Source: Candidatus Electronema halotolerans
GTDB taxonomy: Bacteria > Desulfobacterota > Desulfobulbia > Desulfobulbales > Desulfobulbaceae
NCBI GenBank assembly: GCA_942493095.1
Contig: OW818675.1
Coordinates: 1,380,001 to 1,412,000, forward strand
DNA: 32,000 nucleotides
Direction of reading: 5' to 3'
Part shown: one piece after another, positions 1 to 32,000 of the stretch
Layout of the letters: the number at the start of each line of letters is the position of its first letter
Position numbering within the stretch: position 1 is the stretch's first letter
The notes under the pieces: generated by a model
Seen by the model: the letters and a program-made list of their open reading frames with translations, nothing else
Told to the model about the DNA's origin: nothing
The model's database searches: none
Translations under genes and position numbers: made by a program

Positions 1-129
1 ATATCCAGCCTTTTTTCGTTGACGGCGAAATGGTTTTCCTGCCGTGGGCCGCAGCAGTGCCGACAATGCTCGGAAGGAATAATAAACACGCTGAGAGCAA
101 GGCCAAAATTTGTAATTTTTTCATCATCA

Positions 130-924
130 TCACAATATGATTCGGTCTCCGGCGACCGGCAGCAGGGCTTGGGGAACAGTTCGGATTTTCTCCTCAATGG
201 CAGGCAGTTCGTTGCGCCGCAGTTCATGATCCAGATGCACCAAGGCAATCTGGCCCAGCTCCAGCTCTTCCGTCAACTGCAAGGTGCTGGTGACAGAGCC
301 GTGATAGGGAAAGGTGTCCACCATGCTGAAGGACTCATGAATGACAAAATCAGTGCCTTGGATCAGCTCCCGCGCATGGCGGCCCGCCCGCCCGTCACCG
401 CTGTAGTAGAGCCGGTGCTGGCCGTCGTCCAGCCGCAGGCCCAGATTGTACTGCGAATGCTGCGTCAGCGCAGCGGCCCAGTCCAGTCCGGCCAGCGAAA
501 TGCTCTCTTGGGCGTGAAGAAGGTGAAATTCAAAGCTGAAGCTGAGTTTTCGCTCAAAGGTGGGATAGGCTAAATCCAGCACCTGCCTGACCTTGCTTTC
601 AATGCCCTTCTGGCCGATGATGGTCAGCGGTCTGGTTCTGCCAAGCTGCCAGAAACGGAGGAAGAGGAGGGGCAGGCCAAGGAAATGATCGCCGTGAAAA
701 TGGGAAATCCAAACTATGTCAAGCTGTTCCGGCTGGTCAACCGTACGGAAATACTGATGCGCCACTGAAAAGCCGCAGTCGAGCAGGATTCTGAGTCCAT
801 TGTTGGTTGTGATCAGCGAGGAGCTGTTGCCGTGCGCGGTGTCACAGGCCTCCCCGACGCCGAGAAAGAAAATTTCCACCGTAGCTGCTCCCGATACTTT
901 TTTTCTTGCAAATAGTTCTTGCAA
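130..924 (-). CDS. MBL-fold metallo-hydrolase (RNase Z / beta-lactamase-fold family)
   Basis: 264-aa ORF with the HxHxDH zinc motif as ISHFHGDH, an N-terminal FFLGVGEA..HGNSS strand-turn, and later metal-ligand-like D/H positions (YYSGDG, VIHESF, VHLDHE). The ORF-track start at 924 is a TTG. A GTG at 879 preceded by GGGAG is an equally plausible start. Confidence 0.75.
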   Translation of the reverse strand: MQELFARKKVSGAATVEIFFLGVGEACDTAHGNSSSLITTNNGLRILLDCGFSVAHQYFRTVDQPEQLDIVWISHFHGDHFLGLPLLFLRFWQLGRTRPLTIIGQKGIESKVRQVLDLAYPTFERKLSFSFEFHLLHAQESISLAGLDWAAALTQHSQYNLGLRLDDGQHRLYYSGDGRAGRHARELIQGTDFVIHESFSMVDTFPYHGSVTSTLQLTEELELGQIALVHLDHELRRNELPAIEEKIRTVPQALLPVAGDRIIL

Positions 925-931
925 GTTGCAC

Positions 932-1237
932 TTAATTAAAAGTGGGTGTATCTACCACTATTGTTTTCACTAAAAAATTGAAAGCACCTGTTCTGTCCTG
1001 ACAAACTCTTGACCCATCGACAAGCTTAATGGTCTTTGCGCTACCAAGCTTGTCGTTCACTACACCAGTTTGAGGATGTGTCTTGCTGGTGTATTCTTCT
1101 GTGTTTATTACTACTCGACAACCTTTTTTAAAAGCAATCCATTCAAGGCGTTTGCGGAACTTGTAGAAAAAAATTCCCATCATTACTCTTATAGCGATTA
1201 CGGGTTGAGTGGCTATCAGATTCCTTTGCCTTGTCAA
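932..1237 (-). pseudogene. 5'-truncated, decayed TnpB/OrfB-type (IS200/IS605 or IS607 family) transposase-associated nuclease remnant
   Basis: The 101-aa ORF matches only the C-terminal TnpB pattern: FYKFRKRLEWIAFKKGCRVVINTEEYTSKT ... DRTGAFNFLVK. The expected pattern is F..L.YKA...G..v..v.E.YTS..C..CG ... DRD.NAA.NI. The zinc-finger cysteines are replaced (KTHPQTG), the last RuvC Asp is lost (DRT instead of DRD), the N-terminal two thirds are absent, and an in-frame stop lies just upstream. The region is AT-rich compared with its neighbours. Confidence 0.5.
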
Positions 1238-1445
1238 AAGTTTTATGTATATAAATTCAATATGTTATACAGGTAACAACATAGCGGACTGATTGCCGTG
1301 AGACGCATAACTGCTATAGTAGTCAACTGTTGTCAACCTTGCAGGACTGACCCGTTGCCAAAGGCATGATGCTTCTGTTTACTTCCTGTTTACTATAGGT
1401 GTTTTTAGCTGCCGAAGCAAGCCGCTTTCGCAGAGAAAAAAATAA

Positions 1446-2036
1446 TCAGGCGCGGAGCGGCAGAACGAATTTGTCCGGCTCCGCCTGTCCGGCGAGCTGT
1501 TCAGGAGGAAAGTTCACAAAGGAAAACAGATGGTTTTCCAGTTCACCGCATTTGCGGAAGTTGTCCCGGATGCCCTGCTGCCTGCGCGCATCGCCGCCGC
1601 TGTATTTCTCCAAAATGTAGTCCAGCCGTTCCGGCAGACTGACAATCTTGTCATGCAGGACCCGCTTGTCCGCATAATAGACAATCTCTTGGGCGGAGAA
1701 AATGCCCTGCTGATACCGCGCCGGAGCAAAATCCGAGAGGATGACATGCGCGGCGACAATCTCGGCAATTTCCGGCAAGCCCAGACTGCGGCAGAGTTCC
1801 GCCCCAGCCTTGGCATGGTTGCAGCCGCTTTTCAGGCAGGGGGTTTTGGCAATGTCATGCAGGAGCGCGCCGCTGATGCAGAGCTGAAGATCAGGCGGCT
1901 GGCGGCTGGTTTTGCCCAGCTCCTCAGCCAGCAGGGCGGCCACGCGGGCGACGACAAAGGAATGCTCGCGGATATTGGCCAGCATTCCGTGCTCTTCCAT
2001 CAGGGCGGCGCAGGCGGCAATGTCTGGGAACTTCAT
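1446..2036 (-). CDS. HD-domain (HDIG-type) metal-dependent phosphohydrolase
   Basis: 196-aa ORF with H..(n)..HD signature residues (GALLHDIAK, then AAHV and YYADK downstream). The start ATG (2036..2034) overlaps the hemE stop (2035..2033) as ATGA, which implies translational coupling. Confidence 0.8.
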   Translation of the reverse strand: MKFPDIAACAALMEEHGMLANIREHSFVVARVAALLAEELGKTSRQPPDLQLCISGALLHDIAKTPCLKSGCNHAKAGAELCRSLGLPEIAEIVAAHVILSDFAPARYQQGIFSAQEIVYYADKRVLHDKIVSLPERLDYILEKYSGGDARRQQGIRDNFRKCGELENHLFSFVNFPPEQLAGQAEPDKFVLPLRA

Positions 2037-3064
2037 GCGCGGCTGCTGAGACGATGCACGGCCTCGACCGCGATTTTCACCTGATCCGGCGGGGTTTGCG
2101 GCAGGATGCCATGACCAAGGTTGAAAATATGGCCTTTGGCCTCTTTTGCCTCAGCCAGAATCAGGGCGATGCGCTTTTCCAGCTCTTGTTTGGGAAGAAA
2201 GAGGGCGATGGGATCAAGATTGCCTTGCAGGACATGATTGCCCGCCCGCCGGGCCGCCTCATCCAAGGGCAGCCGCCAGTCCAGACCCAGCACATCAGCG
2301 CCGGAAGTTTTGCTTGCTTCCAGCAGGGTTGCGCCGTTGTTGGCAAAGTAGATGATCGGCACATCGGTCATCTGGCGAAGATCAGCAATAATAGACTGCA
2401 CATAAGGCAGAGCGAAACGATTAAAATCATAGGGAGCCAGCACCCCGGCCCACGAGTCAAATATCTGCAGGGCCTGCGCCCCGGCCCGCGCCTGCGCCTG
2501 CAAATAAAGGCTGGTGCAGCGGGTGATTTTTTCCAATAAGGCATGATACAGAGCTGGCTCCTGATAGGCCATCCGCTTGGTTTCCAAAAAGACCTTGGAC
2601 GAGCCGCCTTCGATCAGATAGGTGGCCAAGGTGAAAGGCGCGCCGGAAAAACCGATCAGCGGCACCTTGAGAGCGCGGCGCAGCAGTTTGATGGTTTCCA
2701 AGACAAAGGGCAGGTCGTGTTCCGGCTCAGGGATGCGCAATCCTTCAACCGCCGCCTGCGTCCGCACCGGATCAGGAAAGACAGGCCCCCGGTTCTCGTG
2801 GAATTCCAGCTTCAACCCCATTGCCTCCATCGGGATGAGGATGTCGGAAAAAAGGATGGCTGCGTCAAAACCGAAAATATCCACTGGCTGAAGTGTGACT
2901 TCAGTGCAGAGTTCCGGCCTTTTGCACAACTCCAGAAAACTGACTTTACCGCGCACGGCCTGATATTCCGGCAGATAGCGACCAGCTTGGCGCATGAACC
3001 AGACCGGCGTGTATTCGGTTTGCTCGCCTCGGCAGGCTTTGAGAAAAGTATCGTTCATTTGCAT
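2033..3064 (-). CDS. hemE: uroporphyrinogen decarboxylase
   Basis: 343 aa. The N-terminus FLKACRGEQTEYTPVWFMRQAGRYLPEY is the canonical HemE signature (PVW.MRQAGRY). Length and later motifs (FDSWAG, LGHGI) fit. The true start may be the second Met (3058). Confidence 0.95.
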   Translation of the reverse strand: MQMNDTFLKACRGEQTEYTPVWFMRQAGRYLPEYQAVRGKVSFLELCKRPELCTEVTLQPVDIFGFDAAILFSDILIPMEAMGLKLEFHENRGPVFPDPVRTQAAVEGLRIPEPEHDLPFVLETIKLLRRALKVPLIGFSGAPFTLATYLIEGGSSKVFLETKRMAYQEPALYHALLEKITRCTSLYLQAQARAGAQALQIFDSWAGVLAPYDFNRFALPYVQSIIADLRQMTDVPIIYFANNGATLLEASKTSGADVLGLDWRLPLDEAARRAGNHVLQGNLDPIALFLPKQELEKRIALILAEAKEAKGHIFNLGHGILPQTPPDQVKIAVEAVHRLSSRA

Positions 3065-3078
3065 TAGCTTCAGAGAAA

Positions 3079-3588
3079 TCAGGAACCAAACAGCCCGGCA
3101 ACCGCATTTTCGGCAATTTTTGAAACAAGCGGATGCTCAAAAAAATTGCGAAAGAGAGTCTTTGCCTCTTCCTTTTCCTGCGGGGTTGCATCTGAAGATT
3201 CAATAGCTTTTATTAGCCATAAAAAGGTTAATCTATTATTATTGCAAGTAATATGATCTCCACCTTTTGATCCTGTGGCTGATTCCGTGTTTCTGTGTCG
3301 ATTAAATTCCACATTGATGACAGGATTTACTGCTCCTTCAACAACATCAATTCCTAATGTACTGATTCTTCCTGTGCCTTGAAAGGTGAATTCCGAATGT
3401 TTAAGACCTGATTTGATAGGTTGCCAATCAAGAAGATTTTTCTCGCTTAACTGATCACATATCTGCAATATATCTTGCTCAGTAACTTCAACGCCAAGCT
3501 CGACGGATTTTGGCGAAGGCAAAGAATGTTCACGCCGCCGTTCGTAAAAGTACTGAAGAATATAGCCTCTCAGCTCACTGTCTCTCAT
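3079..3588 (-). CDS. hypothetical protein (possible N-terminal winged-helix-like module), lower GC than its neighbours
   Basis: 169-aa ORF with a good AAGGAG Shine-Dalgarno about 8 nt upstream of the ATG at 3588. It ends 14 nt before hemE on the same strand. I recognise no family. The central part of the gene is clearly AT-rich. Confidence 0.6.
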   Translation of the reverse strand: MRDSELRGYILQYFYERRREHSLPSPKSVELGVEVTEQDILQICDQLSEKNLLDWQPIKSGLKHSEFTFQGTGRISTLGIDVVEGAVNPVINVEFNRHRNTESATGSKGGDHITCNNNRLTFLWLIKAIESSDATPQEKEEAKTLFRNFFEHPLVSKIAENAVAGLFGS

Positions 3589-3961
3589 GTAATTTCAGCT
3601 CCTTGGCTGATACGCGCAAAACGGCTCCTGCGCTAAATAGTCGCGCAGACCGCGCAATCTCTGTTTTCCTGCTCAGGATGCTCAAACGTTTTTCATAGAT
3701 TGGCTCTGCAACGATGGAAGATGATTCCGTTCCTGTGTATTCTCTGGATTCCATTCGTATTTCACAGATTGTTTGTACATGATTTGCATGGACAAAGCAA
3801 GGTAAAAAAGGCTGAAGCGGTTAAGCGGGGCCGAAACCACGGACATTCGGCTTTGCTCAGGCCGAACTGCCGCCACGCCTTTGTCCATTTTGGGGACAAT
3901 GGCACTTGTATTTTTGTTACAAACGTTTCATTTTTGAAATAAAATCACGAAATGTCTATTG

Positions 3962-3983
3962 TTTACAACAATATTGTTATAAA
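3962..3983. promoter_or_regulatory. 22-bp near-perfect palindrome, candidate regulator binding site upstream of glnB-amt
   Basis: The sequence is TTTACAACAAT/ATTGTTATAAA, with 10 of 11 positions symmetric. It lies about 90 nt upstream of the sigma-54 promoter at 4071. Confidence 0.35.
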
Positions 3984-4070
3984 ACTTACTCGAAAACTGG
4001 CACGATGCTTCAAGTAAAAAGAGCGATTGTTCAAAGAGATGCTCATGCTTCTGTTCAAAATCGACGCTCA

Positions 4071-4086
4071 TGGCACGAAGGTTGCA
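4071..4086 (+). promoter_or_regulatory. sigma-54 (RpoN) -24/-12 promoter for glnB-amt
   Basis: TGGCACGAAGGTTGCA matches the TGGCAC-N5-TTGCA consensus exactly, with GG (4072-4073) and GC (4084-4085) separated by 10 nt. It lies about 80 nt upstream of the glnB GTG, and a nitrogen-regulated operon is the classical context. Confidence 0.7.
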
Positions 4087-4150
4087 TGCTCGTTTGTAAG
4101 AATTGCATCAAAGATGTTTCAACGCACTAATCAGAGAAACGAAGGACTGA

Positions 4151-4504
<354 letters not shown>

Positions 4505-4538
4505 CAACCAAGAGAATATGCAACGAGGGAGAAAGGAG

Positions 4539-5837
4539 ATGAAGAAAAGGAATTTGCTGACCGGAGCCGCACTTGCTCTGCTGCTGCTGCCAAGCCTTGC
4601 CGGGGCTGCTGATGAACCGACAGCCAAAGCGGTGCAGACCAATCTTGACTATATCTGGACACTGGTTGCCGCAGCCTTGGTCTTTTTCATGCAGGCCGGA
4701 TTTGCGATGGTGGAAACCGGCTTCACCCGGGCCAAAAATGCGGTCAACATCATGATGAAGAACCTGATGGATTTTGCTATGGGTTCTCTTTTCTTCTGGG
4801 CCATCGGCTTTGGCCTGATGTTCGGCACCAGCACAGGCTTTTTTGGCACAGACGGCTTTTTCCTGAGCGATTTCAAAGTCGGCGGCGATCCGTGGGTGCT
4901 GGCCTTCTGGATGTTCCAGTGCGTGTTTGCCGCCACTGCCGCCACCATCGTTTCCGGGGCAATGGCGGAACGGACCAAATTCACCAGCTACCTGATCTAC
5001 AGTGCCACGCTCTGCGCCTTCATCTATCCAATTTTTGGCAGCTGGGCATGGGGCGGCCTGTTCCACGGCGGCGGCTGGCTGGAAAAGATGGGTTTCATTG
5101 ACTTTGCCGGTTCCACAGTCGTGCATTCCATCGGCGGCTGGGCTTCTTTGGCCGGAGCCATCGTCATCGGGCCTCGGATTGGCAAGTACGGCAAAAACGG
5201 CGAGGTAAAGGCGATTCCTGGTCACAACATTCCAATGGCCGCCTTGGGCGTGTTCATCCTCTGGATCGGCTGGTTCGGTTTCAACCCTGGCTCAACCACA
5301 GCAGGCAACACCGACACCGCCATGATTTTCGTCAACACCAACTTGGCCGCCTGCGCAGGCTGCGTTGCTGGCATGATCACCTCATGGATTCTGTTCAAAA
5401 AGCCGGACATCAGCATGAGCCTGAACGGCGCGCTGGCCGGTCTGGTCGGCATCACCGCAGGCTGCGCCAATGTCAGCCCGACCAGCTCAATCATTATCGG
5501 CGCGATTGCCGGGGTGCTGGTAGTTTTCTCGGTTATCACTATTGACCGGATGCACATTGATGACCCGGTCGGTGCAGTGTCTGTGCATGGTGTCTGCGGC
5601 GCATGGGGCACCTTGGCGGCTGGCCTCTTCAACATCGAAGGTCTGAGCTTTACAATTGTCAGCACGCAGGTTGTCGGCATTGTTGCAGCCTTTGTCTGGT
5701 CATTTGGCTGCGCCTTCATTCTCTTCAAGACACTCAAGGCCACGGTCGGTCTGCGGGTCACAGAAGAAGAGGAAGTCGAAGGGCTTGACTACGGCGAGCA
5801 TGGCTCTCATGCTTACGCGGACTTCCTGACTAAATAA
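4539..5837 (+). CDS. amt: ammonium transporter (Amt family) with cleavable signal peptide
   Basis: Amt signature stretches are present: AAALVFFMQAGFAMVETG, DFAGSTVVH, WFGFNPGS, VHGVCGAWG. The predicted signal peptide is MKKRNLLTGAALALLLLPSLAGAA. The ORF-track start at 4386 overlaps glnB and encodes Ala/Arg-rich junk. I place the start at ATG 4539 (GAGGGAG upstream), with ATG 4518 as the alternative. Confidence 0.92.
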   Translation: MKKRNLLTGAALALLLLPSLAGAADEPTAKAVQTNLDYIWTLVAAALVFFMQAGFAMVETGFTRAKNAVNIMMKNLMDFAMGSLFFWAIGFGLMFGTSTGFFGTDGFFLSDFKVGGDPWVLAFWMFQCVFAATAATIVSGAMAERTKFTSYLIYSATLCAFIYPIFGSWAWGGLFHGGGWLEKMGFIDFAGSTVVHSIGGWASLAGAIVIGPRIGKYGKNGEVKAIPGHNIPMAALGVFILWIGWFGFNPGSTTAGNTDTAMIFVNTNLAACAGCVAGMITSWILFKKPDISMSLNGALAGLVGITAGCANVSPTSSIIIGAIAGVLVVFSVITIDRMHIDDPVGAVSVHGVCGAWGTLAAGLFNIEGLSFTIVSTQVVGIVAAFVWSFGCAFILFKTLKATVGLRVTEEEEVEGLDYGEHGSHAYADFLTK

Positions 5838-5860
5838 GCACAGCGTTAAAAGCAGGGGGG

Positions 5861-5902
5861 GAAGCGGGGGCAGCCTGTCTCAGGTCTGCTCCCGCTTTTT
5901 TT
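5861..5902 (+). terminator. rho-independent terminator after amt
   Basis: Stem GAAGCGGGGGCAG / CTGCTCCCGCTT with a 12-nt loop, followed by a run of seven T, about 25 nt after the amt stop codon. Confidence 0.7.
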
Positions 5903-5919
5903 GTGCAACAGAAACTGAT

Positions 5920-5950
5920 GCCGCATCCTGAGCTTGCCAAAGGATGCGGC
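5920..5950. repeat. perfect 10-bp inverted repeat (hairpin) between the two amt operons
   Basis: GCCGCATCCT-N11-AGGATGCGGC. Neither strand has a flanking T-tract, so it is not an obvious terminator. Confidence 0.5.
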
Positions 5951-5974
5951 GTAGATTATTCTGCTTCTGTTACA

Positions 5975-6002
5975 TTGACACATTATGACATTTTTGTATT
6001 TT
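5975..6002 (+). promoter_or_regulatory. possible sigma-70-type promoter for amt-glnK
   Basis: TTGACA (5975-5980), a 16-nt spacer, then TATTTT (5997-6002). It would give a leader of about 200 nt before the amt ATG at 6215. This is a weak, sequence-only call. Confidence 0.3.
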
Positions 6003-6214
6003 CTTGGAATTTTTTATTTCAAAATAGTTGTCCTGCGGTCGCTGGCTTTTGCTGAAAAGGCTGAACTGCCTGTCCAACATGCTGATTTTACCGCCCATCA
6101 GAAAGTGAAACACAAAAACGGCATAAACTTTGCTTTTCTGTACAGAAAGTAAACGAACAGGCTGGCTCGGCATCCTGTTCTGCAACCAAGAATCAACGGA
6201 GGGATAGAAAGACG

Positions 6215-7817
<1,603 letters not shown>

Positions 7818-7840
7818 CAAGGAAATCATAACATTCAGCA

Positions 7841-7876
7841 AGCCCGCTGCCGGTTCTGGCAAGCGGGCTTTTTTTG
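7841..7876 (+). terminator. rho-independent terminator after glnK
   Basis: Stem AGCCCGCTGCC / GGCAAGCGGGCT with one bulge, followed by a run of seven T. Confidence 0.7.
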
Positions 7877-8001
7877 CGCCATCATGATGAAAAGACTTGC
7901 AGTATGCAGCAATGCGGTTTATTATTTTTTTCACTTGTCAGCAGGCTGCTTGCTGAACAGTGATTACGTGTAAAAACAAATGCCTACATGGGAGTTATCA
8001 A

Positions 8002-8538
8002 ATGAAAAAGGTAATTGGAATAGCTATTTTCTGTCTTGCGGCTTTTCTGCTGTCAATGAACACGGCATACGCTCAAGAAGGCAAGAAAGTTAATCCTGAT
8101 TGGGAAAAAAAATATACGTATCATTATGATTATAAAGATCGTGGGCCAGTAACTGTAAAACTCCTATCAGCTCAAGTCAAAGAAGGTAAGTTGATACTTG
8201 ATATATTGATTCATAATAAAGATAAATACACATATTCATGTGTATGGTTTAATACATCTAAAGATGCTGTGCATATTGATGATGAATTAGGAAATATATA
8301 CAAAGGTGGAAGATTCACACTCATTCCAATGGATAATAAATTTGCTCCAAATCAGAGAAAGAGACTTAAAGTTGAACTACAAGAACCTGATAAAGAAATC
8401 AAATTTGTTAATGTCCACCTTGGATTCAGTGTTAAATATGTAAGTAGTAAACCACAAGAAAGATGCGGTGATTCAATAATTGGAGGAGGTGAATTAAATT
8501 TTCATCAAGCAGACTGGGATATTAGTGCGTTGCGTTAA
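8002..8538 (+). CDS. hypothetical secreted protein (signal peptide; possibly a beta-sandwich domain)
   Basis: I prefer the start at ATG 8002 (GGGAG upstream) over the ORF-track start at 7960. The N-terminus MKKVIGIAIFCLAAFLLSMNTAYAQEG looks like a Sec signal with an AYA/Q cleavage site. GC is about 30-43% in the sampled 60-nt blocks, against roughly 58% in flanking genes. The pattern of alternating strands plus DDELGNIY is reminiscent of DUF4352-like folds, but that is only an impression. Confidence 0.6.
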   Translation: MKKVIGIAIFCLAAFLLSMNTAYAQEGKKVNPDWEKKYTYHYDYKDRGPVTVKLLSAQVKEGKLILDILIHNKDKYTYSCVWFNTSKDAVHIDDELGNIYKGGRFTLIPMDNKFAPNQRKRLKVELQEPDKEIKFVNVHLGFSVKYVSSKPQERCGDSIIGGGELNFHQADWDISALR

Positions 8539-8543
8539 AAACG

Positions 8544-9110
8544 ATGCAAGAAGGTGCTTTTAAAATAGTAACTACCGTTATAGCAATTATCGCTGTAATT
8601 GTAGCGTATTGTGCATGGCGTTATCCTGTATCGCCTGAAAGGCCGTCTCTGCCGTCCCCGTCCCCTGTTGCAAAAGAAAATACTCTGGAATCAATCAACA
8701 GGTTTGACAAGCACCCTCTTTACACAATCAGTTCTGGCGCAGCCCTTCAAGTCAGGCAAGATGTTTATCTTCCTGCGCACAAAGATATTTTGTATATTCA
8801 GAAAGGAAAATTCATTTTAAGCAAGGAGGATGTGGACGAATATGATTACGTTGTGATCTTGAAATTTAAAAAGTCTGACAAAACAAAAAAGATTGCTTCT
8901 GGGAAGCATCTGGAAATTACTGTAGGCAGACGCGGCCCTGAAGAGAGAGAATACAGACATGCGTATGTTTATCTAAAAGTTGACAACGAAGATATTGATT
9001 ATCTCAAATGCTTAGGGAAAAATAGTTCAGAGCAGATCACCATAGGTCAGTTCAGAAATGTTATGAAAGGGATAATTGATGTGAACATTCCTGCTCCGAA
9101 GGAAATTTAG
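8544..9110 (+). CDS. hypothetical membrane-anchored protein (single N-terminal TM helix, Pro/Ser linker)
   Basis: 188-aa ORF starting 5 nt after the previous stop. It has the TM segment IVTTVIAIIAVIVAYCAW, then PERPSLPSPSPV, then a Lys/Glu-rich globular part. It shares the low-GC composition of its neighbour. I recognise no family. Confidence 0.6.
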   Translation: MQEGAFKIVTTVIAIIAVIVAYCAWRYPVSPERPSLPSPSPVAKENTLESINRFDKHPLYTISSGAALQVRQDVYLPAHKDILYIQKGKFILSKEDVDEYDYVVILKFKKSDKTKKIASGKHLEITVGRRGPEEREYRHAYVYLKVDNEDIDYLKCLGKNSSEQITIGQFRNVMKGIIDVNIPAPKEI

Positions 9111-9114
9111 TCTC

Positions 9115-10014
9115 ATGACAAAGACCTGCAACACTCCGCCGCAGTGGCTGCAAGTAAGCCTGAACTGCCCGGAACGTGCTTTGGAAGCGGTCTGCGACCT
9201 GCTCGGCGTTCTCAGCGGCTCGGCTGTGGAGCAGAGTCCGCTCAAAGACGGCCTGAGCACAGTCAGCGGTTTTTTCCAATTTTTCACTGAAGCGGAGCAG
9301 GAGCAGCTGCGCCGCCGCTTGGAAACTGAGCTGACCGACCTGTTCGCAGCCTACAAGCTGCCTGTGCCAATGCTGGCCTGTTCCGTGCTCGCAGATCAGG
9401 ACTGGGCCACATCATGGCAGCAGTTTTTCACGCCTTTTGCCATTGTTCCCGGCCTGATCATCAAGCCGAGCTGGGAAGAACATGCGGCCCAGCCGGGCGA
9501 GCAGGTGCTGGAGATTGATCCGGGCATGGCCTTTGGCACAGGCCAGCACGCTTCAACCAAGCTGGCTCTCAGCCTGCTGCAAAGCTGCTGTCATGACCAC
9601 CAGCCGGAAACCGTGCTTGATGTCGGCACCGGCACCGGCATTTTGGCAATGGCAGCAGCCCTGTTCGGGGCCAAGAAGATTCGTGCCATTGACAACGACC
9701 CGGAGGCGGTGCGGGCGGCGGCGGAAAACATTGCCTGCAACCATCTCAGCGCGATGATTGATGTTTCTGGCACTGTGCTGGCCGAGATCAGCGGCAGTTA
9801 TGACCTGATCTGCGCCAACATCCTCCATGATGTGCTGGTGGAAATGGCCCCGGACATTGCCAAGCGATTGACAGCGCAGGGTTGCGTGGTGCTGGCAGGC
9901 ATCCTGCGCGGCGAGCAGGAGGAGAATATTATTCAAATATACAGCGGGTTGGGACTCAAACTGCGGCAGCAGGTTCATGAGGAGGAATGGGCGGCCCTGC
10001 TGCTGGGCCGGTGA
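9115..10014 (+). CDS. prmA: ribosomal protein L11 methyltransferase
   Basis: 299 aa. F.PF.I.P.L.IKPSWEE, IDPGMAFGTGQHASTKL, and SAM motif VLDVGTGTGILAMAAALFGAKKIRAIDNDPEAV. Its AAGGAA ribosome-binding site lies inside the 3' end of the preceding low-GC gene. Confidence 0.9.
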   Translation: MTKTCNTPPQWLQVSLNCPERALEAVCDLLGVLSGSAVEQSPLKDGLSTVSGFFQFFTEAEQEQLRRRLETELTDLFAAYKLPVPMLACSVLADQDWATSWQQFFTPFAIVPGLIIKPSWEEHAAQPGEQVLEIDPGMAFGTGQHASTKLALSLLQSCCHDHQPETVLDVGTGTGILAMAAALFGAKKIRAIDNDPEAVRAAAENIACNHLSAMIDVSGTVLAEISGSYDLICANILHDVLVEMAPDIAKRLTAQGCVVLAGILRGEQEENIIQIYSGLGLKLRQQVHEEEWAALLLGR

Positions 10015-10035
10015 AATTTTTCTTGCCAGCTCTGC

Positions 10036-11094
10036 TCAGGACTGCGCTCTGATGGTCATGTAAGCAGGAAAATGCTGCATCTGACTCAGGTCATTTTCCA
10101 AGATGACTCGTTTTCCGTCCGCCGCCTTGCCCTTCTCCTTGAAATGGGCGAATTTGTAGGTCATATACATCATCCGGTTTCTCTCATTGCTGACAAACTC
10201 CGCCAGCAACCGCACACCCTTTTCTTGAGCCGCCTTTCTGATGTGATTGATCAGCACGCTGCCGACCCCGCGTGACATGACCCGGCAGGACATGAGCAGC
10301 AGCTTGATGGTCCAGACCTGCTCCCGGCATTCGATCAGAACCAGCCCGATCTTGCCGTAGGTGCCGTACTTGTCCTCAAGCCCGGCAATCAGCAGGATAT
10401 GATCCTCAGACTGCCGGAAGCGGTCCAGCTCCTCATACGAATAGGCATCGCCAGTGGTGTTGAGTTGATGGGTGCGCACCGTGAGTTCCTCGGCCCGCTT
10501 CAAGTCTTCCTCCTGCGCGGGCGCAATGGTCAGCACCATGTTCAGAGTGGCGAGAAACTCCTCCTTTGGCCCGACAAACTCCTCCTCCACCGCCTCGCGC
10601 CGCTGGTCGCTGAGATACATCTGCCGCCGCTTGGCCGAATCCTCTGTGATGAAACGGGGGTGCATTCGGGCCAGCTCCGGCACCTTGACAAGATCAGCGG
10701 CATCAAGGCAAAGCACTTCAGGCAGGGAGAAATTCACCTCTTCCCGCTCAAAGGCTTGATCGTCAATAAAGGCAAAGGTGTCAATGCCGATATTGAGCTT
10801 TTCGGCAATGGTCCTGATATTGTCAGCTTTTGAGTTCCAGTTGATCTGCGGATAGAGGAAATAGTCAGCCAGACCAAATTTCTCAAGCCTGCTCATGGCA
10901 TGGTTATGTTCATTTCTGCTGGCAATGGACTGAAGGATGCCCCGCTTGTCCAATGTCTGAATGATTTCCTGAACGCCATCGCGCAGCGTCACCTCGCTGT
11001 CCTCCAGCAGGATGCCGTTCCACAGAGTATTGTCCAAATCCCAAACCAGACATTTTATTTTCTGCTCTTCTTTGTCATGCGTCTGCTGCGTCAT
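10036..11094 (-). CDS. FkbH-like HAD-IIIC phosphatase/glyceryl-ACP transferase (first step of hydroxymalonyl/methoxymalonyl-ACP formation)
   Basis: 352 aa. HAD motif I as VWDLDNTLWNG, IDD motif, and the conserved FkbH Cys context LLLMSCRVMSRGVG. Size and layout match stand-alone FkbH/Asm16/ZmaN-type proteins. The start overlaps the preceding gene by 20 nt. Confidence 0.85.
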   Translation of the reverse strand: MTQQTHDKEEQKIKCLVWDLDNTLWNGILLEDSEVTLRDGVQEIIQTLDKRGILQSIASRNEHNHAMSRLEKFGLADYFLYPQINWNSKADNIRTIAEKLNIGIDTFAFIDDQAFEREEVNFSLPEVLCLDAADLVKVPELARMHPRFITEDSAKRRQMYLSDQRREAVEEEFVGPKEEFLATLNMVLTIAPAQEEDLKRAEELTVRTHQLNTTGDAYSYEELDRFRQSEDHILLIAGLEDKYGTYGKIGLVLIECREQVWTIKLLLMSCRVMSRGVGSVLINHIRKAAQEKGVRLLAEFVSNERNRMMYMTYKFAHFKEKGKAADGKRVILENDLSQMQHFPAYMTIRAQS

Positions 11095-12259
11095 TTCTTC
11101 CCTGTCTGCCTTTTCTTCGTTCCATGATTAGCTGCTGATAGCCGTTCTTGGCAATAATGATCTGCTGGATTTGATTGCTGCCTTCGATGATCTCCATGAT
11201 TTTCGCATCCCGGAAGCAGCGCTGCACCGGATAATCACTGCTACAGCCATTGGCCCCATGAATCTGCACTGCATCGCTGGCCGCCTGCATGGCGGCTCTG
11301 GAGGCAAAATATTTGGCCGTGGAAGTCTCCATGATCAGGGCCGGATCACCTTTGTCTTTCATATTGCCAGCATGGTGACAAAGCAGTCTTGCCGCTTTGC
11401 TGTTGGTGATCATGTCCGCAATCATCTGCTGAATGAGCTGATGCCCTCTGAGAGGAGCACCGAACTGCTTCCGCTCGCTGGTGTAGCTGAGGCAGGCGGA
11501 CAGGCAGGCTTCGATCAGGCCGAGACAACCCCAGGCCACACAGTAGCGGCCATGATCAAGCGCGGTTCCGGCGACATGCGAGAAGCCAAAGCCGATTCGA
11601 CCCACCAGATTTTCTTCAGGAATTCGGCAGTTCTTGAGTATGAGCCGGGCCAGCATGGCGGAACGGAAGCCGAGCAGGCCGCTGATGGCTTGGCTGGCAA
11701 AACCGGGCGTGTCCCGCTGGACAAGAAAGGCGGATGGTCTGCCCTCGCATTGGGCGATAATCAAAAAGAGATCAGCGACCTGACCAAAGGAAATCCATTT
11801 TTTTCCCCCTGTGATCAGATAACTGCCATCAGCATGAACCGCAGTGCTCTGGACGCTCTTGGCATCGCTGCCAATATCCGGCTCGGTCAGGCCAAACGCG
11901 CCGATGGTCGCGCCGCTTGCCAATCTGGGCAGCCAGACAGCCCGCTGCTCTGCTGTGCCCCATTTCAGCAGAGCCTGACAGACCATGCCATGCACAGTGA
12001 GCAAACTGAGCAGCGAGGCACTGACCCGGCCAATTTCCTCGCAGAGCAGACCAAAGGTGAGCGCATCCATGCCTTGGCCGCCATGCTCTTTGGGCACCAC
12101 AGCTCCCAGCCAACCGGTGGCGGCAAATTTTTTAATAACGCTCTCAGGCATCTGCTCATCCCGGTCATACTGATCAGCATGGGGAGCTATTTCCTCGCTC
12201 GCAAAAGAGCGGAACAAATCCCTGCTGCGCCGCTGTTCAGGGGTTAAGGAAAATTCCAT
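11075..12259 (-). CDS. acyl-CoA/acyl-ACP dehydrogenase (FkbI/Asm15/ZmaE-like)
   Basis: 394 aa with a typical ACAD layout: GAFGLTEPDIGSD, the FAD/substrate region GGKKWISFG, and the C-terminal catalytic-base context IMEIIEGSNQIQ. Confidence 0.9.
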   Translation of the reverse strand: MEFSLTPEQRRSRDLFRSFASEEIAPHADQYDRDEQMPESVIKKFAATGWLGAVVPKEHGGQGMDALTFGLLCEEIGRVSASLLSLLTVHGMVCQALLKWGTAEQRAVWLPRLASGATIGAFGLTEPDIGSDAKSVQSTAVHADGSYLITGGKKWISFGQVADLFLIIAQCEGRPSAFLVQRDTPGFASQAISGLLGFRSAMLARLILKNCRIPEENLVGRIGFGFSHVAGTALDHGRYCVAWGCLGLIEACLSACLSYTSERKQFGAPLRGHQLIQQMIADMITNSKAARLLCHHAGNMKDKGDPALIMETSTAKYFASRAAMQAASDAVQIHGANGCSSDYPVQRCFRDAKIMEIIEGSNQIQQIIIAKNGYQQLIMERRKGRQGRNDAADA

Positions 12260-12314
12260 TGTTTTATTGAATAATTAATTACAGGTCAAAAAGAGCAACC
12301 GCCCTTTTGCTTCA

Positions 12315-12554
12315 TCAGGCTGTCTTTCGTTGAATGAATCCGACAATGGCATTCATGGTTCTGAAGTTGTCATAATCAAGGTCTTCATTTTCCACCTTGA
12401 CGGCAAATTCCTTTTCCACGAACAGCACGAGCTGCATGGCAAAGAGGGAATTCACCAAACCAGAGGCGAAAAGATCCTCGTCATCATCCACATCAACGTT
12501 GATGAACTGCGCTAAAAATGACGTTACCGTCTCTCTGATGGCCTCTGCGTTCAT
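12315..12554 (-). CDS. stand-alone acyl carrier protein (FkbJ/Asm14/ZmaD-like)
   Basis: 79 aa and acidic. The attachment motif is LFASGLVNSLFAMQLV, with the Ser36 codon at 12447..12449. Asn replaces the more usual Asp before the Ser. Confidence 0.8.
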   Translation of the reverse strand: MNAEAIRETVTSFLAQFINVDVDDDEDLFASGLVNSLFAMQLVLFVEKEFAVKVENEDLDYDNFRTMNAIVGFIQRKTA

Positions 12555-12584
12555 ATTGCTCCTCTATCAATAGTTGCGCAATGA

Positions 12585-13448
12585 TTAGAACATATTTGGA
12601 TATTTGTAAAATCCCCTGCCGTTTTTCCGCCCGTGCAACCCGGCAGCAACCATTTTTTTCAGCAAAGGAGAACAGCGGAATTTGCTGTCCTGATATTCCT
12701 CATAAAGAACCTGCAACGTGTCCACCACGGTGTCAAGTCCGATCAGATCAGCGGTTTCCAGCGGCCCCATTGCATGACCGTAGCATTTCTTGAAGATATC
12801 GTCTATCTCTTTTGGCTCGGCAACATGCTCCATGACTAAATTGGCCGCCTCATTCATAAACAAATGCGACAGACGATTGGCGACAAAGCCCGGCGCATCG
12901 TTGACAAGAATGCAGTCCTTGCCCATCTGCCGCAGAAACTGCTTTGCCGCAGCAACAGTTTCCTCTGAAGTGTGATAACCACGGATGGTTTCCACGGTTT
13001 TCTTCATCGGCACCGGATTCATGAAGTGCATGCCAATGACCCGGTCTGGCCGCTGAGTCACAGAAGCAATGCGGGTGATCGGCACTGCCGAGGTGTTGGC
13101 GGCAAAAATGCAATGCGCAGGGCAGATCGGATCAATCTGCGCATAGACCTCCTGCTTGACGCTCCACTTTTCTGTGACATTTTCAACAACAACGTCAGCA
13201 GATGCAAGCAGCTCGCAGTTTGTGACAAAACTGATCCTTCCGAGCAGCTCCTCCGAGTCTGCCGCCGGACTTTCCTTGCGCATGAAGCCCTGAAAACGGA
13301 TGCTGTTTCTGATCTGTCCCTCGGCTTTTTGCAGAATATCCTCTGCAAGATCAATCAGGATCACCTGATGCCCGGTCTGGGCAAGATTCTGGGCCACCCC
13401 GCAGCCCATCACTCCGGCTCCGACCACGCCAACTGTCTTAATATTCAT
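12585..13448 (-). CDS. 3-hydroxyacyl-CoA/ACP dehydrogenase (FkbK/Asm13/ZmaG-like)
   Basis: 287 aa. Rossmann N-terminus VGVVGAGVMGCGVAQN, HFMNPVP, and the C-terminal dimerisation region GPLETADLIGLD. Its AAGGAAA ribosome-binding site overlaps the stop codon of the megasynthase gene. Confidence 0.9.
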   Translation of the reverse strand: MNIKTVGVVGAGVMGCGVAQNLAQTGHQVILIDLAEDILQKAEGQIRNSIRFQGFMRKESPAADSEELLGRISFVTNCELLASADVVVENVTEKWSVKQEVYAQIDPICPAHCIFAANTSAVPITRIASVTQRPDRVIGMHFMNPVPMKKTVETIRGYHTSEETVAAAKQFLRQMGKDCILVNDAPGFVANRLSHLFMNEAANLVMEHVAEPKEIDDIFKKCYGHAMGPLETADLIGLDTVVDTLQVLYEEYQDSKFRCSPLLKKMVAAGLHGRKNGRGFYKYPNMF

Positions 13449-13457
13449 ATTTTTCCT

Positions 13458-16400
13458 TTATGTTATTGCCGCAGGCTCAGTCTCCGGGACGGCGGCCATC
13501 CCGGCTGCGCGTTCCAGACAAATTTGCATCTGCGTCGCCAGCACCTGCACATGCGGCTGATTGACCATTGTATGATGTTTTCCAGGCACTTGAATCACTT
13601 CCACAGCTTGGGCCGCATAGTCCTGCCAGCCATGCTCCGGCGGCAGAGTTGGATCCTCCGGCCTTCTTTCCGCAGCTTGGAAGAGCGTGACCCTGCCGCC
13701 GCAGGTCTTGGCCTGAAAACGCAACGAAGCGGACATATTGCTTTTATAGACCCGGATCAGCCGCTTGGTCTGCATCAGGTCAACATCAGGGGGAAAGATG
13801 TTGATCTTTCGGCCTTGTTCAACGACATGGGCTAACTGCTCATCAGGACTGAGCTGGCGCAGATAGTCCAAGGACAGGGCAGCATCGGCTTCGGCAAAGT
13901 AATCGACAAAAAACTGCGCGTCATCTTCCGGTTCCTGAAGAATCTCCCTGATGATGTGCGGCGCAATGGCATCCAGCAAGCCAAGGAAGGTGACAGACTC
14001 TCCCTGCGCCTCCAGCCGGGCGGCCATTGCAAAGGCGACCAGTCCGCCGAACGACCAGCCCATGAGCTGATAGGGGCCGTGCGGCTGCACTGTCTGCATG
14101 GCTTCAATGTACTGTGCTGCCATCTCAGCAATATCCGGGCAAGGCTCCTGCTCCGCTTCCAGTCCGAATGCCTGGAAGGCGTAAAACGGCTGCTCCGGGC
14201 CGAGCTGCCGGGCCAGCTCAAGATAGCAGAGCACATTGCCGCCCGCCGGATGCACGCAGAAGAGCGGGGCCTTTTTGCCGCTGCTCTGAATGGGAACAAG
14301 GCAGGACCACGGCAGCAGCTCAGTCTGCCGCCGCAGAATCTTGGCGATTTCCTCAATGCTGCTGTTATGGAAAAGAGTGGTCAGGGCGATGCGCTGTTTG
14401 AACTGCTGCTCCACCTGCGCCATCAGCCGCACCGCCAGCAGGGAATGTCCGCCCAGCTCAAAGAAATTATCTTTGATGCCGACAGGATGCACTTTGAGCA
14501 GCTCTTCCCAAATCTGGGTCAGGCGCAGCTCCACCGTGTCACGCGGAGCCTGATATCGTTTATCCCTGCGCTGCGACTCAGGTTCCGGCAGAGCTTTGCG
14601 GTCGATCTTGCCGTTGGGAGTCAGGGGCAGTTTGTCGAGCACGGTGAAGCTGCCGGGCAGCATGTAGGCAGGCAACTGCTCGTGGAGGAAGTCGCGCAGC
14701 GCAACGGCGAATTCCGTTTTATCCACAAGGTCGGCAGCCGGATTGTTCGCATAGCTGCGCCAAGGCTTGGGCAGGGGTGCAGGCCGGTTCGGCGTGAAGC
14801 GGGCGGCAAGCTCTTTTCGTTGAAACACCGCTGTATAATGGAATTTTCCGCCATAATGCAGGGAGCAGGTGTATGCCGTGTCCTCGGTCAGAGTGCGCAA
14901 GGCTTCCGGGGCAACGAATTGGCCCGCGTCTTCTTGCACCAAGGCCCGCAAGTCGGCAACAGAGCCGTCAAAATGGGCAAGCTGCTCCAGCAGCTTCTTT
15001 TCTTCAGCGAGCCGGGCATTGGGTATGGTGCTGATTTCAATGACCTCGCTTTGCTGCTCGGCCAGCTTATGGCTGACCTGCTCCAGCGTCACGGCAGCTT
15101 TGCCCCAGTCCAAACGCTGCACCTGCGCTGTTGGCAGAGCAGGTCTTGCCGCATCAAGATGCAGGGTCACATCATAGCGGAAGCAGGTCATCTCGTTCTG
15201 AGCAAGCCCTTGTTTCAGCTCCAGCCGCACTTGACTGACCGCTGGAATCCGCTCTTGCAGGGCCATGAACAAGTCAGGATCAAGCAGCAGTTCCCGCTCC
15301 CGGCTCATGCTGGCCTGCACCCGCTGCCGCAGCTCCTTCACGGCCAGCCCGTCATCGGCCTGAAAAAGCTGCACCGACGCATGAAAGGCTTCCAAGAGCT
15401 GGAAGTTGCGCACATCGCCAATGAAAATGGAGCCGCCGGACGCAACTGCTGCCGCTGCTTTTTCCAAAACCTTGAGCAGATAGTCAATGGACGGGAAATA
15501 CTGAATGACTGAGTTGAGAATCACCAGATCAACGGAACCCGGCTGAAGGCTGTCAATCTGATCAGCAGCGAGCTGCCGCAGCATTACCCTGTCGCTGAAG
15601 TCCCAGTCCTGCTGCTGGGTTTCAATCCACGCCAAGGCTTCGGAAGAAATATCCGCGCCAATATACTGCTGGCAGAAAGGAGCCAAGCGGAAGAGCAACA
15701 TGCCGGTGCCGCAGCCGATTTCCAAAATGCGGGCTGGTGCCAGCGACAATATTCGCGCTACAGTGCCGTCAAGCCATTCCTGCATCTCCTGATCAGGAAT
15801 CGGCTGCATGGTGTAGCTGCTGTTCCAGCCGATGGTGTTGCGCTGCCGCTCGACCGGCGCATCAGCAGATTGGCTGTAGGTGTCGTTCCAGACCTGCTGC
15901 CACTGCTTGATTGTTTCCGTCTGCGCCGCCTGATCAGCACTGTCAGCTTCACTGGTCAAGCGCGGCACAATGTATGCGGCGAGCTGCTCCTGCTCCTGAT
16001 TGGCAATCACAGCGGCCTCCCGCACACGCGGATGCCTGTTCAGAGCCGCCTCAATTTCGCCCAGCTCAATGCGGAAGCCGCGCAGCTTGATCTGATGATC
16101 AATTCGTCCCAGACATTCCAAGATGCCGTTGCGGAGCAGCCGGGCCAGATCACCGGTTTTGTAGATGCGTTGCCGCTGGCCGAACAGTTCTATTTCGACG
16201 AATTTTTCCGCTGTCAGCTCAGGCCGGTTCAGATAGCCTCGCGCCAAACCATGCCCGCCGATGCACAGCTCTCCCGGCAGACCCGGCGGAACGAGGCCGC
16301 CGTGCTCGTCGAGAATATACATCTGAGTGTTGCCGATGGGCTGCCCGATCAATTCCGGCCGTTCCGGCCAGCTCGCAACATCCTGCATGGACGACCAAAT

Positions 16401-19400
16401 CGTGGTTTCAGTGGGGCCGTACACATTCCAAAGCCGCTGACAGTTGGCAAGCAGTTTTCTCCCAAGTTCCGCTTGCATGGCCTCGCCGCCGCAAAGGATG
16501 GTCAGCGGGCTGCGCTGCTGCCAGCCGCTGTGCAGAAGCATTTTCCATGTCGCCGGAGTGGCCTGCATCACAGTGATCTGTTCCTGCTCAAGAACCTCCA
16601 TAAGCAGGTCGCCGTTCATGGCTGTTTCTCTGTCAATAAGCACACACTGGCTGCCGCTGATCAACGGCAGATACAATTCCAAGGCCGCAATGTCGAAGGA
16701 CAGCGTGGTCAGGGCTAAGACTTTGTCATTTTCTTTTATGCCGATGCGCTGCTGCATATAACAGAGGAAATTCACCAGCGCGGCGTGCTCAATCATAACT
16801 CCTTTAGGCCGTCCTGTTGAACCGGAAGTGTAAATCACATAGGAGAGATGCTCCGGGCTGCTCCGTCTGCTCAGATTGTCTGCGGAATGCAGAGCAATTT
16901 CAGGCCAGCCGCTGTCCAAGCAGATGACTTCGGCACTGTGTTCCGGCAGGTGCGCCAACAGGTGCTGCTGGGTCAGCAGCACTTTCACTGCCGCATCATT
17001 GAGCATGAAGTGCAGCCGATCTTGCGGATAATCCGGGTCCAGCGGCATGTATGCGCCGCCCGCTTTGAGAATGCCGAGCAGACCGACCAGCATATCCAAA
17101 GAGCGCTCCACATAGATGCCGACCAAGGTGTCAGGCCCGACTCCCAAGGCCAGCAGATGCCGGGCCAGCTGATTGGCCTGCTGATTGAGTTCGGCAAAGC
17201 AGAGCTGCTCTTCAGCAAAGGCAACTGCAATATTGCCGGGACAGCGGACAGCCTGCGCCTCAAAAAGCTCAACCAGGGTTTTGTCTTGCGGGCAGGCGAA
17301 ATCCCTTTGATTCCAAGTTTGCAGCTCCTGCTCCTCCGCCGATGTCAGCAAAGAGAACGAGGAGTACGGCTGCTCTGGTGCTTTAACAATCTCCCGCAGC
17401 AGGGTCTGGAAATGCCCGGCCATCCGGGAGATGGTCTCTGCCGCGAACAAGTCGGTGGAATATTCCCAGTCGCAGACAAAGCCGTCCTCCTGTTCAGCAA
17501 TGCTCAGGGTCAGATCAAACTTGGCGGTTGTCAGCTCCGGCTCTAAGAAGGAAACAGTCACCCCGCTGAACTCCAGCGATTCCTGCGGCGCGTTCTGGAG
17601 AATGAACATCACCTGAAACAGCGGCGAATAACTGAGACTGCGGGCCGGGTTGAGCTGTTCCACCAAGTATTCAAAGGGAATGTCCTGATGGCTGTAGGCT
17701 TCCAGAGCGGTCTGCCTGATCTGGGTGAGCAGTTCAGCAAAGGTCTGGGCCGGGCCGAGCTGGCTGCGCAGGACCAGCGTGTTGACAAAAAAGCCGATTA
17801 AATCCTCGGTCTGCCGCTGGGTGCGGTTGGCAATGGGACTGCCCACGAGCAGGTCTGTCTGGCCGCTGTAGCGGTGCAGCAGGACGTTGAAGGCGGCCAG
17901 CAAGGTCATGAAAACGGTTGCCCCGTGCTCACGGCTCAGGAGCCTGACCGCTTGCGCCAGTTCGGCAGGCAGGGCTGATTGGAGATGCCGGCCCTGATAG
18001 CTGATTTCTGCCGGGCGGGGATAATCTGTGGGCAGTTCGAGCAGTTCAGGCACGCCAGCCAGCTTGCCGCGCCAATACTCCAACTGCTCATGCAGGGCCT
18101 TGCCGTGCAGCCAGCTCTTCTGCCAAGCGGCAAAATCCGTGTATTGAATCGACAGTTCCGGCAGGTTTGCTTTCCGATTTTCGAGACAGGAACAGTACAG
18201 CTCGCCCCAGTCGCGCACCAGGATGCCCATTGACCAGCCGTCGCTGATAATATGGTGCATGTTGAAGAGCAGTATCTGCTCCTGTGCGCCGAGCCGGAGC
18301 AGATGCAGACTGAACAGAGGCCCGGTGGTCAGCTCAAAGGCGGTGCCGCCATGCCTGCCAATCCATGCCTGCACCTGTTCCTCCTGTTCTGCGGCAGGCA
18401 AGCTGCTGAGATCAGCAATAGTCAGCGGGTCATAGAGGGCAAGCCGCTGCACAGCTGCTGTTCCGGCCTGCTCCGGGAAGTAGAGGCGCAGGCTCTCGTG
18501 CCGCGCAATCAGGGCTGTGGAGGCCCGGCGCAGTGCTCCCTCATCCAGTGGGCCGCGCAGTCGCAGGGCAATGGGCATGTTGTAGGCCGAATTCTGTTCT
18601 TCCAACTGGGTCAGAAACCAGAGCCGCTGCTGGGCAAAGGACAGTGCCAAGGGCGCGTCTTGAGCCAGCGGGCTGATGGTCGGCAGAGCCTGACCGCGCT
18701 GCTGCTGCCCCAGCCATGCCGCCTGTTCAGCCAGCACGGGCAGCTCAAAAACGATGCGCAGCGGCAGATCAACACCAAAGCTTTCGCGGATGCGCGAGAC
18801 AAGCTGAGTTGCCAGCAGGGAATGGCCACCGATCTCAAAGAAATTGCTCTGCACATCAGCAATGTCCATCTTCAGGGCCTGCGACCAGAGCGCGCAGAGC
18901 AGCTCTTCGGTCTCGGTCTGCGGGGCTTGCGCCTGCTGCCCGGAGGCAATGAAGTCAGGTCGCGGCAGAGCCTTGCGGTCAATCTTGCCGTTGGCAGTCA
19001 GGGGCAACTTGTCGAGCACGGTGAAGCTGGCCGGAATCATCCAGTCGGGCAGGATTTGCTTCAGGGCCTCACGCAGAACAGCAGGCAGAGCAGCAGATTC
19101 TGTTTTTGCAGCATCGACCGTGAGATAGGCAGCCAGCAGCTTGCCGCCCTCCTGCTCCCAGACAACTGCTGCCGCTTCTCTGACCGCCTCCTGCCGCACC
19201 AGAGCCGCCTCAATCTCGCCCAGCTCGATGCGGTGGCCGCGAATTTTGACCTGATTGTCCTCCCGGCCCAGAAATTCAATCGTGCCGTCCGGCAGGCGGC
19301 GGCCCAAATCGCCGGTCTTGTAGAGCCGCTCGCCGGTGCGGGGGTGGGTGATGAAGGAAGCCTCTGTTCTCTCCTGATCGCGCCAATAACCTTGGGCCAG

Positions 19401-22400
19401 ACCAATGCCGCCGATATACAACCGGCCTGCCGTCCGCACCGGACACGGCGCAAGCTGTTCATTGAGGACATGAAAGGTCTGATTGGTCAGAGGCCGACCG
19501 TAGGGAATGCTCGTCCATGCCGGGTCAACCGCGCCGATAGAATGGAAGATTGACCAGATAGAGACCTCTGTGGCTCCACCCAGACTGATCAGTTCAGCAG
19601 CAGGCCAGAGCTGGCGGATGCGCTCCGGCAGATCAAGAGGAATCCAGTCGCCGCTCATCATCACCAAGCGCAGCGGCGCAGGCAAGGGCTGCCCGTGCTG
19701 ATCTTCAACCAGCATCTGCATCAGGGCGGGCACGCTGTTCCATACTGTCACGCTGTGCCGGGTCAGCAGTTCCGCCCAGAGCGAGGGATCGCGGCGGGCT
19801 TCCGGCGCAGGCATGACAATGGTGCCGCCGACAGCCAGCAGTCCAAAAATATCATAGACCGACAGATCAAAATGCAGGGCGGAAAGGGCCAGCACCCGGT
19901 CTGCGGCGCTGATGCCGAAACGGCGGTTGATGTCCAAAATCGTGTTGACCGCGCCCCGATGATCTATGGCCACGCCTTTGGGCAGGCCGGTTGAGCCGGA
20001 GGTGTAGATCACGTAGGCCAAATCAGTCGGCTGCTGCTGGAGGTCCGGCAATTTTTCTTCTGCGCCCCCGGCGGTGCGGGCTGCGACAATGAGCGGCTGA
20101 ACCGTGTCTGGCCAATCAAGCTGTGCGGACAGATGCGGCTGAGTGAGAGCCAGCCGGACATCGCCCTGTTCGAGCAGATACTGCTGCCGGACAACAGGCA
20201 GTTCCGGGTCAACAGGCAGATAGGCCGCTCCAGAGAGCAGAATGCCGAGCACGGCCACGACCTGCTCCCAGCCTTTCTCCATGACCACAGCCACAAGCTG
20301 GTTTTGCGCCGCGCCCAGCTCCCGGAGCTGGCCAGCAAGGAGCATTGCTTCTTGGCGCAGTTCGGCGTAGGTCAACGCCCGTCCTGCGGCAACAACTGCC
20401 AGCCGCTCCGGCCCGGCCTCGGCCTGTTGCAGAAAAAGGGTGTGCAGCAGCGCATCTGACAGCGGCGCGGCAGTGTCATTCCATTCGACGAGTTGCTGTT
20501 TTTCCGTGTCTGTGAGCAAAGGCAGGCTGCGGATGTCTGTCTCCGGCTGCCGCACAATGCCGTCCAGCAGCACGGCGAAACATTCAGCTATGCGCCGTAC
20601 GGTTGCCTCTGCAAACAGGTCAGAGGCATATTCCCAGCCAAGCACAAGCTCCCCGCCGCGTTGCTCCGCGCTCAGGGTCAGATCAAATTTAGCCGTTGGA
20701 AAATCCTGCGCCACTGGTTCGATTTCCAGACCGGGCAGTTGAACGCCAAGCTCCTCGTTATTCTGGAACACAAACATGACTTGGAAGAGCGGACTATGGC
20801 TGAGGCTGCGCTCCGGTCGGAGTCGCTCCACCAGATGCTCGAACGGAACATCCTGATGCGCGTAGGCATCCAGCGCAGTGCGCCGCACCTGGCCGAGCAG
20901 GGTGCTGAAGGTGATGCCAGTTTGGCAGCGGATGCGCAGAGGCAAGGTGTTGACAAACAAGCCGATCAGTCCTTCGGTCTGCCGGAGCGTGCGCCCGGCG
21001 ATGGGGCTGCCGATGACAAGGTCATCCTGACTGCTGTGCCGTTGGAGCAGGACGCTGAAGGCGGCCAGCAAGGTCATGAACAGGGTGCAGTTCTCCTGCC
21101 GGGCCAGTTCATGCAGCCGCTGAGTCAATTCCGGGGCGATGCGGCTTTCCAGATGGCCGCCTTGATAGCTCTGCACTGCCGGACGCGGATGATCAGCAGG
21201 CAGCTGAAGCAGGGGCGGCGCGCCGGTGAGCTGCTCCTCCCACCATGCAAGCTGCCGGGTCAGCAGGTCTCCGGCCAGCAGCTCCCGCTGCCATGCCGCA
21301 TAGTCGGCGTACTGCACTGGCAGCGACCGCAGCTCCGGGCTTTGTCCTTTTGCCAGCGCGGCATAGATTTCTCCTGACTCCCGGAGCAAAATGCTCATGG
21401 ACCAGCCATCGCTGATAATGTGGTGCATGTTGAAGAGCAGGACATGCTCCTGCTCGTTGAGCCGAACCAGCTCCAGGCGGAGCAGCGGGCCGCGCTCCAG
21501 ATCAAAGGGCCGGGCCGTGTGCTCCTCAAGCCGCTCTTGGAGCGCAGCTTTCTGTTTCTCGGCAGCAAGAGCCGTCAAGTCGCTCATGGCCAGCGGGTCA
21601 TAAACCGCAATGAGCCGCAGCCCGGCTTGGCCGTCACGATCAGGAAAACTCATCCGCAGGCTCTGGTGCCGTTCGGTCAGCAGGACAAAGGTCTGCCGCA
21701 GGGCGGCAATGTCCAGCCTGCCGCGCAGCCTGACCGCCGCAGGCATGTTATAGGTTGCGGAAGGGCCTTCCAAGCGGGCCAAAAACCAGAACCGCTCCTG
21801 CGCGGGCGAGAGGCGCAGCGGCACTGTTTCCGGCAACGGCTGAATCTGCGGCAGAGTGCCGCCCCGCTGCTGCTGCTCCAGCCAGACCGCCAAATCCGCC
21901 AGCACCGGATGTTCAAACAAGGCCCGCAGGGGCATTTCCACGCTAAAGCTGTCGCGGATACGGGCGACCAATTGCGTCGCCAGCAGAGAATGACCGCCCA
22001 GCTCGAAAAAATGCGCGGCAATACTGCGCACCTCTGTTTTCAACACAGCGGCATACAGCCCGGCCAGCAGCATTTCCGTCTCTGTGCGCGGCGGCACCGC
22101 CTCTGCTCCTGTCTGCGGCGCAGCCGGTTCCGGCAATGCCCTGCGGTCAATTTTGCCGTTGGGAGTCAGGGGCAGCTTGTCGAGCACGGTGAAGCTGGCC
22201 GGAATCATCCAGTCGGGCAGGCTTTCCTTGAGAAAGGCCCGTAAAGCCGGGGCATCAAGCTCCGCCCCGTTCGCTGCCATCAGGTAGGCGGCAAGGAATG
22301 TATTGCCGTCATTCTCACGGAGCACAAGCACAGCTTCCGCAACCGCTTCATGTTTGGTCAGAGCCGTCTCAATCTCGCCCAGCTCAATGCGGAAGCCGCG

Positions 22401-25400
22401 CAGCTTGACCTGATGATCAATCCGGCCCAGATATTCAAGATTGCCGTCCGGCAGCCAGCGGGCCAAGTCGCCGCTGCGATAAATGCGCTCCGTCCTGCCG
22501 AACAGCTCAATTTCAATAAATTTCTCCACTGTCAGCTCCGGGCGGTTCAAATAGCCCCGCGCCAGACCGGCTCCGGCAATGCACAGCTCGCCTGGCAGGC
22601 CCGGCGGAACGAGCTGCATCTGCGCATCAAGCAGATAGATGCGATAACCCGGCAATGGCTTGCCTATCGGCATTCTCCGGGCAGGTTCATCCGCCTGCGC
22701 AAAGCAATGCACAGCAGCGCAGACTGTGGCCTCGGTCGGGCCGTAGCCGTTGAGAATATGCAGGGCAGGCGCAAGATTGCGGTATCGCTGCATCAGTCCT
22801 TGGCTGATTGGCTCCACGCCCACCAGCAGCCGCTGCCAGTCAAGGGCGGCAGTGCGCTGCTCCAGCTCATTTGCCAGCGGCTCCAGCAAGGCCGGGGGCA
22901 GATACATGCTGTTGATCTGTTGCGCAAGCAGGTGCTCGGCAAGTTCAGCCGGGCTGATGTCTGATTGCAGGTCAAGCAGATGCAGGCTGCCGCCGAAGCA
23001 GAGATGCGTGAATATCTCCCATACGGAAACATCAAAAGAAAATGCGCCAACGGTCATACCGTGCAGCGGCTGGCGGGCCGGGGCAAGCTGCTCAAAGCCG
23101 TGCAGCAGCATCGTCACGCTGCCCTGCTCGATCATCACGCCCTTGGGTTTTCCTGTTGAACCGGAGGTGTAAATGACATAAGCGAGATTCTCCGGCTTGC
23201 TCCTGCGCGGCGGATTGCTGTCAGGCTGATTCTCAAACAGAAATGGTTCATCCAAGTCAAGGCGGGTTCCGGCAAAATCCGGCAATCGCTCATGCAGATG
23301 CGTCTGGGTGAGGAGAATCTGCGCGCCGCAGTCCTCAACCATGAAACGCAGCCGTTCTTCTGGATAACTCGGATCTAAAGGCACATAAGCCCCACCCGCT
23401 TTGAGAATGCCGAGCAGGCCGATGATCATTTGCGGCGAGCGTTCAGCGCAGATGCCGACTAATGTCTCCGCCCGCACTCCGCGTTCCATCAGGGCATGAG
23501 CGACTTGATTGACTTTTTTGTTAAGCTGCTGATAGGTGATCCGCTCGTCTGCAAACACAACAGCAATATTTTCCGGGGTCTTTTCAACCTGCTCCTCGAA
23601 CAGATCAGACAGTGTCTTATCCTTCTGATATTCCGCCGCCGTGTCGTTCCATTCGATGAGCTGCCGCTTCTCCTCCTTCGTGAGCAGGGGCAGACGGGCG
23701 AGCTGTTCCTGCGGAGCAGCGAAAATGCCTTGCAGCAGCACCTGCAAGTGTCCGCTCATCCGGGCAATGGTCTCAGGCCGGAACAGGTCGGTGCTGTATT
23801 CCCAGTCGCAGGCAAAACAGCCTTCCCGCTCCTCAATGCTCAGGGTCAGATCAAACTTGGAGGTTCTGTTTTCCGTTTCCAAAACAGTCGCCTGCAAATC
23901 ATCCAGCGCCAGTTTGTGCTCCGGCGCATTCTGAACCACAAACATGACTTGGAAGAGCGGGGCATGACTCAGGCTGCGGCTGGGATTGAGCTGCTCCACC
24001 AAATATTCAAAGGGAATATCCTGATGGTTGTACGCTTCCAGTGCGGTTTGCTTCACCTGCCGGAGTAGCTGGGGAAAGGTCTCCTGCTCGTCAACAACTG
24101 TGCGCAGGACAAGGGTGTTGACAAAAAAGCCGATCAGATTTTCCGTGGCATGATGGGTGCGGTTGGCAATCGGGCTGCCGACCAGCAGGTCGCTCTGGCC
24201 GCTACAGCGGAAGAGAAGGACTTTGAAGGCGGCCAGCAGGGTCATGAACACCGTTGCGCCCTGCTCCTGACTGAACTGCTTGATGCGCCGGGTCAGCTCC
24301 CGGTCCAAGCTGCTTTTCAGATGGCCGCCCTGATAGCTCGTCACAGCGGGCCGGGGATAATCTGTGGGCAGCTCCAGCAATTCCGGGGCAGCAGCAAGTT
24401 TTTCCCGCCAGTAGGCAAGCTGCTGTTCCAGCACCTTGCCTTGCAGCCATGTTCTCTGCCAAGCTGCATAGTCCGTGTATTGAATGGGCAAGTCCGGCAG
24501 CACCGGCTGCCGGTTCCGGGCAAAGGCGGTGTACAGCTCGCTCCAGTCGCGGATCAGAATGCCGATGGTCCACGCATCACTGATGATATGGTGCATGTTG
24601 AGCAGCAGGATATGCTCTTCCGCATGCAGCTTGAGAAGATGCAGCCGCAGCAGCGGCCCGGTGCTCAGATTGAAAGGTTCCTTGGCATGGGCGGCAATCC
24701 ACTCTTTGCGCAAACGATTCTGCTCTGCTGCGGACAACTTGCTGATATCTTGGATTTCCAAGGGGTCATAGGCCGGAAGCCGCAGCACCGCTGCTTGGTC
24801 ATTGCTGATCGGAAACGACAGGCGCAGGCTCTCGTGCCGCTCAATTAAGGCGGCAAATGCTTGGCGCAGGGCGGTCTCGTTCAATTTGCCCGCCAGATGG
24901 AGCACGCCGGGCAGGTTGTAGGTTGCGCTCTCTCCCTCCAACTGGGCAAGGAAATGCAGCCGCTGCTGACCAAAGGACATGGCTAAAGGCGCGTCTGCGG
25001 CCTGCGGCAGAATGGGCGGCAACGCAGCGGCATCCTGTCCCTGCTGCGCTTCCAGCCTTATGGCAAGGTCTTCCAGGACAGGATGCTGAAAGAGGATATC
25101 CAAGGGAATATCTGCGGCAAAGACCTCCCGCAGGCGGGACAGCACCTGCGCGCCCAGCAGGGAATTGCCGCCTAACTTGAAGAAATCATCAAAAACGCCA
25201 ATCGGTTCAATCCCCAGAAGCAGCTGCCATATTTCGGCGATTTTCTGCTCTGTTGCAGTGCGGGGGGCAAGATAGTCAACATCGCTGTCCGGGCGGTTAT
25301 AGGTTGCAGCCGTGCGGGCATCTGCAAGCGAAGCCGCTCTCTCTGAGGAGACTTGTTCCGTTCCGCTGGCAGATGATTCATAATGCTGCCGCGCAACCGG

Positions 25401-28400
25401 CTCAATCCAATATCGCTGCCGTTCAAAAGGATAAGTCGGCGCAGGAATGCGCAGACGTTGCTCGTCCGTATAAAAAGTAGTCCAGTCAATCGGCACATTT
25501 TTCAGCCACAACTGGCCGAGGGTGTTGAGCAGCCAGTCAAGATCATCCCGATTTGAGCTTGCGCTGCGCAGGATATTCAAGGCGGTCAGATTTTTGTGCA
25601 GCGGGCGGTGCTGCTGGGCGAAACTGGTCAGCACCATGTCAGGCCCCAGTTCCAGCAGGATATCCGCGTCCTCGGCTAACAGAGTTTGCAGCCCTTGGGA
25701 GAACTGGACAGGATTGAGCAGGTGCTCGCACCAGTAGTCGGCAGAAAGCACCTGCTCCGCTGTAATCCATGCGCCGGTGAGGTTGGAAACATAAGGCCGC
25801 TGCGGCGGGTGGCGGACAATTTTTTCCAGCTCTGCCCGGAATTGCGGCAGCATCGGTGCCATCATGGGCGAGTGGGCCGCGTTCAGGGTCTGCAAGCGGC
25901 TGTGCATGATTCTCCGGCTGGTCAGCTCGTTGCTGAACCTGCTGACCGCTGCTGCCGAGCCGGAGACCGTGGTCAGATTGGGAGCATTCTGCGCGGCAAT
26001 GAACACATCATCCGGGAGCAGCGGCCTGACTTCATCAGCAGGCAGGAGAATGCCGAGCATTTCTCCGGCAGGCACACTCTGCATCAGCCTGCCCCGCACG
26101 GCAACCAAGCGCAGCGCGTCCGGCAGCGAGAAGACTCCGGCTATGCAGGCGGCCACATATTCGCCGATGCTGTGGCCGATCATGGCGGCTGGCCGGAGAC
26201 CCCAGGCCATGCAGAGCTGGGCCAGCGCATATTCGATGACAAAGAGGGCGGGCTGGGCCGCCTGCGAGCCTTTCAAATCCGGCTGTTCAGTCCCGGACGG
26301 ATAGATCAGCTCCCGAATATCAAGATGCAACTGCGGCAGCAGCAGTTCCGCGCATTCATCAACCACAGCCCGGAACTTCGCCTCCTGCTGATACAGCCCC
26401 AAGGCCATGTTGACATGCTGCGAGCCTTGGCCGGGAAACATGAACACTGCCTGCGCAGGCTGCTCCGAGGTGCGGCTCCGGTGCCATTGCTTGCACTTGT
26501 CCTGGCCGAGCTGTTCGGCAAGCTCGCGGCAATCGCGGCCAACAATAAATCCCCGATGGGCAAAGGCACTGCGGCCTGCATGAAGGGTATAGGCAAGATC
26601 AGCCAGTTCAAACTCGGTCTGATTATGCAGAAATTCAGCCAGATCGATGCGGTACTGCCGTAGGGCGTTTTCTGTTTTGGCGGACAGGCAGAGCAGGTGC
26701 AACGGTCTTGAGGCAGAGGATTGCTGCGGCGGAGCTTCCTCCAGCACGACATGGGCGTTGGTGCCACCTATGCCGAAAGAGCTGACTCCGGCCCGCCGTG
26801 GTTCGACAGCTTCCCATGCTCTGAGTTCGGTGTTGACAAAGAACGGACTGTCGGCAAAATCAATCTGCGGATTGGGGGTCTTGAAATGGAGGCTGGGCGG
26901 AATCTCCCGGTGCTGCAAGGCCAGCACAGTCTTGATCAGGCCGGTCACGCCTGCGGCGGTGTCCAAATGCCCGACATTGGTCTTGACCGATCCCAGAGCG
27001 CAATACCCCGTCTTGCTGGTCTGCGCCTGATAGGCTTGCTTCAACGCGCTGATTTCAATCGGATCGCCAAGGATGGTGGCTGTGCCGTGCGCTTCAAGAC
27101 AGCTGATGGATTCATAGTCCAGCCCCTGCATGGCCGCGCTGATCACCTGCGCCTGGCCTTCGACACTGGGAGCGGTGAAGCCGATTCTCCCCTGCCCGTC
27201 ATTGTTGATGGCCGAGCCTTTGATGACCGCATGAACCGTGTCGCCGTCTTGCAGCGCGTGACTGAGGCGTTTCAAAACTACTGCCGCCACTCCGGCCCCG
27301 CCGACCGAACCTTGAGCCTCGGCATCAAAGGCGCGGCAATGGCCGTCTGGCGAGAGAATCATGCCCTCCTGATAGAGATAGCCCTGCTTCTGCGGGAAAA
27401 ACACCGTCACGCCGCCAGCCAGGGCCATCCGGCATTCATTGCGGAGCAGGCTCTGCCGGGCCAGATGGACCGCCACCAAGGAGGTGGAGCAGGCTGTGTG
27501 AACGCTCAAGACCGGGCCGCGCAGGTCCAGCTTATAGGCGGCGCGGGCGGCAAGAAAATCCTTGTCCCCGCCCATGAGTACCTGCTGCCGACCGACCAAG
27601 GCCAGCAGCTCCTGGTTGGGCAGGAGATTGTTGAGAAAATAGGTGCTGGTTCCTGCCCCGGCAAAGATGCCGACCGGAAAGGGCATCCTGCTCACGTCAT
27701 AACCGGTATGTTCAACTGCTGTCCAAGCGGTCTCCAAAAACAGCCGCTGCTGCGGATCGAGCAACTCCGCTTCCTTGGGCGGATAGCCAAAGAATGGCGC
27801 ATCAAAATACTCAGCCTGATCAAGCACGCCGCCAGCTCTGACATAATCAGGGCGGTTGAAGAGTGCAGGTGCAACGCCGCTGGCCAGCAGCTCCTCATCG
27901 GAAAAAAAGCTGACCGACTCCACGCCGTTGCGCAGATTCTCCCAAAATTCATCAATATTTTTTGCACCGGGAAAACGTCCTGCCATGCCGATGACAGCAA
28001 CATCCTCATCGCTGGAAGGTTGTGCTGCGACTTGTATTTTGTTTGATTTCTCCGCTTCTTCCGCTTCTTTCGCATCATTCTGCGTCAGGTGGGCAGCCAG
28101 ACTGTGAATGGTCGGATATTGAAAGAGCGTCACCACTGGCAAGGACAGCTGCAACATCTTTTGTAGCTGACTCTGCACTTGGAGCAGGAGCAGGGAATGG
28201 CCGCCCAGATCAAAGAAATTCTCATGGATGCCGACCTGCTCGATTTTGAGCACCTGCTGCCAGACCGTTGCAATGTGCTGCTCCATGACCGTCTGAGGCT
28301 TGGTCAGGCTGGTTGCGGCTTGCTGCTCAGGCTCCGGCAGGGCGCGGCGGTCGAGCTTGCCGTTCGGAGTCTGGGGCAGCGTATCCAGCACCATGCAATG

Positions 28401-31400
28401 CGTGGGCACCATCTGCTCTGGCAGGCGGGTGCGCAGCCACTCCTTGACTTCAGCCGAAAAAAGTGTCTGCTGGGGCAGCAGGGTCAGATAGGCGGCCAAG
28501 GAGGCGGAGCCGTCAGACTCATGTAGGATCACGGCTGCTTCCTTGATCGCCTCATGCTGGAGGAGCATGGCCTCAATCTCGCCCAGCTCGATGCGGAAGC
28601 CGCGCAGCTTGACCTGATGATCGAGCCGTCCGAGATATTCGAGATTGCCATCCGGCAGCCAGCGGGCCAAGTCGCCGGTGCGGTAGATGCGTTCCGTTCT
28701 GCCGAACAGCTCAATTTCGACAAATTTCTCCGCTGTCAGCTCAGGCCGGTGCAGATAGCCCCGCGCCAGCCGTGGCCCGGCAAGGCAGAGTTCACCCGGC
28801 AGGCCCGGCGGCACCGGACGCAGCTGCGTGTCTAAAAGATATATTTTGGTGTTGGCAATCGGGCAGCCTATCGGCACAACCTTGCCCCTGCCGGTCTCCT
28901 CAAGCTGCGTGGTGATTTCAAACAAGCTGCTGGAAACCGTTGCTTCGGTCGGGCCGTAAGCATTGAGAATGGTTGTTTTATCAGACAGGAAACTTCGGCT
29001 CTGGCGGGCCAGCTCAAAGGAAAGGGCTTCTCCGCCGAGAATGAGCAGACGCAGGCTGGCAAGATGGGCGGGATTGGCCTGCCGCAGAAACTGCTGCCAA
29101 TAGGGCGGCGGCAGATCAGCGACCGTGACTTTTTCTGTGGCAATAAGGCGTTGTAGCTCTTCTCCTTGGAGCAGATTGCTGCGCAGGCCGATCAGCCGTG
29201 CGCCGCCGCAGAGGGTGGTGAAAATCTGCTCAACCGACGGATCAAAGTTGAGCGAGGTGAATTGGAGCACCCGGTCGTCCGCGTGCATGGCATAACGGAC
29301 AAGCGAGGCACTCAGATGCTGACTGAGGGCCGCATGGTCAATCAGCACACCTTTTGGTTTGCCCGTGGAGCCGGAGGTGTAGATGATGTATGCGAGATGC
29401 TCCGGCCCGCTCTGCCGGGGCGGATTTTCCTCCGACTGTCCGGCAACGGCTGCCGGATCATCCAAGCGCGCTGTCTGGCCGGAAAAATTCGGCAGCCGTT
29501 GCAGCAGACCGCTCTGAGTCACGAGCACCTTCAGGCCGGAATCCTTAATCATGAAATGCAGCCGCTCCTGCGGATACTCAGGATCAAGCGGCACGCAGGC
29601 CCCGCCCGCCTTGAGAATGCCGAGGAAAGCGGCAATCATTTCCGGCGACCGCTCGACACAGAGGCCGACCAAGGTTTCCGGCCCGACTCCGAGCTGCATC
29701 AGATGATGGGCCAGCTGATTGGCCCGACAGTTCAGCTCATTATAAGTGAGCTGCTGATCAGCAAAGACAACGGCAATATTTTCCGGTGTGTTCGCGACCT
29801 GCGTCTCAAAGAAATCAACCACGGTTTTATCTGCCGGGAAATCCGTTTCTGTCCGGTTCCATTCGGTCAATTGCTGGAGATCCGCTGCTGTCAGGAGGGA
29901 CAGATCGGCAATCGGCTGTTCCGGGGCGGCAAGAATGCCCTCCAGGAGCACCTGAAAACGCGCCGCCATCTGGGCAATAGTTTCAGGCCGGAACAGGTCG
30001 GTGCGGTATTCCCAGTCGCAGACCAGGCCGCCGTCCTGCTCTGTCATGCTCAACGAGAGATCAGACTTGGCGATTTTGTAATCCGGCTTGAGCAGGGTCA
30101 GTTTCGCCCCGCCCAGCACCAGCTCTTCCTGCGGCGTGTTCTGAAGGGAGAACATGACCTGAAAAAGCGGCGCATGACTCATGCTTCGGGCCGGATTGAG
30201 CTGCTCCACCAAATAATCAAAAGGAATATCCTGATGGTCGTAGGCTTCAAGCGCGGTCCGGCGCACCTGCCGCAGGAGATCAAGGAAGCTCTGCCTGCCG
30301 TCAATCCGGCTGCGGAGGACCAAGCTGTTGACAAAAAAGCCGATCAGCCCTTCGGTCTGGGAATGGGTGCGGTTGGCAATGGGGCTGCCCACAGCCAGAT
30401 CATCCTGACCGCTCCAGCGGTGCAGCAGGATATTAAAGGCGGCCAGCAGGGTAATGAAGAGCGTTGCCCCCTGCTCGCGGCTGATCTGCTTGATTTTTCC
30501 GGTCAGCTCCTGATGCAAGCTGCTGCGCAGATGTCGGCCCTCGGTGCCCATGACCGGCGGACGCGGAAAATCTGTAGGCAGTTCGAGCAGCTCCGGCAGC
30601 CCGACGAGCTGATTGCGCCAATAGGTGAGCTGGTCTGACAAAATGCCCTGCTCCAGCCATTGCCGCTGCCAGGCCGCATAGTCGCTGTACTGAATCGGCA
30701 GTTCCGGCAGTTCCGGCTCCTGGCCCGCTGCCAAGGCATTATAAATCTCCTTCCACTCCCGGATCAGCACCCCGACCGACCAGCCGTCGCTGATGATGTG
30801 GTGCATGTTGAAAAGGAGCATCTGCCGCCCGTTGCTCAGATTCAGCAGATGCAAATCCAGCAGCGGGCCGCTGCTCAGGTCAAAATTCAGCCGGGCATGT
30901 TCGCTGATGAGTTCATGAATCCGCCTGTCCTGTTCCGACTCAGGCAATGTGCTGAGATCGCTGACATGGAGCGGATTATACGCCTCGAATACGCGGGCGG
31001 TCGCTTGGCCGTCAAGGTTCGGAAAGCAGGTGCGCAGGTTCTCGTGCCGCTCAATCAGGGCAAGCAAGGAGGCGGCGAGCAGTTTTTCGTCCAGCCGCCC
31101 TTTGCAGTCAAAGACGGCGGGAATGTTATATACAGCCTCCTCCTCCTCCAACTGCTCCAGAAAAAGCAGCCGCTGCTGGGCAAAGGATATCGGAGCTGTT
31201 TCTTCTTTGGCAAGACGGAGAATGGGCTGCTCAAACAGGGTCTTGCGCCGGAGAAAATTGAGAATTTCTTCTTTGCGCTCAGTCAGCTCGGTGCGCAGTT
31301 GCTCATTCAGAGTGCCTTTTGGAGCCTTGAAACGCAACCGCCCGTTTTCAGACCAGATTTCTATGTGGAGCCGCTTCAGGTCAACAAGAAAATCTTCCAG

Positions 31401-31409
31401 ATGCCTCAC
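13458..31409 (-). CDS. hybrid NRPS-PKS megasynthase, 5,983 aa: dock-C-A-T-KS-AT-CP-C-A-T-C-A-T-C-A(MT)-T-TE
   Basis: One uninterrupted 17,952-nt ORF. I located four HHxxxD(G/A) condensation motifs, four adenylation core motifs (YTSGSTG.PKG), five carrier Ser motifs, a KS Cys (TACSTS) with both His motifs, an AT GHSIGE, a SAM motif ILEIGCGTG and a TE GWSFGG. The individual domain features below give coordinates. The GTG start at 31409 overlaps the upstream stop as GTGA. Confidence 0.97.
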   Translation of the reverse strand: MRHLEDFLVDLKRLHIEIWSENGRLRFKAPKGTLNEQLRTELTERKEEILNFLRRKTLFEQPILRLAKEETAPISFAQQRLLFLEQLEEEEAVYNIPAVFDCKGRLDEKLLAASLLALIERHENLRTCFPNLDGQATARVFEAYNPLHVSDLSTLPESEQDRRIHELISEHARLNFDLSSGPLLDLHLLNLSNGRQMLLFNMHHIISDGWSVGVLIREWKEIYNALAAGQEPELPELPIQYSDYAAWQRQWLEQGILSDQLTYWRNQLVGLPELLELPTDFPRPPVMGTEGRHLRSSLHQELTGKIKQISREQGATLFITLLAAFNILLHRWSGQDDLAVGSPIANRTHSQTEGLIGFFVNSLVLRSRIDGRQSFLDLLRQVRRTALEAYDHQDIPFDYLVEQLNPARSMSHAPLFQVMFSLQNTPQEELVLGGAKLTLLKPDYKIAKSDLSLSMTEQDGGLVCDWEYRTDLFRPETIAQMAARFQVLLEGILAAPEQPIADLSLLTAADLQQLTEWNRTETDFPADKTVVDFFETQVANTPENIAVVFADQQLTYNELNCRANQLAHHLMQLGVGPETLVGLCVERSPEMIAAFLGILKAGGACVPLDPEYPQERLHFMIKDSGLKVLVTQSGLLQRLPNFSGQTARLDDPAAVAGQSEENPPRQSGPEHLAYIIYTSGSTGKPKGVLIDHAALSQHLSASLVRYAMHADDRVLQFTSLNFDPSVEQIFTTLCGGARLIGLRSNLLQGEELQRLIATEKVTVADLPPPYWQQFLRQANPAHLASLRLLILGGEALSFELARQSRSFLSDKTTILNAYGPTEATVSSSLFEITTQLEETGRGKVVPIGCPIANTKIYLLDTQLRPVPPGLPGELCLAGPRLARGYLHRPELTAEKFVEIELFGRTERIYRTGDLARWLPDGNLEYLGRLDHQVKLRGFRIELGEIEAMLLQHEAIKEAAVILHESDGSASLAAYLTLLPQQTLFSAEVKEWLRTRLPEQMVPTHCMVLDTLPQTPNGKLDRRALPEPEQQAATSLTKPQTVMEQHIATVWQQVLKIEQVGIHENFFDLGGHSLLLLQVQSQLQKMLQLSLPVVTLFQYPTIHSLAAHLTQNDAKEAEEAEKSNKIQVAAQPSSDEDVAVIGMAGRFPGAKNIDEFWENLRNGVESVSFFSDEELLASGVAPALFNRPDYVRAGGVLDQAEYFDAPFFGYPPKEAELLDPQQRLFLETAWTAVEHTGYDVSRMPFPVGIFAGAGTSTYFLNNLLPNQELLALVGRQQVLMGGDKDFLAARAAYKLDLRGPVLSVHTACSTSLVAVHLARQSLLRNECRMALAGGVTVFFPQKQGYLYQEGMILSPDGHCRAFDAEAQGSVGGAGVAAVVLKRLSHALQDGDTVHAVIKGSAINNDGQGRIGFTAPSVEGQAQVISAAMQGLDYESISCLEAHGTATILGDPIEISALKQAYQAQTSKTGYCALGSVKTNVGHLDTAAGVTGLIKTVLALQHREIPPSLHFKTPNPQIDFADSPFFVNTELRAWEAVEPRRAGVSSFGIGGTNAHVVLEEAPPQQSSASRPLHLLCLSAKTENALRQYRIDLAEFLHNQTEFELADLAYTLHAGRSAFAHRGFIVGRDCRELAEQLGQDKCKQWHRSRTSEQPAQAVFMFPGQGSQHVNMALGLYQQEAKFRAVVDECAELLLPQLHLDIRELIYPSGTEQPDLKGSQAAQPALFVIEYALAQLCMAWGLRPAAMIGHSIGEYVAACIAGVFSLPDALRLVAVRGRLMQSVPAGEMLGILLPADEVRPLLPDDVFIAAQNAPNLTTVSGSAAAVSRFSNELTSRRIMHSRLQTLNAAHSPMMAPMLPQFRAELEKIVRHPPQRPYVSNLTGAWITAEQVLSADYWCEHLLNPVQFSQGLQTLLAEDADILLELGPDMVLTSFAQQHRPLHKNLTALNILRSASSNRDDLDWLLNTLGQLWLKNVPIDWTTFYTDEQRLRIPAPTYPFERQRYWIEPVARQHYESSASGTEQVSSERAASLADARTAATYNRPDSDVDYLAPRTATEQKIAEIWQLLLGIEPIGVFDDFFKLGGNSLLGAQVLSRLREVFAADIPLDILFQHPVLEDLAIRLEAQQGQDAAALPPILPQAADAPLAMSFGQQRLHFLAQLEGESATYNLPGVLHLAGKLNETALRQAFAALIERHESLRLSFPISNDQAAVLRLPAYDPLEIQDISKLSAAEQNRLRKEWIAAHAKEPFNLSTGPLLRLHLLKLHAEEHILLLNMHHIISDAWTIGILIRDWSELYTAFARNRQPVLPDLPIQYTDYAAWQRTWLQGKVLEQQLAYWREKLAAAPELLELPTDYPRPAVTSYQGGHLKSSLDRELTRRIKQFSQEQGATVFMTLLAAFKVLLFRCSGQSDLLVGSPIANRTHHATENLIGFFVNTLVLRTVVDEQETFPQLLRQVKQTALEAYNHQDIPFEYLVEQLNPSRSLSHAPLFQVMFVVQNAPEHKLALDDLQATVLETENRTSKFDLTLSIEEREGCFACDWEYSTDLFRPETIARMSGHLQVLLQGIFAAPQEQLARLPLLTKEEKRQLIEWNDTAAEYQKDKTLSDLFEEQVEKTPENIAVVFADERITYQQLNKKVNQVAHALMERGVRAETLVGICAERSPQMIIGLLGILKAGGAYVPLDPSYPEERLRFMVEDCGAQILLTQTHLHERLPDFAGTRLDLDEPFLFENQPDSNPPRRSKPENLAYVIYTSGSTGKPKGVMIEQGSVTMLLHGFEQLAPARQPLHGMTVGAFSFDVSVWEIFTHLCFGGSLHLLDLQSDISPAELAEHLLAQQINSMYLPPALLEPLANELEQRTAALDWQRLLVGVEPISQGLMQRYRNLAPALHILNGYGPTEATVCAAVHCFAQADEPARRMPIGKPLPGYRIYLLDAQMQLVPPGLPGELCIAGAGLARGYLNRPELTVEKFIEIELFGRTERIYRSGDLARWLPDGNLEYLGRIDHQVKLRGFRIELGEIETALTKHEAVAEAVLVLRENDGNTFLAAYLMAANGAELDAPALRAFLKESLPDWMIPASFTVLDKLPLTPNGKIDRRALPEPAAPQTGAEAVPPRTETEMLLAGLYAAVLKTEVRSIAAHFFELGGHSLLATQLVARIRDSFSVEMPLRALFEHPVLADLAVWLEQQQRGGTLPQIQPLPETVPLRLSPAQERFWFLARLEGPSATYNMPAAVRLRGRLDIAALRQTFVLLTERHQSLRMSFPDRDGQAGLRLIAVYDPLAMSDLTALAAEKQKAALQERLEEHTARPFDLERGPLLRLELVRLNEQEHVLLFNMHHIISDGWSMSILLRESGEIYAALAKGQSPELRSLPVQYADYAAWQRELLAGDLLTRQLAWWEEQLTGAPPLLQLPADHPRPAVQSYQGGHLESRIAPELTQRLHELARQENCTLFMTLLAAFSVLLQRHSSQDDLVIGSPIAGRTLRQTEGLIGLFVNTLPLRIRCQTGITFSTLLGQVRRTALDAYAHQDVPFEHLVERLRPERSLSHSPLFQVMFVFQNNEELGVQLPGLEIEPVAQDFPTAKFDLTLSAEQRGGELVLGWEYASDLFAEATVRRIAECFAVLLDGIVRQPETDIRSLPLLTDTEKQQLVEWNDTAAPLSDALLHTLFLQQAEAGPERLAVVAAGRALTYAELRQEAMLLAGQLRELGAAQNQLVAVVMEKGWEQVVAVLGILLSGAAYLPVDPELPVVRQQYLLEQGDVRLALTQPHLSAQLDWPDTVQPLIVAARTAGGAEEKLPDLQQQPTDLAYVIYTSGSTGLPKGVAIDHRGAVNTILDINRRFGISAADRVLALSALHFDLSVYDIFGLLAVGGTIVMPAPEARRDPSLWAELLTRHSVTVWNSVPALMQMLVEDQHGQPLPAPLRLVMMSGDWIPLDLPERIRQLWPAAELISLGGATEVSIWSIFHSIGAVDPAWTSIPYGRPLTNQTFHVLNEQLAPCPVRTAGRLYIGGIGLAQGYWRDQERTEASFITHPRTGERLYKTGDLGRRLPDGTIEFLGREDNQVKIRGHRIELGEIEAALVRQEAVREAAAVVWEQEGGKLLAAYLTVDAAKTESAALPAVLREALKQILPDWMIPASFTVLDKLPLTANGKIDRKALPRPDFIASGQQAQAPQTETEELLCALWSQALKMDIADVQSNFFEIGGHSLLATQLVSRIRESFGVDLPLRIVFELPVLAEQAAWLGQQQRGQALPTISPLAQDAPLALSFAQQRLWFLTQLEEQNSAYNMPIALRLRGPLDEGALRRASTALIARHESLRLYFPEQAGTAAVQRLALYDPLTIADLSSLPAAEQEEQVQAWIGRHGGTAFELTTGPLFSLHLLRLGAQEQILLFNMHHIISDGWSMGILVRDWGELYCSCLENRKANLPELSIQYTDFAAWQKSWLHGKALHEQLEYWRGKLAGVPELLELPTDYPRPAEISYQGRHLQSALPAELAQAVRLLSREHGATVFMTLLAAFNVLLHRYSGQTDLLVGSPIANRTQRQTEDLIGFFVNTLVLRSQLGPAQTFAELLTQIRQTALEAYSHQDIPFEYLVEQLNPARSLSYSPLFQVMFILQNAPQESLEFSGVTVSFLEPELTTAKFDLTLSIAEQEDGFVCDWEYSTDLFAAETISRMAGHFQTLLREIVKAPEQPYSSFSLLTSAEEQELQTWNQRDFACPQDKTLVELFEAQAVRCPGNIAVAFAEEQLCFAELNQQANQLARHLLALGVGPDTLVGIYVERSLDMLVGLLGILKAGGAYMPLDPDYPQDRLHFMLNDAAVKVLLTQQHLLAHLPEHSAEVICLDSGWPEIALHSADNLSRRSSPEHLSYVIYTSGSTGRPKGVMIEHAALVNFLCYMQQRIGIKENDKVLALTTLSFDIAALELYLPLISGSQCVLIDRETAMNGDLLMEVLEQEQITVMQATPATWKMLLHSGWQQRSPLTILCGGEAMQAELGRKLLANCQRLWNVYGPTETTIWSSMQDVASWPERPELIGQPIGNTQMYILDEHGGLVPPGLPGELCIGGHGLARGYLNRPELTAEKFVEIELFGQRQRIYKTGDLARLLRNGILECLGRIDHQIKLRGFRIELGEIEAALNRHPRVREAAVIANQEQEQLAAYIVPRLTSEADSADQAAQTETIKQWQQVWNDTYSQSADAPVERQRNTIGWNSSYTMQPIPDQEMQEWLDGTVARILSLAPARILEIGCGTGMLLFRLAPFCQQYIGADISSEALAWIETQQQDWDFSDRVMLRQLAADQIDSLQPGSVDLVILNSVIQYFPSIDYLLKVLEKAAAAVASGGSIFIGDVRNFQLLEAFHASVQLFQADDGLAVKELRQRVQASMSRERELLLDPDLFMALQERIPAVSQVRLELKQGLAQNEMTCFRYDVTLHLDAARPALPTAQVQRLDWGKAAVTLEQVSHKLAEQQSEVIEISTIPNARLAEEKKLLEQLAHFDGSVADLRALVQEDAGQFVAPEALRTLTEDTAYTCSLHYGGKFHYTAVFQRKELAARFTPNRPAPLPKPWRSYANNPAADLVDKTEFAVALRDFLHEQLPAYMLPGSFTVLDKLPLTPNGKIDRKALPEPESQRRDKRYQAPRDTVELRLTQIWEELLKVHPVGIKDNFFELGGHSLLAVRLMAQVEQQFKQRIALTTLFHNSSIEEIAKILRRQTELLPWSCLVPIQSSGKKAPLFCVHPAGGNVLCYLELARQLGPEQPFYAFQAFGLEAEQEPCPDIAEMAAQYIEAMQTVQPHGPYQLMGWSFGGLVAFAMAARLEAQGESVTFLGLLDAIAPHIIREILQEPEDDAQFFVDYFAEADAALSLDYLRQLSPDEQLAHVVEQGRKINIFPPDVDLMQTKRLIRVYKSNMSASLRFQAKTCGGRVTLFQAAERRPEDPTLPPEHGWQDYAAQAVEVIQVPGKHHTMVNQPHVQVLATQMQICLERAAGMAAVPETEPAAIT
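13515..14276 (-). other. thioesterase (type I, chain-releasing) domain
   Basis: About aa 5712-5965. PLFCVHPAGGN, nucleophile elbow GWSFGG (Ser5786 codon at 14052..14054), and C-terminal VPGKHHTM His context. It is the last domain before the stop codon. Confidence 0.9.
14340..14549 (-). other. peptidyl carrier domain T5
   Basis: FFELGGHSLLAVRLMAQVE; Ser5656 codon at 14442..14444. Confidence 0.9.
14589..17273 (-). other. interrupted adenylation domain A4, glycine-type pocket (DILQLGVIWK), split by a methyltransferase between core motifs A8 and A9
   Basis: About aa 4713-5607. LSYVIYTSGSTGRPKG at 16800..16847, FDIAALELY, VMQATPATW, LCGGEA, NVYGPTETTIWS, and A8 LRGFRIELGEIE (aa 5109-5120). A roughly 400-aa insert follows, then A9 LPAYMLPGSF and A10 PNGKIDR (K5601). 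Confidence 0.88.
14745..15956 (-). other. SAM-dependent methyltransferase domain embedded in A4 (NRPS N-MT-like)
   Basis: About aa 5152-5555. GWNSSYTMQPIPDQEMQEW, SAM motif I ILEIGCGTGM at 15699..15728 (aa 5228-5237), NEMTCFRYDVTL (resembles N-MT motif NELS.YRY.AV), and IPNARL. Confidence 0.85.
17349..18647 (-). other. condensation domain C4
   Basis: About aa 4255-4687. LSFAQQRLWFL; HHIISDGW at 18234..18257 (aa 4385-4392). Confidence 0.9.
18714..18926 (-). other. peptidyl carrier domain T4
   Basis: FFEIGGHSLLATQLVSRIR; Ser4197 codon at 18819..18821. Confidence 0.9.
18966..20447 (-). other. adenylation domain A3, cysteine-type pocket (DLYNMSLIWK)
   Basis: About aa 3655-4148. LAYVIYTSGSTGLPKG at 19974..20021, FDLSVYDIF, VWNSVPAL, LVMMSGDWIP, SLGGATEVSIWS, and ANGKIDR with K4142. 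These are the hallmarks of Cys-activating A domains. Confidence 0.85.
18974..19053. repeat. intragenic module repeat (A10 region), copy 1
   Basis: The 80-nt segment matches 22142..22221 at 77 of 80 positions, including a 46-nt identical run (cttgtcgagcacggtgaagctggccggaatcatccagtcgggcagg). A more diverged third copy lies near 14590. Confidence 0.85.
20517..21815 (-). other. condensation domain C3
   Basis: About aa 3199-3631. LSPAQERFWFL; HHIISDGW at 21402..21425 (aa 3329-3336). Confidence 0.9.
21885..22094 (-). other. peptidyl carrier domain T3
   Basis: FFELGGHSLLATQLVARIR; Ser3141 codon at 21987..21989. Confidence 0.9.
22134..23612 (-). other. adenylation domain A2 (hand-extracted pocket code DVWYLGGVCK, substrate unassigned)
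   Basis: About aa 2600-3092. LAYVIYTSGSTGKPKG at 23139..23186, FSFDVSVWEIF, LLVGVEPIS, NGYGPTEATVC, and PNGKIDR with K3086. Confidence 0.9.
22142..22221. repeat. intragenic module repeat (A10 region), copy 2
   Basis: Partner of 18974..19053 (77/80 identical). Confidence 0.85.
23685..24983 (-). other. condensation domain C2 (accepts the ketide-extended donor), HHIISDAW variant
   Basis: About aa 2143-2575. MSFGQQRLHFL; active site HHIISDAW at 24570..24593 (aa 2273-2280), with Ala where the other three C domains have Gly. Confidence 0.9.
25050..25262 (-). other. carrier domain of the PKS module (PCP-like sequence, GGNSL)
   Basis: IAEIWQLLLGIEPIGVFDDFFKLGGNSLLGAQVLSRL; Ser2083 codon at 25161..25163. 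It looks like an NRPS T domain rather than a PKS ACP (G.DSL). Confidence 0.8.
25605..26447 (-). other. acyltransferase domain with non-canonical specificity motif NAAH
   Basis: About aa 1655-1935. FMFPGQGSQ, GHSIGEY (Ser1747 codon at 26169..26171). The position normally HAFH (malonyl) or YASH (methylmalonyl) reads NAAH (aa 1843-1846, nt 25872..25883). Confidence 0.9.
26730..28004 (-). other. ketosynthase domain (condensation-competent)
   Basis: About aa 1136-1560. DVAVIGMAGRFPGA start, active-site VHTACSTSL (Cys1307 codon at 27489..27491), EAHGTATILGDPIE, KTNVGHLDTAAG, and GGTNAHVVLEEAP at the end. Confidence 0.92.
28095..28298 (-). other. peptidyl carrier domain T1
   Basis: FFDLGGHSLL; Ser1072 codon at 28194..28196. 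Confidence 0.9.
28338..29822 (-). other. adenylation domain A1 (hand-extracted pocket code DPEDIGAVSK, substrate unassigned)
   Basis: About aa 530-1024. LAYIIYTSGSTGKPKG at 29349..29396, NAYGPTEATV, GELCLAGPRLARGY, YRTGDLARW, LRGFRIELGEIE, and PNGKLDR with K1018. Confidence 0.9.
29895..31196 (-). other. condensation domain C1
   Basis: About aa 72-505. C1 motif SFAQQRLLFL; active site HHIISDGW encoded at 30780..30803 (aa 203-210). Confidence 0.9.
31224..31409 (-). other. N-terminal NRPS docking domain (TubC-N-like)
   Basis: About aa 1-62: LEDFLVDLKRLHIEIWSENGRLRFKAPKGTLNEQLRTELTERKEEILNFL. This fits the G.L....P.G.L...L...L...K..IL..L pattern of TubC-type docking domains, and it precedes the first C-domain motif (ISFAQQRL at aa 73). 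Confidence 0.6.
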
Positions 31410-32000
31410 AGCTCACCTTCCTCCATTTCAGCGACTGCATCGCTTTCTTCAGCAACGGCAAGCAGCCGGGCCAGTTCGCTCACTGTGGGCAGGGCGAAAA
31501 GCTGCCGCAGGGACAGCTCTGCGGCAAAGGCGGTGCGGATGCGCGAGACCAATTGCGTGGCTAAGAGCGAATGGCCGCCGAGATCAAAGAAGTTGTCATG
31601 CACGCCAATCTGCTCTGGCCGCCGCCGGAGCACTTCGGCCCATATCTCGGTCATGCGCTGTTCCTCGTCTGTGCGGGGCGCAACCCGGCTGGGCTGTTCT
31701 GCGGCTTCCACTGACAGGTCTGCCAGCGCACGGTGGTCGAGCTTGCCGTTGCTGGTCAGAGGCAGGGTATCGAGCAGAAGGAAGCCCGCAGGCACCATGT
31801 AATCTGGCAGGCGGCTTCTGAGCTGGCTGCGCAAAACTTCAATCAGGTCAGCAGGCGCCTCTTCGGTCGGGACAATGTACGCCAGTAAACAGGCATTGCC
31901 GTTCTTGTCATCAAGCAGCACCACTGCCTCTCGCACTGCCTCGTGCTCATGCAGAACCGTCTCGATTTCGCCCAGCTCAATGCGGAAGCCGCGCAGCTTG
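31406..32000 (-). CDS. NRPS, 3' end only (A-domain C-terminus, T domain, acidic C-terminal docking tail); the gene continues beyond the window edge
   Basis: The reading frame stays open to position 32000 (KLRGFRIELGEIETVLHEHEAV...). LPDYMVPAGF, SNGKLDHRAL, and FFDLGGHSLLATQ (Ser codon at 31568..31570). It ends ...AVAEESDAVAEMEEGEL, and its TGA overlaps the GTG of the next gene. Confidence 0.9.
   Translation of the reverse strand, partial: KLRGFRIELGEIETVLHEHEAVREAVVLLDDKNGNACLLAYIVPTEEAPADLIEVLRSQLRSRLPDYMVPAGFLLLDTLPLTSNGKLDHRALADLSVEAAEQPSRVAPRTDEEQRMTEIWAEVLRRRPEQIGVHDNFFDLGGHSLLATQLVSRIRTAFAAELSLRQLFALPTVSELARLLAVAEESDAVAEMEEGEL

What the first reader, a model, noticed from the sequence alone, without database searches (positions are those of the whole stretch)
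10036..32000. Large hybrid NRPS-PKS assembly line whose terminal gene is one 5,983-aa protein with 18 recognisable domains
Seen in sequence: a single 17,952-nt ORF carries four C domains, four A domains, five carrier domains, a complete KS-AT pair, an embedded methyltransferase and a terminal TE. It is preceded by another NRPS gene that runs off the window, and it is followed by a four-gene extender-unit cassette. All of these are on one strand with overlapping or near-abutting stops and starts (GTGA overlap at 31406-31409, a 9-nt gap at 13449-13457, a 20-nt overlap at 11075-11094). Inference: the in-window part would add aminoacyl(X1), a C2 ketide with no reduction, aminoacyl(X2), Cys and N-methyl-Gly, and then release the chain. 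I do not recognise this combination as a characterised pathway: an amino acid extended by an unreduced ketide, a free Cys, a C-terminal sarcosine and an ACP-linked extender cassette. I cannot search databases, so novelty is unproven.
Basis: partly seen in the sequence, partly recalled or inferred. Interest (0 to 1): 0.8.

Follow-up and report, generated by a model that had tools for sequence, protein, structure and literature searches.

The report
Orphan NRPS-PKS cluster in cable bacterium
The window holds the intact last five modules of an uncharacterised peptide-polyketide assembly line, plus the four genes that make its unusual hydroxymalonyl building block, in the cable bacterium Candidatus Electronema halotolerans; it is a well-formed orphan cluster of a familiar kind, and apparently the first one noted in cable bacteria.

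Summary
A 17,952-nt ORF (13458-31409, minus strand, 5,983 aa) encodes dock-C-A-T-KS-AT-T-C-A-T-C-A-T-C-A(MT)-T-TE with all catalytic motifs intact. An NRPS gene that runs off the window precedes it. Downstream lie 3-hydroxyacyl-CoA dehydrogenase, ACP, acyl-CoA dehydrogenase and FkbH, the classic hydroxymalonyl-ACP cassette without an O-methyltransferase.

- The ketide is probably glycolate-derived (alpha-hydroxy-beta-keto). The AT's best solved-structure match is ZmaA-AT, and it shares ZmaA's xAAH lid motif.
- X1 is Arg-like (DPEDIGAVSK).
- X2 is probably Met (DVWYLGGVCK), so two sulfurs are expected, not one.
- Cys and N-methyl-Gly are supported.

The source is the closed genome of Ca. Electronema halotolerans (NCBI CAK87169xx), whose genome paper never mentions the cluster. 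A population about 86% identical at nucleotide level carries it at the same site next to prmA. Another, with 95%-identical prmA, lacks it there. Collinear clusters at 55-67% identity occur in a Sphaerotilus MAG and in two 70%-GC metagenome contigs, there with sulfotransferase and PAPS genes.

No characterised match was found, but MIBiG could not be searched. Verdict: a real, intact orphan cluster, a new member of a known kind, of moderate interest.

The parts
31406..32000 (-). 3' end of the upstream NRPS gene (A-domain C-terminal subdomain, T domain, acidic C-terminal docking tail ...AEMEEGEL); runs off the window
   Evidence: Pfam AMP-binding_C + PP-binding; 60% identical to the C-terminus of the L003 upstream NRPS
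13458..31409 (-). Megasynthase gene, 5,983 aa, five modules + TE
31248..31397 (-). TubC_N-type N-terminal docking domain (aa 5-54)
   Evidence: PF18563, 61.7 bits against cut-off 26
29865..31205 (-). C1 condensation domain (aa 69-515), HHIISDG
28356..29810 (-). A1 adenylation domain (aa 534-1018), code DPEDIGAVSK, Arg-like
28086..28274 (-). T1 carrier domain (aa 1046-1108)
26883..28007 (-). KS (aa 1135-1509), Cys-His-His intact
25611..26447 (-). AT (aa 1655-1933), GHSIG, carrier motif MHS, lid motif NAAH (ZmaA-like)
25059..25247 (-). T2 / ACP of the PKS module (aa 2055-2117); no KR, DH or ER between AT and ACP
23658..24983 (-). C2 (aa 2143-2584), HHIISDA
22152..23600 (-). A2 (aa 2604-3086), code DVWYLGGVCK, probably Met
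21888..22067 (-). T3 (aa 3115-3174)
20487..21815 (-). C3 (aa 3199-3641), ordinary C domain (HHIISDG), not a Cy domain
18984..20429 (-). A3 (aa 3661-4142), code DLYNMSLIWK, Cys
18711..18902 (-). T4 (aa 4170-4233)
17322..18650 (-). C4 (aa 4254-4696)
14580..17264 (-). A4 (aa 4716-5610), code DILQLGVIWK (Gly), interrupted by the MT
   Evidence: AMP-binding_C profile positions 1-39 lie before the MT
15390..15779 (-). Methyltransferase core embedded in A4 (aa 5211-5340); ILEIGCGTG, NEMTCFRYDV
14340..14525 (-). T5 (aa 5629-5690)
13557..14267 (-). TE (aa 5715-5951), GWSFG
12585..13448 (-). 3-hydroxyacyl-CoA dehydrogenase family (FkbK/ZmaG role), NCBI CAK8716919.1
12315..12554 (-). Free-standing 79-aa ACP (FkbJ/ZmaD role)
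11075..12259 (-). Acyl-CoA dehydrogenase family (FkbI/ZmaE role), CAK8716909.1
10036..11094 (-). FkbH (glyceryl-ACP-forming HAD-IIIC phosphatase/transferase), CAK8716904.1; last gene of the cluster
   Evidence: TIGR01686, 292 bits against 147; homology of the cluster-free relative L137 stops at 10028

Best explanation
This is the 3' half or more of a functional, uncharacterised hybrid NRPS-PKS gene cluster on the chromosome of the cable bacterium Candidatus Electronema halotolerans.

Shown:
- One 5,983-aa protein docks through a TubC-type N-terminal domain to the upstream NRPS.
- It carries five modules, C-A-T / KS-AT-T / C-A-T / C-A-T / C-A(MT)-T, followed by a TE.
- Four co-directional, tightly packed genes follow it: FkbH, a free-standing ACP and two dehydrogenases.

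Inferred from established knowledge of the zwittermicin (ZmaN/D/G/E) and FK520 (FkbH/J/K/I) pathways: FkbH loads a glycolytic C3 unit as glyceryl-ACP, and the two dehydrogenases oxidise it to hydroxymalonyl-ACP. No FkbG-type O-methyltransferase is present in the window, so the unit stays as hydroxy rather than methoxy.

Inferred mechanism:
1. The chain arriving from upstream is extended by an Arg-like residue.
2. The only PKS module adds a hydroxymalonyl-derived two-carbon unit. Because there is no KR, DH or ER, this leaves a 4-amino-2-hydroxy-3-oxo-acyl unit.
3. Met is added (probable).
4. Cys is added and stays uncyclised, because C3 is an ordinary C domain and there is no Ox domain.
5. Gly is added and N-methylated on the assembly line to give sarcosine.
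6. The TE releases the chain by hydrolysis or macrocyclisation.

The cluster is an accessory element that varies among Electronema-like populations. It belongs to a family of collinear clusters also found in Sphaerotilus-like bacteria.
For: - Architecture and intact motifs.
- Cassette identity: FkbH TIGR01686 at 292 bits against a cut-off of 147, plus 3HCDH, ACAD and PP-binding hits.
- AT: the best PDB match is ZmaA-AT (4qbu, hydroxymalonyl-ACP specific, 6e-77), ahead of malonyl-specific CurL. The lid motif is NAAH against ZmaA's GAAH and CurL's HAFH. The carrier-recognition motif starts with Met as in ZmaA and lacks the Arg/Lys of CoA-type ATs. Of the 113 AT motifs read among the 120 closest KS-AT homologues, 105 are HAFH and none is xAAH.
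- In the collinear homologues, no PKS module is seen in the part upstream of the megasynthase that is visible (L003, L070), so the megasynthase KS-AT module is the only one seen there. The cassette is co-conserved with the orthologous terminal modules in L004 and L138.
- A codes: DLYNMSLIWK (Cys) and DILQLGVIWK (Gly). DVWYLGGVCK is 9/10 identical to the published Met codes DVWYLGGICK and DVFYLGGVCK. DPEDIGAVSK fits 8/10 of the published Arg consensus.
- The MT splits the A-domain C-terminal subdomain and has a SAM motif and an NE..FRY motif.
- Source and contiguity: NCBI CAK87169xx proteins of Ca. E. halotolerans on a 3.2-Mb contig. HemE-HD-MBL synteny matches other Electronema genomes.
Against: - Nothing here is biochemical. 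No product, expression data or enzyme assay exists.
- The AT keeps GHSIG, whereas ZmaA, ZmaF and most cassette-adjacent ATs in the other loci have GYSxG. Use of hydroxymalonyl-ACP is therefore likely but not proven (about 0.65).
- The Arg-like call rests on 8 of 10 code positions with an unusual Pro236. The homologue L003 has a different A1 code (DAEPIGTI).
- The upstream part of the cluster is outside the window and could not be fetched. Trans-acting KR, oxidase, tailoring or transport genes there could change the product.
- MIBiG and antiSMASH comparison was not possible.
Confidence: 0.75

Rival explanations
1. The PKS module uses ordinary malonyl-CoA, giving a plain beta-keto C2 unit. The FkbH cassette then serves something else, such as an off-window module, a starter unit or another pathway.
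For: The AT has GHSIG, like malonyl-CoA ATs, rather than the GYSxG seen in ZmaA, ZmaF and most cassette-adjacent ATs. CurL (malonyl) is nearly as good a PDB match as ZmaA (1e-72 against 6e-77). The third residue of the carrier motif is Ser, which is not hydrophobic.
Against: The lid motif is NAAH, not HAFH, and none of the closest KS-AT homologues has xAAH. The cassette directly follows the megasynthase in one operon-like array, and it is co-conserved with it in L004 and L138. In L003 and L070 no other PKS module lies upstream. A full FkbH + ACP + two-dehydrogenase set is known only as an extender-unit pathway (established knowledge, not tested here).
Confidence: 0.2
2. It is an already characterised pathway (a MIBiG entry) that was not recognised here because no BGC database was available.
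For: MIBiG, antiSMASH and BiG-SCAPE could not be run. The protein collection returned no hits longer than about 2,100 aa, so full-length orthologues in named producers could have been missed.
Against: The best collinear relatives are 55-67% identical and all come from MAGs or metagenome contigs with no product names. Text searches for cable bacteria, Electronema or Sphaerotilus together with NRPS, PKS or antiSMASH found nothing relevant. The genome paper has no mention of it. I cannot recall a described compound with Arg-(hydroxy)ketide-Met-Cys-Sar, but that is memory, not a test.
Confidence: 0.07
3. It is a decaying or silent relic, or an assembly artefact, and not a working cluster.
For: It is accessory: a relative with 95%-identical prmA lacks it at this site. 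Cable bacteria have small (about 3 Mb) genomes and no reported secondary metabolites.
Against: The 17,952-nt frame is uninterrupted and every catalytic motif checked, including all carrier serines, is intact. Codon composition equals that of host housekeeping genes (GC3 0.70 against 0.65-0.72). A population about 86% identical at nucleotide level keeps MT-T-TE and the cassette at 76-90% amino-acid identity without stops. Independent assemblies reproduce the cassette/prmA junction.
Confidence: 0.05

Closest known systems
Zwittermicin A hydroxymalonyl-ACP pathway (ZmaN/ZmaD/ZmaG/ZmaE plus ZmaA-AT), Bacillus cereus
   Same: The same four enzyme families (FkbH, free ACP, 3-hydroxyacyl-CoA dehydrogenase, acyl-CoA dehydrogenase) with no O-methyltransferase. 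The AT's best solved-structure match is ZmaA-AT. The two share the xAAH lid motif and a Met at the first carrier-recognition position.
   Different: The AT active site is GHSIG, not GYSFG. The PKS module here has no KR, so the beta-keto group would be kept. The surrounding assembly line and the host are unrelated.
FK520/ascomycin methoxymalonyl-ACP subcluster (FkbG-H-I-J-K)
   Same: FkbH, FkbI (ACAD), FkbJ (ACP) and FkbK (3HCDH) equivalents are all present.
   Different: No FkbG-type O-methyltransferase is in the window. The only MT is embedded in the Gly A domain and looks like an N-MT. The unit should therefore stay hydroxy rather than methoxy.
Uncharacterised collinear clusters: Sphaerotilus sp. 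MAG NZ_JANPAB010000090 (L004) and metagenome contigs ERZ26165887 ctg140040 (L003) and OFSF01000420 (L070)
   Same: The order is the same: upstream NRPS, then dock-C-A-T-KS-AT-T-C-A-T-C-A-T-C-A(MT)-T-TE, then (in L004) the cassette. Identities to the window: KS 78%, C2 58-62%, C4 66-67%, A4 67%, MT 55-61%, TE 61%, FkbH 79%.
   Different: The A domains of modules 3 and 4 are only 37-49% identical and carry other codes (module 3 reads Phe-like DAWTVAAVC; module 4 has no Cys code). Their GC is 65-70%. They carry a sulfotransferase domain in the upstream NRPS and PAPS-supply genes after FkbH, whereas the window has prmA there.
Tubulysin TubB/TubC-type docking
   Same: An N-terminal TubC_N domain (PF18563, 61.7 bits) on the megasynthase, and a short acidic tail on the upstream protein.
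   Different: Only the docking device is shared. The synthetases are otherwise unrelated.
Peptides with an internal amino-acid-derived unreduced ketide, such as the leucyl-acetate unit of nostopeptolide made by a KS-AT-ACP module (recalled from memory, not tested here)
   Same: An NRPS module followed by KS-AT-ACP without KR, then a C domain, leaving a gamma-amino-beta-keto unit inside a peptide.
   Different: Here the extender is probably hydroxymalonyl, the amino acid is Arg-like, and the rest of the line differs.

Membership tests
Modular hybrid NRPS / type I cis-AT PKS | C domains with HHxxxD, A domains with cores A3-A10, carrier domains with GGxS | tested here: met
   4 C, 4 A and 5 T by Pfam and motif inspection
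Modular hybrid NRPS / type I cis-AT PKS | KS with a Cys-His-His triad and an in-line AT with GHSxG and a catalytic His | tested here: met
   TACSTS, HGTAT, NVGH; GHSIG ... NAAH
Modular hybrid NRPS / type I cis-AT PKS | Terminal thioesterase with GxSxG | tested here: met
   PF00975 at 1e-35; GWSFG
Hydroxymalonyl-/methoxymalonyl-ACP (glycolate) extender-unit pathway | FkbH-family glyceryl-ACP-forming enzyme | tested here: met
   TIGR01686, 292.5 bits against a cut-off of 146.65
Hydroxymalonyl-/methoxymalonyl-ACP (glycolate) extender-unit pathway | Dedicated free-standing ACP plus 3-hydroxyacyl-CoA-DH-type and acyl-CoA-DH-type oxidoreductases | tested here: met
   PF00550, PF02737/PF00725, PF02771/PF02770/PF00441. 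The same four-gene order recurs in L004, L134, L136 and L138.
Hydroxymalonyl-/methoxymalonyl-ACP (glycolate) extender-unit pathway | FkbG-type O-methyltransferase (distinguishes methoxy from hydroxy) | tested here: not met
   There is no stand-alone MT in 10036-32000; the only MT lies inside A4. This points to the hydroxymalonyl variant. An off-window MT cannot be excluded.
Hydroxymalonyl-/methoxymalonyl-ACP (glycolate) extender-unit pathway | AT that recognises an ACP-tethered extender (non-cationic carrier motif, non-HAFH/YASH lid) | tested here: inconclusive
   MHS(X)5NAAH resembles ZmaA's MCM(X)5GAAH, and ZmaA-AT is the top PDB hit. But the active site is GHSIG rather than GYSxG.
Interrupted A domain with embedded N-methyltransferase | MT inserted in the C-terminal A subdomain (between A8 and A9/A10), with a SAM-binding GxGxG | tested here: met
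   The A8 core is at aa 5101, AMP-binding_C profile positions 1-39 at aa 5118-5153, the MT at 5211-5340 and A10 (NGKIDRK) at 5599. ILEIGCGTG is present.
Interrupted A domain with embedded N-methyltransferase | N- rather than O- or S-methylation | not testable with these tools
   NEMTCFRYDV resembles the NELSxYRY motif of NRPS N-MTs, which I recall from memory. The Gly substrate has only its amine available. No assay was possible.
Any characterised BGC (MIBiG) | Same module order and cassette at high identity to a cluster with a known product | not testable with these tools
   No BGC database was on hand. Literature searches and homologue names gave no characterised match.

The most novel reading that the evidence does not exclude
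The cluster makes the first secondary metabolite of a cable bacterium. It would be a previously undescribed, sulfur-rich (Met + free Cys) pseudopeptide, with an Arg-derived alpha-hydroxy-beta-keto (reductone/ketone-warhead type) unit and a C-terminal sarcosine. It would act either as a metal-binding agent (thiol + enediol + carboxylate ligands, in an organism with unusual nickel and sulfur demands) or as a trypsin-type protease inhibitor. The family would have been exchanged among filamentous sediment and sheathed bacteria (Electronema, Sphaerotilus).
Probability: 0.12. Interest if true: 0.7.

Novelty: new member of a known kind. Interest (0 to 1): 0.4.

Why it matters
Cable bacteria are uncultured ecosystem engineers with small genomes. 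In the literature I could search, nobody has reported NRPS/PKS chemistry from them. An intact five-plus-module assembly line, conserved at 76-90% amino-acid identity over the visible cassette and MT-T-TE part in a second Electronema-like population, implies a selected function. That function could be defence, metal handling or signalling within filaments or their sediment community.

Chemically, an unreduced hydroxymalonyl extension of an Arg-like residue would give a rare alpha-hydroxy-beta-keto-gamma-amino unit inside a peptide. The cluster family also shows clean A-domain swapping on a conserved scaffold, and a sulfation option in the relatives. This makes it a tidy natural example for assembly-line evolution and engineering.

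It does not open a new category of biology.

Tried and rejected
1. Whole-protein searches failed. Pfam and the homologue search refuse proteins over 5,000 aa, and a 4,984-aa query timed out. I worked with pieces instead.
2. The big protein collection listed no hit longer than about 2,100 aa. Full-length orthologues could not be found that way; context look-ups of shorter neighbours were used instead.
3. The 'GC island' idea is rejected. I first read 58% (cluster) against 51% (flank) as evidence of foreign origin. Per-gene GC and GC3 show that host housekeeping genes match the cluster. The low flank average comes from intergenic DNA and two low-GC hypothetical genes.
4. 'The L003 homologue is split into two genes' is rejected as a biological difference. 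The break is a frameshift inside the AT lid motif of a 6x-coverage contig.
5. My first AT-motif regex mis-read the window as 'RIMH'. This was corrected by eye and by the HMMER alignment.
6. The metagenome scan for the window's own contig, meant to reveal the upstream genes, found only a 61% relative. The NCBI chromosome could not be reached through the contig index, so the 5' part of the cluster remains unseen.
7. Synteny around hemE in two Electronema genomes did not include prmA, so it could not serve as an empty-site test. The prmA-based look-up did serve that purpose.
8. NCBIfam and Pfam gave nothing for the small hypothetical genes next to the cluster.
9. C-domain subtyping (LCL/DCL), the TE release mode and KS clade typing (NaPDoS-style) were not attempted for lack of reference sets.


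Full report
**1. Observation**

The window contains a single minus-strand ORF at 13458..31409 with a GTG start, encoding 5,983 aa. I scanned it with Pfam in two halves and then in five module-sized pieces. This gave:
- an N-terminal TubC_N docking domain (aa 5-54)
- C1 69-515, A1 534-1018, T1 1046-1108
- KS 1135-1509, AT 1655-1933, T2 2055-2117
- C2 2143-2584, A2 2604-3086, T3 3115-3174
- C3 3199-3641, A3 3661-4142, T4 4170-4233
- C4 4254-4696
- A4 4716-5153, continuing at about 5560-5610, with a methyltransferase core at 5211-5340 in between
- T5 5629-5690 and TE 5715-5951

The catalytic signatures checked (for the TE, the serine only) are intact:
- four HHxxxD motifs (C2 reads HHIISDA), and no DxxxxD heterocyclisation motif
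- KS TACSTS / HGTAT / NVGH
- AT GHSIG
- five GG(H/N)SL carrier serines
- TE GWSFG
- MT ILEIGCGTG

The upstream partial gene ends in AMP-binding_C + PP-binding plus an acidic tail.

**2. The cassette**

Four genes lie downstream on the same strand:
- a 3-hydroxyacyl-CoA dehydrogenase family protein (12585-13448)
- a 79-aa free-standing ACP (12315-12554)
- an acyl-CoA dehydrogenase family protein (11075-12259)
- FkbH (10036-11094; TIGR01686, 292 bits against a cut-off of 147)

From established knowledge of the FK520 (FkbH/I/J/K) and zwittermicin (ZmaN/D/G/E) pathways, this set converts a glycolytic intermediate to hydroxymalonyl-ACP. The window holds no FkbG-type O-methyltransferase, so I expect hydroxy- rather than methoxymalonyl.

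**3. Which extender does the AT take?**

Evidence for hydroxymalonyl-ACP:
- The best solved-structure match of the AT is ZmaA-AT (4qbu, 6e-77). This is the one structurally characterised hydroxymalonyl-ACP-specific AT. It ranks just ahead of malonyl-specific CurL (1e-72).
- In the HMMER alignment, the lid motif reads NAAH in the window, GAAH in ZmaA and HAFH in CurL. The carrier-recognition triplet eight residues upstream reads MHS in the window, MCM in ZmaA and KTK in CurL.
- The ZmaA structure paper ties exactly these two motifs to recognition of ACP-tethered extenders (PMC4207774).
- Of the 113 AT motifs read among the 120 closest KS-AT homologues, 105 are HAFH and none is xAAH.

Evidence against:
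- The active-site motif is GHSIG. ZmaA, ZmaF and most ATs that sit beside FkbH cassettes in other genomes read GYSxG.

I therefore rate hydroxymalonyl use at about 0.65. Genetic linkage weighs as much as sequence here. The cassette directly follows the megasynthase. It is co-conserved with the orthologous terminal modules in L004 and L138. In the collinear clusters, no PKS module is seen in the visible upstream part (L003, L070), so the megasynthase KS-AT module is the only one seen. There is no KR, DH or ER between AT and T2. The unit left in the chain would thus be 4-amino-2-hydroxy-3-oxo-acyl (inference).

**4. Amino acids**

I extracted Stachelhaus codes by alignment to a GrsA-PheA ruler.

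| Domain | Code | Call |
|---|---|---|
| A1 | DPEDIGAVSK | Arg-like |
| A2 | DVWYLGGVCK | probably Met |
| A3 | DLYNMSLIWK | Cys |
| A4 | DILQLGVIWK | Gly |

- A3 and A4 are the textbook Cys and Gly codes (my knowledge).
- For A2, a 2025 survey of 2,051 A domains reports DVWYLGGICK and DVFYLGGVCK as Met-incorporating (PMC12283262). The window code is 9/10 identical to each.
- For A1, the same paper gives the Arg consensus D-[A/V]-E-D-[I/V/L]-G-A-[V/I]-[T/D]-K. A1 fits 8/10 positions, including both acidic pocket residues, but has an unusual Pro236.
- The MT splits the C-terminal A subdomain. AMP-binding_C profile positions 1-39 lie before it and the A10 core NGKIDRK lies after it. The MT carries NEMTCFRYDV, which resembles the N-MT motif NELSxYRY (memory). 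The last residue should therefore be sarcosine.
- C3 is an ordinary C domain and no Ox domain exists, so the Cys thiol stays free on the assembly line.

Predicted in-window contribution: ...-Arg(like)-CO-CH(OH)-CO-Met-Cys-Sar, released by the TE.

**5. Source and context**

The exact FkbH, ACAD, 3HCDH, PrmA and HemE proteins are NCBI entries of Candidatus Electronema halotolerans on a 3,199,950-bp contig: CAK8716904.1, CAK8716909.1, CAK8716919.1, CAK8716899.1 and CAK8716862.1. HemE is 89% identical to Ca. Electronema sp. JC and 81% to Ca. Electrothrix. HemE-HD-MBL synteny is kept in other Electronema genomes.

The paper describing this closed genome contains none of the words polyketide, nonribosomal, NRPS or secondary metabolite. 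Full-text searches pairing cable bacteria, Electronema or Sphaerotilus with NRPS, PKS or antiSMASH returned nothing relevant.

**6. Is it an island?**

Composition gives no sign of recent foreign origin. The cluster has GC 0.59 and GC3 0.70. Host housekeeping genes have GC 0.56-0.60 and GC3 0.65-0.72. This corrects my first reading.

Gene content does say it is accessory:
- A JGI population (L138, L139) carries MT-T-TE plus the cassette at 86% nucleotide and 76-90% protein identity, again next to prmA, with a small DMT_6 gene in between.
- An ENA contig (L137) has prmA that is 95% identical at nucleotide level. Its homology to the window stops at 10028, 8 nt before FkbH's stop codon begins at 10036. 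Unrelated genes follow, with no cluster at that site.

The downstream boundary of the cluster is therefore 10028-10036.

**7. Relatives elsewhere**

FkbH relatives at 66-80% identity are concentrated in MAGs of Sphaerotilus, Thiotrichaceae, Beggiatoa, Thiomargarita, Parabeggiatoa, Desulfamplus and Desulfobacterales. Only the Sphaerotilus MAG (L004) also has the orthologous terminal modules: TE 61%, MT 55%, A4 67%, C4 67%.

Two 70%-GC metagenome contigs are collinear with the N-terminal two thirds or more. L003 is 63% identical over aa 1-1843 and 56% over aa 2089-5421. L070 is 61% identical over the first 450 aa. L003's apparent split into genes of 2,085 and 3,882 aa is a frameshift inside the AT lid motif of a 6x-coverage contig.

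In these relatives the scaffold domains are conserved, but the A domains of modules 3 and 4 are only 37-49% identical and carry other codes. Module 3 reads Phe-like DAWTVAAVC. This is a case of A-domain swapping.

The relatives also have a sulfation theme:
- The upstream NRPS is C-A(Thr)-T-sulfotransferase-C-A(Thr)-T.
- In L004, FkbH is followed by a CysQ-like phosphatase and a CysN/CysC APS kinase.

The window's upstream gene fragment is 60% identical to the C-terminus of that NRPS. Whether Electronema also has the sulfotransferase is unknown. It has no PAPS genes after FkbH.

**8. Comparison with known systems and novelty**

The cluster works like, and passes the tests for, a modular hybrid NRPS / cis-AT PKS with a glycolate extender cassette. 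The closest characterised analogue of the cassette and AT is zwittermicin's hydroxymalonyl system. The docking device is tubulysin-type. The embedded N-MT is a standard interrupted A domain.

No characterised cluster with this module order was found, but MIBiG could not be queried. I class it as a new member of a known kind.

Interest is moderate (0.4). Orphan NRPS-PKS clusters are very common. The noteworthy points are the host (an uncultured cable bacterium with no reported secondary metabolism), the predicted Arg-derived alpha-hydroxy-beta-keto unit, and the tidy family with swapped A domains.

The most novel reading not excluded is a thiol- and enediol-bearing metallophore, or a ketone-warhead protease inhibitor, tied to the filamentous sediment lifestyle. 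It is speculative (about 0.12).

Noticed in passing
window 7960-9110 (+): Two adjacent hypothetical genes (192 and 188 aa) have strikingly low GC (33% and 40%; GC3 0.22 and 0.37) in a region where every other gene has GC3 of 0.6-0.72. They have no significant Pfam or NCBIfam hit (one sub-threshold NCBIfam hit, 18 bits). They sit between glnK and prmA and are absent from the closest prmA relative, L137, which joins window ~7959 almost directly to prmA. They look like a separate small insertion, unrelated to the NRPS-PKS cluster.
   Followed up: partly
L003 2478-9965; L070 2436-9977; L004 11904-14259: Collinear clusters in high-GC relatives have a sulfotransferase domain (PF13469) embedded between two Thr modules of the upstream NRPS. 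In the Sphaerotilus MAG, CysQ-like and CysN/CysC (APS kinase) genes follow FkbH. This suggests a sulfated product, or sulfate used as a leaving group. An ST domain placed inside an NRPS after a Thr module is unusual.
   Followed up: partly
L003 ~15560 (AT lid motif): The homologous megasynthase in the 325-kb ENA contig is broken by a frameshift exactly in the AT lid motif. Frame +1 continues ...AHSPVMAP.... The contig name says 6x coverage, so this is probably an assembly indel rather than a real two-gene split.
   Followed up: yes
loci L004-L069: The nearest relatives of the FkbH cassette are concentrated in large, filamentous or multicellular sediment bacteria: Sphaerotilus, Beggiatoa, Thiomargarita, Parabeggiatoa, Thioploca, Desulfamplus and other Desulfobacterales. 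They are attached to different synthases, and most use a GYSxG...HAFH type of AT. This hints that the cassette is exchanged as a unit within that ecological guild.
   Followed up: partly
window 4386-7817 (+): There is a tandem ammonium-transporter arrangement: amt (4386-5837), amt (6215-7444) and a P-II/GlnK gene (about 7479-7817). It lies a few kb from the cluster.
   Followed up: no
window 10036-11094 (-): NCBI names the FkbH protein (CAK8716904.1) 'N-acetyltransferase domain-containing protein'. It scores twice the trusted cut-off of the FkbH model TIGR01686. This probably helped the cluster go unnoticed.
   Followed up: yes
window 130-924 (-); L131 11732-12481; L132 11785-12534: The metallo-beta-lactamase-fold gene next to the HD-domain gene and hemE is conserved in position in other Electronema genomes. 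There, its orthologue carries a precomputed hit to PF23023 (Anti-Pycsar Apyc1), which is odd for what looks like a core-genome neighbourhood.
   Followed up: no
L138 5585-5932; L139 5329-5754: In the second Electronema-like population, a small DMT_6 (PF04342) membrane-protein gene lies between FkbH and prmA. It is missing from the window. It could be a lost or gained exporter, or just a neighbour.
   Followed up: no

What the first reader, a model, noticed from the sequence alone, without database searches (positions are those of the whole stretch)
10036..13448. Four-gene hydroxymalonyl/methoxymalonyl-ACP cassette in asm13-16 order, with no O-methyltransferase in the window
The genes are 3-hydroxyacyl dehydrogenase, ACP, acyl dehydrogenase and FkbH-like protein, in that transcriptional order. 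This reproduces the established asm13-asm14-asm15-asm16 / fkbK-J-I-H logic that converts a glycolytic intermediate into hydroxymalonyl-ACP. In the ansamitocin and FK520 systems a fifth gene (asm17/fkbG, an O-methyltransferase) then makes methoxymalonyl-ACP. Here the cassette ends at 10036, convergent with prmA only 21 nt away, so no O-MT follows it. That points to a hydroxymalonyl-ACP extender, as in zwittermicin (ZmaD/E/G/N). Alternatively, methylation could be done by an enzyme encoded upstream of the window.
Basis: partly seen in the sequence, partly recalled or inferred. Interest (0 to 1): 0.7.

Follow-up and report, generated by a model that had tools for sequence, protein, structure and literature searches.

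The report
Hydroxymalonyl-ACP extender cassette, cable bacterium
Four adjacent genes at the end of a giant peptide-polyketide synthetase operon in the cable bacterium Candidatus Electronema halotolerans are a textbook kit for making the rare hydroxymalonyl building block; the kit is an ordinary, widely shared module in an unusual host.

Summary
Four minus-strand genes encode a 3-hydroxyacyl dehydrogenase (12585-13448), a 79-aa carrier protein (12315-12554), an acyl dehydrogenase (11075-12259) and an FkbH protein (10036-11094). prmA converges 21 nt downstream. FkbH scores 292 bits against TIGR01686 (cut-off 147) and keeps the DxDxT motif and the SCRV cysteine.

The cassette sits 9 nt behind a 5,983-aa NRPS-PKS. 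Its single KS-AT-carrier module has an AT with NAAH where 115 of its 119 closest alignable relatives have HAFH. The best solved-structure match for that AT is ZmaA, the hydroxymalonyl-ACP-specific AT (GAAH).

No O-methyltransferase gene lies in the window. It resembles the backbone N-methylating TioS domain and sits in a glycine-like module, so it is not the missing O-MT.

Five related cassettes (70-79% identity) from other lineages keep the same order without an adjacent O-MT.

Hydroxymalonyl-ACP is therefore the best reading (about 0.7). The cluster continues past base 32000, and that part could not be reached.

This is a new member of a known kind. Interest is modest, mainly because of the host and the ketoreductase-less module.

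The parts
12585..13448 (-). NAD-dependent 3-hydroxyacyl dehydrogenase (287 aa), counterpart of ZmaG/FkbK/Asm13/BafAI. Inferred to oxidise glyceryl-ACP to 2-hydroxy-3-oxopropionyl-ACP.
   Evidence: PF02737 2.5e-57 and PF00725 2.8e-31. Its start lies 9 nt after the megasynthase stop. It is 56-76% identical to the same gene in five related cassettes.
12315..12554 (-). Discrete 79-aa acyl carrier protein, counterpart of ZmaD/FkbJ/Asm14/BafAII. The phosphopantetheine serine is Ser36 (window 12447-12449) in the motif GLVNSLFAMQL.
   Evidence: PF00550 4.6e-7, 30.4 bits against a cut-off of 20.8. The serine motif is invariant in five related cassettes, which are 60-79% identical overall.
11075..12259 (-). 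FAD-dependent acyl-(ACP) dehydrogenase (394 aa), counterpart of ZmaE/FkbI/Asm15/BafAIII. Inferred to complete the oxidation to hydroxymalonyl-ACP.
   Evidence: PF02771, PF02770 and PF00441. It matches the FkbI structure 1r2j at 1e-56, although generic ACADs score higher. It is 70-75% identical in related cassettes.
10036..11094 (-). FkbH-like HAD-IIIC phosphatase/glyceryl transferase (352 aa), counterpart of ZmaN/FkbH/Asm16/BafAIV. The DxDxT motif D19-L-D21-N-T23 lies at window 11026-11040. Cys270 of the SCRV motif lies at 10285-10287.
   Evidence: TIGR01686 292.5 bits against a cut-off of 146.65, and TIGR01681 74 bits. D19, D21, T23, D111, D112, S269, C270 and R271 are invariant in at least 118 of 120 homologues. 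A 100%-identical protein is recorded from Ca. Electronema halotolerans.
13458..31409 (-). 5,983-aa NRPS-PKS megasynthase. Domain order: TubC-type docking domain, C-A-T, KS-AT-T (no KR, DH or ER), C-A-T, C-A-T, C-A(MT)-T-TE. It is the presumed user of the extender unit.
   Evidence: Single uninterrupted ORF. Domain calls come from Pfam. There are four HHxxxD condensation motifs and five carrier serines.
26883..28007 (-). KS domain of the single PKS module (aa 1135-1509). The Cys/His/His active-site motifs are present (TACSTS, EAHGTAT, NVGHL).
   Evidence: PF00109 2.1e-69 and PF02801 2.8e-37. The motifs were read from the translation.
25611..26447 (-). cis-AT domain (aa 1655-1933). It has GHSIG (window 26163-26177) and NAAH in place of HAFH/YASH (window 25872-25883). 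Methionine occupies the first 'RXR' position. It is the inferred loader of hydroxymalonate from the discrete ACP.
   Evidence: Its best PDB match is ZmaA-AT 4qbu (227 bits), ahead of CurL at 218 bits. In the alignment, IMHS.....NAAH lines up with ZmaA LMCM.....GAAH. The ZmaA motifs are given in PMC4207774. Of 119 alignable closest PKS homologues, 115 have HAFH and none has xAAH.
25161..25163 (-). Ser2083 (LGGNSL), the phosphopantetheine site of the PKS-module carrier domain that receives the extender. No KR lies between the AT and this carrier.
   Evidence: PF00550 hit and absence of a KR hit in the 5,983-aa protein. Motif position.
15390..15779 (-). Methyltransferase domain embedded between the a8 and a10 motifs of the last adenylation domain (SAM motif I ILEIGCGTG at 15702-15728). 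It is probably a backbone N-methyltransferase that makes sarcosine. It is not an FkbG-type O-MT.
   Evidence: PF08242 1e-14. The best PDB hit is 5wmm at 2.8e-56 over about 330 residues. 5wmm is TioS(A8-MI-A9), a type I backbone N-MT (PMC8341866). The host A domain has the code DILQLGVIWK, which is glycine-like (code assignment from my own knowledge).
31406..32000 (-). C-terminal end (A-domain tail plus PCP) of a further upstream NRPS. Its stop overlaps the megasynthase start by 4 nt. The cluster therefore continues beyond the window.
   Evidence: PF13193 and PF00550. Reading frame checked.
9115..10014 (+). Convergent prmA (ribosomal protein L11 methyltransferase family). It marks the downstream boundary of the operon and occupies the position where methoxymalonyl clusters carry the O-MT.
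   Evidence: PF06325 6.8e-65 over the full length. TIGR00406 scores 177 bits, just under its cut-off of 183.

Best explanation
The four genes form the tail of an NRPS-PKS operon and make (2R)-hydroxymalonyl-ACP, a 'glycolate' extender unit. The proposed steps are:

1. FkbH takes a phosphoglycerate (1,3-bisphosphoglycerate in the characterised systems), removes the phosphate with its HAD domain (D19/D21), holds the glyceryl group on Cys270 and passes it to Ser36 of the 79-aa ACP.
2. The NAD-dependent dehydrogenase oxidises C3 to the aldehyde.
3. The FAD-dependent dehydrogenase oxidises the aldehyde to the acid.
4. The cis-AT (NAAH) of the only PKS module in the adjacent 5,983-aa synthetase moves hydroxymalonate onto the module's own carrier (Ser2083).
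5. The KS condenses it with the aminoacyl or peptidyl chain delivered by module 1.

Because the module has no KR, the predicted result is a gamma-amino-alpha-hydroxy-beta-keto unit. That unit is then extended by three amino acids: one of unknown type, one Cys-like, and N-methyl-Gly-like. The TE releases the product.

Shown here: gene identities, order, motifs, operon layout, the unusual AT, and the absence of an O-MT gene in the window. Inferred: every chemical step, the AT-ACP pairing, and the absence of O-methylation.
For: -
- The catalytic motifs are invariant in 120 homologues.
- The layout is tight and co-directional, with no promoter or terminator signal above background.
- The AT has NAAH where 115 of 119 alignable closest homologues have HAFH.
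- The only methyltransferase sequences in 32 kb are prmA and an N-MT-like domain in a Gly-like module (PMC8341866).
- Five related cassettes with all four proteins 56-79% identical (mostly 70-79%) keep the same order beside PKS/NRPS genes, with no O-MT among the called genes within 10 kb. The megasynthases beside them are not orthologous.
- Precedent 1: a four-gene ZmaN/D/G/E set without an O-MT gives hydroxymalonyl units in butyrolactol, supported by isotope labelling (PMC5355916).
- Precedent 2: the O-MT-less four-gene module is the commoner form, found in 73 BGCs against 28 with the O-MT (PMC6395733).
- In bafilomycin the same four genes in the same order are followed by the O-MT as the fifth gene (PMC3679948). 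Here that position is occupied by convergent prmA.
Against: - The cluster runs off the window at 32000, so an O-MT gene or a PKS-embedded O-MT domain upstream cannot be excluded. Chondrochloren shows that this happens (PMC6395733).
- The AT keeps GHSIG, whereas ZmaA has GYSFG and the ATs beside two related cassettes have GYSxGE.
- The margin of ZmaA over malonyl-specific CurL is small, 227 against 218 bits.
- The xAAH motif also occurs in the third-best PDB hit, 5yda (PAAH), so it is not unique to hydroxymalonate.
- The ACAD is no closer to FkbI than to ordinary acyl-CoA dehydrogenases.
- No biochemical data exist for this organism.
Confidence: 0.7

Rival explanations
1. The cassette makes methoxymalonyl-ACP. 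The same four steps occur, and then an O-methyltransferase encoded upstream of base 32000, either as a separate gene or as a domain of an upstream synthetase, methylates the 2-hydroxyl before or after incorporation.
For: The assembly line continues beyond the window. O-MT function can be supplied by a domain in a PKS subunit rather than a neighbouring gene, as with chondrochloren CndE (PMC6395733). ATs specific for ACP-tethered methoxymalonate and hydroxymalonate share the same carrier-recognition features (PMC4207774), so the AT does not discriminate between the two.
Against: In the characterised five-gene loci the O-MT is contiguous with the other four genes (asm13-17, PMC6164871; bafAI-AV, PMC3679948). 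Here the contiguous position is taken by convergent prmA. None of five related cassettes has an O-MT within 10 kb. The only embedded MT seen is of the N-MT type.
Confidence: 0.17
2. The cassette does not feed the PKS module in the window. That AT would use malonyl-CoA or another CoA-linked unit, and the hydroxymalonyl- or glyceryl-ACP would serve a different module upstream.
For: The AT retains the canonical GHSIG, and its KS-AT scaffold is closest to malonyl-type cyanobacterial modules at 50-57% identity. More modules exist upstream.
Against: NAAH replaces HAFH, which is present in 115 of 119 alignable homologues. ZmaA-AT is the best solved match. The cassette is separated from this synthetase gene by only 9 nt.
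Confidence: 0.08
3. FkbH and the ACP supply unoxidised glyceryl-ACP, as in tetronate formation or in glycerate starter units, and the two dehydrogenases have another role.
For: FkbH plus an ACP alone are used in that way in tetronates (bioRxiv 10.1101/119214) and as embedded domains in vioprolide and corramycin (PMC10099666).
Against: No FabH-type ketosynthase gene was found among the ORFs scanned. Both dehydrogenases sit inside the same tightly packed unit and travel with FkbH and the ACP across lineages at 56-79% identity.
Confidence: 0.03

Closest known systems
Zwittermicin A hydroxymalonyl-ACP genes ZmaN/ZmaD/ZmaG/ZmaE with ZmaA-AT (Bacillus cereus)
   Same: The same four protein families are present, with no O-MT. 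A cis-AT in a hybrid NRPS-PKS takes the unit from a discrete ACP. The AT motif xAAH (NAAH here, GAAH in ZmaA) and the methionine at the carrier-recognition position are shared. ZmaA-AT is the best solved match (PMC4207774; PMC6395733).
   Different: The window AT keeps GHSIG rather than GYSFG. By my own recollection, which was not checked here, the ZmaA module has a KR, whereas this module has none. The gene order and context differ, because the zma genes lie in a nine-gene locus that also makes aminomalonyl-ACP. The host is a Desulfobulbaceae cable bacterium, not a Bacillus.
Methoxymalonyl-ACP five-gene subclusters (asm13-17 of ansamitocin, bafAI-AV of bafilomycin, fkbG-K of FK520)
   Same: The order 3HCDH-ACP-ACAD-FkbH directly downstream of the synthase genes is identical. 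For bafilomycin this is shown gene by gene in PMC3679948. asm13-17 is described as a five-gene unit in PMC6164871.
   Different: The fifth gene, a 221-aa O-methyltransferase in bafilomycin (BafAV), is absent here. Convergent prmA follows after 21 nt.
Butyrolactol A cluster (Streptomyces)
   Same: Four ZmaN/D/G/E homologues lie downstream of the PKS with no O-MT nearby. The hydroxymalonyl origin there is supported by labelling (PMC5355916).
   Different: That system is a pure polyketide using several hydroxymalonyl extensions with reduction. Here there is one KR-less extension inside a peptide assembly line.
Uncharacterised four-gene cassettes in metagenomic and MAG contigs (L083, L085, L087, L088, L089; Parabeggiatoa-like, Planctomycetes and others)
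   Same: All four proteins are 56-79% identical, in the same order, with the same ACAD/FkbH overlap. All lie beside NRPS/PKS genes, and none has an adjacent O-MT.
   Different: The neighbouring synthases are not orthologous (AT about 35-39% identical). Two of them are KS-AT(GYSxGE, HAFH)-KR-ACP-TE modules. Three loci carry a class-III aminotransferase that the window lacks.

Membership tests
Hydroxymalonyl-ACP four-gene subcluster (ZmaN/D/G/E type; 'module M112949' of PMC6395733) | FkbH-family HAD-IIIC protein | tested here: met
   TIGR01686 292.5 bits against a cut-off of 146.65, and TIGR01681 74.3 against 35.75.
Hydroxymalonyl-ACP four-gene subcluster (ZmaN/D/G/E type; 'module M112949' of PMC6395733) | HAD DxDxT phosphatase motif and a conserved cysteine for the glyceryl-thioester intermediate | tested here: met
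   D19, D21, T23 and the S269-C270-R271-V272 motif are present and invariant in at least 118 of 120 homologues. Calling this cysteine catalytic rests on my knowledge of OzmB/FkbH biochemistry, not on a test made here.
Hydroxymalonyl-ACP four-gene subcluster (ZmaN/D/G/E type; 'module M112949' of PMC6395733) | Discrete ACP with a phosphopantetheine serine | tested here: met
   PF00550 30.4 bits against 20.8. Ser36 in the NSL motif is conserved in five relatives.
Hydroxymalonyl-ACP four-gene subcluster (ZmaN/D/G/E type; 'module M112949' of PMC6395733) | 3-hydroxyacyl-CoA-dehydrogenase-family and acyl-CoA-dehydrogenase-family enzymes, contiguous and co-directional with FkbH and the ACP | tested here: met
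   Pfam hits. Gaps of 30 and 55 nt and an overlap of 20 nt.
Hydroxymalonyl-ACP four-gene subcluster (ZmaN/D/G/E type; 'module M112949' of PMC6395733) | A partner AT that recognises an ACP-tethered, non-malonyl extender | tested here: inconclusive
   In favour: NAAH instead of HAFH, methionine at the first RXR position, and ZmaA as the best PDB hit. Against: GHSIG rather than GYSxG, and only a 9-bit margin over CurL.
Hydroxymalonyl-ACP four-gene subcluster (ZmaN/D/G/E type; 'module M112949' of PMC6395733) | The ACP actually carries hydroxymalonate | not testable with these tools
   This needs in vitro reconstitution with mass spectrometry.
Methoxymalonyl-ACP five-gene subcluster (fkbGHIJK / asm13-17 / bafAI-AV) | Dedicated O-methyltransferase gene contiguous with the other four | tested here: not met
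   There is no such ORF. The only SAM motif I matches in real reading frames are prmA and the embedded N-MT-like domain. The sequence upstream of base 32000 was not available.
Aminomalonyl-ACP pathway (ZmaJ/H/I/G type) | Stand-alone seryl-AMP ligase that loads the ACP, instead of FkbH | tested here: not met
   FkbH is present, and the window has no free-standing adenylating enzyme. The requirement is described in PMC6395733.
Tetronate glyceryl-ACP system (FkbH + ACP + FabH-like ketosynthase) | Stand-alone FabH-type condensing enzyme | tested here: not met
   None was found among the ORFs scanned. The definition is taken from bioRxiv 10.1101/119214.
Interrupted adenylation domain, family 1 (A8-Mb-A9, backbone N-methylation) | Type I M domain inserted between a8 and a9, with close similarity to TioS(A8MIA9) | tested here: met
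   The insertion follows KLRGFRIELGEIE and precedes NGKIDR. The hit to 5wmm is 2.8e-56. The classification is from PMC8341866. No comparison with type II or III O-MT domains was made.

The most novel reading that the evidence does not exclude
The KR-less KS-AT-carrier module, fed with hydroxymalonate and placed between two peptide modules, would create a gamma-amino-alpha-hydroxy-beta-keto amide. This is an enolisable reductone, or masked tricarbonyl, and it would sit next to a free cysteine thiol and a C-terminal sarcosine. No close orthologue of the synthetase was found among 5.8 billion proteins. The product could therefore be a new redox-active or metal-binding peptide scaffold made by an uncultured, electrically conductive cable bacterium, a group from which the searched literature describes no secondary metabolite.
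Probability: 0.1. Interest if true: 0.55.

Novelty: new member of a known kind. Interest (0 to 1): 0.3.

Why it matters
The cassette itself is textbook chemistry, and the O-MT-less four-gene form has already been catalogued as a recurrent module. Three points give it some value.

1. It extends hydroxymalonyl-type extender supply to a Desulfobulbaceae cable bacterium, and to a large set of uncultured lineages whose cassettes are 56-79% identical. A 2017 paper listed only Bacillus, Xenorhabdus, Paenibacillus and Streptomyces (PMC5355916).
2. It flags an undescribed NRPS-PKS cluster in Candidatus Electronema halotolerans. The searched literature does not mention NRPS or PKS clusters in cable bacteria.
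3. The AT (GHSIG plus NAAH) is another natural sequence for working out how ATs choose ACP-tethered extenders.

Tried and rejected
**Reaching the cluster upstream of base 32000**

All of these attempts failed.
Its best match was only 58% identical.
- A protein search with the same fragment returned only short, unrelated fragments and no self hit.
- A protein search with the KS-AT-carrier region also returned no self hit and nothing closer than 48-68% identity.
- An exact look-up of FkbH found only two Logan contigs, of 5 and 8 kb, both ending inside the 3HCDH gene.

**Literature**
- The Ca. E. halotolerans genome paper contains none of the terms polyketide, nonribosomal, NRPS or antiSMASH.
- None of the seven papers that mention both 'cable bacteria' and 'polyketide' deals with a cable-bacterial cluster, judging from their titles and abstract openings.

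**Ideas rejected**
- The embedded methyltransferase as the missing O-MT. It is TioS-like and sits in a Gly-like module.
- prmA as a recruited O-MT. It is a full-length PrmA-family protein on the opposite strand.
- The 'RXR to hydrophobic' rule as a discriminator. The position is variable even in HAFH-type relatives of this AT.

**Other negative results**
- The promoter and terminator scan of 9800-13700 gave nothing above shuffled background.
- PADLOC, Pfam and NCBIfam gave no hits for the two low-GC ORFs at 7960-9110.

Full report
**1. Observation**

The region 10036-13448 holds four minus-strand ORFs at exactly the coordinates given.
- 3-hydroxyacyl-CoA-dehydrogenase family, 12585-13448, 287 aa: PF02737 2.5e-57 and PF00725 2.8e-31.
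- Carrier protein, 12315-12554, 79 aa: PF00550 4.6e-7.
- Acyl-CoA-dehydrogenase family, 11075-12259, 394 aa: three domains, down to 1e-45.
- HAD-type protein, 10036-11094, 352 aa. NCBIfam identifies it as FkbH: TIGR01686 at 292.5 bits against a cut-off of 146.65.

The genes are tightly packed. Reading downstream from the preceding gene, there are gaps of 9, 30 and 55 nt and then a 20-nt overlap. The FkbH stop is 21 nt from the stop of convergent prmA (9115-10014; PF06325 6.8e-65). A consensus scan found no promoter or terminator signal above shuffled background inside the unit.

**2. Source organism**

A protein 100% identical to this FkbH is recorded from Candidatus Electronema halotolerans on a 3.2-Mb contig. 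This is a cable bacterium of the Desulfobulbaceae whose closed genome was published in 2023 (PMC10030654). That paper contains none of the terms polyketide, nonribosomal, NRPS or antiSMASH. None of the seven papers in the held library that mention both 'cable bacteria' and 'polyketide' deals with a cable-bacterial cluster, judging by title and abstract.

**3. Surroundings**

Nine nucleotides upstream of the first cassette gene ends a single 5,983-aa ORF (13458-31409, minus strand). Pfam gives this domain order: TubC-type N-terminal docking domain, C-A-T, KS-AT-T, C-A-T, C-A-T, C-A(MT)-T-TE.
- All four condensation domains carry HHxxxD, and all five carrier domains carry the GGxS serine.
- There is no KR, DH or ER. 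About 130 residues separate the AT from the carrier domain.
- A further NRPS gene ends in A-PCP and overlaps the start of this ORF by 4 nt. It runs off the window at 32000.

The cassette is therefore the 3' end of a longer assembly-line operon, and only part of the cluster is visible. Downstream of prmA lie ordinary genes: two ammonium transporters, a P-II protein, hemE, an HD-domain protein and a metallo-beta-lactamase-fold protein.

**4. FkbH catalytic residues**

An alignment of the 120 best homologues shows that these residues are invariant in at least 118 sequences:
- D19, D21 and T23 (HAD motif I)
- S56 and S59
- K89
- D111 and D112
- S269-C270-R271-V272

Calling C270 the glyceryl-thioester residue rests on my knowledge of OzmB/FkbH biochemistry, not on a test made here. 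No FkbH structure exists in the PDB copy beyond a partial HAD match, 3slr. The ACAD matches FkbI (1r2j) at 1e-56, but generic acyl-CoA dehydrogenases score higher, so it gives no specific signal.

**5. The AT that should use the unit**

- The cis-AT (aa 1655-1933) has its best solved-structure match in ZmaA-AT (4qbu, 227 bits), the hydroxymalonyl-ACP-specific AT of zwittermicin. Malonyl-specific CurL follows at 218 bits.
- In the HMMER alignment the window's I-M-H-S-R-L-Q-T-L-N-A-A-H lines up with ZmaA's L-M-C-M-R-V-T-I-E-G-A-A-H.
- According to PMC4207774, GAAH occupies the YASH/HAFH position in ZmaA, and M286-C-M288 replaces the RXR carrier-recognition motif.
- The window AT therefore shares xAAH and the first methionine. 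It keeps GHSIG where ZmaA has GYSFG.
- Among the 120 closest KS-AT proteins found in 5.8 billion sequences, 119 could be aligned across this motif. Of those, 115 carry HAFH, none carries xAAH, and only one has methionine at the RXR position.

The AT is therefore a clear outlier, precisely at the extender-specificity motif, within a malonyl-type scaffold. The caveats are that the margin over CurL is small and that the third PDB hit (5yda) also has PAAH. xAAH marks 'not malonyl' rather than hydroxymalonyl as such.

**6. Methyltransferases in the window**

A six-frame scan for SAM motif I finds only two matches in real reading frames: prmA, and a domain inside the last adenylation domain (15702-15728).
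- It lies after the a8 motif (KLRGFRIELGEIE) and before NGKIDR.
- Its best PDB hit is 5wmm at 2.8e-56 over about 330 residues.
- PMC8341866 identifies 5wmm as TioS(A8-MI-A9), the structural representative of type I backbone N-methylating domains.

The ruler reproduced the published PheA code DAWTIAAICK, which validates it. The codes are:
- A1: DPEDIGAVSK
- A2: DVWYLGGVCK
- A3: DLYNMSLIWK
- A4: DILQLGVIWK

By my recollection of published codes, A4 is glycine-like and A3 is cysteine-like. Glycine has no side-chain hydroxyl, which fits N-methylation to sarcosine. This domain is therefore not a substitute for FkbG. I did not compare it with type II or III O-MT reference domains.

**7. Relatives of the cassette**

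FkbH has thousands of homologues, the closest at 90% identity. Those at 71-77% come from unrelated lineages, including a Planctomycetes MAG, Candidatus Parabeggiatoa, Thioploca, Desulfamplus and cyanobacteria. I examined five loci on long contigs (L083, L085, L087, L088, L089).
- All have the order 3HCDH-ACP-ACAD-FkbH, with ACAD and FkbH overlapping.
- All lie beside NRPS/PKS genes.
- None has an O-MT among the called genes within 10 kb.
- All four proteins are 56-79% identical to those of the window.

The neighbouring synthases are not orthologous. Their ATs are about 35-39% identical to the window's. Two of them are KS-AT-KR-ACP-TE modules whose ATs carry GYSxGE, as ZmaA does, together with HAFH.

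The cassette's GC content (46-56%) is below that of the synthetase (59%) and of the flanking genes (56-60%).

The cassette thus behaves as a mobile four-gene plug-in that is normally O-MT-less in this clade.

**8. Comparison with what is known**

- The bafilomycin cluster lists, directly after the PKS genes, a 3-hydroxyacyl-CoA dehydrogenase, an ACP, an acyl-CoA dehydrogenase, an FkbH-like protein and then a 221-aa O-methyltransferase (PMC3679948). This is the same order as here, plus the fifth gene.
- asm13-17 is described as a five-gene methoxymalonyl unit (PMC6164871).
- A survey of BGC sub-modules found the five-gene module in 28 BGCs and the four-gene O-MT-less module in 73. It notes that in chondrochloren the O-MT is supplied by a domain of a PKS subunit (PMC6395733).
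- For butyrolactol, four ZmaN/D/G/E homologues without a nearby O-MT, together with labelling data, supported hydroxymalonyl-ACP (PMC5355916).

The same literature also shows why the unseen upstream part matters.

**9. Mechanism**

- Shown: gene content, motifs, layout, the atypical AT, and the absence of an O-MT gene in 32 kb.
- Inferred from the characterised Zma, Fkb and Asm systems: FkbH loads a glyceryl group on Ser36 of the ACP; the NAD-dependent enzyme oxidises C3 to the aldehyde; the FAD-dependent enzyme oxidises it to the carboxylate; the NAAH AT moves hydroxymalonate to Ser2083; and the KS extends the module-1 chain.
- Without a KR, the expected unit is an alpha-hydroxy-beta-keto amide, followed by three residues (unknown, Cys-like, N-Me-Gly-like) and TE release.

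I put this at 0.7. The rivals are methoxymalonyl through an unseen O-MT (0.17), a cassette that serves a different module (0.08) and use of glyceryl-ACP without oxidation (0.03).

**10. What failed**

I could not obtain the sequence beyond base 32000.
- The one genome-contig scan was saturated by generic NRPS motifs.
- Two protein searches returned no self hits for the synthetases.
- The exact look-up found only 5-8 kb contigs.

The key open question, an O-MT elsewhere in the cluster, needs the public genome record.

**11. Verdict**

This is a correctly read, ordinary biosynthetic sub-cluster and a new member of a known kind. Its interest is modest (0.3). It comes from the host, an uncultured cable bacterium with no described secondary metabolism; from the wide distribution of near-identical O-MT-less cassettes; and from a KR-less hydroxymalonyl module whose product is not predictable from any close relative.

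Noticed in passing
window 15390-15779 (minus strand; SAM motif at 15702-15728): A methyltransferase domain is embedded in the last adenylation domain, between a8 and a10. It is TioS-like (5wmm, 2.8e-56), and its host A domain has the glycine-like code DILQLGVIWK. This suggests a C-terminal sarcosine.
   Followed up: yes
window 7960-9110 (plus strand): Two back-to-back ORFs (192 and 188 aa) have only 33% and 40% GC, in a region otherwise at 56-60%. They lie between the P-II gene and prmA. Pfam, NCBIfam and PADLOC gave no hits. The same pair is present on the two Logan contigs. It looks like a small foreign insert of unknown function.
   Followed up: partly
window 932-1237 (minus strand): A 101-aa ORF matches only the Cas12f1/TnpB-like TNB domain (PF07282, 1.4e-6). 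It is probably a remnant of an IS200/IS605-type TnpB gene.
   Followed up: no
window 4386-7817 (plus strand): Two ammonium-transporter genes in tandem (483 and 409 aa) are followed by a P-II (GlnB/GlnK-type) gene. The first transporter has an N-terminal extension of about 90 aa before the Amt domain.
   Followed up: no
L085 11160-12422; L088 6258-7505; L089 12644-17905: Three of the five related cassettes have a class-III aminotransferase next to them, or fused into the neighbouring synthetase. This hints that in those clusters the beta-keto group next to the hydroxymalonyl-derived carbon is converted to an amine. The window has no such gene.
   Followed up: partly
L083 (AT in 1-4484) and L087 (AT in 1-7270): The ATs beside two related cassettes carry GYSTGE and GYSVGE, the Tyr-for-His change described for ZmaA and ZmaF, but keep HAFH. 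The window AT does the opposite, with GHSIGE and NAAH. These are two different departures from the malonyl pattern beside the same cassette.
   Followed up: partly
window 10036-13448 compared with 13458-31409: The cassette genes have lower GC (ACP 46%, 3HCDH 52%, FkbH 54%, ACAD 56%) than the synthetase (59%) and the flanking host genes (56-60%). This is consistent with the cassette having been acquired separately from the synthetase.
   Followed up: partly
window 19.0-21.4 kb (module 3 of the megasynthase; C domain at aa 3329, A domain from aa 3802): The third A domain has the cysteine-type code DLYNMSLIWK but follows an ordinary HHxxxDG condensation domain, not a cyclisation domain. A free thiol, rather than a thiazoline, is therefore predicted. 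The second C domain has HHIISDAW, with alanine in place of the usual glycine.
   Followed up: partly
window 13458-32000: Neither the 5,983-aa synthetase nor the upstream NRPS was returned as a self hit from the 5.8-billion-protein collection, although the neighbouring FkbH was. These genes may be missing, split or marked as pseudogenes in the public annotation, or they may have been lost in the word-based candidate filter.
   Followed up: no

What the first reader, a model, noticed from the sequence alone, without database searches (positions are those of the whole stretch)
25605..26447. The cis-AT domain carries NAAH where malonyl and methylmalonyl ATs carry HAFH or YASH
The AT has a normal GQGSQ and GHSIGE nucleophile. 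The specificity motif about 100 residues downstream (RLQTLNAAHSPMM, nt 25872-25883) has Asn and Ala in the two discriminating positions. ATs that take ACP-linked glycolate-derived extenders are known to deviate from HAFH/YASH. A hydroxymalonyl-ACP cassette is encoded immediately downstream of this gene. Linking this AT to that extender is inference, but it makes a coherent and testable prediction.
Basis: partly seen in the sequence, partly recalled or inferred. Interest (0 to 1): 0.65.

Follow-up and report, generated by a model that had tools for sequence, protein, structure and literature searches.

The report
Odd PKS acyltransferase beside hydroxymalonyl genes
The only acyltransferase domain in this peptide-polyketide gene cluster has a rare, conserved change in its substrate pocket. 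It most likely loads a hydroxylated building block made by the four genes next door, but this is a well-supported prediction and not a demonstrated function.

Summary
A complete FkbH/ACP/two-dehydrogenase cassette starts 9 nt after the gene's stop codon.

NAAH is rare: it appears in 2 of 518 ATs from the best-matching megasynthases, and both are this gene type. It is conserved, along with other pocket changes, in a collinear Sphaerotilus-type ortholog (60% identity overall, 67% in the AT). That orthologous cluster keeps the same cassette directly downstream. It has no other AT from 2.4 kb upstream of its first NRPS gene to 10 kb past the cassette. This supports the link between the AT and hydroxymalonyl-ACP.

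- The AT is no closer to ZmaA-AT (38% identity) than to malonyl-type ATs. Its nearest relatives (about 50% identity) carry HAFH.
- Most ATs found next to such cassettes (43 of 51 loci) keep HAFH and instead carry GYSxG and GLGxH, which this AT lacks.

Verdict: this is probably an independently evolved hydroxymalonyl-ACP-type AT, a new variant of a known kind. It is biochemically untested and of moderate interest.

The parts
13458..31409 (-). Hybrid NRPS-PKS megasynthase, 5983 aa. Domain order: TubC-type docking domain, C-A-T, KS-AT-T, C-A-T, C-A-T, C-A(MT)-T-TE.
   Evidence: ORF list and translation. Pfam domains. Collinear with Sphaerotilus sp. WP_310463067.1 (5989 aa) at 60% identity.
26883..28007 (-). 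KS domain of the single PKS module. The catalytic Cys/His/His are present (TACSTS, EAHGTAT, NVGHLD).
   Evidence: Pfam ketoacyl-synt and Ketoacyl-synt_C. Motif positions.
25470..26462 (-). AT domain, aa 1650-1980 (Pfam core nt 25611-26447). It is the only AT in the window.
   Evidence: PF00698, 184 bits. AT-HMM scan of all six reading frames of the window finds one hit. AlphaFold model pLDDT 95.9, with TM above 0.9 to solved PKS ATs.
26418..26432 (-). GQGSQ motif, aa 1660-1664. This is the canonical form. Most cassette-adjacent ATs have GLGxH here.
26250..26273 (-). KGSQAAQP, aa 1713-1720, at the position of the RVDVVQ / QTxxTQ specificity motif. The Thr that is invariant in 103 HAFH neighbours is Ser here. 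The octapeptide is identical in the orthologs.
26160..26177 (-). GHSIGE nucleophile motif, aa 1745-1750, with catalytic Ser1747. It retains His, unlike the GYSxG of ZmaA-AT and of most cassette-adjacent ATs.
   Evidence: PMC4207774.
25899..25907 (-). M-H-S, aa 1835-1837, at the 'RXR' carrier-recognition position (-8 to -6 relative to the motif). No basic residue is present. Orthologs have L-F-S or L-F-T, and ZmaA has M-C-M.
   Evidence: RXR/MXW definition from PMC4207774.
25872..25883 (-). NAAH, aa 1843-1846, in the HAFH/YASH column. His1846 is the catalytic His.
   Evidence: Conserved in P0417, P0422, P0425 and P0426.
25044..25253 (-). Carrier domain that follows the AT and accepts the extender unit. 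It is PCP-like (GGNSL, nt 25158-25172).
12585..13448 (-). 3-hydroxyacyl-CoA-dehydrogenase-family gene, the first oxidation step of the cassette (FkbK/ZmaG-like role, inferred).
   Evidence: PF02737 and PF00725. Same position in related cassettes.
12315..12554 (-). Free-standing 79-aa ACP of the cassette.
   Evidence: PF00550, 30.4 bits. A 79-aa ACP sits at the same place in L005, L007 and L095.
11075..12259 (-). Acyl-CoA-dehydrogenase-family gene, the second oxidation step (FkbI/ZmaE-like role, inferred). It overlaps FkbH by 20 nt.
   Evidence: PF02771, PF02770 and PF00441. It is fused to FkbH in the ortholog cluster.
10036..11094 (-). FkbH-family protein (HAD-IIIC phosphatase plus acyl transfer). 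It loads a glyceryl unit onto the ACP. The DxDxT motif and the invariant Cys270 are present.
   Evidence: TIGR01686, 292.5 bits against a cut-off of 146.65. Invariant columns in alignment A1.
31406..31936 (-). 3' end (A-T) of the upstream NRPS gene, cut by the window edge. It is 58% identical to the end of the 2496-aa NRPS that precedes the orthologous megasynthase.
   Evidence: NCBIfam hits. tblastn against L095.

Best explanation
The AT is an active extender-unit acyltransferase with a remodelled substrate pocket. It most likely takes (2R)-hydroxymalonyl from the free-standing ACP of the co-transcribed cassette and transfers it, through Ser1747, to the carrier domain of its own KS-AT-T module.

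Proposed route (inferred):
1. FkbH loads a glyceryl unit from a glycolytic intermediate onto the 79-aa ACP.
2. The two dehydrogenases oxidise it to hydroxymalonyl-ACP. With no O-methyltransferase gene present, it stays hydroxymalonyl.
3. The AT moves the unit onto the module's carrier domain.
4. The KS condenses it with the upstream peptidyl chain.
5. Because the module has no KR, an alpha-hydroxy-beta-keto unit passes to the next C domain.

Shown here: the anatomy, the intact catalytic residues, the rarity and conservation of the pocket changes, the conserved synteny with the cassette, and the absence of any other AT in the orthologous cluster.

Inferred: the identity of the extender unit, the use of the ACP as donor, and the chemistry of the product.

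By sequence this AT descends from the malonyl-type GQGSQ/GHSIG/HAFH lineage, not from the GYSxG lineage of ZmaA-AT. If the assignment is right, it is an independent specificity switch that converges on the xAAH motif of ZmaA (GAAH) and of methoxymalonyl ATs (FAAH).
For: 1. The cassette is complete and starts 9 nt after the megasynthase stop codon on the same strand.
2. This is the only AT in 32 kb.
3. The KS (Cys/His/His), the AT (Ser, Arg, His) and the carrier Ser are all intact.
4. 146 columns are at least 75% conserved in 103 GHSxG/HAFH neighbours. Of these, 18 are changed in both this AT and its ortholog. Four are 99-100% invariant in the neighbours: Thr to Ser in the QTxxxQ motif, Ser1842 to Leu, His1843 to Asn and Phe1845 to Ala. 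These lie in the known specificity motifs (PMC4207774). Phe to Ala removes the residue that blocks alpha-substituted units in malonyl ATs (established knowledge of HAFH/YASH).
5. The orthologs P0417 (Sphaerotilus sp. WP_310463067.1), P0422, P0425 and P0426 keep GQGSQ, KGSQAAQP, GHSIGE and (S/T)RLQTLNAAHSP at 60-67% identity.
6. The orthologous cluster (L095/L096, GC 68.5% against 56% here) has the same order, megasynthase then 3HCDH, ACP and ACAD-FkbH. It has one AT only. The upstream 2496-aa NRPS lists no KS or AT domain, and the genes before it are small non-PKS genes.
7. In 37 of 45 cases the cassette-partner-type AT lies upstream of the cassette, and in the loci inspected in the same gene that ends just before it. 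This AT occupies the same place.
8. xAAH together with a non-basic RXR position recurs in the two known classes of glycolate-type AT: ZmaA with GAAH and M-C-M, and methoxymalonyl ATs with FAAH and MxW-like.
9. No crotonyl-CoA carboxylase/reductase or other extender-unit pathway is encoded in the window or in L095/L096.
Against: 1. There is no specific kinship with ZmaA-AT. Identity is 38%, against 39% to CurL and about 50% to many HAFH ATs. In the NJ tree the sister is an HAFH AT from a Psychrosphaera MAG, with 89/100 bootstrap support.
2. The AT lacks the GYSxG and GLGxH signature carried by ZmaA/ZmaF (GYSxG) and by the ATs in 43 of 51 cassette loci (both motifs). Those ATs keep HAFH.
3. xAAH is not diagnostic. 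VAAH ATs (L003, L004) have no FkbH within 10 kb. YAAH ATs have basic RXR positions. SpnD-AT (AAAH), the best structural match, uses CoA-linked alkylmalonates.
4. The same cassette occurs without any PKS or NRPS within 10 kb in L093 and L094, so adjacency alone is not proof of a link.
5. The window's own upstream region, beyond nt 32000, could not be read. The absence of a second AT is shown only for the ortholog.
6. No biochemical data exist.
Confidence: 0.65

Rival explanations
1. The AT takes a CoA-linked extender: malonyl-CoA, methylmalonyl-CoA, or like SpnD/AntD a larger alkylmalonyl-CoA. The neighbouring cassette would then serve another acceptor, such as an AT outside the window, a starter C domain, or a process unrelated to the PKS.
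For: - The overall sequence, GQGSQ and GHSIG are of the CoA-type malonyl lineage, and the nearest relatives carry HAFH.
- The AT lacks the GYSxG/GLGxH signature of typical cassette partners.
- The best structural match is SpnD-AT (AAAH), which uses CoA-linked substrates.
- Cassettes exist without a nearby PKS.
- Arg is kept at position -5.
Against: - The invariant Phe of HAFH is replaced by Ala and the invariant Thr of QTxxxQ by Ser. Both changes are conserved in orthologs, which argues against plain malonyl specificity.
- The YASH, GHSQG and RVDVVQ features of methylmalonyl ATs are absent.
- No CCR or other alkylmalonyl-CoA pathway is present in the window or in the ortholog cluster.
- In the ortholog cluster no other AT exists to use the co-conserved cassette.
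- Both dehydrogenases are present, so the cassette makes an extender unit (hydroxymalonyl) and not a glyceryl starter unit.
Confidence: 0.25
2. The AT is relaxed or promiscuous. It accepts both malonyl-CoA and hydroxymalonyl-ACP, or several alpha-substituted units, and gives a mixture of products.
For: - The small residues in NAAH, Ala in place of Phe or Ser, enlarge the pocket as in the broadly selective SpnD-AT (AAAH).
- Hybrid motifs such as HASH are linked to relaxed selectivity (PMC7489565).
Against: - The exact 11-residue stretch RLQTLNAAHSP, and KGSQAAQP, are strictly conserved across 60%-identical orthologs. This suggests selection for a defined pocket.
- ZmaA-AT (GAAH) prefers its natural substrate, hydroxymalonyl-ACP (PMC4207774).
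Confidence: 0.07
3. The AT is degenerate or inactive, and the unusual motif reflects decay. The module would be skipped or loaded in trans.
For: This AT departs from otherwise invariant positions.
Against: - The catalytic Ser1747, Arg1772 (VRGRLM) and His1846 are intact.
- The same changes are conserved in a diverged ortholog.
- The model is confident, with pLDDT 95.9.
- No trans-AT gene is present in the window or in L095/L096.
Confidence: 0.03

Closest known systems
ZmaA-AT of the zwittermicin A pathway (Bacillus cereus; PDB 4QBU), the biochemically proven hydroxymalonyl-ACP-specific cis-AT
   Same: - It is a cis-AT in a hybrid NRPS-PKS line that also encodes an FkbH/ACP/two-dehydrogenase route to hydroxymalonyl-ACP.
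- It has xAAH in the YASH column (GAAH against NAAH).
- It has Met at -8 and no basic residue at -8 or -6 of the RXR position.
- It is the best sequence hit in the PDB (E 8e-68), with TM 0.92.
   Different: - Identity is only 38%, no higher than to malonyl ATs, and the two do not group in the tree.
- ZmaA has GYSFG and GNGSQ, whereas this AT has GHSIG and GQGSQ.
- The RVDVVQ-position motif is RMEFSQ in ZmaA and GSQAAQ here.
- The module here has no KR.
GYSxG/GLGxH/HAFH ATs found beside FkbH cassettes in cyanobacteria, Thiotrichaceae, Planctomycetes, Streptomyces and others (this survey; function inferred from association)
   Same: - They occupy the same genomic place, in the megasynthase gene just upstream of a 3HCDH-ACP-ACAD-FkbH cassette.
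- The cassette proteins are 60-77% identical to those here.
- The module context is often C-A-T-KS-AT.
   Different: - They keep HAFH and change GHSxG to GYSxG and GQGSQ to GLGxH. This AT does the reverse.
- Mean corrected distance from this AT is 1.00 to them, against 0.89 to GHS/HAFH ATs.
Actinomycete methoxymalonyl-ACP ATs (FK520 FkbA, concanamycin and similar; FAAH type)
   Same: They have GHSxG retained, xAAH in the YASH column, hydrophobic non-basic residues at the RXR position, and a glycolate-derived ACP-linked extender.
   Different: - They belong to the RVDVVQ/GHSQG (methylmalonyl-like) lineage and are about 30% identical to this AT.
- Their clusters encode an O-methyltransferase.
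- Some methoxymalonyl ATs carry plain YASH (PMC7489565).
SpnD-AT / AntD-type broadly selective ATs (PDB 5YDA; AAAH)
   Same: It is the best structural match (TM 0.93, rmsd 1.4 Å). It also has xAAH, with small residues that open the pocket for alpha-substituted units.
   Different: - It uses CoA-linked alkylmalonates made by a CCR, and no such gene is present here.
- It has basic residues at the RXR region (FRR).
- Identity is 39%.

Membership tests
PKS/FAS acyltransferase (Acyl_transf_1, malonyl-CoA:ACP transacylase fold) | Significant match to the family model, and the two-subdomain AT fold | tested here: met
   PF00698 at 184 bits against a cut-off of 32.7. AlphaFold pLDDT 95.9, with TM 0.91-0.95 to solved PKS ATs.
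PKS/FAS acyltransferase (Acyl_transf_1, malonyl-CoA:ACP transacylase fold) | Catalytic Ser in GxSxG, catalytic His about 100 residues downstream, and the carboxylate-binding Arg | tested here: met
   GHS1747IGE, NAAH1846 and VR1772GRLM.
Malonyl-CoA-specific AT | HAFH motif, with Phe blocking alpha-substituents, and the (Q/E)TxxxQ motif | tested here: not met
   NAAH and GSQAAQ are present instead. His, Phe and Thr are 100% conserved in 103 neighbouring HAFH ATs.
Methylmalonyl-CoA-specific AT | YASH, GHSQG and RVDVVQ motifs | tested here: not met
   NAAH, GHSIG and GSQAAQ are present instead.
Hydroxymalonyl-ACP-specific AT (ZmaA-AT type) | Transfers hydroxymalonyl from a free-standing ACP, with preference over CoA-linked malonates | not testable with these tools
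   This needs in vitro acyl-transfer assays. It was shown for ZmaA (Chan and Thomas 2010, cited in PMC4207774 and PMC6164871).
Hydroxymalonyl-ACP-specific AT (ZmaA-AT type) | The cluster encodes FkbH, an ACP and two dehydrogenases, without an O-methyltransferase | tested here: met
   The same set is conserved next to the ortholog.
Hydroxymalonyl-ACP-specific AT (ZmaA-AT type) | GYSxG in place of GHSxG (ZmaA GYSFG, ZmaF GYSLG) | tested here: not met
   GHSIG is present here and in all orthologs. GYSxG is present in the ATs of 43 of 51 cassette loci.
Hydroxymalonyl-ACP-specific AT (ZmaA-AT type) | xAAH in the YASH column and non-basic residues at RXR (-8 and -6) | tested here: met
   NAAH with M-H-S here, and L-F-S or L-F-T in orthologs. 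Not diagnostic on its own.
Hydroxymalonyl-ACP-specific AT (ZmaA-AT type) | Phylogenetic grouping with ZmaA-AT | tested here: not met
   38% identity. The NJ sister is an HAFH AT, with 89/100 bootstrap support.
Methoxymalonyl/hydroxymalonyl-ACP biosynthesis cassette (FkbH-FkbJ-FkbK-FkbI type) | FkbH domain above the curated cut-off, a small ACP, a 3HCDH-family gene and an ACAD-family gene in one operon | tested here: met
   TIGR01686 at 292.5 bits against 146.65. PF00550, PF02737/PF00725 and PF02771/PF02770/PF00441. The order is identical in L005, L007, L089, L090 and L095.

The most novel reading that the evidence does not exclude
This AT and its Sphaerotilus-type orthologs are a third, independently evolved sequence solution for selecting a glycolate-derived, ACP-borne extender unit. 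It was built on a malonyl-type GQGSQ/GHSIG scaffold by four pocket changes: Thr to Ser in QTxxxQ, and SHAF to LNAA. Because the module lacks a KR, it would place an alpha-hydroxy-beta-keto (reductone-like) unit in the middle of a nonribosomal peptide.
Probability: 0.5. Interest if true: 0.55.

Novelty: new variant of a known kind. Interest (0 to 1): 0.4.

Why it matters
AT domains decide which building block enters a polyketide. The rules for ACP-linked glycolate-type units are poorly defined (PMC7489565), and only one hydroxymalonyl-specific AT has been characterised structurally (ZmaA).

If this AT does take hydroxymalonyl-ACP, it shows that a malonyl-type AT can be converted by a handful of pocket substitutions. 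That would be a compact, testable recipe for PKS engineering. It would also be a warning for genome-mining software, which reads GQGSQ/GHSIG as malonyl. It further predicts an unusual alpha-hydroxy-beta-keto unit in an uncharacterised peptide from environmental Proteobacteria.

If the AT instead uses a CoA-linked unit, the finding is an ordinary motif variant.

Tried and rejected
1. Using the best PDB hit, ZmaA-AT, as evidence of kinship. Rejected: identity is 38%, the same as to CurL and SpnD, and far below the HAFH homologs at about 50%.
2. Testing whether xAAH in general tracks FkbH. The contexts of the VAAH homologs P0009 and P0056 (L003, L004) show no FkbH within 10 kb, so the motif alone is not diagnostic.
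3. Looking for KS orthology with the KS that precedes GYSxG ATs. All KS hits are 61-64% identical whatever the AT type, so this was uninformative.
4. Metagenome scan with the N-terminal docking/C region (alignment A2). The scan was wasted.
5. The source genome was not among the GTDB loci and could not be reached by exact look-up. The window's own upstream region therefore stayed unread. I used the ortholog contig instead, reached through cluster members P0423 and P0424.
7. Looking for the ortholog's cassette through the FkbH homologs P0154, P0156, P0158, P0159, P0162 and P0164. None lay next to the 5989-aa gene. These look-ups did yield the GYSxG pattern and the PKS-less cassettes.
8. Fold search. 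All PKS ATs score TM above 0.9, so it does not discriminate.
9. A literature search for NAAH together with acyltransferase and polyketide returned no paper.
Full report
**1. What is at the coordinates**

The finding lies inside one very long ORF, window 13458..31409 on the minus strand, encoding 5983 aa. Pfam gives this domain order: TubC-type docking domain, C-A-T, KS-AT-T, C-A-T, C-A-T, C-A(MT)-T-TE.

- GQGSQ at aa 1660-1664 (nt 26418-26432).
- GHSIGE at aa 1745-1750 (nt 26160-26177).
- RLQTLNAAHSPMM at aa 1838-1850, with NAAH at nt 25872-25883.

The catalytic His lies 99 residues after the catalytic Ser. The KS has its Cys/His/His, the AT has Ser, Arg and His, and the following carrier has its Ser. 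The module therefore looks functional. It has no KR.

**2. The cassette**

Four genes follow on the same strand, starting 9 nt after the megasynthase stop codon:
- a 3-hydroxyacyl-CoA-dehydrogenase-family gene (12585-13448);
- a 79-aa ACP (12315-12554; PF00550, 30.4 bits);
- an acyl-CoA-dehydrogenase-family gene (11075-12259);
- an FkbH-family gene (10036-11094; TIGR01686, 292.5 bits against a cut-off of 146.65).

This is the established gene set for hydroxymalonyl-ACP. PMC7489565 describes the same steps. No O-methyltransferase gene and no second AT are present in the window. The next gene downstream is a convergent prmA, so the cluster ends there. The upstream ORF, cut by the window edge, is the A-T end of another NRPS.

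**3. How unusual NAAH is**

I aligned ATs to a common HMM and read the HAFH/YASH column.
- Among the 120 closest short homologs, all 43-52% identical, 93 have HAFH and none has NAAH.
- Among 518 ATs in the 150 best representative megasynthases, NAAH occurs twice: in the query and in one other protein, P0417.

No paper in the searchable library mentions NAAH together with acyltransferase and polyketide.

**4. Is the AT a relative of ZmaA-AT?**

The best PDB sequence hit is ZmaA-AT (4QBU), the proven hydroxymalonyl-ACP AT. It carries GAAH, and M-C-M at the 'RXR' carrier-recognition position. This looked like strong support but is not.
- Identity to ZmaA-AT is 38%, to CurL 39% and to SpnD-AT 39%. 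Many HAFH ATs are about 50% identical.
- In a bootstrapped NJ tree the AT pairs with an HAFH AT from a Psychrosphaera MAG (89/100). It joins neither ZmaA nor the clade described in section 5.
- A confident AlphaFold model (pLDDT 95.9) matches SpnD-AT, ZmaA-AT, CurL and ClbI about equally, with TM 0.92-0.95.

By descent, then, this AT is a malonyl-type AT of the cyanobacterial/proteobacterial hybrid-PKS group.

**5. What ATs next to such cassettes normally look like**

The FkbH protein has thousands of homologs at 60-77% identity. I fetched 80 loci from species-representative genomes, plus several metagenome loci, and scanned them for ATs.
- 51 of the 80 loci have a full AT within 10 kb.
- 43 of those 51 have an AT with GYS[ILV]G in place of GHSxG and GLG[TDE][HQ] in place of GQGSQ.
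- 44 of 45 such ATs keep HAFH.
- The background frequency of GYSxG is 19 of 518.
- ZmaA (GYSFG) and ZmaF (GYSLG) share the His-to-Tyr change (PMC4207774).

The commoner signature of cassette-partner ATs is therefore GYSxG/GLGxH, not a deviation from HAFH. The window AT has the opposite pattern, GQGSQ/GHSIG/NAAH. It also raised a concrete rival: the real partner AT might sit upstream, outside the window.

**6. The ortholog answers that rival**

P0417 is WP_310463067.1, an 'NRPS/type I PKS' of Sphaerotilus sp. It is 5989 aa long, collinear with the window protein, and 60% identical overall (67% in the AT, about 80% in the KS). It conserves GQGSQ, KGSQAAQP, GHSIGE and ILFSRLQTLNAAHSP. Relatives P0422, P0425 and P0426 do the same.

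A near-identical copy lies on a 325-kb ENA contig (L095/L096, GC 68.5% against 56% in the window). There the megasynthase is split by a frameshift in a 6x long-read assembly. It is followed directly by 3HCDH, a 79-aa ACP and an ACAD-FkbH fusion.

The gene before it is a 2496-aa NRPS with the domains C-A-T-sulfotransferase-C-A and so on. Its length leaves no room for a KS-AT. Before that come only small non-PKS genes. An AT-HMM scan of both loci finds a single AT. The window's truncated upstream ORF is 58% identical to the end of that NRPS.

So the NAAH AT and the cassette are inherited together across a large divergence. In the ortholog the NAAH AT is the only AT available to use the cassette's product.

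**7. Where the AT has changed**

146 columns are at least 75% conserved in 103 GHSxG/HAFH neighbours. Of these, 18 differ in both the window AT and P0417. Four are 99-100% invariant in the neighbours:
- the Thr of the QTxxxQ motif (Ser here);
- the Ser, His and Phe of S-H-A-F-H (Leu, Asn and Ala here).

These fall in two of the four regions known to govern AT specificity (PMC4207774). Loss of the HAFH Phe opens room at the alpha-carbon, and Asn could hydrogen-bond an alpha-hydroxyl (inference). The RXR position is M-H-S (L-F-S or L-F-T in the orthologs) and has no basic residue. This resembles ZmaA (M-C-M) and the FAAH methoxymalonyl ATs seen (MMRMRVPVD-FAAH, VFRWMVPVD-FAAH; FAAH is linked to methoxymalonate in PMC8944477).

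**8. Caveats**

- xAAH is not diagnostic. VAAH ATs lack FkbH nearby. YAAH ATs have basic RXR positions. SpnD-AT (AAAH) uses CoA-linked alkylmalonates.
- Most GYSxG ATs keep Arg at -6, so the RXR rule is not general.
- The cassette also occurs with no PKS within 10 kb (L093, L094).
- PMC7489565 states that methoxymalonyl-AT motifs are poorly defined, and the tetromadurin example carries YASH.
- Nothing here measures substrate preference.

**9. Conclusion**

The most likely reading (about 0.65) is that this AT is the dedicated partner of the adjacent cassette and loads hydroxymalonyl onto the KS-AT-T module. It would have switched from a malonyl-type ancestor by a few pocket substitutions that converge on the xAAH of ZmaA and the methoxymalonyl ATs. 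Without a KR, the module would give an alpha-hydroxy-beta-keto unit inside a peptide of about six amino acids.

The main rival (about 0.25) is a CoA-linked extender, with the cassette serving something else. Promiscuity (about 0.07) and inactivity (about 0.03) are minor rivals.

The AT cannot be filed as a ZmaA-type AT by sequence membership, because the GYSxG and phylogeny tests are not met. It plausibly works like one. Novelty: a new variant of a known kind. Interest is moderate, because the prediction is crisp and cheap to test and would add a compact specificity code for a poorly defined class of ATs.

Noticed in passing
L009-L088, L005, L089, L090 (AT domains mostly 3-7 kb upstream of FkbH at locus position ~10001): ATs beside FkbH/ACP/two-dehydrogenase cassettes carry GLG[TDE][HQ] + GYS[ILV]G + HAFH in 43 of 51 loci that hold an AT. 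The background frequency of GYSxG is 19 of 518. The His-to-Tyr change is shared with ZmaA and ZmaF. This looks like a general sequence marker of cassette-partner ATs across cyanobacteria, Thiotrichaceae, Planctomycetes, Streptomyces and Acidobacteriota.
   Followed up: partly
L076:7454-15241 (Aetokthonos hydrillicola) and L071 (Nostocales HT-58-2): Here the cassette is followed by an 889-aa AT(GYSLG)-ACP-FkbM-type methyltransferase protein. A stand-alone 429-aa AT comes next, with HAPH and hydrophobic residues (V-C-L) at the RXR position. No KS is nearby. Ten of the 120 closest homologs of the window AT belong to this HAPH type.
   Followed up: partly
L093:7573-11041 and L094:4856-8545: The same four-gene cassette occurs with no PKS or NRPS within 10 kb. 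In L093 it sits next to split transketolase genes and a RuBisCO-large-subunit-like gene. In L094 it sits next to 2-hydroxyacyl-CoA-dehydratase-like genes (HGD-D plus BcrAD activator). The cassette may therefore have uses outside polyketide extension.
   Followed up: no
L096:2478-9968 and L095:22938-28409: In the Sphaerotilus-type orthologous cluster the first NRPS carries an embedded Sulfotransfer_3 domain. The cassette is followed by TauE, a CysQ-like phosphatase and a CysN/APS-kinase gene (PAPS supply), and ACAD and FkbH are fused (747 aa). The product there is probably sulfated. The window has none of these downstream genes, and prmA follows its cassette.
   Followed up: no
window 25044-25253 (-), Ser motif GGNSL at 25158-25172: The carrier domain that the AT must load has an NRPS-PCP-like FFxLGGxSL motif, not the PKS-ACP LGxDSL motif. 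The GYSxG module of L005 also uses a PCP-like carrier (FFELGGHSL).
   Followed up: partly
L005:1-2123: The AT of this related cluster shows an exact internal duplication of about 130 aa (NLPGGSMLAVPL...TLSTLVN appears twice). This is probably an assembly artefact of the metagenome contig.
   Followed up: no
window 15390-15780 (-) within the last A domain: A methyltransferase domain (Methyltransf_12/11/25) is embedded in the final adenylation domain, ahead of T-TE. It predicts a methylated C-terminal residue.
   Followed up: no
window 932-1237 (-): A 101-aa ORF matches only the Cas12f1/TnpB-like TNB zinc-finger domain (PF07282, 28.8 bits). It looks like a remnant of a transposon-associated nuclease gene.
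   Followed up: no
window 4386-7817 (+) and 7960-9110 (+): Two ammonium-transporter genes and a P-II (GlnK) gene lie in tandem. Two ORFs of 192 and 188 aa follow with no family match in Pfam or NCBIfam. Both are conserved with the same neighbours in Logan contig L001.
   Followed up: no
(tool behaviour): the search for homologous proteins listed no protein longer than about 1.75 times the query length (579 aa for a 331-aa query, 3728 aa for a 2130-aa query). Domain queries therefore miss full-length megasynthases. The ortholog was found only through the representative search.
   Followed up: partly
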